A stretch of DNA of 63,845 bases, counting the filler, from Ministeria vibrans ATCC 50519 (Eukaryota > Protista > Filasterea), in NCBI GenBank assembly GCA_943704425.1. It is 6 parts of 6 records of this genome, joined end to end, with 100 filler letters (N's around TTAATTAATTAA, not from the genome) between each part and the next. Parts side by side here need not be neighbours in the genome. Positions count along the whole stretch, not along the records: positions 1 to 30,846 come from CALSCP010002840.1; 5 more parts are not named here. The stretch is one strand, 5' to 3'. Shown here one piece after another: positions 1 through 63,845 of this stretch. The number at the start of each line of letters is the position of its first letter. Position 1 is the first letter of the stretch. Made by a program: the position numbers and the translations under genes. The notes beneath the pieces are model-generated. The model saw nothing but the letters and a program-made list of their open reading frames with translations, did no database searches and was not told where the DNA came from.

Positions 1-184
1 GAGAGAGAGAGAGAGAGAGAGAGTGAGGGAGAGAGAGAGAGAGGATAAATAGAAACGAAGTGATAGAGGGAGAGAGAAGAAGAAGGAGAGAAGAAGGGGA
101 GGGGAAGAAGAAGTGGGAAGAAACAAAGAAATGACAAGATCACAGAAACAATAAACGTCAACACGTTCATGAGCCCCAACTGAC

Positions 185-2213
185 CTCTTCGCGGTGGAAG
201 ATGCCTGCTGCAAGGGCCGCGTCGGGGTCAGCAGTGCGGAACACGTCGACAAAGTGCTGGGCACAGCCAGCTCCACTCGACGCAATCACCGGAATAGACA
301 CTGCCCCCTTGACACTTGCAATCAGTTCACTGTCAAAACCGTTCTTTTGTCCGTCTACATCACCAGAAACCACGCTCAGACAGACAGAGAGAGAGAGAGA
401 GAGACGCGCGTATATAATTATATATTATAGTTATATAATATAATTATACAATTATATTGAGAAAGAAGGAGAAAGAGAGACAGAAAGAAACAAAGTGATA
501 AAGAAACAAAGTGATAAAGAAACAAAGTGATAAACTATAAAGAATCAAAGTGATAAAGAAACAAAGTGGGAAGGACAAAAAAAAAAAACTCGTACCGTTG
601 TCAATGAGGTTGAGGAGAATCTCACCCGCACCCAGCGCTTCGCACGCCCGTGCCAACTCATACGCCCCCAAGTCCACCCGCTCGCGCCCCCCCTTAACGG
701 TGCACTGGTACCACACATACCGCTCACCGTTGGGGCCACTGTGCAACGCACTAAACTCACACACAAGTCCCATATAAGCTATAAGGCTCCCGCAATATTC
801 ATCATAGTTATACCTTTCAAATGTGTGGTGCTTGGTATCAGACGGCTGTGCGACAAACTGACGCACAGGATCGACACTAATGACGACCGCCTGCGCGCCA
901 TACGCATGGGCAATTGTCTCAATTGAGGTCACGCCTGTCTTCACGCCCGTCGCAATGTACTCTTGCGCTGCCTTCACTGCGTCCGTTCCAATCGACACCT
1001 ACATCATTCATACGGAAGCAGAAAGATTTCGGTCACAACTCTAACCTTAACTCTCATCTCCTAACGAATACCTTGTCTGCGCCCGACCGGAAGTACAGAG
1101 CGGCCACTTCGAGTGCTCCGTGCACTGTCCCGTCCGGGTCAACAGTGTCCCGGATTCCTCCTCCAATTGTCAGTGGCACAAACACTTGTTCGCTCGTCTC
1201 TTCCAAAACCTATCAAGAGCAAGAAAGGTTAAAAATTCATTTTGAACCTGCTTTGTTTCTTCGCGTACTTTGAGCATTGGCTGATCGCTGAGAGGGCAAT
1301 CGCGGAAACTGGTGATGTTAAGCAAAGTGATTTCGTCAGCGCCTGCCTCGAAGTAGCGTCGGGCCAGCTCGACGGGTTTGCCCAGATTGCGAACATCGCG
1401 TGCGGTGTCGCGCACGTCGTACTGGTCGCCTTTGGTCACGACGATGTCCCCTTGGTCGTTGGAGCGCACATCCAGACACGCAATGATCCGCTTTGCAAGC
1501 CCTTCCTCGCCATTGCTCTTGTGGTCGGTCGTGGAGACTGCGCCGTCGCCGATGGGTCGTGAAAGTGTGGTGGTGGTGACGGGCACCTGAAGGAATCGCT
1601 CGAGGAGCCGCACGCCGGCCAGACCGCTCTTCTCCGGATGGAATTGGCTGGCAAAGACGTTGCCACGTTGGACAGCACTAATAAAGTCGCAGTCGCCGTA
1701 GCGCGTGGTGGCGAGCGTCCAGTCGGCGAGCGACGGGTCGACGGGTGCCATAAACGAGTGCACAAAGTAGAAGCGATCGTGACACGCGTCGCGCGGCAAC
1801 ACAAGGGACTCGGTCGCCTCGCTGTGCGCATAGCGAACACTGTTCCAGCCCATGTGAGGCACAGCTGTGCCGGCGGGCAACGAGAAGCGACGGATCGTCG
1901 CTGGGATGATGCCGAGACCCGCCACGCCTGGCGACTCTTCGCTCGCCTCAAACAGCGACTGCAGGCCAATGCAGATGCCCAAGAAGGGCCGCCCCGATCG
2001 CACATAGTCACGCAGCGCGTCCATCACCCCGAGATGCTCCAGTTTGGCCATGGCTGAGCCAAACGCGCCGACGCCGGGGAAGATCAGTTTGGGCGCCTGA
2101 GCAATTTCGGCGGCTGTCGAAATCACGCGTACCGAGCCTCCGTTGCGCTTCACGGCGTTCACAAGTGATCGCACGTTGCCTGCGCCAAAGTCTAGCATAC
2201 ACACATCATTCAT
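185..2213 (-). CDS. HIS7: Bifunctional imidazole glycerol phosphate synthase HisHF (glutamine amidotransferase + cyclase); last exon lies outside the window
   Basis: GATase motifs [28 protein letters not shown], then cyclase motifs [70 protein letters not shown]. Exons 2213-1269, 1209-1072, 998-814, 750-596 and 354-185 join in frame across GT-AG introns. Confidence 0.95.
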
Positions 2214-2291
2214 ATTTGACAAATGAAAATTGAAATGTTCAATCACTGTTCAATCAGATGAATGATCAATAATTTGATTCTTCTTTTCTAA
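2214..2291. promoter_or_regulatory. Probable bidirectional promoter between HIS7 and the lipase gene
   Basis: Only 78 bp of AT-rich sequence with repeated TCAAT/ATCAAT separate the two divergent ATGs. Inferred from geometry only. Confidence 0.45.
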
Positions 2292-5117
<2,826 letters not shown>

Positions 5118-5484
5118 ATAAACAAACAGTATACTATTGGACTTCATTTGGACATCATCGCCACGACTCTCCTGGTATTCACTGTCCACTCACCACTGAA
5201 AGCATCTACAAAGCTGCTCTCAAATAAGAGTCTCGATGAAATTGTGGTGCTATTGCCGCTTTGGGCTGAGCGAGTATTTTGCGGCTTGTTTGTTTTTCGC
5301 CGAGTTATCCCCATATAGATAAGAGAGTGAACTTCGCAACGAACTTTCAATCACGCAATCTCAACTCTCAAGACTCAACCAATTTTTTCTCCTCTTCCTC
5401 CACATAACTTATAAGCTATTTCCGCCACCCATACCGCCAAGCCTCAAGCTACGTCGCCCCTCTTTCTGTCCTTCTCCCTTAAAT

Positions 5485-6294
5485 ATGTCTCTCGAGGTAA
5501 AAAGAAAAAAAAAACAACTGAACTTGTGCGCTTTGGGCACTCGTAACTGCCGCTTATTCTGGCACGACACTCCCACCATACACGAGTACCTAACACGAAG
5601 CACCCTACAGTCGACTCGGCCGCGCACCAAGTCGTTGCACGAAATCTCGAACGAACTTGACTTGCAGTTCGTTGTGCCCTCCGCAACCTCCGCCGGGCCC
5701 TCCTCACCCTCCATCGCCATTCCCTCTGCGACGCAAAAGGGTGCCTTGCAGGGCGATGTCCCCTTTCTTCTCAGCTGCTCTCCAACAGAGAAGGGTATGT
5801 TTCACGCAAATCCTTCTCGACGCCAGCTCTCCTCCAACTCAACACCCACCATGTCGTCCGTGAACCCCAGTACTTCTACGTCGGTGACACATACCTCTGT
5901 AAGTAGAGAGTAGACGAATTGTTCGTGAGTGTGCCGCAATTGGACGACACACGCTCGGGCGTGCTTTCCAGACTAACACGCACTTCGCATGAACCCACGC
6001 AATTCGTAGGCGTCGCGCACATCGAGCGGCGGGATTCTTCGGAGGACTCGGTATGCGTCGTGTTCGAGCGAGCGCACTATCATCCCCGAGCACTCGCTTG
6101 CTGCATCGCCGCAACATGCACCGCCGACTGCTCCAGACTCACGCACTGACAAAGTTCGCGCTCGTGCCAGTGAGTTGAAAACACGCACATCAGACCAACT
6201 TGTCTTTCTCTCTCTCTCTCTCTCTATCACTTTGTTTCTCTCTCTCTATCACATTTTCTCTCTATCACTTTGTTTTTCTCTCTCTATTACTTTG

Positions 6295-6378
<84 letters not shown>

Positions 6379-6397
6379 CTTTGTTTCTCCCTCCCTC

Positions 6398-6428
<31 letters not shown>

Positions 6429-6574
6429 CTTTCTTTCTTTCTTTTTTTCTTATACTTACTCACACCCTCTATCGTATGCTATATATAGAGTCAATGCCGC
6501 CGGGACAAGCTCGATTTGGCGACGACCATTTGCGTGAGCCGCTTGTGACCGGCACGTTCAATCTTGAATTCTAA
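5485..6574 (+). CDS. Small spliced hypothetical protein (exon structure uncertain)
   Basis: ATG at 5485 followed by a GTAAAA donor, several GT..AG segments with CTAAC branch points, and a (CT)n intron. Candidate last exon reads SMPPGQARFGDDHLREPLVTGTFNLEF*. I could not phase all exons consistently and see no recognisable domain. Confidence 0.35.
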
Positions 6575-6705
6575 GCGAGCCGCCAACTTGAAAAAGCTTA
6601 ATACTTAACCTCTCTCTTCTATACAAATAGTCCCTATCGTTTTAATATTACTACTACTAAGTCACATTAACAATCGGTTACAATCGCCTGCATGGGCAGA
6701 CGGTC

Positions 6706-9118
6706 TTAGTGGAGGGCAATTCCGCGACTCTTTGGCAAAAAGAGGGCCATAAGACCCCCAAATGAGAGCAGCGCAAAAATCACTACAATCGGTACAATGT
6801 CATTGTCGCGCAACAGTCCAAAGATCTAAAAACGAGATAGAGTTAGAGCGAGAGAAAGAAATAAAACAGAAAGTGAACAGTGTGAGAAAAAGATCACAAA
6901 AGAGAGGCTGGTTACGAGAATGCCTAGAATGGCTCCGATTCGAGCAATGGCGGTGAGAAGACCAAAGGCTGAGGATCGCACTGCGGTAGGAAACAGCTCA
7001 GTGCTCACAATGTCAAGGGCATTCCAACCGCCCACTGTGAGCCCACTGAACAGACACAGCATAGCAGTCACCTAAGAAACACACACAGTAAGTGACCCTG
7101 CCTCTCTCTCTCTACTNNNNNTTCTCTCTCTATCACTTTGTTTCTCCCTCCCTCCTCTCTCTTTGCCCCCGTCGTCTTCTCCATACTTGAGTGGCATTGA
7201 GGTCAAACTTGAGGAAGAAGACAGCGACGCCCGCAGAGCACATGGACACCGCGAGTGTCTTACCGCGTCCGATCCAGTCGACAGAATACGCAGATACTAG
7301 GTACAAAAAGAGAAAGAAATACACATGCCCACACACATACATGCGCAAGCATCATTAATACAGCAAGAGAAAGTGCTTTTTTTTCACGTGTGTACGTACG
7401 TATGTTGCCTGGTAGTTGCGCGATGGTTGTGAGGAAGGAGTTGAGGTAGACGTCGCCCGACTCGCCACCCGTGCGCTGCTTGAAGAACTCAGGGATCCAC
7501 AGGGTGAGGCCGTAGTAGCCGAAGGAAAGGGAAAACCAGATGGAGAGCAGAATGAGTGTGGTGCGGCGCAGAAGAGGCGTCGCAAACAGCGCAAAGTACT
7601 CGTGGAGAAGACGACGCACACGCGACGAACTTGGGGTGGTGGTGGCGGAGACGACGATGGGGGTCAGGTGGAAGGCACGTGTGGTCCCCGGGGGACCAGT
7701 GCTGCTGCTAACAGGGTCGCTGTCGCAATGGTCACTCGTGCTATCAATGGCCGACTCGAACGACTCGTGTTCGAGTGCGAGTGGGCCGTGAGGGTGATTG
7801 ACGCGGTCCATGCGCAGAAGTACAGCCGTTGCCTGGCGTGTCTTGCCTGTGGTCAGCAGGTAGCGGGGACTCTCGGGAGCACGGAGCATGGCAAAGGCCG
7901 TAAAGAGCGATGGGAGCGCACAGAGCGCAAGGAAGACACGCCAGTCGCCCGAGAAGGGACTGTGCAGCACGCCGTATGCAAGGCCCACCGTCAGCAGCGA
8001 TCCAAACATCCAGCAAGCCGCAAGCAACACAATGAAGGCACCGCGCCGCGCCGACGGAAGAAACTCGGAGAAGTACGAGAATACAACAGGAATCGATCCA
8101 CCCACACTATATATAGCCAATAAACAAACGAACAACAACAACAACAACAAAAAAAAGAACAAAACCAGTCATGACACAACATAATCTCCTTTTTTCGACT
8201 CTCGTTCATACCCCACTCCCGAAATGAATCGAGCAACAACCAACCCGTAAAAGTTGGGATGCGTCGTATTGTCAAACGGTGGAATGACCGCCGAAAGAAT
8301 TCCCCCGACAAAATTGACACAGAGCGACGCAATAAGTGATATTCTAAAGTTCGTGGACGTGTAGCACAGTCAGACAGGTGAAATGCCAAACGCAACCTAT
8401 GTCTTACTTGCGACCTTTGCGATCGGCAAACGTTCCAAAATAGGGCCCGCCTATCATCATGCCGAGGAATATAATCGCGCCAAGCCAGGATGCCTCCGTA
8501 TCCGAGTCGGTGACATGCGACATGACAAAGGACACAGCCAACACCTGAAACAAGAGTTTAGTCTCTTTCTCTTTCTATTTGTCCTTTCTCTCTCTCTCTC
8601 TCTCACTTTGTCCTTTCTCTTTCTATCACTTTGTCCTTTCTCTCTCTATCACTTTGTCCTTTCTCTCTCTATCACTTTGTCCTTTCTCTCTCTATCACTT
8701 TGTCCTTTCTCTCTCTATCACTTTGTCCTTTCTCCTCTCTCTCCAACCACACGCCCCATACCTCTACAGCCTCGGCACTCTGGCACCACCCGCAGAGGAC
8801 CAGCAGGCCCCACTGGTAGCGTCCAAAGCCCACAAGATCAAGAGCCGTCTCCAGATCCATCGAACCGTCTGCACTGGGTCCTTTCGGTGGCCCTACCGCG
8901 TCAATGCCAATCGTTTCCCGCTCGTCCTCGTCGCGAAACCCATCGGCTACGACAATCTCTTCGGATGCGAGCAGGCCACGCCGCTCGTCGTCGTCTGCCT
9001 CGTCGTATCGCGACGCTTTCTTCATGGGCCCACTTTGGATCTCGCTCTCTTCGCTACAGCTCTCCTCCCGCTCGCACTTGGTGTCAATAGCAAGTGGATC
9101 GACTGGCCGAAGTGCCAT
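6706..9118 (-). CDS. MFS transporter, SV2/SVOP-like, multi-exon
   Basis: ALDLVGFGRYQWGLLVLCGW, VFSYFSEFLPSARRG, WRVFLALCALP, PESPRYL, WFSLSFGYYGLTLWIP, VDWIGR, TELFPTAVRSSAFG, ARIGAI. The last exon ends ...LPKSRGIALH*. Confidence 0.9.
8600..8735 (+). repeat. Intronic 23-bp tandem repeat (CTATCACTTTGTCCTTTCTCTCT) x ~6
   Basis: Read directly; same core as the 4301 and 55649 arrays. Confidence 0.85.
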
Positions 9119-9241
9119 GCAAATTAAATTGACGTGCAAATAAATACTTATTACCACCGAACTGAATCGATTTCGAAACAGAAAGCTGATAATCAAAAAA
9201 ATATGGACAATATAACTTTTTTTTTTCAATTTTTTGCTACG
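9119..9241. promoter_or_regulatory. Probable bidirectional promoter between the MFS gene and the giant LLTP-astacin gene
   Basis: 123 bp of AT-rich sequence between divergent ATGs (9118 minus, 9242 plus). Confidence 0.45.
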
Positions 9242-12200
9242 ATGAAGCTTCTTCTTGTCGTAACTGCTGTTGTTATGGCAGTGACAGGGTCAGCCGTCTC
9301 GCATGGCTTCCGACCAGGTCACGTCTACAGCTACCAGTACGCAATTGCAGTGCGTTTCCTTTCCAAACCCCCAAACTCGCACCAGCGCGTCTCTGCCGCC
9401 CCGCTGCGTCCTCCGCTGACCGCCCCCCGCGCTCTATCGTAGGTATTCAAGCCAGGTAGTCCAGTCGCGGTCTCCGCGCGACGCCCCTCACACTGGTTTG
9501 AAGGTAGCGACACAAAAACACATATATCGCACTCGTCGCAAACTGGCGCTACACTCCTTCCGACCCGCCCTGCCAGTGTCCATACCCCGCAACATCCCTC
9601 ACGGACACTACTGACACACACCGCCTTCCGCATTCACCCGTCTACGATTCATCTGTGATCTTATCTTTGTGTGTTTTCTTCTTCTTCGTCCTCCAGCTTG
9701 CGTGCAACACGCACTTCTTTGTCCGTGGCGTCCATGACACACCCGATTCCATTGCCTCTGATGATCCCGAGCTCATTATCGCGCTCAAGGTAGTATTTCA
9801 GCCGTTTTGGACATGGCTATTTTTGTCGCGTCCTTTTTCCCAATGAGTGAACTACTCCAGAGACACCGTAGAGACGCCATTGCGTGCCGGCAGTCTATGT
9901 ACCAATTCATTCATTTGATATATCGCCGCGATACCCAACTCTGTGCGCTCTTATTCCTCAAGGAAGTTTATTGACTCTTTGTTTTTGTCCTCTCTCGTCG
10001 CTCGTCATAACTCCCGCACGTCACCTCGCGTCCAACTGCACTTTCGCCCATCCCACTTAAACCTCTACACCTGTACCCTGTGCAAATGTCCCGTTGCGCC
10101 ACAGCGACGCCGTATGTGTGTATGTCCAAATGCGTTTTTCGCAATACCAAATATGATCGTAACTTGCACTGCGCATTTCTTTCCCCGTCCTTCAACCTCT
10201 CTCTCGCGTCCTCATCCAAATACCAATGTCATCTACGCATCGTATGATACCCTTCAGTCGCTTCGTTGCCGCTTGAAAACCTTTTTTCGCTTAACCGTTT
10301 TTTTCTTTTTCTCCTTCCTCAATTCCTCTCCCTAGATTGATCAAGTCAAAGTCTCGTCGCCTGTCGAGGGCACCATGTACCCACCCGCGGTCACGGAGGA
10401 GTACGCCAAGGGACTCACCCAGGATGTGTTCCACTTTACGCTTCAGGGCGGGCGGGTGCGCCAGGTGTGGGCTGCGGCAGACGAGGCAGTGTGGGCGACC
10501 AACATCAAGCGCGGCATTGTGTCGTCGCTTCAGCTTGAAACGCCTGCTCTCCTTGAGAATGGCCACTCCTTTGCCTCGGACGAGACCGACACAACCGGCA
10601 CCTGTCCCACCGACCACACGGTGCACCGCGACGATGCCACTGACGCCACCGCCTCGGAACACTTTGTCGTCGAGAAGACAAAGGACCTGGCGGCCTGTCG
10701 CAACCGTCGCGTCACTCACGGGCATGCCGCGCGTCCCGAGCGCGACGAGCCGATGCGTGAGGCGCTCTCGTCAACCTACAAGGGCCGCTACCACTTCCAC
10801 ACCGAGTCGGGCCAGCTCAAGCGCGCTTCCATTGTCGAGACGCACTTTTACGATCCGTACGGTTCGCTTGCGAGCGAAAAGGTCCATGCACACGCCCAAG
10901 CGCAACTCACCTTCATCAAGGCGCGTGCTCTTGCCTCGTCCAAGCGTTCGCAAGCCTCCAAGAACAAGCACACGAGCGTGCGCTCCGTCATCGACGACAC
11001 CGTCGCCGAGGATCGTCGCATCGCGCACACGCGTACGTCCCTCCACGTCGAGGACTGGCACGACACCACCGTCAGCGACGAAGCCAAACTGGACTTGCAG
11101 CGTCGTACGCTGCCCGAACAAAAGCGCCGCCTCACTTCCGAGGAACGTACCACACTCCTGCCGCGTCTCCTTGCCAATGTGCAGTTGGTGCACGCCAACC
11201 CGCGCGGCGAACTCTCCGTCTTCCTCGCCTCCGTCACCATCCTCAAGGAGCACCCGCGCCTCATGTTTCACCTGCGTGATCTCTACTTTAAGCCGGACGG
11301 TCTCTTTGTCGACATCATCATCAACATGCTCGTGGCAACCGGCACCGACGAGGGCTTCGACGACGTCGTCGACTCCGTCGTCGACATTCCCGCCTTCAAC
11401 AACACCCACCGCAACCACTTTCTCCTTGCCGTTGGTCTTCTCGACGAGCCCACCCCACACATGTTTGACACTATTATGCGTCTCGTCCGCTCCAACAAGG
11501 TCCGCTCCGGTCGATACTTCGAAGTGGGCGTCAACGCTCTCTTGGCCCTAGGCAACATGATCCGCCGTCACTCGGCCAGCGTCTCGCCTACCGCCCCTCA
11601 AGCAAGCTTTATCAAGGACGCCGCCGGAATTCTCCTGACGGGTCTTGCTGAGGCGACCCTCATGAAGAACTCTGACACAGAACTGCTCTACGTGCACGCC
11701 CTGGGCAACGCAGGCATCGGTGCTGCCGCTCCCATGCTCATCGCGCGTGCCCGTGATGCTCGCCATGCCACAATGCGCGAGGCGGCCATCCAGGCTTTTC
11801 GTCACATCGAGCCCGAACACGCTCCCGCTCAACGCGCCGACCTTATCACCCTGGCTCTCTCGCAAGCGCACCCCAAGCGCGACAACGAGCGCATCCTTGC
11901 TCTGCACACCGTTCTCGACACCGCCTCGCACGACGAACTCCGCACCATTGCCTACCACCTGCGCCACGAACGTTGCGAAAACGTCCGCTCCTACGCCTAC
12001 TCGCGTCTTCGCGCCATCTCCATTGACGACCCAGACATGGTACGCCGTCGCGTCACGCGCGATGCCCTTGACGACTTTGTCTCCGCCGGTGGCATCTGGG
12101 ACACCTCCCAGAGTAACCTTGAGCAGTTTGTCTTCACTCTGGGCTTCAGCCACAACCTTGAGTACTTCCTGGTGGGCGGCGACAAGTGGGGCATTTCTGT

Positions 12201-15200
12201 CGGTTGGGACCTTCTCGACACGGCCACCGTTACTCTGCAGTTTGCCGGCTCGCTTCGTCTGAATGCCGTCGTGCAGAATCGTCTCTTTGCCAATGCGTAT
12301 GCGTTTAGTCGCAGATTCCGTCTTCTGGATGTCGGCTTCAAGATCAACGGTCTCGACTGGGGCACGCGTCTTTGGAGCAGCCGCCGTCGTCAGGTCGAAG
12401 AATACGATGGTACTCAATTGGCGATGCCAAATGTGCCTGCGGCTCGCAGCGCAGTCAAGGCCTTTGAGGCACTTCAGGAGGCAAACCATTTTGGCGCGAC
12501 TCAGTATGAACGAGCAGTGGAAGAAATTGCACGTGCCGGTGACCAGCCCAACTTCTCGTCGTACTCCCCCTTTGGCGGAAAGAACAAGAGTCCACAAGAG
12601 AGTGGCGAATCTACACGTCTTGAATCGGAACCCGAAATGGAGCAGGCACATTCTCGCTCTCGACGTGGCGCCGGAGTACACGCAGTAAGTCAAGGGAGCT
12701 TGTTTTGTTTGTTTGTTGTTTTTTTCGACTCCTACTACAATAATAATATATTATTATTAATATATTTGAACTTTGTTCTCTCGGTTAGGGCGGTCGATGG
12801 GAAAATGGCATTGTGTACTACCATGTCAACGACAATGTGGACCTTGACATTCACTGGGCAAACATACAGGCAGGCATGGACTGGTACGAAGCGAATACGT
12901 GCATTCGCTTCTACCCCCGCACGACACAGGGCAACTTTGTCGAGTTCAAGGCAGATGAGGATGCTGACGTGTGCTCTTCAACTCTGGGCACTGTTGGTGG
13001 TGGTTTGGGCTTACAGACGGTTACACTGACGTCGCCCAGCACATGCTCCGTCAGTACAATGATCCACGAGCTCGACCATACCATCGGCACTCATCACGAG
13101 CAAACGCGCACTGGTTAGTGAAAATTTGTTTATTATAATTATTATAATATTAATATTTTATTGTGTGTGTACATGAGTTGCTCATGTGGTTTATGTGGTG
13201 CTAATGCACCCTGTATGGGGTGTGTGTGGTACTATTGTGCTCTGAATGTGGTGGTGGTGTGTATTGCAAATGTTTTGTTAATGGGCTCGATGTATGTTTG
13301 TGTGGGCCGTTTCACTTTGATTTTACTCACCACCGGCTTAGATCGCGACGACTTTATCACGGTGCTCTGGGACAACATTGCCGATGACAAAAAACACAAC
13401 TACCGCAAGTGGAACAGGTTTGGCGCAGCTGGTCATAACCACGGTCCCTACGATTACATTTCCAATATGCACTACTCTCGCTTTCAAGCATCCCAGCAAG
13501 TCTTCAGTACCCCTAACGCGTACGAATGATCATGGTTTTTCTATCAATAATTATTATTGATTCATTATTGATCATTATTTCTTTTATACATTTTATGATA
13601 ATTCAGATCCCAACCACTGGGAGGTAATGTCATGACCGCTGGAGACGTCGCTCATATTAGCTTTATGTACGACGAAAGCGGCATCTGCATTGATCCCCCC
13701 AACCGTTGCAACTACATCGTAAGATATCTTTACTCTATTTGCGTCTTGCCTTCCTCTCCCTCGTCGCCTTATCCACCTTTTTTAGGCGGTTCACGGCGAC
13801 ACGCTGTTCTCCATCAAGAGTGTTCTTAACGACAAGTTTGGCATGGCCATCACCGAGGAGGAGATCATCGAGCGCAACAAGGACACATTCCCCCTCATCG
13901 CATCTCTTCAGGCACTACTATTTGCGTTGGCCTTGCAAACGCCTAACACTTTCTATGTGTAGTTTGTGACTGCTGGATGGGAACTGGAGGTGTGCGACGA
14001 AGGTGGCACTCTAGAGTTTAAGCACAAGATCGAGGACGCTTTCAATCACCCTCACGTCGACATGGTCGACACCAACGAATTCCGTCTCAAGCTTGGCAAG
14101 GCGCCCTTTGAGAATGTTACCATCACCATTTCGACCACCAATAACATCCTCCACTACCCCGACTACTTCTACGGACCCATTGTGTTTAACGATCGCAACT
14201 GGAACATCTGGCAACTCATCAAGATGAATGTCACTGGCTCGGGCGCTGACACCCTCTCAATCACCGGTGTTGGCGGTGGCTTTGACGCTGCCCCCGCCTT
14301 GGAGATTCAGTTCCATGGAAGTGTCCCAGGTATCAATTACAGATTACAGATAGAAAAAAACAAAGAAGTTTATCACTCACACTGCGGCTTCTCCCCCTCC
14401 CTCCCTTTTTTATTTTTTATTTTGTCTTTCAGGCACTTGCGCTCCGTCTATTGACAATCCTCTTGACAATGTGAACCCACCCGATCCGGGCTCCAACAGC
14501 TCCATTGCATGCGAGTGTGCCAATGGCCTGGACTTCCAGTGCAGCGTCAAGTTCTGCTCCGTGTCCATTGGTCACTGTTCTCTCATCAACGGTCTTCCCA
14601 ACAGTGGTCATATTGGATCTCCCGTTGATGGACGTACGGTGACAACTCACATTGATGATGATGATTATTTTATTGTCATTTTTATTAACTTATTATTATT
14701 ACACTCATTTTTTTTTTTTTTTTGCTTAGCTGACTATTGGGAAACCTGCTCGGTGCCGGCACCCTCGTTGCCACAGTCGTGCACAGACTTTTGGAACACG
14801 ATTGATTGGATTCCCAATGGAATGCGAATCAATATGATCCATCAGTGTGAGGCTGTGCTTCCCGTTGGCGTCGATCCCGCCATTGAGAACATGTACAACT
14901 GTATTGAGAGCGAGTTGCGCTCTAAGATGGTCGATACCAGCATCTTCAGTGGTGCATACAGGGCCAGTATGCGTGCCGCCAAGCTTGCGGCACCCGAGTT
15001 TGACATTGAGGCGAGCGAGGCGTACTGGGCGTCGCTTTTACCCTCCGGCAGCCTCGACCTCTCAACCAAGCTCATCGATATCTTCGACAAGGCTTACGGC
15101 ACCTGCTGTTGTGCTCAGACGCCCGGTCAGTACGTCGGTTGGCTCACGTCGTTGCCCCGCGAGGTGCCCCCTGAGCTGGTCAACTTCAACAAAATCATCC

Positions 15201-17458
15201 ACGGTGTCTGTGAGGAGCGCACCGCTCTCAACGACAGGCCTGTCGATCTTGCCGGCTATGTCTACGCCAACTTTGTCGGTGGCATTTATTCATACTGCTA
15301 CAACATCTTTGGCACCTACTGCGACACAGGTTTTGACAAGAGCGACCCTCTTGGCATTGGTGAGCGTCGTCGCTCGACGACCATGTCACCCTCGGGCCAG
15401 GCTGCTCATGCTGCCGCCACCTCCATGACGCCCTTGTCACAACTGCCAAAGGTTGACACGGATCTCGTGTCGCCCGCCGGACGTCACATCAAGGAATTGT
15501 ACCAGTCGGAGAATGTCAAGGTGATGGCTCGTCGCAGTCTCATTGATTGGATTGACGAGTCGGGTCAGGTTTTTGAGTGTTGGTCTCCCGACCCCGTCCC
15601 TCACATTGCCAAGCTTGAGTTTCCCTTCTTTTCCTTTACCATTCCCATTCCAATCTTCATTGGAATCTCGCTCGATCTCACTGTGAGCGCGGGTGCCTTC
15701 CTGGCCTTTGCGGCCACCGCCGAGACCTGCCCCACTTCCATCGAGGCCACCATCAAGGTGGGTCCGGAGGCCGGTGTCGAAGTCGTTGCCAGTGCCTCGA
15801 TCAATCTGTTCCTCATCAAGGGCGGCGTCCGTCTCAACCTGCGTCTTTTTGACACAAACCTCTGGGTGAACCTGCACGTGTCTATGGCCGCTCGTCCCCT
15901 CTCAACGTGTCTCTCACTCACTTGGGAGTGCGAGGCACTCGGCGGCGAAGTTGAAGTGTTTGTGCAGATCCGCAACAAGATCAAATGGTGCAAGGTGTGG
16001 GGCGTCAAGCTCCCCTGTGGTCTCACTTGGGGCTCCGAACTCAGCGTTCCCATTCCGGGCACCAGCTTTAGTGTGGATGCGTTTGACGGAGAACGCGAGC
16101 TCTGGTCTAATTGCGAAGAGAACGGCAACTTTTTGCCAGGTACACTTATCAAAACAATCGTAATTATTAATGTGTTAATAATAATAATTATTATTATTAT
16201 TATTATTATCATTATTATTATTATTAATTAATTTTTATTTATTTATTTTTAAAATGTTTCCTTCTCTGCTTGTTTGTAGAGGTCCAAACTACGTCACTGC
16301 CGCTGACGCACGAGGATATATCTGAATCAGGAGTGTTTGCCTATGTGGATTCGAACTCGGACAGCGTCATCTGGCGTGTGCACGCCAACCCTAAGGGCAA
16401 GCTTTCTCTTCTCAATCCGTCCACTGGATACTTCCGCTACAAGCCGTCTATCCACTTCTCGGGACAGGACAAGTTTTACATGATTGCGTACGACGGTCAG
16501 GAGGACGGTCCACCCCAGGAGATTACTGTTGACGTCGAGGGTATTCCGGATGCGCCGCGCGTCGAGGTCGAGCCCGCTGTGGGCGTTGAGGGAAACCCTG
16601 CGCGCTTTGTGGTCAACTGGGACATGGTCGACCGCGACGAGTCTGAACTACTTGCTTTTGCCATCTGTAATTGCCGCGAGGAGAACGACACGGACCATGA
16701 TGAGTGGGGTGACGCCTGTGACAACTGTCCCTTTGTTTACAATCCGACACAGGGCGACATTGACGGTGATGGCATTGGCGACGCATGTGATAGCTGCAAC
16801 TTTACGTGCACTCCCCCGAAGAATGGCGTATGCTGTGCGCGTCTCAACGAGACCAGCTACCTCTATCCGCTCTTTCCCGATCCCCACTTCTGCTTCAGCG
16901 ACTACAGCGCTGAAAAGTGCGAAGACCTCGAGACGGTGCATGCTGGTCACTTTATTGTGCTGCAGTTCCACGAGGGCAAGCAGTGCGACGAGGTCGACTG
17001 TGGCGTGCCTCACGATGCCCAGTGTCAGGTGTCCGCCGACGGTCTTGGCTGTACGGTGTGTCCCGACAAGGACAAGGCCGAGCGTGTCTTTACGCTGTTG
17101 TCGCTTATCGACAAGATCAAAAGCAAGGGTAGGCGCATTGTCGCCCTGCGCGACTCCATCGTCGCACTTGAAACCGAGCGTACACGCCTTGATATCCGTC
17201 GTGCCGCCGCCGTCGAGCAACTGGCCAACGCGGACGCTAACCCTTTCTTCCCGCCCAGCGACCTTGCCGACTTCAAGCAGGACCTCGCCGATCTCATCGT
17301 GGACCTGGAAAAGTCCATTCGCACACGCGAGGCGGACATTATCACACTTCAAGAGGAACTCGATCAGTGTGAAAAGGATCTCAAAGGATACCTGTCTGAT
17401 TTTGTCAACGTAAGGCACCAATGCACACTTTACCATTATAATTATTATTATAATTATA

Positions 17459-17506
<48 letters not shown>

Positions 17507-20500
17507 TTTATTTTTATTTTTATTATTATATTCTTATTATTATCTCTTTAATGTAATTATATTAAATTATTTATGATTGCGTAGTCGGCTAAATCGCCCG
17601 TGTGCTGGCCGGTCAAGTTCAAGACAAGCGTGAACCTGGTGGAAGAGTGCAACTGCGTCGATGCCCCGCCCTTCCAGTGCCGTCCCAATGCCAAGCGTGA
17701 CGGTTGTGTGGGTTTCTGTGACAATAAGGACGTGCTCACGTCGGCGGGTGTGACCACCTTTGGCAGCAGCGACTCCAAGATGGTCAACCGTACAGCTCTC
17801 GAGACGGCAATCAAGGAGGACGAAGAGCTGCTCAACTCGTTGGGTGCGTCAGCAGAGCTGCTCGCCGATACGGAGGCGCAACTCGACGCTGCCATTCGTT
17901 TTGCTCCGTCGCAGACGCACCGTGACTCGTACACGCTTCAACTAGCTGACGCCAAGACGCGCCGTCAGGAAATTGAAGCGGAAATGACCACGCTGAAAGG
18001 ATCACTCGAGACCATGCGACGCAACCTGAAGGTTCTTATCGCCACGACGCTCGAGTGCCAGCCCGTGCGCTATGCGGGCTCGGCCGTTGTCGAGTGTGAC
18101 TGTATTGAAGTGCAGGAGCCACCGACGGAGTGTGAGCCGACCAACGACGGTCTTGCCTGTACCGACGTGTGTTCCGACACGCCTGACATTCCCATTCCCG
18201 ACAAATGTGAAGTGCGTAAGATCAGCGGTGTCAGCGACCCCGCCGCGGGCCTCTACGAGACCGACAAGTACGGTCAGTACTGCGTGGGTCGCTGTCCCAA
18301 CGTTCCCACCAAGTTTTGCAAGCCTCTGTTTACCAATGCAGTCAACACGAACGAGCGCGAGCTCAAGGCTTGCGGCTGTGCGCAGAACAAGTGCGAGAAG
18401 GCTATTGACCCTAGCAAAGCAGGCGACCTCAACAACGGCTACGAAATGGGCTACGACATCTATGGTCAGTACTGCAAGGGCGAGTGTCCCGACTGCAACG
18501 GCGGTCAATGTGTTGGTCTCTTTTCCAACAATGGGAAGGACCTAAAGGCTTGCGAGTGCACCACTTGCGATGACAGCAGCAGCGACAGTACAACAACGAC
18601 GACGACCACCTCATTGACTGGTTCCACCACTGACATCCCCCTTACGACTGATTTTAGCAGTGACTCGACTGCGTCGGTACTCACCGGTCTCAACACCAAC
18701 CTGGATCGTCTGAAAGCCCTCTACGGTGTTCTCATCACCCAAAAGTGTCGTCCCGCGACGTACTACGAGAAGACGAATCTGATCAAGAGCTGTTCTTGTG
18801 ACGGCAGCGACGCACCCCCGCGGTGCCAGTTGACGTCGTCTAACTCGGCCATGGCGGGCTACTTCAACAAGGGCTACGACGACGAGGGTCGCCGCTGTGT
18901 CGGCTCGTGTCCCATCGACTCGACGGGTCAGGCGTCGCTCAACTGCAAGGGCACCTGGGACTATTCGACGGGCAAGCGTCTGCTGACCAAGTGCGATTGT
19001 GCTCAGCCGCCAACGTGCGACGTCAACTTCCTCGACGTCGTTCGCACCTTTACAGTGTCGTCGTCGACCAACACCGACGGCACTGTCACTTACGCTATTG
19101 GCGAGGCGTGCAAGCAGCAAGTGAGCAAGCTTGACTTGACCTTCATTGAAGGTCGCGAACTCTGTCAGAAGAGGCTCGGATTATCGTCGTTGCCGGCGAC
19201 CATCAAGAGCTACGAGGTGCTTGGCTGCGGTGTCACCACGCCCTGTGGCTATGGCAAAACATGTCTTGGGTCGCTCTCGGTGCGCGTCTGCTGCCAGGTG
19301 CCCCTGAAGCAACTACCCCGCCCCACCATCACCATTGATCGGTTTGAGTTGCTCACACCGTCGGGCGGCACTTTCAGCGCCGCCCCCACCATTGGCGAAT
19401 TCATGAACTTTGGCAAGCAGTTGTCGTTCAATGTGCTAATTGATCGTGACCGCGACCGTTCCAAGTCCCCAGTGTCCGTGAGCAAGCGCAACCTGCATGT
19501 GGCCCTTGTGGCGTCGACCGACAGCGATCTCATTCCGCAGATGTACGGTCGTCTCGACGAGGACGTGTGTCTGTCGTGCAAGGGTTTGCTTAAGAGCAAG
19601 ACGTTCAAGGTGGTCTCGGGCGGCTCTATGTCGGTTGACATTGAATACTCGTCGTCGCGCAACAAGTACACCCAGGCTGGATCGCTTCCGTCCAATACTC
19701 GCCTCGATTTTGGCGATGTCTCATCGACGTCGTGCAAGAAGGACACGCGCTTCTTGGGTCTGGTCGAACTGTACAACGACGAAAACGGCCAGCTGTGGGC
19801 GACGCGTCTTTTTGACAGCGCCGGCAACCTGGCCACGTCCAAGTTTGCCTATGAGAGCCAGGGCTGCGCCAATGCTCCCTCGGTGCGTCGTCGCAGCACC
19901 AACGAAGAGCTCTTCCATGTGGGCGCCGCGCTGCCGCTTGCCGCCTTCCTGCCCGATTCGCTTCTCTTCAACGCGGTGCGAGTGTCGCGACAACCTGCCT
20001 ATGACAATGTACCCGAACACTGGTCGTTGCTGTCGGGTCGACCCATAGTGTCCCAGGCTGAAGTGCGCGCTGCCGATGATGAATACGAACGCATGGTGGC
20101 AGAGGAACGTGAGCGTCGCTCGTCCAGCTCGTACACCCCGCCCGTCACACCGCTGTCGCAGGCGTTCCCCAAGGGTGTCTGTGGCTGCCTCGGTCTGCAA
20201 TTGCCTACCAACTACACCCTGTACAAGCGCGGCGTTGCGATGGACCCCCTGGAGGCCGAGTACATTACGCCGGAAGACATGCCTTTTATTGACATCCAGG
20301 GCGACAGCGACGACTGGGGCCGTTTCGGTCTGATGATCAAGGGCATCACCATGGAGAAGGACGTGCCCACCAAGGCAGCGGTCACCATGCGTCCTGTTGG
20401 CGTTGTGATTGATCCGCTCAATGATGCACCCTACTTCACTACCGCCTCTTTGCCAGCTTCGGCGACCGTTGTCAGCGGCTCGCACTTTGATTTCCCTGGT

Positions 20501-23500
20501 GAAATGATCAACGATGTGGACGCCTTTGAAGGTGATCTTGTGGTGACGGTGGCGAGCAAATCGGGCCGTGGTCGGGTCTGGCTTAATGGCCAAGCACCCT
20601 CGACGGTGCATGTGTACCACATTGGCGAGGCGCTGCACATTGACGATGAAGTCTTTGGAGAGCAGGTGGTATTCGACGACGTGTCGACTTTCAGTGCACA
20701 CGACGAAATCCAAGGCATTCCTGTTGATGGCAACGGCGGTCAGTACCTGCGAATTCGTGGCTCGCTCGTCGACGTCAATGAAACCATGCAAATGGGTTTC
20801 CGCTACGAGGCGCTGCCCGGTCCCGCCGGCAATGACACCCTCATGATGTCCATTGACGACACCTTCTTCTCGCTGTTGCCGCGTGGTGCGCGTGGCTACG
20901 TCTCGACGTCCTTCCCCATTACCATCACGGCGAGTGCCGCTACAAACACACCGCCTGCCTGGACCTGGTCCAACGGCCTTGTCTTTGTGGCATCGCATTC
21001 TACTGTCGCGCTGACGGGGCTTTCGGTGGTCGAGACGGACGGTGATGCTCTCACTGTGCACGTCAACGTCACTGCTAACGCGCCCGTTCAGTCCATATCG
21101 CTTTCCAACGCCTCGTTTACGTCGTCCACCAGCCTGGTGCTTGAGTGTTCCAATGCGACTGCTTGCAACAGTGCACTGGCCCAGTTTAGTGTGACACTGT
21201 CCTCAGAAGCGTCGTGCCCCGTCTTTGTGCACCTCTCTGTCAGCGAAGGATCCGCCGCCCCAGTCACGCTTGTTGTTATCGTCCAACCACAACAGTTGCC
21301 AGCGCTATTGGCAGCAAGCACCATGGCTGCATCGTCGTCGTCGTCATCATCTTCTTTGCCGTGCAACAGCACTGCACCCGTGTGCGGTGCGACGGAAACC
21401 CGCTCAGACATTGTGCACGCTGAGGATCTCACCCACCATGTGTCGTGCCCCGCCGTCTATTCGGGCGCGTGCCCCTGCTGGTTTGGCAAGCGTCTCGTGT
21501 TCAACGCACAAAAGGTGTACGCCAACGGCTCGGAGTACTCGGGCGCGACCGGTCAGGCACTCTTTGACGGCGGTCTGCTGTTCTTCTCGGGCAATGTGAA
21601 CAACGACAACCCTAACCGATGGGATGCCTTTCACATGACGGTGTATTGCAACGCGAGCAGTTCATCGCTGTCGTCGGTCGCCGCCGACCTGTACCAGCAC
21701 ACGTCTTCGTCGAGTGGCACGCCGCGCATGAAGGCACTCTTCACGCGCTCCGGACCCAAATGTATGCTTTTGTCGCTGCGCACCGACTCTGCGAATGGCA
21801 CGGAGTGCTCTCTGCCGACGACCATGGATGACTCGAACGAGGTTCAGCACTATCTGCTGTGCACTGAGGATGCAGACTCGACGCTGTCGACGTGCACGGA
21901 CGGCGATGTGACGCAGGCGGTGTACCCGTCGACTGACGTGGCATCGCCCATGAATGTGTGTCCGCAGACGCACATTGGTACATGCCCGTGCTGGATGAGC
22001 GACAATGTACCGCAGACCATGGAGCTGTTGTATGCCAACGGCACAGTGATTCCCGACCGCAAGTCATTTGTCAAGTTTACCGGTCGCATTGCGATTGTGT
22101 CAGGCGGACTGGACACGACCAATGCAGGAAACCAACTGACGCTGATGTTCACGACGCAGTGCAACACCAACGACTCGACGGCAACCACGGTGGAAGGAAC
22201 GTTTGATTTTCGTTTGACGAGCAATCCGGAGATTTCGGCTTCGCGTTTGCCGTTTGTGGTGACTCGGAGTGCGGCGGACATTGCGGACGACTGCTTCACA
22301 CTGAACCTGCGTATTGATACGGGCAATGACACGGTCAACAACTGCACTGTGCCCGAGACTGTGCCATTGAGCGGCGCGCCTGTGCCCGCTGCCAATGGTG
22401 GCTCTGCTTTCCTTTTTGGTCGTATCTGTCGCAATCGTGCGCCGTGCAATTTTGTTCCGCCTTGCAACGACACCCCTGCACCCGTGTGCGGTGCGACGGA
22501 AACCCGCTCAGACATTGTGCACGCTGAGGATCTCACCCACCATGTGTCGTGCCCCGCCGTCTATTCGGGCGCGTGCCCCTGCTGGTTTGGCAAGCGTCTC
22601 GTGTTCAACGCACAAAAGGTGTACGCCAACGGCTCGGAGTACTCGGGCGCGACCGGTCAGGCACTCTTTGACGGCGGTCTGCTGTTCTTCTCGGGCAATG
22701 TGAACAACGACAACCCTAACCGATGGGATGCCTTTCACATGACGGTGTATTGCAACGCGAGCAGTTCATCGCTGTCGTCGGTCGCCGCCGACCTGTACCA
22801 GCACACGTCTTCGTCGAGTGGCACGCCGCGCATGAAGGCACTCTTCACGCGCTCCGGACCCAAATGTATGCTTTTGTCGCTGCGCACCGACTCTGCGAAT
22901 GGCACGGAGTGCTCTCTGCCGACGACCATGGATGACTCGAACGAGGTTCAGCACTATCTGCTGTGCACTGAGGATGCAGACTCGACGCTGTCGACGTGCA
23001 CGGACGGCGATGTGACGCAGGCGGTGTACCCGTCGACTGACGTGGCATCGCCCATGAATGTGTGTCCGCAGACGCACATTGGTACATGCCCGTGCTGGAT
23101 GAGCGACAATGTACCGCAGACCATGGAGCTGTTGTATGCCAACGGCACAGTGATTCCCGACCGCAAGTCATTTGTCAAGTTTACCGGTCGCATTGCGATT
23201 GTGTCAGGCGGACTGGACACGACCAATGCAGGAAACCAACTGACGCTGATGTTCACGACGCAGTGCAACACCAACGACTCGACGGCAACCACGGTGGAAG
23301 GAACGTTTGATTTTCGTTTGACGAGCAATCCGGAGATTTCGGCTTCGCGTTTGCCGTTTGTGGTGACTCGGAGTGCGGCGGACATTGCGGACGACTGCTT
23401 CACACTGAACCTGCGTATTGATACGGGCAATGACACGGTCAACAACTGCACTGTGCCCGAGACTGTGCCATTGAGCGGCGCGCCTGTGCCCGCTGCCAAT

Positions 23501-26500
23501 GGTGGCTCTGCTTTCCTTTTTGGTCGTATCTGCNNNNNNNNNNNNNNNNNNNNNNNNNNNNNNNNNNNNNNNNNNNNNNNNNNNNNNNNNNNNNNNNNNN
23601 NNNNNNNNNNNNNNNNNNNNNNNNNNNNNNNACGGGCAATGACACGGTCAACAACTGCACTGTGCCCGAGACTGTGCCATTGAGCGGCGCGCCTGTGCCC
23701 GCTGCCAATGGTGGCTCTGCTTTCCTTTTTGGTCGTATCTGCCGTGCGTCGTCGAAATGCCCAAACACGACAACCGCAGCACCGGCTGTGCCTTTGCCTC
23801 CTAGTGCGCCCGAGCCTTGCTTGCCCTGCTACAGCGCATCTACCAGCGAGCCGTGCACCCCATGTTGTGCCACGACTAACGCAACGATGCTGTCGGGCAC
23901 TACCAACACGGCTGAGGATACGGCGGTGAATGTGACGCTCGCCTTTGCCAATCCGACTGCGTCTCTCGCCGACGTGTACACTGTGCACATTACTTGTCCC
24001 GATGGTGCCATGACACTTCTGGCTGATGCTACCGCTGCCGGTATAAGTGTGGAGCGCCAACAAGCCTGGCCACTGGTTGGCACTGCGAACCTTGCCACGG
24101 ACACTGTCCTGCGCGGCCCCGTCTCGGGTCTAGTGACCGTCCTGAACAGGGTCATGTACACACCCGCGCGCGACGTTGCCGGCATCACGCGTCTCAAGTT
24201 TGACTTTTACGGCGCCAGTGAAGATCTCTCGGCGGCCGCACAGCTGTACGACTATGCTCATTTGGAGCATCGCCTGTGGGTGTCGCCCGTCTCGGATCCA
24301 CCGCGTCTGGAGATACCTGGCATCGTTTTTGTGGACGAAACTACCGAGACACAGTTGTGGGCACTGATGGCGGCGGACGTGGACGACAACGCGGAGGAAC
24401 AAATTGATCTGCTCACCGTCACTGTCACGTCGGTGCGCAACACATTCCACATCAACAAGCCGACTTACTTGGCGATTGCGTTTACCGTGGGCGACGGTAC
24501 CTCGGCTTCCACCATGACGTTCCTGGCGCGTCCCGAGGGCGCAACTGCAGCTCTCAACGAGATTTACTACGAGGCGGGTGGCTGCGTGCAAGAGGGCTGC
24601 TCGTCGGGTGTCGACGAGCTGGCCATCACCCTGACCGACCAGGCCGGCCTGACGGTCACCAAGAAAATTTTTATTGACGTGGTGTGTAAGGCTGAGCCGC
24701 CGCTGCTTGTCACGGACGACGTGACGGGCGACGAGGACACCAACATTACGCTTTCGGCGGCACAAGTGACGCTGCGCGATCCTGAAGAGTTCCTCACGGT
24801 GTTCCTTACGCCGCAGGAAGGCTCAGCACCGTTTTCATTGACACACGGCACTTTGCAAGGGATTACCTGGCAGGTGCTGCCGTCGGATTTGAACGCGGGC
24901 GTTATCAATGTGATCCTCGAGGAGGACAACCATGACAACATTGTGTTTGATGTTGTCGCCTACACACTTGAGCCGTCCAATGGTCGTGTCGCACGGAACA
25001 CCAGCACGTTCACCGTCAACGTACTTCCCGTAAATGACCCGCCCCAGGTGATCATGCCAGCGCAGCAGAAGGGCAAGGAGGATATTTGGTTTGCGCTCGA
25101 TCCCATTCTATTCTATGACATTGACGTCCCCAGCGGCACTGGCTACAACTTTCGAGCAGAACTCTCGGTAAATGACGGCACGCTCAGCTACTACAACCAT
25201 TCGACACCCATGTGCACGTCTGGTCTCACTTGCACCGGCCTCTACACCTCGTCGGTGAGCTTTGAGGGGCCGCACGAAGCCGTCAATGGCATGCTTGGGC
25301 GTATCTTTTACAAGTCGGACCACAACTGGAATGGCATCGATGTTCTCTCGTGCACCATTCGCGACATGGGCTCGGTTGGCTCGGGTCCCGTTGGAGTCGC
25401 CGTGGGCACGGTCAAGGTGACGGTGGAGCCGGTCAACGACGCGCCCTACTTTTCAGTGACGCTTGTACCTGCGCAAAATGGTCTTTGCTTGCCCGACTAC
25501 GGCAACAAAACCTGCTTGCCGCGCATCCATGATTTCAGTCCGTACGAGGATCACCCAGTGGCGCTGCCCGTGTCCAACCCGATTCAACTGGACGATGTTG
25601 ACTCCAAGCCGACCGACTTCATTTATTTGCGTATCAGCGCAGGCCGTGGCAGTCTGTCAATGCCTGCGATTTCATCCACGACGCTCACCTTTACAACGGG
25701 CGACGGCACTGACGATCAGCTCATTGTGCTCAATGGCACCCTCAGCGAAATTCAGACCCTGCTTTCGCTTCTGACGTATACGCCGCTTGCCGACATGAAC
25801 GGCGACGATTACATCGAAGTGTATGCGCGCGACGGTCCCTCAGACGGCACACAGCCCATGGACACGTCACACCAGGAGGGCGTGTACGGCTTCTACGTGC
25901 ATCCCGTCAACGACCCACCCTTCGTCTCCATGACCATGACGCCGACCATGGTGCGTCCAGGACAGCTCTCGATTGGCTCCGTATCCATTTTCGACGATGC
26001 CACCGAGGAACTGTCGAATAACGACGTGATCCGCGTGACACTCAAGGTGTTCAATGGACTCATTCGCATCTCGCATGTGAACGCACCCGTCTCCATTGTG
26101 TCTGGCTCGCAGAACAGTGCCAGCGTGACGATTCAGGGTCCGCTGGACTCGGTCGTGTCCGACCTCCAGTCAATTGAGTACCGTCCCGACGCCTTCCTCG
26201 ATGGCTCCGACTTTGATCACAGTGTCGACTCGCTCGTGGTGACCGTCGACGACCTGGGCCACTTTGGTGGTTGTCCGTCTCCACTGTCGCAAACGCCGTG
26301 TAACCAGAGGACGCGCCAGAACCATACGATTATTGTGGAGGAGTGCACGGGCACTCTCTCGTGGACCACCTTTCCCGTGGGCACCGGTTCAATTGACGGT
26401 CAGGACACTTGGAACTACGCCGACCTACCACCCAACTTTTTTGATGAGTTTGACGCGGATGGCGATGTGGTGCTGGCCGAGGACGAGACGACGCTTGTCT

Positions 26501-29345
26501 TTGATGAGCCGCCGCCGCCCAACCCCACCATCTCATATGAGTCCACTGTTTTCCACGACGTCATCATTCCCGCGACCGATCCGTACGAGACCGAGTACCT
26601 CGTGCCTTTCCGCGTTAATGCCATTACACCGTTTGGCGTGCCGGGCGGCACGATGTGCGCCGAGACGGCTCCCGCCGTAATTGGAGAGGACATCTCGAGT
26701 GTGAGCGACCTGCTTATGCGCACCTCCTTCAACGTGGGCTACGGCGTGATTGGCGTCAATGTGACGGTGCGTGCCAACCAGCCGGTGTATGTGTACTTCA
26801 ACGAAGAGTATTTCGACGTGCACACCCACACAGGTGGCGACTGCAGCACCGAGTCATCCTTTGTTATGCCGTTTTGGTTCGCGCCCGACGGTGCCACCCG
26901 CGAAGACGACACCTTCCGTAACACACTGCATCTGCGTGCGCCACGACGACCCGACTTCATCGAGGCACGTGTGTCCGTGCTGAGCTGCTCGGGTCAGCGG
27001 CCTGACTGCCTCAAGCACAAATGCAGGTCGGACGTGTATGAGACACTGTACTCGACGGCCGGTATTGAAGGTACCACCAACACGGGCATCTGTCCGCGCG
27101 GCTGTGTGTGTGGTGCAAAGGAGATGTGCATTGACAACTCATGCGGCAATGGCATTGTGGAGACATTCAATGGTGAGGAGTGTGACGACGGCAACTTTGT
27201 GAATGACGATGCATGCTCCAACACATGCAAGAAGGGCGTCGATCGCAGCTGCCACATTGAGCAGTACAACACGGACGAGTTGCGTAAGGAGATGGGCAAC
27301 TCGTCGCTGACGGCGGAGCAGCGTGCGCGCATTCAATTGATCATTGACAAGGTGGACGCTGGCACTGCAGTGGGCACGGTCGACGGCTTCGACAAGTATG
27401 GACGCTACTGTGCGGGCGCGTGTCTTGACGACCCCACCCAGCCGCCGTGTCTGGCGCTGTGGACCAACGACGACACGGAGCTCAAGGACTGCGGGTGTGT
27501 GCCGTCGGGCTCGTCGGGCGGCGGCACGGGCTGCCGCATCGAAGTGAACCCCTACTTCCAGTACTCGGGCGACGTCGACTCGACCATTTTTGATCGCAAA
27601 GGCCGCTACTGCACCGGCTCGTGTGCGACGGACGCGACCAAGCAGTGCCTGGCCAAGTGGTCCAACGACAACCAAGACATTACCGCGTGCGACTGCCCGC
27701 CGCAACAGACAGGCTGCCGCGTGAACGATAAGCGCAACGGCTGTGAGGGTGCGTGCCCCGCCGACAAGAGTGAGTACAACCTGTCGCTGCTGTATGGTGG
27801 TCAGCAGCTCAAGCAGTGTCTGCCGCGCTTTGTCACGTACGGCATGGTTCGAGTGCTTAGCCGCTGCGACTGCGGCTCGACTGACACGACAACGGGCTGC
27901 CGTGTGATTACGGACAAGCTGACGGGCGCCAAGTCGTGCGGCGGCGCGTGTCCCACCTCGGGAAACAAGTGCCAGAAGAAGGTATTCCGTGGCTCGACTT
28001 ACTGCGACTGTGTGCCCGACTTTACAACGCCCAAGTATGGTTGCCGTGTGACAGCAGCCGACGAGTGTGTGGGAGTGTGCAAGAACACGTTGTTGCCATG
28101 CAAGGAGGTGCGCCAGGGCGGCAAGATGAAGAGCTGCGGCTGCGGCATCATTGACCTAGGCTGTACGGTCAATTTTGACGCACAGACGCGCACGCCACTG
28201 TCCTGCACGGGCACGTTGACGGGCAGTTCCACGTCATGTGCGGCACTGACACAGACGCCGGTGGGCATAGTCGAGTGTCGTGGAGACGATGCGGCAGTCG
28301 ATCCGGCCAAGGGCTGTTACTTCAATCGGGTGCTCGGCGAGTGTTCGGGTCGTTGCTTTGATTCAAACAATGTGGCGCGTGAGTGTCAGGCGGTCACCAA
28401 GGGCGTCTTCACCATTGGCTGTGTGTGCCCCAAGCCCGAATCGACGAGCATGTCGACCGAGCCGTGTCAGATCATTAACGACAAGTGCGTGACCATTCCT
28501 AACTTGGGCTCGTGCACGGGTTTCACGGCTGGCAAGTTCAAGTGCGACGCCGTGTACAACCGTCTTGGACAGCTGACGGCGTGCAACTGCCCGACGCCCG
28601 CCGAGCGCACCTGCTCGACCACGGACCCCACCAGCTTGTGCTTTATTAAGCCGCAGCAGCAGGGCAGCCTTAAAGGCATTGCGTCGTTGAAGCCATCAAC
28701 GTCTCGTCTGCTGAGCAAGCTCGAGAGTGCTGGCAAGGCTGTCGACAAGGTTGTGAATGTGACCTTCTCACTGGACGTGCCTGTTGATGTGCCCCAGGAC
28801 GTCTCATTTGTGGTGCAGCAGGATGTGTTGCCGTCGTGCGCGACGCTCGCCGATGACACCACCACCGAGTGCACCAACAGCCACTCAGAGGACATTGCAG
28901 ACCCGACTGAGGCGCGCGCTTTTGATCCGCTCACGCTTGCCTTTACGATCACGGCCGTCAACGACTCCGACTCGTCATTCCAGCGCGGCATCTTATTCAC
29001 CTCGCCCTTGGTGGTCTCGGCGTCGGTACCGGCGGCCGAGTGCGACGCTGAGACGCTCTCGTCGGTGCGCCTGTACTACTTCGACGTGGACTGCTTTGGG
29101 GACACTGGGGTTGCAGCCGACTGCTGGAAGGACGCGGGTGCGACGTGTCCGGCGGATCAGGCGATGCATGACGTTACGGGCTGTACGCTCACGGTGCACG
29201 TGTGTCATCTGACGGCCTTTTCGCTGGGGGTGGGCAGCACGACGCTGTCAACGGGCGCGAGCATTGCTATTGTGGCGGGTGCAGCTGCCGCGGCGATTGT
29301 TGTGCTTTTGCTCGTGCTGCTGTTTGTCGTACGTCGTCGTCGATC

Positions 29346-29376
<31 letters not shown>

Positions 29377-30000
29377 GGAGTCAAGGAAGGCCGCGGGAGT
29401 GGTGGGGGGTTGGCTTACTCGCAGGCACACTTGGTGACGCGAGGTGCGCAGGAGTCGAATGACGAGCAGGTGGCGATGCAGGGCAGCAAGTCGATGACGC
29501 AGGTTGAGCTGACGCGGGCGATTGGCGCCGAAATGGGCAGCCAGCCGCCACCCATGCTGCTTGTGGACGACCCCGAGTCGCGTCGTCAGTTTACCAATGA
29601 TGTGGATGATTTCCACTCGTTTGCTGACGACTCACAGTCGTTCAATGATGACTCGCGCTCATTTGCCGACAGCGACATTGGTGTGAGCGAGCAAGAGCGT
29701 GAGCGTCGTCGGAAGGCGCGCATGCAACGCAAGCAGAGCCGTCTGGAGAACATTGACATGCCCAGCTGGTTGTCGGACCAGCTGAGTGCGCGCGAGGTGC
29801 GGCATTCGAAGCGCGGCACCCAACCCGGCGAGGTGGTGTACGACAGAGACGGCAATGCCGTGGAGACATCGGCTCACGGGTCGCACCAGCTGGACGTCGA
29901 GCCAACCGCCGGTGAGCGATTGGGGATGGAGCAGTCCCCTGTGAGTGCGCCAGATGGGAGCAGCGTGAGTGATGGAGTGTTGCCCAAGGGTGCTCTCTGA
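9242..30000 (+). CDS. Giant (~6,200 aa) single-pass membrane protein: signal peptide, LLTP/vitellogenin-N, astacin, LysM, Ig-like, LLTP beta-sheet, cadherin-like repeats, TSP3, Cys-rich repeats, GPS, TM, cytoplasmic tail
   Basis: Exons 9242-9336, 9443-9503, 9697-9789, 10336-12684, 12789-13113, 13342-13519, 13607-13718, 13786-13911, 13963-14329, 14433-14633, 14730-16139, 16280-17409 and 17585-30000 (98-N gap at 23534-23631) all join in phase. Signal peptide [43 protein letters not shown] followed by RRRR. Confidence 0.85.
9305..12360 (+). other. Domain: large lipid transfer protein N-terminal module (beta-barrel, alpha-helical domain, first beta-sheet)
   Basis: [13 protein letters not shown]...TGLKLAC start; [14 protein letters not shown]; [10 protein letters not shown]; LLALGNM; HALGNAG; [11 protein letters not shown]; [22 protein letters not shown]. 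These follow the order of conserved vitellogenin/apoB/MTP motifs. Confidence 0.8.
12789..13672 (+). other. Domain: astacin-family (M12A) zinc metalloprotease, three exons
   Basis: RWENGIVYY; NTCIRF; zinc motif [19 protein letters not shown] (HExxHxxGxxHExxRxDR) across an intron; YDYISNMHY Met-turn. Confidence 0.92.
13704..13995 (+). other. Domain: LysM-like
   Basis: Spliced sequence [57 protein letters not shown] fits the LysM pattern Y.V..GDTL..I...G.....I...N......G..L. Confidence 0.7.
16684..16795 (+). other. Domain: thrombospondin type-3 calcium-binding repeats
   Basis: [35 protein letters not shown]. Confidence 0.88.
21372..23532 (+). repeat. Intragenic tandem duplication, period 1104 bp (368 aa); 21372-22428 matches 22476-23532
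   Basis: Repeated DNA, and ORFs on both strands recur with identical translations offset by exactly 1104. Confidence 0.93.
27142..27230 (+). other. Domain: Myxococcus-type cysteine-rich repeat (DUF4215-like)
   Basis: [29 protein letters not shown]. Confidence 0.85.
29060..29335 (+). other. Domain: GPS-like autoproteolysis motif plus single transmembrane helix
   Basis: LYYFD...CW...C...[15 protein letters not shown] (HL/T at 29206-29214), about 15 aa before the hydrophobic helix. Confidence 0.7.
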
Positions 30001-30433
30001 AGAGCGAGAGAGAGAGAGAGAGATTGAGATAAGCATTTGATTAAACAGAGCGAGAGAGAGAGAGACAGAATTGAGTATTGAGCATTTTTTTTTTACAAAA
30101 ATAAACTATACTAATTATTATTATTATTATTATTATTAATTTTATTAATTTTTGATTGAGTACAGCTCATTAATTATTTTTTCTTAATAATAATACTCAT
30201 ATTATTATTAACTACTCGTCTTGAAGTCTGCGGCGGAATTATTGTGCTGCTCTTCGTTCTGTATATTGTTTTGTTTTGACTTTTGAATTGAGTACTCGAT
30301 TCTCTATAATATTATTGTTTTAATTTTTCTTATTAATTTTTATTCTTGTACTTTTACAGCTCTCGATTATCTATTTGTTTTCCTATTATTATTATTTTAT
30401 TCACATTAATTACTTCGCAACTTGAAAGATACG

Positions 30434-30808
30434 ATGCGGTCGGTCAACCGATTGCGGGACTTTGATGCGGTTCTCGGGGGCGGGAGTGGGGGCGAAGAGG
30501 GCGTGTCGCTGCCGCAGCTGCGTGCGCTTGCGTTTGGCGGGATTCCGGACGAGCGGCTGAGCCTGCGCGCACTGGTGTGGAAGCTCATGCTGGGCTACCT
30601 GCCGGTGCACGTGGGTCTGTGGGAGACGGTGCGCGAGCAGCGACGCGGCGTGTACAAGGAGCTGCTGAAGGAGTTCATCGTCAGCCCGTACGAGGCGGCG
30701 CAGCGGGAGCGCACGGCCAGCAGCGCAGCCGAGGACCATCCGCTGTCGCTCGACGCCTCGTCCACCTGGCGCGCCATCTTCCAGGACAACGAGGCCTTCC
30801 TCGAGCAG
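30434..30808 (+). CDS. Rab-GAP TBC domain protein, TBC1D13-like, first exon only (contig ends)
   Basis: LRALAFGGIPD...LRALVWKLMLGYLP...Y..LLKEFIV...DHPLS.....W...FQDNE; GT donor at 30809. Confidence 0.82.
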
Positions 30809-30846
30809 GTACCGTCTTCTCTTTCACTCTCTCCTCCTTTTTTTTT

Positions 30847-30946
30847 NNNNNNNNNNNNNNNNNNNNNNNNNNNNNNNNNNNNNNNNNNNNTTAATTAATT
30901 AANNNNNNNNNNNNNNNNNNNNNNNNNNNNNNNNNNNNNNNNNNNN
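30847..30946. other. Artificial contig-joining spacer (N44-TTAATTAATTAA-N44); also at 51499-51598, 54496-54595, 56886-56985, 62669-62768
   Basis: The same 100-bp construct with stop codons in all six frames occurs five times. Confidence 0.97.
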
Positions 30947-31043
<97 letters not shown>

Positions 31044-31101
31044 TCACTTTGTTTCTTTCTCCTCTCTCCCTTTCTCTTTAACTTTGTTTCTTTCTCTGTA
31101 G

Positions 31102-33461
31102 GATGAGACTGAGAAGGGTGCACTTGCCATTGCCTACGACGGCGTTCTCTACGGCGTCTCCCAGCGTGGTCTCGCCGCCGCCGCCAACCCTTTGTCGTCC
31201 GCCGCGCCGTCCGCTGGCTCCTCAGCCCCTCTCCCTAACGAGGCAGAGTGGACTTTTATGCCCTGGTCCAACGTGGTCGCCTTCACTGCCGTCCCTTCCT
31301 CCTCCTCCTCCGTCATGTCCATTGTTGTTGATCTCAAATCCGAAAACGTACGCTAGTTTTTGCGTGTCCTAAACGCAACTCTTACTCTTCTCTGAAATGT
31401 AACTCTTCTGTCCTCTATAGCACGTGACATTTCTGTGCAGCCGTCACATGAGCGACGCAATCCTTAAACTCGCCCGTGAATATCGCGTATGCCTCCCACT
31501 TTGACTTCCTCGCGCACTTGAGAGATCTCACTTTTATCTGTTCTTGTCCATGTGCGTCTCTCTATCCTTTTTTTCTCTCTCTTTATCACTCTGTTTGTAT
31601 CTTTTTCGATTATCTCTCTCTCCTTTGTTTCCTCCTTTCTCTCTCTCTCTCTATCACTTTGTCTTCTCTGTATGTGTGTTAGGCTGTGCTGCGTGACAGT
31701 CTTCAACCCCCACCTCCTCGTCCAATGCATCACCACCGATTCAGTGCTCTCGAACTCTTCAAACTCAACTATTGGAACAGGTACGAGCAGTAACATCTCT
31801 CACTTTGCTGATGTCTTCTTTTATGTCTACTGTGTTCTGTGCCAGGTTGCGAAAACAGCGCCAAGACCCAATTGATGCAGTGGTCTCGCAAGTGGATCGT
31901 GCCATTGACAACGCACAGGTGCTCGAAACACTCGATCTCACCAAAGCGAGTTTCTCCTCGAGCCAACTCAGGACCCTCTGCGAGTCACTGCTTTCCCAAG
32001 TCAAACTCAGGCACGTCTTTACCTCTCATTCAAAAAAATTGTTTCTCTCTTTCTATCACTTTGTTTCTTTCTTCCTTGTCTATTATCACTTTGTTTCTTC
32101 CTCTCCTCTCTCTTTCTATCACTTTGTTTCTTTTCCCCTCCTTTCTCTCTCTCTCTCTTTCTTTGTTCTAATTGGACCCTTGCGTAGAATGGATGGATCG
32201 CGTTTGTTCACGGTCAACTTTCGATTGAAGAAACTTGTACTGAGCCAAAACTCGCTCGATGTCACTTCACTCGGATGTCTGTACGAATGCTTCCTTTTGC
32301 CTCACAACCACCTATTCATTCTATTGTTTTCTCTCGATCTATGTGTGTGTCCTGCCTGTGTAGGGGTGAATTGCTTGAGCAGAGAGGCACAGTCTCCTCA
32401 CTGGACCTGTCTAACTGCAAAATTCAACATCCAGACTCAATGGTACCGAACTCTTTCCGTGAATGCATCAAAGTATATGTGTGACTGACTGGACATAATG
32501 AATGGGCCATAGGCGCTCGCAGGGATTCTGAACCGCGCAACAGATTTGCACGAAATAGTGCTGCGGTCGAACCCGCTCGGGCCCATGTCATGTGAGCAGC
32601 TGGTGCGCAGCAGCTGTGTGCGTGCACGCCTGACTCATCTGGACATGCGCGAGTGCGGCCTCAAGGACGATCATGTGGTGCTCTTGGCAAACTCCCTTGC
32701 TGAGGTATGAATGTTTGTCTTATTTTGATTTTTGGAGAGGAGAGTAGGATTTTGAACCTGTTTTTCGTTTTGCGCAGGGTTCGTGTTCGCTGCGTTACCT
32801 CAACCTGAGTCACAATCCTATCAAGGATGATGGGCTCAAGCTGCTCTCGTCGACACTCCACCGTCGCTTTGGTGCCGCCTGTCCGCTGCTTGAACTCGTC
32901 CTCAACCGTACCCGCGTCACCTTCACGGGTGTCAAGGCACTCTTTGAGCTCGTTGCCGCCCACGGCAAACCCACTTCCATCAGTCTGCGGCACTGCAAAC
33001 TCGGTTCGAAGGTGGGCGAGCGACTCGCCGCACTCCTCATTCCCCACCCATCGGTAAGCAATTGGAGAGCAAAAGGCAGGCAAGAACTAACATGCACATT
33101 TACACGACAGGGAGTCAATGCGCCAACACTCGAGTCGATTGACTTGGGCCACACGGGACTGGACAAGAAGGGATGTGCCGCCATCTTCACAGCTTTACGC
33201 TTCAACCAGAGCCTCCAGTCGCTGCACGTCGGAGGCAACACAGGCGACCGCAAAACAACCGAGCTGCTGTGCGAAGCCCTACGGCTCAACCGGTCGCTCG
33301 TGACGCTCTCCATCAACGGCATGATGTTGGGCTCCGACTGCATGCGTCTCATTGCAAATGTTCTGCGCGACAACATACAGCTCAAGTCCCTTCACATTGG
33401 CGGAAATTCCATTTCGGTACCCACACACACACATACTTAAATGCATACACGCACACCTACA

Positions 33462-33557
<96 letters not shown>

Positions 33558-34318
33558 TACATACATACGTACATACATACATACATACACACATACATAC
33601 ATACATACATACACGTTTTTTTTTGTTGTTGTCTCACTGTCTTCGTATCACTGTGTGTAGCACATTGAGATGAAACTCCTCTGCAATGCGCTCGCACACA
33701 ATTTCAACTTGGAGACGCTCAACTTGTCCGGGTCTCATTCGCTGGCCATGGACGGATTTCGCGAGCTGTTCCTCGCCATCCAGTGCAAGACCATCCGCTC
33801 TATCACGTCGTACGTATCATCTCACAGACCCAACGAATCATTAAGCATGATGTTCCTCGCAGACTGATCCTCAACGACTGTGACTTTGGCGACGCCGAAG
33901 CTATCATGGTATCCCCCTTTCTTCCCGTTGTTGTGTGTGCCTTATTCTCTTTCTCACCATTGTGTTGTGCTGTAGTGCGCCGAAGTGCTCAATGAGACTG
34001 AAGTCATTGAGAGTTTGTCGCTTGAGAAGAACCACATTTCCAACACGGGCGCAATGGCTTTGTTGCGTGTGCGAAACACAAACCGCACTCTTAAAGTACC
34101 TACCCCTCTTTTTTCTGTTTCACGCATACCTGATATAAATATAAATAATAAATTACAATTCATTTTGTGTTGTCGTGTAGGATCTTAATCTGCTGCAAAA
34201 CTCTCTCTATGCGGATCCACGACTGCGCTCGCTCGTGGCAACGCAGCGCATTTTGCTTCCGGGCAAACTCCAGGTGTCCTTCTGGCTTGGCTCCGACAAA
34301 ATTGCAAGCGGCCAGTAG
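31102..34318 (+). CDS. RNI-like leucine-rich repeat protein with an upstream FERM-C/PH-like segment, 5' partial, many exons
   Basis: LRRs: LKKLVLSQNSL, LDLSNCKI, LTHLDMRECGL, LRYLNLSHNPIKDDG, LQSLHVGGN, LSLEKNHISNTGA. The upstream exon GALAIAYDGV...FMPWSNV resembles a FERM C-lobe (weak). Confidence 0.75.
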
Positions 34319-34455
34319 ACCCAAATCAAATGCAACCAACTTGAAAGCCTTCCCTTTGTTTATTTATGCACATTTCATGATCGTGATTGAGGAATCGAAA
34401 TTGAATACAATGCAAAATAATGATCACTATTTCACATCTTCCTGATCCTTTTTTT

Positions 34456-36337
34456 ATGTCGCGCAAAGGGAACATGGGAACGGGCAAGCTGCGCCAGGCG
34501 GTTGCATCGGGCGACAAGGACGCGCTGGTGCGGCAGCTGAGCAAGAAGGGCGCCGACGCCAAAGCCCTCATCGAAGGCGTCGACGAGGTCGGCCAGACCG
34601 CCATCCACGAGGCAGCTGCCAGCGACCAGGGCGACATCATCGAAGTTCTCGCCGAGAACGGCGGCGAGATAAACAGAACCGATAGGTAAAAAGAAAAAAG
34701 AAGAAGAAAAAAAAAAAAAAAGAAAAAATCTGTTACGTCACCAGGATTGTCCGAACGTCTTTTTTGCCCGATTTACACTGCCGCTGGGCTGTATGCCGCC
34801 CCATTTGCCGCTCCTTGCCCTGTATGTGTCTGTGCGTATGCGCTGCACGGAGCACTGCTGCATACGATGCGCTGTTGACGATGTGGTCGTTGGTTTTTCT
34901 TTTTTCGTTTTTTTTTTTCTCTCGGTCTTCGTTCGATTCGCATTTTTTGGTTTGACAGTGACGCGTTTGCCGCAATCCCAACCGTCTTCGGTGCACTCCC
35001 CCACCCCCCGGCTGAGTTTTGTGAGTGGTGTGGTGTGGGATGCGCTGCGACGGCTCGTCTGGTTGCGCCCGACAACCGCAAATGGAGGATTGTCGATTGT
35101 ACCACTCATAAGAATGCGCATGACGATTTTTCGATTGCAAGCGCAAACACAGTGGGGGGTTTTTTTTGCAACTCTGGTTTTGCTGTAGTTATCCTGGAGA
35201 GAAGGATTCGTCTTTTGTGAAACCCACTTACGCATATGGTTTTGTTTGCAGTGGCGGCGAGACTCCGCTTCACACGGCAGCGCAGGCGGGACATGTTCTT
35301 GCGACGCGAGCTCTGCTTCATTGTGGTGCAGATGTGAACAAGGCAGACAGTGGTGGCTTTACGGCGCTGCACGAGGCGGCACGCAACGGGCACTCGGCCG
35401 TTGTGCAACTGCTCATGTCGTTTGGCGCGGACTGGAGGAAACAGGATGGCACAGGGAAGACGCCACTTCAACGCGCACGATCTGCAGGACACGCGCCATG
35501 CGAACGCGTGCTGCGTGAGGGTCGCGTTGCCGTGGACCCATCGGACTTGCGCGAGGCGGCACGCAAAGGTGATGCGACAGCACTGGAGGGACTCATTCGA
35601 GCAGGTGGCAAGCGCATTGTCAACGCCAACGACTCGCTGGGTCAGACAGCGCTGTATGCCGCTGCATCCAACGGTCATGTGGCACTCATCAAGATCCTCT
35701 TCGAGGCCGGTGCGGATCCCAACCAAGCGACCATCAACGGAGAAGTGGCTCTACACGGTGCAGCAGGTAAGCAAGAAGAAAGGACAGAGAGAGAGAGAGA
35801 GAGGGAACGTAAGCGCGACTGAACGATTTGCTGTTTGTGTGCGTGCAGCCCATGGGCATGTGGAGGCATGCGAGGCACTCATTGCAGGTGGAGCGGTGAT
35901 CAACAAGCGCCGGTCCGACAGCATGGCTCCCCTGCATGTCGCATGCTCGTTTGGCCATGCCGATGTCGCACTGGCTCTCGCAAAGGTACTTTAGCTTTTG
36001 CTTTTTTTTTATAAAAAAAACGTCATGTTAAAATTTTTGTTGTTTTGTGTAGGCTGGGGCGGATATTAATTTGCAAGAAAAGTACGGACGAACACCAATG
36101 CACTGTGCGGTGTACTGGCGACACTCTAAGATTATCCCAGTGCTGCTGCAGTACAGCGCAGATCCCAAAATGCAGGACCACAAGTACGGCACAAAATAAG
36201 AGAGTCCTTTTCTCTGTTTACGTGTGGATCTTATTGAGTTTTTGTTTTATAGGGGTGCCACTGCATTGCAGTATGCCTATGACCGAGGGGTTGATGAAGT
36301 GTGTGTTCGACTGCTGGAGCAAGTGAGCAAGTCGTGA
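34456..36337 (+). CDS. Ankyrin repeat protein, multi-exon
   Basis: [70 protein letters not shown]. Confidence 0.88.
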
Positions 36338-36390
36338 AAAAAGTGCGGAGATTTGATCGAGCAAATGGTGTGAGGTTGAGTGGGTGAGAG

Positions 36391-36499
<109 letters not shown>

Positions 36500-36949
36500 C
36501 GGAATGAGCGGGGCATGTCAACTACAAGTAAAGAAAATAGCCTATTTGTAATCTACAACAACAACAACAAAACAACAACGACAATAACAATACTAATGCT
36601 TGGGGGGTCGCTGCAGTTTTAGTTTCGTGCCTACCTCGCACTCCACCACACCACTGCGACTGCGGCACAGGTGCATGTGTTCGTGTCTGTCTCTGATGAG
36701 TCCAGTTTGAGGTTTCTCATGCAAAATGGAATAACCCAAACGCCATACTTTTGATCGATTGTAAGCGGAGCTAACAAAAACCAACGCAAATTGGTAAAGA
36801 AGGTCGGTTGAAACTCATTGACATCAATCGTCAATCGTCAATCAGCGCCACTACCGTCAAAGTGAGTGACTTACTGACGTCCTGTTTCATAGTTGTTGTG
36901 ATTGAGGATAAAGACGTACTAATTTATTATAATTATTCCACGTTTTGAT

Positions 36950-38496
36950 ATGAGAATACTCATCGCCCCCATCGTCTTGGGTCTCATCATAGGCGCCTTT
37001 GTGTCGTCTGTGTCACAATTGGCCGGGGAGACGGAGCGGGTGTCGCGTGATCGTGCTGGAGCGCAACAAGCGGCAGTGACGCTCGACGTGAGATTAGTGG
37101 CGCCCACTCGAGTTCGCCAAGCTGCTACGAGTCGCACCTTCCCAGCAACGCAGTGGCAGTCGTGTGTTGATACGTCGTCGTGTCTTGTCAAGGTAGGAGC
37201 GACGAAGCAAGACGGCGGGAGAGCTCACAGAGAGTCGTCTCTTTTGGGTTTAGACCAAAATGTTCGTTCTCGTGTTGACCTCTCCTGCGAATCGAGCGCG
37301 ACGGATGGCGATGCGCGAGACCTGGCTTGCGTCGCGCTCAAAGGACGACCTCGCAGCGCGATTCTTTGTGAGTCGCCACTTTGCAGTGGCGCGAGGACCC
37401 AACGCAAAGCCGGTGAGCGACTCGTTGGCCGACATTGACGAAGAGAGTGCCCTCTACCGCGACATGGTCGTTCTCGACGGCTTTGTCGATCACTACAAGA
37501 ATCTTACGGAGAAGTTGACGCTCGGCCTCCAGTGGGCGGCGGACCATGTTGACGCAGACATTGTCTTTAAGGTTTGCATGCTGTTGAAAGACGCATCTTC
37601 TTGTGGCCTTGTCTTCATCGTGTATTAGGCCATTGTGACCTTGTCTTTATTGTGTATTGTGCCATTGTGACCTTGTCTTTATTGTGTATTGTGCCATTGT
37701 GACCTTGTCTTTATTGTGTATTGTGCCATTGTGACCTTGTCTTTATTGTGTATTTTGCCATTATGACCTTGTCTTTATTGTGTCTTTGTGTCCTTGTCTT
37801 CATTGTGACCTTGCCTTCTAACGTCGCCCTTAGGTCGACGACGATACCTACGTAGACATGAACCGCTTTTGGGGGGAATATGATAAACAGTTGGAACGCG
37901 CTGGGGGTGCCCCGCTATACTGGGGCTACTACCGAAACAACAATGTGATGCGGAGCGCCTCGTCGTATTGGCACGAGACGCACTACCCCGTGTGCGACGA
38001 GCTGTATGTCGCATATGCCCTTGGTGGCGGCTATCTCATCGACATGCGGGCAGTGCGTGAGTACCTGGGCCCTCTGTTGCGGCACGAGTGGCTGACGCTG
38101 ATCAAGGCAGAGGATGCGTGGACGTCGACGGCCCTGTCGCCCCTCAACATGCGACGGGTGCACGACGTGCGCTTTGACACGAGCCACGGCAAACGCGATT
38201 GCGCTCCCTTTTACCTTGTTCTCCACAAAAACGACGCAGCGGAGCAACGTGCGCTGCACACACACCTACAACTATCGCCCAACAACAGCTGTGCGCCCGA
38301 CACGCACCACGACCCCAACGGAATCAACATGTATGCGTACGACCCGCGCGTGCCACCCTTTGCCGCGGGTCATCAGGTGCGCGTGCACCCCGATCAGCCA
38401 GACCACCCCAAGCTCACCGATTGGTCTCTCTGGGACGACTACTCTCGCTCCCGATTGCAAAAGTACCTCGTAGAGCACAATGTCAGTGTAGAGTAA
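36950..38496 (+). CDS. GT31 beta-1,3-galactosyltransferase, B3GALT6-like, type II membrane anchor, 3 exons
   Basis: RRMAMRETW, DHYKNLTEKL, FKVDDDTYV (DxD), LYWGYY, CDELYVAYALGGGY, EDAW, VHDVRFDT, C...YLVLHK. Confidence 0.85.
37605..37815 (+). repeat. Intronic 32-bp minisatellite (GCCATTGTGACCTTGTCTTTATTGTGTATTGT) x ~5-6
   Basis: Read directly from the sequence. Confidence 0.88.
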
Positions 38497-38648
38497 CCCC
38501 AACTTGTAATGCAAAAGAAAAAGAAGAAAAAAAACGAATACACAACGATACACATTGAAGTACGTAAAGTGTGCAATGTGTGCATATGCAATACAAGAAA
38601 ACCCCAACTCTCCATACCACCCCACACCCTGGGGGTACGAGAGCATAC

Positions 38649-40789
38649 TCAATCATCCTCATCGCTCTCATCACTGTCATTTCCCATCACATCATCGTCA
38701 TCCTCATCATCCTCATCATCGTCCCCAGTGCGGCGGGTGCTCACCCTCGCCTCTCCCTTGCCTCCCTTGCCCCCGTCCTCCGCCCGTCGCCCTGTCCGTC
38801 GTCGTGGCACCTTTCCGTGTATCCGTCCACTGAATGCCGTCTGCACCGCCTCAATATCCGTCAACTGGAAGATCTTCAACACTCCCTTTCCGCCCCCAAA
38901 CCCAACACAAAACGGCGTCTCGGGAGCACACGACAGCGAATAAATCGGTCCCTGCAAAAAGAAATTGAAAAATGAATAAAAAAAAATTTTAAAATAAAAA
39001 TAAAATAAAATAATATTAATAATAATAAGACGCCTATATTATTATTTTAAATTATCTTCATTTCTCTTCATATCTCTTACCACTTTGAATGAACGCGACG
39101 CAATAAACTTGGGCTGAGCCATATTCGCAACATCCCACACCTAAAGCACGAGTCAGTATAGTAACCCCACTTCGTGCACTTATGACTCGTGCATACCTTG
39201 ACATTGCGATCGGCACCGGCGGTGACGAGGCAGCCGTCGACGAGAGTGCTGGTCGCGACCGCCGAGCATGCGCCGCCCTCGTGTGCGCCAATGACCGCCA
39301 GTGGCTTGCCAGCCTGGCGTGCGTCTCCGACAACGACCGAGCCGTCGTCGCAGCCGACAAAAAAGCCCGAAGGTGATGTGGTGTCCCATGTAAGTGTCTC
39401 ACAGTCGCCCGGAAGCGACCAGGCATTCACCGAGTCGGGTGCACGCGTATCAAATACACACGCGCGACGGTCAAAGGCGCCCGTGAGCAGCACAGGCGGC
39501 TCGCTTGGACACCATGCCACCGACTGCACCTTGTCCTTGTGCACACTATCAAAGACACGCGCACATGCGAGCGTTTGCAAATCCCACAGTCGCACGGTGG
39601 AGTCGGCCGAGGCACTCGCAAGCATGTTGCGCGCATTGCGATTCCACGACAGCCCCAACACAGCGTCCGAGTGACCCCCGAGCACACCGGCCGACGGCGG
39701 CACAGTCGACTCCATCGACACCAACCCCGCCGGTCCACTGCTGCTGCTGCTGCTGCTGCTGCCCTTCTTGCCCTTCTTCGCCTTCTTGCCCTTCTTTGAC
39801 GCCTTCTCCTCGCTCCGCAGAGAGTACATGGGCTGCAGCGCATCGACCACGTCAAGATCCCACAGATCAATCGACGGCATCATCGACCCCACTGCTACCA
39901 GGTTGCCCGCGTGCTCTTCGCTCGGGTCAAAATCGAGCCACTCAACACAAAGCGGGAAGCCCGCCAGAAGCACCTCGTGATGCACATACGCATTGTGCTC
40001 CTGCGACTCGTACACGTACACGTCCAGGCGCGACGACTCCTCCTCCGTCTGCCCCACAACAATCATATTGTCGGTCGGGCGAATCGTAAAATCGTCAATC
40101 TCCGACGCGTCGTCGTCCTGATCCTAAGCAAAAAGAACAATACCTCGTGAGCAGCCTAAAGGCCACGATGCCAATGTACACTTCGTGCTTACGGGATCCG
40201 CAAGGGTAATGTAGGGATCGTCAGCATTGCTTGCGTAATAGGTGATGCCGCCCATGCCAGCTCCATCGAGAACCTGAAACGCACAAAGCGGCTCAGCACT
40301 CCCTCCACCCCACACACACACAACAAACACAACACCTCGCTTACTTGACCACCATCTTCGTCATAATCATCCAGATTTAAGTCGTCTGCGGCCCTTCCCG
40401 TGCCGTCCTACACACAACGCCCTTAGAGAGCAGTCCTCGCCTTTGACACTTACCATTTCGTCGCCACTCAGGTCCTCCCAGTCCTTCTCGTTGTCCTCGT
40501 CGTCCACAGCCATGTCTCCCATCTTCTGCTCCATCTCTCTACACCAACCGCAAGGGTAAGCGTTGCACACAGCAGCGGCACGCGTCAAGCGAACAATCGC
40601 ACGCCGAAAACGTCCTCGCCGCTCGTCTCGCCCCACACTCTCCACTCCCCTCACAGCGACACGCTCTGTCTGTTTCGGGTGCGCCACTGCCAATGCACCA
40701 CTGACGCCCCCCCTCTCCCCCCCACTTACTTGAGGTGCTCCCGCGCATCGCCGATCACTTCCTCGAGTACCTCACGCGACACTTCAATC
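38649..40789 (-). CDS. PWP1: Periodic tryptophan protein 1 homologue (WD40); start exon not confidently located
   Basis: DPYITL, LDVYVYE, YVHHEVLLAGFPLCVEWLDFDP, VAVGSMMPSIDLWDLDVVD, HSDAVLGLSWN, LASASADSTVRLWDL, HKDKVQ; acidic C-terminal tail. Confidence 0.92.
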
Positions 40790-40807
40790 TTTGGGATAGG
40801 TCACAAG

Positions 40808-40849
<42 letters not shown>

Positions 40850-41049
40850 AGAGAGAGAGAAAGAGAGAATATTAAGAGATTTCGACCGCCACGTCAAACG
40901 CACTGATTCCCTGCCCTAATGGCGCCTTTGTGCGCCCCTGCCTGCTCCACTCCTCCATTGTGACCGCCCCCGCATGCTCAATCGGCCCGTAGACGTCCGC
41001 AAACGGCGCAAGAAGCGATCGTGTAACGTTTTTTGGTTTTTCTCGATAG

Positions 41050-42981
41050 ATACTCGCTGAAGAACCCAACGACGCCGACGCACAGCAGGTGGGAGCAGTG
41101 GCGCTGGTGCATCTGCAACGCTTTGGCGAGGCGCTGGCGGTCCTGGACAGCCTGGACGGCGCGCATGCCGCCAACACAGCGTTTGTGCGTGCGTACACGC
41201 TCTACCGCCTGCAGCGCCTTGACGACGCCCTTGCCGCGCTCCAGGGCCTGCCGGAGACCGACCCCGCCCGCTGTGCGCTTGAGGCGCAGATTCGCTACCG
41301 TCTGGAGCAGTTTGACGCGGCGCTGGAGCTGATGCAACGCGCGGGCTCGACGGGACTGGTCTTTGAGCAGACGACCAACGTGCTGGCGGCGGCCGCGGCG
41401 GGGCTCAACACGCAGCTGGTGGAGTCGGCGCGCGCCGAGCGGCTTGAGGCGGACGGCGTCAATCAGTCGTGGGAGACGCTGTACAATGCGGCGTGTGTGG
41501 CTCTGGCGCGTGGTGACCTGGCGCTGGCCGAGTCGCGTCTCGATGAGGCCGAGACCATGTGCAAGGAGACGCTCAGCGAAGAAGGCTTCGACGAGGAGGA
41601 CATTGACGCGGAGCTGGGCGTTGTGATGGTGCAGCGCGGTGTGGTTGCGCACCGTCGTGGGGACACAGAGCGCGCACGTGAGCTCTACGCGAGTGTGCTC
41701 AAGGGCCGCCCGTCCGACGCGGCGCTCGTCGCCATCACCAGCAACAACATTATCGCTCTGCACGGCGACCGTGACCTCTTTGACTCGCAGAAAAAGCTCA
41801 AGGCAGTTGAGGCAGCGCACTCGGAAGAGACAGCGCGCCGTCTGACGCGCCGTCACCGCCAGGCCATGCAGATCAACACCTGTCTGGTACTGCTGTACAA
41901 GAGCCAGGCCAAGGTGGGCGGCGCGGGCAGTGAGACCTTCCTCGACGCTCTTGCCGCGTACACATCGCAGTTTCCCGACGACGCCGACACGGCTGTGCTG
42001 CTGCGTGCCGCCTATCTTGCCCGTGGCCACCAGATGCGCGAGGCTGCCGATGCAGTTGCCGCTCATGTCGCCAATAGCACGCACCCTTCCCTCCAAGTGT
42101 GTCTTACCCTCGCCCAGCTTGCTGTGCGCACGGGCGACATTCCACTCGCACAGTCTACCCTTGAGAAGATCTCCCCGGCCGACCGTGCACGGCCCGCCAT
42201 TGTTGCGGCCCGCGTGGCCCTGGCGGGTCCCGATGCCGGACTGGCACTGCTCCAACGCGAAACAGAGGCGGCCGTTGCCCAGTCAGCGCCCGCCACGCAA
42301 CGCCGTGCTCTGCAACACGCCCTTGCACGCATGTTCCTTGCCAAGGGCGCCCCACAAGAGGCCGCCAAGCAGTACCGCGCACTGTACAAGGACGATCCCG
42401 ACGACACACGCGCTCTTGCGGGTCTCATCTACGCCGATCCAGCCACCGCCGATCAGTACGCCGAGAGCCTTCCCGCCGGCGCTGGTCTGGAACTCCTCCC
42501 CGCGACTACGTGCGACCTCCTTGAAGTGTCCCTCCTCAAAATGCAGCGCAAGGACAAGGGCAAGCAGCCCGCAGCAGCCGCAGTCGCTGTCAAGGCAGCC
42601 GCACAGGCAGCCGCGGCTCAAGCAGCAGCCGCAGCAGCTCCGTCCACAGAGGACACCACTGCGACGACTGCAACCGATGACGAACCGCTGAAGAAGAAGA
42701 AGACGCTCAAGAAGAAACGACCGGGGAAACTTCCCAAGGGAGTGGACCCGGCCAATCTGGACCCGTCCAAGATTGACTCGCAGCGATGGCTGCCCATGCG
42801 CGAGCGGACCTACTACAAACGCACGGCCAAGGATCGTAAGCGCCAGGCGGCACTGGGACGCGGCGCGTCGCAGGGCACGACGGGCGAGATTGGCCGCATT
42901 GGGCCGCAGGTGTCGTCGGCCAATGTGCAGGCGGCAAAGAGCGCAAAGAAGAACAACAAGAAGAAGGGCAAAAAGAAGTAA
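41050..42981 (+). CDS. SRP72: Signal recognition particle subunit SRP72; first exon not located
   Basis: TPR-rich N-terminus (AYTLYRL, LEAQIRYRLEQF, ETLYNAAC, IDAELGVVMVQ) and C-terminal RNA-binding motif KKRPGKLPK...RWLPMRERTYY...GASQG. Confidence 0.93.
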   Translation: MLAEEPNDADAQQVGAVALVHLQRFGEALAVLDSLDGAHAANTAFVRAYTLYRLQRLDDALAALQGLPETDPARCALEAQIRYRLEQFDAALELMQRAGSTGLVFEQTTNVLAAAAAGLNTQLVESARAERLEADGVNQSWETLYNAACVALARGDLALAESRLDEAETMCKETLSEEGFDEEDIDAELGVVMVQRGVVAHRRGDTERARELYASVLKGRPSDAALVAITSNNIIALHGDRDLFDSQKKLKAVEAAHSEETARRLTRRHRQAMQINTCLVLLYKSQAKVGGAGSETFLDALAAYTSQFPDDADTAVLLRAAYLARGHQMREAADAVAAHVANSTHPSLQVCLTLAQLAVRTGDIPLAQSTLEKISPADRARPAIVAARVALAGPDAGLALLQRETEAAVAQSAPATQRRALQHALARMFLAKGAPQEAAKQYRALYKDDPDDTRALAGLIYADPATADQYAESLPAGAGLELLPATTCDLLEVSLLKMQRKDKGKQPAAAAVAVKAAAQAAAAQAAAAAAPSTEDTTATTATDDEPLKKKKTLKKKRPGKLPKGVDPANLDPSKIDSQRWLPMRERTYYKRTAKDRKRQAALGRGASQGTTGEIGRIGPQVSSANVQAAKSAKKNNKKKGKKK

Positions 42982-43163
42982 ACTAAGCGTTTTGTTTTTG
43001 TGTCATTTACTTTTGCCCGTGCGAGCGTGTCTGCTAGTTTTCTAGGAAACTTGACAGCGCAAAAGTCAGGGTTGTAAGAAGATGACAAAGTTGGTGTCCA
43101 ACACAAATCAATTATTAGCAGTTCTATTATGTGTCTCAGAATTATCCTCTGCCAAACAGCGCG

Positions 43164-43264
43164 CATCTTGACTCAGTTTGCATCTTGAATCAGTTTGCAT
43201 CTTGACTCAGTTTCTTCTTGACTCAGTTTGCATCTTGACTCAGTTTTCACCTTGACTCAGTTTG
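43164..43264 (+). repeat. Intergenic 17-bp tandem repeat (CATCTTGACTCAGTTTG) x ~6
   Basis: Read directly; head-to-tail copies with no spacers. Confidence 0.85.
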
Positions 43265-43464
43265 GCGTTTGCGATGAACTGTTTCACTCTGGCTGAAGAG
43301 GGAGGCTTCAAGCAGATGAGATCTCAGAAGTACATTAAACAAACTTAGTCAGCGACTGAGAGATGAGAAGAATCATAATTATTGGAACCCTGTAATTGCT
43401 TTCGTTACATTTTACATTATGCACATCTGCGTGAATTGCTATCAACCCCTTCCTTACTGACAAA

Positions 43465-48342
<4,878 letters not shown>

Positions 48343-48607
48343 GCCCAAGGAGAGAATAGATACAATATCGATATAATAATTAATATTGATTTTGAGTGAC
48401 AGAGTGACAAGTCAGTCGGTCAACACTCAACACAACTCATTTAACTCAAGTGACTTATTCTAACTAAGATCACGAAGCAGTCATATTCACATATAGAAGG
48501 AAATCGCAGAGCTGGCAGGCTACAGCTGGCGTGAGTGAGTGAGTGAGTGAGTGAGTGAGCGTGCGTGCGTGAGTGGACAAATGTCGGTGTCGACATGGAG
48601 CGAACGA

Positions 48608-49546
48608 ATGAATGTGCGCTGTTCACTCTTCTGGCGCAAAGAGCCTCTTCTGAAAGCCACCGGCACCGCAGCATGTGTTATTGTCTTGGTGGGCTTTGCT
48701 ATGGCCGTCGTTGGCGTCTCCCATCACACGTCTGAGGTATAATATTGTGTGTTATGTGTTAAATGAGTTTGAATAAGACAATTTGAGAGATAGAGAGAGA
48801 GAGTGAGAGAGAGAGAGATATTTGGAGTGTTTTGAGGACTGCCGCCTGTGTGAATGGGTGCGTATGTGTGTCATTGCATGTGTCATCGAGTGGACAGAGA
48901 CATAGACAGATGCAGTTAGAGAGTTTGGGGGCAAAAAAGATATTCGTCTTTTTTTTTTTTCTCTCTCTCTCTCTTTGCAACTCTATGCGACGCGTGAGAC
49001 TGAGATGACTCAGGTGTGGCAACAGTGGATACCACTGCGTGGGGGGTGGATATGTTGGCCGTGGGATGGAGCATTGAGCGTGGAATGTGACGAGAAACGA
49101 CTCAGACGCGATTTTGTGCACAGTGTTTTGGCAGCAGTGGACTTCCAGACGGCGTAGAGTGCCGGTACTGGCCGCAGGTGTGCCGGCATGGGCTGGAGGA
49201 CATTGGGTGCGACGACGACTGCTATGGCAGCGAGATTGTGGGCCTGAACAACGTCGAGTATTGCTATGGCTCGCAGAGGGGCTGTGTGGCGCTCAGCTTC
49301 CCTCTTGGCAGCACCATTGGTCCGTCTGTGAACCATTCGGTGCCGGTTGGGACCACTCTGCTGCCGTGTGGTCTCTCCATGACCCACAAGGCAACCCCGC
49401 GCCTCCTCTACGTCTACATTGGCTCGATTATCATGGCACTGGGGCTCCTTGTTTTCCCCATCCTCTTTTGTGCCTCCTTGAACTTCCGCAGAGCTCTCGA
49501 CGAGCGCGCAGAGTACAGCCGGTTACGCACAACTGACTCTTCATAA
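48608..49546 (+). CDS. Hypothetical two-TM membrane protein with Cys-rich loop
   Basis: Exon 1 has a hydrophobic helix (AACVIVLVGFAMAVVGV) and a GT donor at 48737. The last exon from 49124 is Cys-rich and ends in a helix LLYVYIGSIIMALGLLVFPILFC. Confidence 0.55.
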
Positions 49547-49612
49547 TCCTCTCCTCTCCCCTTTATTTTTACACACACTCTCTCTCACGCGCACCACAAC
49601 CGAACACATAAT

Positions 49613-49893
49613 ATTATATAATGTAACAATACACAATGGCTAGATTACAAAAATGGGCTCAGTCGATAATGTAATATGTTTTAGTTTACACAATGATTAA
49701 ATTACAAAAGTGGGCCTAGTTGGTAAAAATATTATATATAGTTTTGTTTTGACATTGAGCACAGCCTATTTATTTTTATATTATATAATGTAACATCTTT
49801 ACACAATATGAAAGTGGGCGCAGTCGGTAAAAATATTATATAATGTAACATGTCTACACAATGACTAGATTACAAAAGTGGGCGCAGTCGGTA
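49613..49893 (+). repeat. Four degenerate ~55-bp copies (ATGTAACA..TACACAATG..TAGATTACAAAAGTGGGCGCAGTCGGTA) overlapping the stop of the ankyrin gene
   Basis: Read directly from the sequence. Confidence 0.7.
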
Positions 49894-51147
49894 TGTCTCT
49901 CGTCCCGGTGGGTCCACTCGCGCATCACTCAACAGCAACTCTACCACCTCTGCGTGTTTGTTTCGATGAGCATAACGCAGCGAAGCGTTGTTCTGCGCGG
50001 CCGGGTCGACACGCGGATGGGCCAGCAGAAGTTTGACAATGGCTGAATACCCTGCGCTCGACGCACTGACAAGCGCATTGTTATTTAGCAACGACGGGTC
50101 GACACGCGGGTCGTCGAGGAGCATTCGGACGATCTCGGTGTCGCCGTGCACGCAGGCGGTGCGTATGGGGTAGCTGTTGGAGGCCGTGGGGTCGACACGC
50201 GAGTCGCGCAAAAGAAGCGCAACCAAGTCGGAACGGCCCTGGAAACACGCACTCGCAATCGCAATGTTGAACGCTACCGACGGGTCCGTACGACTGTCAA
50301 GGAGAAGAAGCTCTACCAAGTCAAAAAGGTGTCGCTCGCAGGCCAGCTCGAGGGCGACACCGTTGCGTGCGTTGGGATCAACGCGGGGATCGGCAAGCAA
50401 GAGCACGACGATCTCTGCTCGATTCTGTCGAACGGCATTTTCAAGTGCTCTACTGTCATTGTGCGTCGGGTCTGCCTGTCCATCGGTCAGAAGATATTTC
50501 GCAATATTGAGGTGGCCGTATTCAGCGGAGAGGGCGAGACCCTCGTCGCGCGCACCGGGTGCCGTGTGCTCAAGCAGTCGCCGGACAAGCTCAATGCAGC
50601 CCCCTCGCACCGCTTGCACGAAGCACTCGGTGGTCGACATGGCAGTGACATGCGCGCGCGGGTGGTGCAGCAGCAGCGCGACAAGGCCCGTGTGGCCCTG
50701 GTACGCCGCCGTCAGTCTGCTTTGCTTGCAGTACTTCGAGCGAACTTGCGTCTTTGCCAGAATCATCTCGACAATCTCAGCGCGCCCCAATCGACACGCA
50801 CACACCATGGCCTCTCCATAGTTGCATGTGGACGGGTCGGTGAACTGCAGCAGCGACAGGAGAATGCGACAGAGCGAGTTGGACGACGCAACCGAAATTA
50901 GACTTTGTACGCGAAAGGGAGACATTGTCTGGGGACATATCCACGCACACGGGGGTGGCGTGAGCCGCAGCAGACACTCCAAGGCCCTGACAGACTCGCA
51001 GCTGTCTGTGGCGTGCGCCAGAGTGCGAAATCCGTTTTGGGTCACAATGTCGCGCCACTCCCGACTCACCAGGCGCATTTCGCACGCCGCTAGTGGCGTC
51101 AGCCAAGCAACGATTTCGCATTTTACGTCGTAGCACAGCTTTATCAT
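49870..51147 (-). CDS. Intronless F-box-like plus ankyrin repeat protein (LLxDPRVDP-type repeats), 425 aa
   Basis: N-terminus LCYDVKCEIVAWL....MRLVSREWRDIV is F-box-like. Repeats LLADPRVDP, LLRDSRVDP, LLDDPRVDP, LLAHPRVDP, LLSDARVDP. Confidence 0.85.
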   Translation of the reverse strand: MIKLCYDVKCEIVAWLTPLAACEMRLVSREWRDIVTQNGFRTLAHATDSCESVRALECLLRLTPPPCAWICPQTMSPFRVQSLISVASSNSLCRILLSLLQFTDPSTCNYGEAMVCACRLGRAEIVEMILAKTQVRSKYCKQSRLTAAYQGHTGLVALLLHHPRAHVTAMSTTECFVQAVRGGCIELVRRLLEHTAPGARDEGLALSAEYGHLNIAKYLLTDGQADPTHNDSRALENAVRQNRAEIVVLLLADPRVDPNARNGVALELACERHLFDLVELLLLDSRTDPSVAFNIAIASACFQGRSDLVALLLRDSRVDPTASNSYPIRTACVHGDTEIVRMLLDDPRVDPSLLNNNALVSASSAGYSAIVKLLLAHPRVDPAAQNNASLRYAHRNKHAEVVELLLSDARVDPPGRETYRLRPLL

Positions 51148-52026
51148 GAAAAAGATTAAAAAAAATTGAAATATGTAATAATGTAAAGTTAGAAGAGAGC
51201 CAAAAGAGAGTTATTTGGTACAGGCTGAGAAGTGAGGAATGGTGGCCAGACTGTCTGCCCAGACACGCCATACGACTGTACAAGCCATCATCAGACAGAA
51301 AAGACACACATGAAAAAAATAACTTCCGACTCGACTTTTCTGTGATCATCAATTAATAAAAATTAATAATGAGAAATTGAGAATCGAATTTTAGTCTCAA
51401 CTCAGTTTCGTTTCTCGTTTCCTTTGGAGCACAGCAAACAGAGCCCGTGCGTGTGCACTGTCGTCCAAGGCCATACACCTGTGACCCCCGTACGCTCCNN
51501 NNNNNNNNNNNNNNNNNNNNNNNNNNNNNNNNNNNNNNNNNNTTAATTAATTAANNNNNNNNNNNNNNNNNNNNNNNNNNNNNNNNNNNNNNNNNNNNGC
51601 CTCAAGCCCATGCGCGTCATTGTTTCTTCCACGTTCAAGCCGGATCGCAGCACATTCTGACGGAAGTCCTGCCCATTCTGGTGCCATCCGGTGCGCTAGT
51701 AGCCGTTAACCCTAATCCTAACTCTAACCCAACCGCGCCAACCATCCACCACCTAATCCTTACACCTAAAAGGTATTTCGTGATTTGCAGGCGCTATCGA
51801 GCACAAAGGAACAGAACCCTGAGGCAGTTGCGCGCACAGGCTCTGTCTGTGCCTTCGTACACTTGTCTCAGGAGTGTATCAGTGGGTCTATGAAAAGCTC
51901 TCGGGATATTCCCGTCAAGTGGTCTATGGCGGAGGCGTTGCGTTGTTCCTTGTTCCGTGTCTTTTGTATTGTACGACGTACTGCATTCTGGCATTGAATA
52001 CATCGCTTTCGCTCTTTTAATTGGTT

Positions 52027-52119
<93 letters not shown>

Positions 52120-52264
52120 TCACTGTTGAACTCCCAGGCAAAACATTGTTGAGATCTTTCTCGCGCTCATTTCGGTGATGAAGGTACGAAGCACCACCCG
52201 CAAAAGGAGAATGGACAGGAAGAAACCCTTGACTGAGACTGTTTGCCCTTTTTTTTGAGGATAG

Positions 52265-52647
52265 AGTATGAGTGGTGATCCCGGGTGCCATTTCTACGCC
52301 TTTGCAAGTGCCCTCATGACCCTTTGGAAGACTGTCACCTACTTTGGCATTGAGTTCCTCGGTGGTTGGCCCGTAAGCGTCCCAGGCAAACCCTATTCGA
52401 CAACTGACTCCCCTCCTCTCGTTCACAGTACACTCACGGACACAATCTTCAAGAGTGGCTCACCTACTTCTTCATCCCGTACGACTTTTTACCGCTGCGC
52501 GAAAAGGAGACCCCAATGCACGTATGCACTAATGCTCTCTTGTTGATGTTTAGGTCCTTCTTCTGGATTGTGTTTCCCCTTCTCGTTCTGATGAGCACTG
52601 GTAGCGAAATTAGCGCAGCCCTCAAACGCAAAGTGAACACTAACTAA
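52265..52647 (+). CDS. EXPERA/emopamil-binding-like membrane protein, 3' portion
   Basis: AFASALMTLWKTVTYFGIEFLGG and last exon FFWIVFPLLVL...EI..ALK.K* resemble the EXPERA C-terminal half. Exon structure incomplete. Confidence 0.5.
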
Positions 52648-52775
52648 GATTCGCTAAAGCTATTTCCAAGTACACTTTCAGAGAAACCAATCGTGCACTA
52701 CATTGAAGATTGAACTGATCAATGACCAAAAAAAAATCACAATAATTATTATTATCAATTTATCCATCAACGAAA

Positions 52776-54495
<1,720 letters not shown>

Positions 54496-54621
54496 NNNNN
54501 NNNNNNNNNNNNNNNNNNNNNNNNNNNNNNNNNNNNNNNTTAATTAATTAANNNNNNNNNNNNNNNNNNNNNNNNNNNNNNNNNNNNNNNNNNNNAGTTT
54601 TTCAATTTTCACTATTATTCA

Positions 54622-56554
54622 ATGCACGTCAAACTCAAGTTCGTTGCCTCGCCCTGCATCGCGCAGGACGTGAACAAGTCGCGCCATGTCTGCCTCATCG
54701 GTCGCTCGGCGGACGTCATCGCGGCGATCCCCAAAGGTGCGTAGTCGTCCATCATTGCACACTCGTCCCAAAACACCGATGACACAAGAATTGTTTTAGC
54801 GAGCGCTGGGTTCCTCACGGAGGCGAATGCGCCGCTCCTGGCCAGCCTGGTGAGTCCCCTGAAGCCCTCGGCGGAGCACGGGGCCACGTCGTCAACGGTG
54901 CTGCCGACGTCGTTTGCCAGTGGCGCCACTGAGTCGACCGGCTCGTCGCGCTTCTCCTTTGCCATCACGCCCACCGTCGCGTCGCGCCACAACTCGCCGC
55001 TGCGAAGCGACGCCATTGACGAGCTGGTGCGTCGCCAGGTCGACGAGGCCGACAAGGTCGTGCGCGACGCCTGTCACTGTCTCGTGTACGTCCTTCCCGC
55101 GGGCGTCAAGCTGACGGCGACGGCGGTGGCTGTGTCCGCCGCCATTGCACGCGCCTTCCCCACCTACTCTCTTAAGAGCAGCGAAGACACGACACGCGAA
55201 GTGACTGTGTGTGTCAGCTTCTTTGACGTGAGCACAGGGGCGTTCCAGAGTGGCGCAGTGCTCGAGCAAGCGGCGGTCGTCGCCAAGGGCGTCCGTGCCG
55301 CGGCGGCCATGGTTGACGAGCCGACGAACAAGCTAAACACGAGCTCGTACCTGGCTGAAGTGCGCAAAGTGGTTGCAGAGCTGCAGAGCGAGGGCCACCC
55401 AGTGACTCTGGATGTGATTGAGGGAGAAGAGCTGCGCGAACGTGGCTTTGGCGGTATCTACGGAGTCGGACGCGCAGCGGAGCATCCGCCTGCCCTTGCC
55501 GTGCTCTCTTACACTCCTGCCGAGCCAGTGGGTGAGCCCGTTGCGTGGGTTGGCAAGGGTATTGTTTACGACACCGGTGGTCTTTCCATCAAAGGTACAC
55601 GTTTTGTTTTTAGAAATCTGTCCGCTTTTAATCACCCCCCTCCTCTCTCTATCACTTTGTTTCTCTCTCTCTATCACTTTGTTTCTCTCTCTCTATCACT
55701 TTGTTTCTCTCTCTCTATCACTTTGTTTCTCTCTCTCTATCACTTTGTTTCTCTCTCCCTCCCTCCTCTCCTTTTCTCCCTCCCTCCTCTATCTCTTGTT
55801 GGTCTCACACCGTATTATCCTCGTTAGGCAAAGATTCAATGCCTGGAATGAAGCGGGACATGGGCGGGAGTGCCGCCATCTTCCGTGCGTTTGAAGGGGC
55901 AGTGCGTCTGAAGCACCGTGGCACACTGCATGCGCTGCTGTGTCTGGCGGAGAACTCAGTGGGACCGCTGGCGACGCGCCCCGACGACATTCACACGCTG
56001 TACAGCGGTCGGACGGTCGAGATCAACAACACGGACGCCGAAGGGCGTCTTGTGTTGGGCGACGGTGTGTGGTATGCGGCACACGACCTCAACGTGTCCC
56101 TTGTTGTCGACATGTGCACACTGACGGGTGCGCAGGGCATTGCGACCGGCCAGCGCTTTGCGTCCATTGTCAGCAATCGTGACGCGGTTGAGGAGCGCGC
56201 CCTTGTCGCTGCAAAGCTCTCCGGCGACCTTGCCCATCCCATGCCATACTGCCCCGAGTTCTTCAAGAGCGAGTTCGCGTCTGTGGTCGCCGACATGAAG
56301 GTACATTCGATCTCTAAAAAAACAAAAGGACACCGCTACTCACTCCCTCGGCGTCTGTGTAGAATTCAGTCAAGAACCGATCGAATGCGCAGGTGAGCTG
56401 TGCGTCGCAGTTCATTGCGAACCATCTGGGCGACTGGCTCGACACCGGCGACTGGCTGCACATCGACATGGCTGCCCCTGCCCACCGTCGCGAGCGCGGC
56501 ACCGGCTATGGCGTTGCCCTCTTGCTCCAAATGTTTGTCCTTGCCGAAGAATAA
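54622..56554 (+). CDS. NPEPL1: M17 leucyl aminopeptidase, NPEPL1-like
   Basis: SRHNSP, GFGGIYGVG, WVGKGIVYDTGGLSIK, MPGMKRDMGG, CLAENSVGP, NTDAEGRLVLGDGV, WLHIDMA, RGTGYGV. Confidence 0.92.
55649..55755 (+). repeat. Intronic 22-bp tandem repeat (CTATCACTTTGTTTCTCTCTCT) x 5
   Basis: Read directly from the sequence. Confidence 0.88.
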
Positions 56555-56689
56555 ACCGATCGATTCATTTCTCCATCGCGATTAATAATAATTAGTCCGA
56601 TAATCGGATTCGAACTTGACAATTATCGACCTCTCTTTTTCTTTTCTTTTTCCTTATTCCACCCACGCGCATCAGATCATCAGACAACC

Positions 56690-56783
56690 ATGGCCTGGAT
56701 CGACATTCAACAGAACACCTTCACCAACTGGACAAATGACAAGCTGAAACCGCGCGACGTCAAAGTCGACGATCTCGTTGCCG
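56690..56783 (+). CDS. First exon of an actin-binding calponin-homology protein (filamin/gelation factor-like)
   Basis: MAWIDIQQNTFTNWTNDKLK matches the CH1 start W..IQ.NTFT.W.N..L; GT donor at 56784. Confidence 0.78.
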
Positions 56784-56985
56784 TACGTGCCATCGTATAC
56801 CTCGCCACACGCATCCTACGCTGATCCCGCCCCACCCCTGTCCCTCTTTCAAACGCCACTGTCGTTTTTTTCTTTCTTTTTTTTTNNNNNNNNNNNNNNN
56901 NNNNNNNNNNNNNNNNNNNNNNNNNNNNNTTAATTAATTAANNNNNNNNNNNNNNNNNNNNNNNNNNNNNNNNNNNNNNNNNNNN

Positions 56986-59900
56986 GGACTGGAGGAGAGC
57001 TGTCTGCATTTTACGACGGCGGACGCCGACAAGTGGACGGTGGCGGGCAAGAATGCTGCGGTGCAGCTGATTTTGCACGATGGGTCGCAGTCGGCGTGCA
57101 GTCGACGTTGGCTGCAAGATCAGCAACTGTCACTGTCGTTTGAGGCGTACACGGTGCGCAAGACGTGGTGCGAGCAGGGACGGACGGACCAGGCTGTGCA
57201 TGAGATTGCGCGAGGCACGGTCAAGGCGCCTGGCAAGATGTTCCACGATGAGATGACGCTGACTGCGGACGCTTGTGAACTGCTGTGCGAGATTATGGAT
57301 TCTTGTTCGGCATGGACGCACCGATCGACGATTTGCTCGCTGTTTGCGGGCACGTCGTTTGGATCTGGCTCGAGCGACAAGGTGATGTTTGACGATGGGA
57401 TTGGTGGACATGCCATGTCGGGCATTGTGGCAAGTCGCAGTGCGGCGACGAGTGCAGGAGCGGGTGTGACGGCGGAGTGTCCGCCGGGTAGGACGGGAGT
57501 GTTGTGTTCTCAGTCGTATGTTCATCGCAACACGGTGTATCAGTACAATGCGGCGGGTGTGCTGGAGAACTACGGCGGAATGACGATGCTGGAGTGTGCG
57601 GACAAGTGTGCTGCGACGATTGGGTGCAGCTGGTGGACGTATGCGACGAGTGCGAAGACGTGCACGCTGTGGAAGACGGTCGGCTCCGAGGTGTTTACGG
57701 TGATCTACGATGAGGAGTACATTTCGTCGTGCAGCAGCGAGTACGTGCACGGAACGGACAAGACGCTGCGACAGTGCTGGCGCGAGCCGCCCACACCGGT
57801 GGTGGTCCCGTCAGCCAAGTGTGTGGTTCCCGATGCGGAGGTGTGTGCGTACGACTGGTACACGGGTGCCAAGGTGCTGTGTGAGACGACGTCGTCCGAA
57901 GGCACCTACTTGATGGAGATCCCGATTGGTCTCAATGTGGAGTTTGTTGCCACATTTGGGATGCATGACATTGTGTTCCAGTCTGCGGATGTATCGCCGG
58001 GTGACGCGGTAAAGAGCGAACTATCACCTCTGTGCACCAACACGCCGACGATCAAGTCGTCGTTTGTGGTGATGCCGGAGGAGGGACTCACGGGTGTCAA
58101 CTTCCTTGACGAGACGATGGAGAAGCTGACCATCACAGTTGCCGGGGGATCGCCGCAGTGCAACATGGACCTGGGCACGGCGGAGATTCGGTTGTTGCCT
58201 CGCTTTACGTGCGACGCACCTGATGTGTTCTTGACAGTCATCCAAGAGGCGGTGGTGCACACGCATGTGTTGCCTGCGACCATGTTTGACGTGGTGATGA
58301 ACAAGGTGTACGAGCGACCCGAAGTGGCGCCGTATCTGGATCGGATCCAGACGCGCACCTACTCGAAGATGGATTTGAGGATCTTTGATGAGAAGAAGGA
58401 GGAAGACAAAATTTCAAAGGGGCTGCTGACTGGTGAGCTGCCTCAGCTTTCGTCTCATCAGCAAAAGCTGTGTGACAAGGATGTGCCGGTGACTGCCGAT
58501 GTAGGGCAGCAATCTGACGCGGATAAGGCGGAGTCTGAAGCGGTGCTTGCGGAAGCGGAGTCGGCGGATCGGGAGCGAGAGATTCGGTACGAGTTCCACA
58601 CGCGGCCGCAGATACTGATCAAGATGGACAATCAATTGGACGGGGCTGCATCGGCGGACGCTTGCGTTGCGAAGGGTCGCAAGTTCCCGACGATTTTGGG
58701 CAATGGTGTCAATGTCAGTCCGGGCACGGTGAAGTTCTCGATTACGGCCCAGGAGGTGTATGGCGACAAGGCGGAGGAGGTGTGCCACTTTGTCGAGGGG
58801 TCGCTTCGCATTGTGAACACCGTTGGCACGACTACGGCCGTGTCGGCGGCCAAGCGTGACATTACGGGCGATGCGATGCCGGTGAGTGCTGCTGAGGCGG
58901 AGTCGCTTGCGGAAGATCCTGTTCTGGTGAATTTGTGTGGTCGGTATCCGGGCTGTGTGGCGAAGCTGACGATTGCGAAGAGCATTGGCAACACACCGTT
59001 GCCGTCGGACGAGTTGCCGCCCATGTTGGTCGTTGACGCGGACACTGCGGATCCCGAGCGCAATGCGGCTGTGATGTCTGCAGATACGCCGCACACACGG
59101 CCGCTCTATGTGACGATGAATGTGCCTGGCTGGGACACGCTGGACGGAATCAACTTTATTGAGATGGACGTTGCGCTTGTGGGCCAGGTTGAGCTGAGTG
59201 CGTTCTTCTCGCTGCAGCTGCCCGAGTACTTGCCGTTGATGATTGTGCGCGATCCGCCGGGTGGCGACAGTTCTGCAACGGTGGGTGCTGGCAAGTCGGT
59301 GGCGTGGGCATGGAGCAAGTCGCTGTCGGTCGGTGGTGGACTGGGTGTCCAGGCGGATCTGGCGGCGGCGACCAAGAACGACATTATGTTCTGTGCGGGG
59401 TTCGGTGCGATGGTGTGCAAGAACGGATTCAACCTGAAGACTGTCGCGGCGATGGGTCGTCGTGACGCGGAGCTGGCTGCGGAGGGGATTGTGACGGATG
59501 GAGATGTGCATGAACGCGAGACACGTGCGAAGTACAAGGTGAAGATCAAGCCGAACATGAAGTCGAATGCGGCTGCCATGGAGAAGGCGTCGGCGGCGCA
59601 GGACAAGGCGGACAAGGGAGCGAATCCACTTGAAGGGGCGTCGCTCGGATACTCGTTTGACCGCACTGCATCGTTGCCGTCGGACAACTGGGAGAAGTCG
59701 CGTGAGGTGTCGATGACGTACACTGTGTCGACGAGTGACAATCTGGGCACGGCTGGTCGCGCAGCGGACATGTATCTGGTGCCATCACTGTCGGTGAAGT
59801 TGACTCGCTCGCTGAACATCAAGTATGACGCGGCGGAGTGTGAAATGGAGGCGGAGCCGGTTGTGGTGGTTGACCCGGAAGGGGATCAGGTGATGGCGTG

Positions 59901-62668
59901 GAAGAGCGAAGATGATTTGCGCTACCGTCAGCTGCCGGATCTGCTGAAGCAGCTGCACTATGAGATTGAGAACTCGGGTCTGGTGGACACGAAGAAGCGT
60001 CTTGCGAACGCCGTCAACGGATGGATCAACATTTTGGCGTACAATGGGGCAGTGCACCATGTGGTGGGTCAGAAGACGGAGCCATGGACGGACTTTGAGG
60101 AGGAGATGAAGATGGACCCGCAGTCGTTTTCGCCGTCGTCTGCGGCGAATGCGGTCAACATCAACTCGCTGTTTACTGCGGACCAGCTTGGAGAGGGCGT
60201 GAATGCAATCAACTCGTACATGGACACGGTGGCAGCGTATGCGGCGATGATGCAGGCGTGGAAAGACAAAAACAAGGGTCTGTACGGATCGTCAAAGTAT
60301 GCCCTGCCGCCCATCAACTCGCTCAAGCTGCAGAGTGGCGTGAAGAAGTTTAATGGCGATGAGGAAGAGTCGTACACGAAGAAGCCTGCGTTGGTGCCGG
60401 ACGAGTGGGCTGACCGTGCTGGCAAGGAGCCGCAGGAGTGGACGGAGGACACACCCATCGAGTGGCGTCGCGAGAGTACGCGATCGATTGCGGAAGCTGA
60501 GGCCGCGGACATGAATACGTTTAACGGTATCAGTTTCTCGGGTGGCGGTGCGGACTTCTCGTACGGCATTGGCGGTGCGTCATCTGACAGTAGCACGGAC
60601 ACAGAGGCGTGGGAGCACACGCTGACTTTCCCGTCGCTCAAGTTTGGGTTCAAGATGAATGTGGGTGCGGGCATTGAGATTGGACTGACGATTCCGGCTG
60701 CGATGAAGGTGTCGCATGGAAGTACGTCGACTGCATCGCAGAGTGACACGCACGACATGTCGTTTACACTTGGCGATCCGGAGGTTGGCGATCAGTTTGA
60801 TGTCTTGGTAAGGGTTGAATCATGAACGGATGTCGTTGAGTATTGGATTGATGTGTATTGATCGCGATTTATGATAATTATTAATTGTGTTTGCTTGTCG
60901 ATGTTTGTCGTTTAGGTCTTCTACGACCCCATGTTCAACACGCCCGTGTTCTACACGTTGAGCGGACGGTCGATGTGTATCCACGAGGAGAACACGGTGC
61001 GTCGTGAGAGTGCACGCATGATTCTGGCCAAGTGGCCCACTGGTCCTGTGCTGCCGGACGAGCCGGCTCAGTTCGAGATTGTGCTGATGAATGACTCGCC
61101 TACGGGCGACATGTCTGACTACCGCCTTGTGATGCCGTCGGACCACAACCCGAACAACCTTGTGCCCATCATCGATGGTGACACGCTTATTGCGGAGTTG
61201 AGTCTGCTTAACTTTGAGGCTGGTAGTGTGCGTATGGATCTGCAGATGTGGCGTGCGCCCGGTGTGTACAAGTACCCTCCGTTCCGTCTTGAATGGGTGT
61301 CGGATTGCGAACGAACGTTTGCATCTGACCGTGTTATGATGAATGGCTATGACGCGACGGGTACCACGATTGATATTCCTGTGGAGTTCCTCGAACCGTG
61401 TCCTCCGGTTGAGTTTGCGGGTGATCTCTTTACGGACAGTACGTTCACGATCAACCGTGCGACACGCGAGGAGGGCGACTTTGCGGGCAAGCACAAGGAT
61501 CAGGTGCGTGTGGTGGCGGTGAACAAGAACTCGGTGGAGCAGCCATGGACGACGGGAGAGACGGAGCGTCTGGTGACTGTGGACCTTGAGTACCGCACGG
61601 CGGGCACGACGACATGGAGGAAGGCGACAATGGTGATGGTTGACGAGACTGACGAGTTCCCTGCCGAGGGTGGTTTGACGTCGTTGGCGTCGGTCTTTGG
61701 GTATGCGACGGCCTACTGGGACGTGTCGACGTTGCCGGACGGAATGTACGAGCTGCGTCTGCACAGCGTGTGCAAGGCGGCGAGTATGACGGATCCGCCG
61801 GAGACGATCAACGAGCAGTTCTCGAAGGTGATTTCGGGAGTGGCGGACCGTCAGGCGCCGCGAGTGTTTGGACACTTTGCGGAGCCGGCGTCGGGGGTGT
61901 ACTCGCCGGGGTCGGCGGTGAGCATTACGTTTGACGAGGAGCTGGACTGCCGTGAGCCGTACGGGTTTACGGTGAAGGCTGAGGCGACGATGAACAACTC
62001 GCCGTTTACATGGTCGTCGAAGGGCATCAACGAGCTGCTTGTTGTGTGCTCGGGACGCACGATCTCGGTGGAGTTTGGACTGTCTGTGCCGTGGGACAAC
62101 ATTGAGGGAGCGACGGTGAAGATGACGGTGTTTGGGATCAAGGACAAGGTGGACAACATGATTGAGACGAGCCAGCACTGGGAGTATGTGATGTCGGGAG
62201 TGACACTGGCTGCTGTGAAGGCGTCGGTGACCCAGCTTGATTTGCAGCGTCGATTGGTGCGTGCGGTGGGCGAGACGCAGGCGCATGCTGAGCAGCGATG
62301 TGCGACTGCGGTGACGCGCGAGCTGACGGAGTTGCTGAAGATTGATGTGGGACGTGTGCATGTGAGTGTGGACGGTGTGAGTGCGCTGACGGGCTTCCCG
62401 ACGATTTCGGTGTCGATTGATGCAGCTACGGGTGCACATGAGGTGAGCACTGCTGCGCTGCTGACGCGTCTGTACAACGGTGCGTTTGCTGTGAATGGCA
62501 GCGACTTGGCTGCGTCGCAGATGGAGTGGCTGTCGCGGGTGAACACGGCTGTGCCTGTGCGCATTCAGATGTCGCATGTGACTGCGGGTGGCGCGGGAGC
62601 GGGAGGAGGAGCGGGTGGTGGCATGTCGGGCATGTCGTCGTCGAGCGACCACACACTGCTGGTTGTGG
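56986..62668 (+). CDS. Large (>1,850 aa) surface protein, partial at both ends, with a PAN/apple-like domain and a core resembling giant Bacteroidetes RDPPG-motif proteins
   Basis: Open from the contig start. One phase-0 intron at 60808-60915. Motifs ECADKCAATIGCSWWTY....CTLW; PLMIVRDPPGGDSSA; ISFSGGG; FTLGDPEVGDQFDVLVFYDPMFNTPVFYTLSGRSMCIHE; WDVSTLPDGMYELR; DRQAPRVFG; ITFDEELDC. Ends at the start of a hydrophobic run (TLLVV). Confidence 0.75.
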
Positions 62669-62794
62669 NNNNNNNNNNNNNNNNNNNNNNNNNNNNNNNN
62701 NNNNNNNNNNNNTTAATTAATTAANNNNNNNNNNNNNNNNNNNNNNNNNNNNNNNNNNNNNNNNNNNNCCCCCCCCCTCATTGTCGGCTGTTCA

Positions 62795-63346
62795 TTATCG
62801 TACGACGACAGTGTAGCTGCCCGCCTCGGCGTACGTGTGCGTCGCAGTGTTGAGCGTAATTTCTTCGGCTGCGGTTGCATCGCCCCAGTCCACCACAAAC
62901 GCGTACTCATACGACCCCGTCTTGAAGAGCGGCAACGAAATGCTCTCCGACGCGCCAGTGGTGCGCCACACCGAGACAAACGCAGTCAAATCCCAGTCAC
63001 AGGAGACTCCAGAATATCCCGCAGCACACACACACACAAAGGCGGCGTCGGCCTCAGGCTGGCACGTCGCGCCGTTCAAGCAGGGCGACGACACACACGC
63101 ACCCGCAAGCGACGTTTCAAGGGCCGCAATGCGGTCCGTCAGCGACGACAGTGCCTCGGAGAAGACCGTGTCCGTCGCAACCCTCTGGCCGTGCATCATA
63201 AGGTCGCCCTCAACAACAACCGAGTGATTCGCTGCCGGCTGCAGCACAATGTCTCCATTGTCCGCAAACACGTCCACCTGTTGTCCTCTCACGTCCACCA
63301 CGCAGAGCTGGGCCAAGACCAGAACAAAGGCAACGTGAACGAACAT
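62795..63346 (-). CDS. Secreted protein, 5' part: signal peptide, cubilin-like N-terminal segment with coiled coil, EGF, PKD-like domain of BspA/DUF285 type
   Basis: CVSSPCLNGATC...FVCVCAAGYSGVSC (EGF); AFVSVWRTT...ISLPL...VDWGD...THTYAEAGSYTV (PKD). Probable GT donor at 62803. Confidence 0.75.
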   Translation of the reverse strand: MFVHVAFVLVLAQLCVVDVRGQQVDVFADNGDIVLQPAANHSVVVEGDLMMHGQRVATDTVFSEALSSLTDRIAALETSLAGACVSSPCLNGATCQPEADAAFVCVCAAGYSGVSCDWDLTAFVSVWRTTGASESISLPLFKTGSYEYAFVVDWGDATAAEEITLNTATHTYAEAGSYTVVVR

Positions 63347-63514
63347 AAAAACTGTGTGAACTCACTGTGACTGACTGTAATACAACTCAAAACTGTTACT
63401 GTCAACAGTGTTTACAGATTGATTTGAAATGAATTTTGAGATTTCAGTGAATACTGAATTCAGTCCTCAGACTCCTCACACATTTTTACTCACCTCCCTA
63501 CTCTAATAGTCACC

Positions 63515-63547
63515 ATGGGTTCCGACCTCGACTCGTGGGTGCAACTC
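63515..63547 (+). CDS. Possible first exon of a PP2A-family (PP4/PP6-like) phosphatase catalytic subunit
   Basis: CACC-ATG context, MGSDLDSWVQL, then a GTAAGA donor. Only 11 codons, so weak. Confidence 0.3.
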
Positions 63548-63845
63548 GTAAGAGAGAATAGAATATTAAAAAAAAACAATAACCAGTGAGCCGATGGCTT
63601 GATGGCACTCATTGTGCCCAGCACGGCCAAGGGTCAGCGGTGCCTTCTCATCGCTGTGTGTGGTGCGGTGTGTGTTTTTAAGAGAGAGACTTGAGCATGA
63701 ACTCACATTTCCGCCCACCACGCACGCACGCCGCCGCCCACGCACACCCACACCCAGCGACACCCCCCGCCGGCGCCCTCCGCCCCGCCTCGCCCCCCGC
63801 CCGCCCCCCCCAGCCCCTTCGCATCGCCTCCTTCTCGCTTCGGTT

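What the first reader, a model, noticed from the sequence alone, without database searches (positions are those of the whole stretch)
9242..30000. One ~6,200-aa membrane-tethered polyprotein joining a vitellogenin-type lipid carrier, a metalloprotease, a glycan-binding LysM, an adhesin stalk and a GPS release site
The ORF track shows many separate ORFs, but all 12 introns phase into one frame from a signal peptide to a single TM helix (seen in the sequence). LLTPs (vitellogenin, apoB, MTP) are characterised mainly as soluble animal proteins. This organism has HIS7 and so is probably not an animal. I know of no described protein combining LLTP, astacin, LysM, bacterial-type cadherin repeats, TSP3 and GPS-TM. 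Inference: a surface-displayed, proteolytically processed machine that binds prey walls, digests protein and captures lipid, or a giant sheddable receptor.
Basis: partly seen in the sequence, partly recalled or inferred. Interest (0 to 1): 0.93.

Follow-up and report, generated by a model that had tools for sequence, protein, structure and literature searches.

The report
Giant membrane-anchored lipid-carrier–protease surface protein
An unidentified microbial eukaryote encodes one roughly 6,200-residue cell-surface protein whose vitellogenin-type lipid-binding module is interrupted by a metalloprotease and a glycan-binding domain and sits on a very long adhesin-like stalk; no such combination turned up in the papers searched, and its function has not been tested.

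Summary
From ATG 9242 to stop 30000, a spliced model of 10 clear introns gives 18,513 nt (6,170 aa), with a signal peptide at the start and one TM helix near the end.

**Assembly gap.** The gap is flanked by an identical 111-nt overlap read in the same codons. It lies at the end of a perfect 1,104-nt (368-aa) tandem duplicate. The frame is therefore kept, but the copy number is unknown.

**Domains.**
- Confirmed: Vitellogenin_N (2.5e-42) and astacin with an intact zinc site.
- Supported: LysM and cadherin-like repeats, through relatives.
- Weak: TSP3 and DUF4215, below threshold but with canonical motifs.
- Not supported by any test: the GPS site.

**One gene.** Two independent metagenome contigs carry the same parts in the same order. 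Their uninterrupted ORFs bridge every junction from E2 to E10.

**New point.** The ~670-aa protease–LysM cassette is inserted inside the lipid-transfer module, and conserved multibasic sites flank it.

**Caveats.**
- Both orthologues lack the catalytic Glu.
- The region 9350-10335 may hide micro-exons.
- The organism is unknown.
- No transcript data exist.

**Verdict.** This is a new architecture built from known domain families. Its function as a surface capture or adhesion receptor is inferred.

The parts
9242..9349 (+). Exon 1. It holds the start codon, the signal-like peptide [20 protein letters not shown], and the first LLTP strand [14 protein letters not shown].
   Evidence: Translation. 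A hydropathy window above 1.9 lies at residues 1-3. A local LLTP N-terminal profile hits 9293-9364 at E=1e-3. The donor is GTGCGT at 9350.
9350..10335 (+). Unresolved stretch, modelled as intron 1 (986 nt, GC 0.52). Candidate phase-0 micro-exons lie at 9697-9789 and 10105-10227.
   Evidence: It is unlike the other introns in length and composition. Relatives carry about 40 more residues here. The candidates come from splice and phase enumeration. Neither a profile nor tblastn supports them.
10336..12684 (+). Exon 2 (783 aa). It holds the LLT module N-sheet and helical domain and the first beta-sheet segment ([21 protein letters not shown], 12301-12363). A linker then ends in RSRR at 12655-12666.
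   Evidence: Pfam Vitellogenin_N, E=2.5e-42, residues 19-559. PDB sequence hits are lipovitellin 1lsh, MTP 6i7s and apoB-100. HMMER hits include LLTPs. The tail is homologous to L001 and L003.
12789..13113 (+). Exon 3: the N-terminal half of astacin. The zinc motif [12 protein letters not shown] lies at 13065-13100.
   Evidence: Pfam Astacin, 4.9e-16, profile positions 1-99. The alignment to crayfish astacin 1ast scores 2e-11.
13342..13519 (+). Exon 4: the middle of astacin. It holds (T)DRDDF and the Met-turn SNMHY at 13461-13475.
   Evidence: Pfam Astacin, 4.6e-08, profile positions 101-152. The phase-1 join with exon 3 was worked out.
13607..13718 (+). Exon 5: the C-terminal end of astacin (…[15 protein letters not shown]) and the start of the LysM-like segment.
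   Evidence: Translation. It is collinear with L003, whose ORF holds the full Astacin domain (2.6e-25) followed by LysM.
13786..13911 (+). Exon 6: the LysM-like core ([36 protein letters not shown]…). It ends at a GC donor (GCACTA, 13912).
   Evidence: No GT-AG pair keeps the frame here; only GC-AG 13912-13962 does. The L003 alignment fits that join to within one residue. LysM scores 21.2 bits against a gathering score of 20.9 in L003. The window's exon alone gives no Pfam hit.
13963..14329 (+). Exon 7: the end of LysM ([10 protein letters not shown]) and a conserved domain of about 110 aa of unknown fold.
   Evidence: It is homologous to L003. Neither Pfam nor PDB sequences give a hit.
14433..14633 (+). 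Exon 8: a small Cys-rich segment with 6 Cys.
   Evidence: It is homologous in L001 and L003. Cys count.
14730..16139 (+). Exon 9. The N-part (about 186 aa) is family-specific and predicted helical. Next come [10 protein letters not shown] (15293-15322) and the multibasic ERRRS (RRRS at 15365-15376). From about 15290 to 16138 it forms the second beta-sheet part of the LLT module.
   Evidence: Short LLTPs match this part. MTP_lip_bd scores 4.1e-4 in the L001 orthologue. The AF2 model shows long antiparallel strands, with pLDDT 65-85 over residues 290-450. The top Foldseek hits are MTP 6i7s and lipovitellin 1lsh. A local profile hits more than 30 large LLTPs at residues of about 770-890.
16280..17409 (+). 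Exon 10. It holds a cadherin-like/Big_9 domain (about 16345-16530), a thrombospondin type-3-like calcium-binding repeat (16687-16791), a Cys-rich stretch and a coiled-coil-like segment.
   Evidence: Big_9 scores 2.9e-3 and TSP_3 scores 1.1e-3; both are below the gathering score. The L001 orthologue scores Big_9 3.1e-10 in one ORF together with the E9 homologue.
17585..23533 (+). First part of giant exon 11 (1,983 aa). It holds Cys-rich modules, an S/T-rich linker (from 18575) and Pfam-blank domains. It ends with two 100%-identical 1,104-nt units (21372-22428 and 22476-23532).
   Evidence: Open frame and translation. Pfam is blank. Repeats. It is partly homologous to the giant ORF of L006.
23534..23742 (.). 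Assembly gap (23534-23631) and a 111-nt duplicate of 23423-23533 (23632-23742). Collapsing the overlap joins the two parts of exon 11 in frame.
23743..29256 (+). Remaining ectodomain of exon 11. It holds bacterial-type cadherin-like repeats (about 23917-26331; xNDxP linkers at 24289, 25030, 25432 and 25906) and a Pfam-blank 270 aa. A DUF4215-type motif (27142-27231) and about 12 Cys-rich modules follow, up to about 28640. The juxtamembrane region holds VCHLTAF (CHLTAF at 29203-29220).
   Evidence: the search for homologous proteins returned cadherin-like, VCBS and tandem-95 proteins. Pfam scores are sub-threshold. The region aligns at 29% over 1,676 aa to the L006 ORF, E=5e-148. All GPS tests were negative.
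29257..29331 (+). The single transmembrane helix (…[23 protein letters not shown]), followed by RRRR.
   Evidence: It is the only hydropathy segment above 1.9 over 19 aa outside the signal peptide, apart from one borderline strand in E9.
29332..30000 (+). Cytoplasmic tail (222 aa) and the stop codon. It holds a poly-Q run, three acidic SF(A/N)D repeats and a basic stretch.
   Evidence: Translation.

Best explanation
**What it is.**
- It is one gene for a type I membrane glycoprotein of about 6,200 aa.
- The membrane-distal head is a large-lipid-transfer (LLT, vitellogenin/MTP-type) module.
- An insertion of about 670 aa splits that module between its first and second beta-sheet segments. The insertion carries an astacin zinc protease, a LysM glycan-binding domain and three family-specific segments.
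- Behind the head lies a stalk of about 4,400 aa. It holds a cadherin-like domain with a thrombospondin-3-type calcium site, coiled coil, Cys-rich modules, a mucin-like linker, an expandable 368-aa repeat, and at least five bacterial-type cadherin-like repeats.
- One TM helix and a 222-aa cytoplasmic tail follow.

**How it most likely works (inferred).**
- The protein enters the secretory pathway through its signal peptide.
- A furin/kexin-type convertase cuts at the conserved multibasic sites that flank the cassette. These are RSRR about 10 residues before the astacin N-terminus, and ERRRS before the second LLT sheet.
- The first cut frees the astacin N-terminus, which is the known way astacins are activated.
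- The LLT halves stay associated, as in cleaved apolipophorin II/I.
- The head then works at the cell surface as a combined binding unit for lipid (LLT cavity) and for GlcNAc-type glycans (LysM). In this organism it also carries a live protease.
- The stalk holds it far from the membrane, for capturing particles or prey or for adhesion. The tail links to intracellular traffic.

**Shown versus inferred.**
- Shown: the anatomy, its conservation, and the intact catalytic motifs.
- Inferred: cleavage, lipid and glycan binding, and the biological role.
For: - **Frame.** The exon chain is in frame, with a signal peptide and one TM.
- **LLT and astacin.** Vitellogenin_N scores 2.5e-42. Astacin scores 4.9e-16 and 4.6e-08 with an intact HExxHxxGxxHE and SxMHY.
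- **Orthologues.** Contigs L003 and L001/L006 are collinear over E2-E11b.
  - The uninterrupted 1,438-aa ORF of L003 holds the LLT tail, Astacin (2.6e-25), LysM (21.2 bits) and the E7-E9 homologues.
  - ORF 6234-8312 of L001 spans E9 and E10.
  - The 2,913-aa ORF of L006 aligns with E11b residues 96-1654, E=5e-148.
- **Split LLT module.**
  - Short LLTPs, including those of Amoeboaphelidium, match both E2 and E9.
  - MTP_lip_bd appears in the orthologue.
  - The top Foldseek hits are MTP and lipovitellin.
  - An E9C profile hits more than 30 large LLTPs at residues of about 770-890.
- **Multibasic sites.**
  - They are conserved in all three sequences.
  - The insertion point coincides with the loop where 4 of 21 large LLTPs carry RX[KR]R.
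  - ApoLp-II/I and apolipocrustacein are cut by furin in that loop at about aa 725 (PMC1783640).
- **No skipping.** Leaving out E3-E8 (1,309 nt) would break the frame.
Against: - No transcript or protein data exist.
- Junctions E1|E2 and E10|E11 are not bridged by an orthologous ORF.
- The region 9350-10335 may hide exons.
- One intron needs a GC donor.
- In both orthologues the astacin has lost the catalytic Glu (HMIGH, HKLGH) and the Met-turn Tyr (SIMHP). Proteolysis is therefore not a conserved function of the family.
- In the window, LysM, TSP3, DUF4215 and the cadherin-like families are all below Pfam thresholds.
- The E9 structural match has low TM-scores (0.13-0.16), and the model's mean pLDDT is 47.
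- More than half of the protein has no recognisable family.
- Convertase cleavage and ligand binding are untested.
Confidence: 0.6

Rival explanations
1. The protein is an extracellular-matrix or cell-coat building protein, not a capture receptor. The LLT module would act as a clotting or cross-linking and pattern-binding unit, as in crustacean clotting protein and vitellogenin. The astacin would act like BMP-1/tolloid in maturing matrix components. The stalk would be a structural fibre of a wall, cyst or coat.
For: - The domain set is the same as in the best explanation.
- RSRR sits about 10 residues before the astacin start. From my own knowledge, this resembles the furin site of BMP-1.
- Immune, agglutinin and clotting roles of LLTPs are mentioned in PMC1783640.
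- The stalk is Cys-rich and has an S/T-rich linker and 39 N-glycosylation sequons.
- The 368-aa repeat is expandable, as in structural proteins.
Against: A TM helix and a 222-aa tail with acidic repeat motifs suggest a trafficked receptor, not a deposited fibre. No collagen-like or other matrix substrate domain lies nearby. The astacin is inactive in the orthologues.
Confidence: 0.2
2. The protein is a sheddable receptor with a GPS/GAIN-type autoproteolytic site next to the membrane. The whole ectodomain would be released or held non-covalently after cleavage at HL|T.
For: The peptide [10 protein letters not shown] lies about 15 residues before the only TM helix. By rough estimate, HL[ST]xF preceded by Cys so close to the TM is unlikely by chance, but it was noticed post hoc.
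Against: - Pfam GPS gives no hit even at E<=10.
- PDB sequences give no match.
- A region-restricted search found no homologue.
- The canonical CxCxHLT spacing is not met; the sequence here is C-x6-C-HLT.
- At the equivalent place the orthologue L006 has SYHILL, not HLT, and shows no significant similarity.
- The AF2 model is unusable, with pLDDT 35.
Confidence: 0.1
3. The locus holds two or more separate genes, for example a secreted LLTP-astacin-LysM protein and a separate giant adhesin. Alternatively, it is an assembly chimera, and the single frame is coincidental.
For: There are no transcript data. E10|E11 and E1|E2 are unbridged. An assembly gap and a perfect duplicate lie inside the giant exon. 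The cadherin-like and DUF4215 parts look bacterial.
Against: - Ten introns all keep phase over 18.5 kb.
- E11 opens directly at an acceptor, with no Met or signal peptide of its own.
- The same order of parts occurs on independent contigs from other samples.
- Exon GC is uniform at 0.49-0.60.
- The gap is flanked by an in-frame 111-nt overlap.
Confidence: 0.07

Closest known systems
Large lipid transfer proteins (vitellogenin, apolipophorin II/I, apolipocrustacein, apoB, MTP)
   Same: - It has an N-terminal signal peptide and a Vitellogenin_N module.
- It has a second beta-sheet part homologous to the C-terminal lipid-binding region of MTP-sized LLTPs. That part corresponds to residues of about 770-890 in large LLTPs.
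- A multibasic convertase-type site lies in the same loop where apoLp-II/I and apoCr are cut.
   Different: - It is membrane-anchored through a C-terminal TM helix.
- The LLT module is interrupted by a cassette of about 670 aa holding astacin and LysM.
- No DUF1081 or von Willebrand D domain is present.
- About 4,400 aa of adhesin-like stalk follow.
- Identity to any named LLTP is 30% or less.
- It comes from an unidentified, probably unicellular, eukaryote.
Short LLTPs of 815-917 aa from microbial eukaryotes (e.g. Amoeboaphelidium protococcarum KAI3645415; unnamed metagenome ORFs P0050, P0131, P0134)
   Same: They are the closest named relatives of both halves of the LLT module. Both the E2-like part and the E9C-like part are present, including the W..C.D.FG..C motif.
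   Different: In them the two halves are only about 15-20 residues apart. They have no astacin, LysM, stalk or TM.
Astacin family M12A (astacin, BMP-1/tolloid, meprins; LysM-astacins of animals)
   Same: - The catalytic domain carries HExxHxxGxxHE, RxDRD, the SxMHY Met-turn and four Cys in the usual places.
- A multibasic site precedes the mature N-terminus.
- A LysM-astacin combination is listed for a tardigrade in PMC9848320.
   Different: - The 'prodomain' position is taken by an 800-aa LLT module.
- The domain is embedded in another module rather than N-terminal.
- The words vitellogenin and lipoprotein do not occur in that survey of more than 25,000 astacins.
- The orthologues are pseudo-proteases.
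Bacterial cadherin-like / tandem-95 / VCBS giant adhesins (Pfam Cadherin_4, Cadherin_5, Big_9)
   Same: E11b residues of about 450-890 match these repeats at about 26% identity. Per-domain E-values reach 1e-24. The xNDxP linker motifs are also shared.
   Different: Here the repeats are part of a spliced eukaryotic gene with a signal peptide, a TM and a cytoplasmic tail. No type I secretion signal or RTX repeats are present.
Adhesion-GPCR / polycystin-type GAIN-GPS proteins
   Same: It has a giant mosaic ectodomain and an HLT-containing peptide just before a TM helix.
   Different: There is one TM, not 7 or 11. No GPS or GAIN profile, sequence or structural match was found, and the motif is absent in the orthologue.

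Membership tests
LLTP superfamily | N-terminal LLT module: beta-barrel and helical domain (Pfam Vitellogenin_N / LPD-N). | tested here: met
   E=2.5e-42, 145.7 bits against a cutoff of 24, profile positions 72-590. PDB sequence hits are 1lsh, 6i7s and 9bd1.
LLTP superfamily | Beta-sheets that complete the lipid cavity (C/A sheets; MTP_lip_bd or DUF1943 region) after the helical domain. | tested here: met
   - The window itself gives no Pfam hit.
- E9 residues 187-469 are homologous to the C-terminus of short LLTPs.
- The orthologue hits MTP_lip_bd at 4.1e-4, below the gathering score.
- The top Foldseek hits are 6i7s (5e-5) and 1lsh, but with low TM-scores.
- A local profile hits more than 30 large LLTPs at residues 770-890.
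- The part is present but displaced by an insertion of about 670 aa.
LLTP superfamily | Binds and transfers lipid. | not testable with these tools
   This needs expression of the head domain and lipid-binding or transfer assays.
LLTP superfamily | Secretory signal peptide. | tested here: met
   [20 protein letters not shown] has hydropathy above 1.9. No dedicated signal-peptide predictor was available.
Astacin (MEROPS M12A) | Zinc-binding consensus HExxHxxGxxHE. | tested here: met
   [12 protein letters not shown] lies at 13065-13100 and aligns to astacin 1ast.
Astacin (MEROPS M12A) | Met-turn SxMHY, whose Tyr is a zinc ligand. | tested here: met
   SNMHY lies at 13461-13475 within the Pfam match to profile positions 101-152. 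Both orthologues have SIMHP and HM/KxxH, so they do not meet this feature.
Astacin (MEROPS M12A) | N-terminal pro-segment removed for activation. | tested here: inconclusive
   A conserved multibasic site lies 8-10 residues before the RWxNGI start in all three sequences. No recognisable aspartate-switch motif is conserved. Cleavage is untested.
LysM domain | Match to the LysM profile (about 44-aa beta-alpha-alpha-beta). | tested here: inconclusive
   - In the window the segment is split over exons 5-7, and exon 6 alone gives no hit.
- The joined sequence was deliberately not searched.
- The orthologous uninterrupted ORF of L003 scores 21.2 bits (gathering score 20.9) over profile positions 1-27 of 43.
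- The window aligns to that segment.
Bacterial-type cadherin-like repeats (Cadherin_4/5, Big_9) | Profile match above the gathering score. | tested here: not met
   - Best scores in the window are Cadherin_4 at 22.8 bits (gathering score 25.1) and Big_9 at 17-19 bits (gathering score 23.6).
- Homology is nevertheless clear through proteins that carry these domains.
- It is also clear through the L001 orthologue, with Big_9 at 41.2 bits.
Thrombospondin type 3 repeat | TSP_3 profile match; DxDxDGxxDxCDxCP…DxDxDGxGDxCD calcium-binding motif. | tested here: inconclusive
   The score is 19.1 bits against a gathering score of 25. The motif at 16687-16791 looks canonical by eye. It was not seen in the orthologue.
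GPS / GAIN autoproteolysis domain | GPS profile match, with the CxCxHL(T/S)xF spacing, inside a GAIN beta-sandwich next to the first TM. | tested here: not met
   - Pfam gives no hit at E<=10.
- PDB sequences give no match.
- The region search found no homologue.
- The Cys spacing deviates from the canonical pattern.
- HLT is absent in the orthologue.
GPS / GAIN autoproteolysis domain | GAIN fold. | tested here: inconclusive
   The single-sequence AF2 model has pLDDT 35 and is not usable for a fold search.

The most novel reading that the evidence does not exclude
A lineage of microbial eukaryotes outside the described animal LLTPs displays a lipid-transfer module on the cell surface. A protease and a glycan-binding domain are built into the loop that other LLTPs use for convertase cleavage. 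This would be a membrane-anchored 'capture head' that recognises cell-wall glycan, cuts protein and extracts lipid from prey or particles. It would point to extracellular lipid harvesting as an ancient LLTP function, before or apart from yolk and lipoprotein transport.
Probability: 0.2. Interest if true: 0.85.

Novelty: new variant of a known kind. Interest (0 to 1): 0.62.

Why it matters
- **LLTP biology.** LLTPs are treated in the literature as soluble or ER-luminal animal proteins for yolk and lipoprotein formation. Here the LLT module is membrane-tethered, split by an astacin-LysM cassette, and conserved in at least two further uncultured organisms. That widens what this fold is used for.
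- **A testable handle.** It gives a concrete way into the pre-animal or non-animal history of lipid carriers.
- **Domain insertion.** The insertion sits at a known convertase loop, which is a clean natural example of a domain inserted into a processing site.
- **Enzyme decay.** The active-versus-dead astacin contrast between relatives is a ready-made comparison for how an enzyme domain becomes a structural one.
- **Annotation.** Prokaryote-style gene calling has shredded these loci into anonymous 'hypothetical proteins'. The family is therefore invisible in current databases.

Tried and rejected
- **Whole giant exons against Pfam.** The result was almost blank. Sub-pieces gave only sub-threshold cadherin-like and DUF4215 hits.
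- **GPS.** All of these were negative or unusable:
  - Pfam at E<=10.
  - PDB sequence search.
  - Region-restricted homologue search.
  - Single-sequence AF2, pLDDT 35.
  - A metagenome scan with the C-terminal 483 aa, which found no relatives.
- **Second metagenome scan.** I used the Cys-rich alignment A3. It returned only DUF4215-type repeats in unrelated contigs and no orthologues.
- **Organism identity.** The HIS7 exon's best named hits are only 52-58% identical and are spread over chytrids, Mucoromycota, Monosiga, Capsaspora and gamma-proteobacteria. The organism is unresolved.
- **Hidden exons in 9350-10335.** Splice and phase enumeration gave candidates. An LLTP N-terminal profile and tblastn with the orthologues' N-termini did not support them.
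- **PDB sequence searches.** E7, the 368-aa unit and the cadherin-like block found nothing.
- **Tandem Repeats Finder.** It missed the 1,104-nt unit because the period exceeds 500. The repeat finder and a script found it.
- **Literature.** One search was badly framed and uninformative.
- I did not search the joined spliced protein.
- **Rejected readings.**
  - A bacterial contaminant or chimera. The GC content is uniform, the introns stay in phase, and the orthologues are collinear.
  - In-frame skipping of the astacin cassette. Its 1,309 nt are not a multiple of 3.

Full report
**1. Assembly gap, tested first**

The N run at 23534-23631 is flanked by the same sequence on both sides. The 111 nt at 23423-23533 are identical to 23632-23742. 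The long open frame is frame 2 before the gap and frame 1 after it. In those frames the duplicate reads as the same peptide (…[37 protein letters not shown]).

The gap lies at the end of the second copy of a 1,104-nt (368-aa) tandem unit. Its two copies (21372-22428 and 22476-23532) are 100% identical. The simplest reading is two contig ends that overlap by 111 nt. More copies could also be hidden in the gap. Because 1,104 is a multiple of 3, every such case keeps the frame. Continuity in frame is therefore well supported, and only the length is uncertain. In the orthologue L006 the equivalent stretch is only about 182 aa, so this part of the protein varies in length between relatives.

**2. 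Gene model**

Splice sites were worked out from the DNA.

| Exon | Coordinates | Note |
|---|---|---|
| E1 | 9242-9349 | start codon, signal peptide |
| E2 | 10336-12684 | |
| E3 | 12789-13113 | |
| E4 | 13342-13519 | |
| E5 | 13607-13718 | |
| E6 | 13786-13911 | ends at a GC donor |
| E7 | 13963-14329 | |
| E8 | 14433-14633 | |
| E9 | 14730-16139 | |
| E10 | 16280-17409 | |
| E11 | 17585-30000 | contains the gap |

- With the 111-nt overlap collapsed, the model totals 18,513 nt, which is 6,170 codons and a stop, all in phase.
- Nine of the ten introns are 51-228 nt long with GC 0.12-0.45, against exon GC of 0.49-0.60. Several contain (ATT)n runs.
- The E6|E7 intron has no in-phase GT-AG solution. 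Only GC-AG (13912-13962) works.
- The orthologous uninterrupted ORF of L003 supports that join. The window reads FPLIASLQ|[11 protein letters not shown] and L003 reads YPSLASNPDLIQPAWVLQFC.
- 'Intron 1' (9350-10335; 986 nt; GC 0.52) is atypical. LLTP relatives have about 40 more residues between the YxYxY strand and the start of E2.
- Phase-0 candidate micro-exons exist at 9697-9789 and 10105-10227.
- Neither a profile of LLTP N-termini nor the orthologues' N-termini support those candidates. I leave them open.
All database work was exon by exon, by reference.

**3. Topology**

The N-terminus ([20 protein letters not shown]) is signal-like. The only other TM-grade hydrophobic segment is at 29257-29331 and is followed by RRRR. 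A 222-aa tail follows, with a poly-Q run and three acidic SF(A/N)D repeats. E11 opens directly at its acceptor and has no Met or signal peptide of its own.

**4. Domains**

- **LLT module.** Vitellogenin_N scores E=2.5e-42 in E2. PDB sequence matches are lipovitellin, MTP and apoB-100.
- **Astacin.**
  - It spans E3-E5. Profile positions 1-99 score 4.9e-16 and positions 101-152 score 4.6e-08. It aligns to crayfish astacin at 2e-11.
  - [12 protein letters not shown], (T)DRDDF and SNMHY are intact.
- **LysM.** It is split over E5-E7 and is not detectable in the separate exons. In L003 the collinear segment scores 21.2 bits, just above the gathering score.
- **E10.** It has Big_9 (2.9e-3) and TSP_3 (1.1e-3), both below threshold. 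The peptide [35 protein letters not shown] is a textbook type-3 calcium-binding repeat by eye.
- **E11b cadherin-like repeats.**
  - Residues of about 450-890 match bacterial cadherin-like, VCBS and tandem-95 proteins (E down to 1e-103 overall; per-domain to 1e-24; about 26% identity).
  - The Pfam families themselves stay below threshold in the window.
- **DUF4215.** The motif at 27142-27231 scores 22 bits against a gathering score of 27. It is 60-75% identical to many metagenome contigs carrying that Cys-rich repeat.
- **No family assigned.** About half of the protein has none. This covers E7, E8, the N-part of E9, most of E11a including the 368-aa unit, and E11b residues 900-1170.
- **GPS.**
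  - The peptide [10 protein letters not shown] lies about 15 residues before the TM. Every test failed: Pfam, PDB sequences, region search and AF2, with pLDDT 35.
  - The orthologue has SYHILL and shows no significant similarity.
  - I treat GPS as unsupported, not disproved.

**5. Evidence that this is one gene**

An HMMER search of 1.84 billion representatives with E2 found no close relative; the best hit is 29% identical. One hit was a 233-aa fragment (P0046) that joins the LLT tail to astacin in one ORF. Its contigs and those of the top hit gave orthologous loci:

- L001/L006, from ENA ERZ27317262, 18,285 nt.
- L002 and L007, from SRR8861906.
- L003, from SRR27445058, 6,741 nt.

tblastn shows the window's exons in the same order on them: E2, E3, (E7), E8, E9, E10, E11a, E11b.

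- L003 has one uninterrupted 1,438-aa ORF. It runs from the LLT tail through a full astacin domain (2.6e-25) and LysM into the E7-E9 homologues.
- In L001 a 692-aa ORF spans E9 and E10.
- In L006 a 2,913-aa ORF aligns with E11b residues 96-1654 at 29% identity (E=5e-148).

Every junction from E2 to E10 is therefore bridged by a continuous ORF in a relative. Only E1|E2 and E10|E11 rest on splice logic and collinearity. Skipping the astacin cassette (E3-E8, 1,309 nt) would break the frame.

**6.

- MTP-sized LLTPs of 815-917 aa, including four *Amoeboaphelidium protococcarum* proteins, match E2. About 15-20 residues later they match E9 from its W/YxxCxxxFGxxC motif onward.
- The L001 orthologue of that part hits Pfam MTP_lip_bd (4.1e-4, below threshold).
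- An AF2 model of E9 built on six sequences is poor overall (pLDDT 47). Residues 290-450 score 65-85 and form long antiparallel strands.
- Its top three Foldseek hits among 350,000 PDB chains are MTP 6i7s (5e-5 and 2e-4) and lipovitellin 1lsh (1e-2). TM-scores are low, at 0.13-0.16.
- A local profile of this part hits more than 30 large, mostly animal, LLTPs at residues of about 770-890.

Together these show that E9 residues 187-469 are the next beta-sheet segment of the LLT module. About 670 residues are an insertion into one loop of the module. The insertion comprises the E2 tail, astacin, LysM, E7, E8 and the N-part of E9.

The insertion is flanked by multibasic sites conserved in all three sequences:

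| Sequence | Site before the astacin start | Site before the second sheet |
|---|---|---|
| Window | RSRR\|GAGVHAGGRWENG | ERRRS |
| L001 | RAKR\|SVVHERYRWANG | RRRRA |
| L003 | KSRR\|NIVHTRYRWPNG | RRHRRS |

The loop is the one in which 4 of 21 large LLTPs in my hit set carry RX[KR]R. In that loop, furin cuts apolipophorin II/I and apolipocrustacein at about residue 725, between motifs N19 and N20 (PMC1783640).

**7. A caution for function**

Both orthologues have lost the catalytic Glu (HMIGH in L003, HKLGH in L001) and the Met-turn Tyr (SIMHP). The astacin looks active in this organism but is a pseudo-enzyme in its relatives. Proteolysis cannot be the conserved core function of the family.

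**8. Mechanism (inferred)**

- The protein is a secreted, type I anchored glycoprotein.
- Convertase cleavage at the flanking sites would free the astacin N-terminus. From general knowledge of astacins, this is needed for activation, and BMP-1 uses a similar RSRR site.
- The cut would leave the LLT halves associated, as in apoLp-II/I.
- The head would combine a lipid cavity, a GlcNAc-glycan binder and, here, a protease, on a calcium-stiffened, Cys-rich stalk of about 4,400 aa.
- The tail's acidic repeats may serve trafficking.
- I favour a surface capture or adhesion receptor. A matrix or coat-building role is the main rival.
- Separate genes or a chimera are unlikely.

**9. Comparison and novelty**

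- The literature library returned no LLTP-astacin fusion and treats LLTPs as animal proteins.
- A survey of more than 25,000 astacins lists a LysM-astacin in a tardigrade. It never mentions vitellogenin or lipoprotein (PMC9848320).
- All parts belong to known families.
- Three things are new: the membrane anchoring of an LLTP, the protease-LysM cassette inside the LLT module, and the combination with a bacterial-type cadherin-like stalk.
- The relatives exist only as unannotated fragments.
- I therefore rate this a new variant of a known kind.

**10. Surroundings and organism**

- On the same piece lie a fused hisH/hisF (HIS7-type) gene on the minus strand (444-2246), a DUF3336 patatin-type gene (2362-2856, + strand) and an MFS sugar transporter (7260-8162, minus strand).
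- The best named HIS7 relatives are only 52-58% identical. They are spread over early fungi, Monosiga, Capsaspora and gamma-proteobacteria.
- The organism is a eukaryote of unknown position, and 'not an animal' is likely but unproven.
- Nothing here looked human, and no step had to be referred.

Noticed in passing
window 444-2246 (- strand), 2362-2856 (+), 7260-8162 (-): The neighbouring genes are a fused glutamine amidotransferase/cyclase (HIS7-type hisHF), a DUF3336 domain typical of patatin-like lipases, and an MFS sugar transporter. HIS7's best named relatives are only 52-58% identical and taxonomically scattered. The organism stays unidentified.
   Followed up: partly
window 21372-22428 and 22476-23532: Two 1,104-nt units are 100% identical, lie in tandem and sit directly beside the assembly gap. 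Each encodes 368 aa made of two sub-domains of about 184 aa, with no Pfam or PDB match. The orthologue L006 has only about 182 aa at this place.
   Followed up: partly
L003:2426-6739 and L001:3315-5013: In both orthologous contigs the astacin zinc motif reads HMIGH or HKLGH, so the catalytic Glu is lost. The Met-turn reads SIMHP, so the Tyr is lost. The domain is therefore a pseudo-protease there, while the window's copy is intact.
   Followed up: yes
window 13912-13962: This 51-nt intron can only be spliced in frame with a GC donor (GCACTA…GTGTAG). The join is supported by the orthologue alignment.
   Followed up: yes
window 9350-10335: This stretch is modelled as intron 1 but is 986 nt long with GC 0.52, unlike all other introns. 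Candidate micro-exons lie at 9697-9789 and 10105-10227. The latter ends …CTAHFF, which resembles RAHLF and KPHVF in the orthologues.
   Followed up: partly
window 16187-16239, 17435-17543, 30114-30147: (ATT)n microsatellites lie inside two introns and in the 3' flank. These two introns are extremely AT-rich (GC 0.12-0.14), against exon GC of 0.49-0.60.
   Followed up: no
window 29332-29997: The cytoplasmic tail has a run of nine Gln right after the RRRR stop-transfer signal. It also has three acidic repeats, [24 protein letters not shown]. These may be sorting or phosphorylation motifs.
   Followed up: no
P0043 / P0283 (metagenome contigs of about 14 kb); P0059 (2,675 aa): Other giant LLTPs are encoded as single uninterrupted ORFs on metagenome contigs. 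This suggests further unannotated LLTP diversity in intron-poor microbial eukaryotes.
   Followed up: no
L008-L071 (JGI/ENA metagenome contigs): The DUF4215-type motif CGNG…EECDDGN…DACSNTC of the window (27142-27231) is 53-75% identical to repeats on 64 unrelated contigs. The rest of the Cys-rich region has no match there.
   Followed up: no
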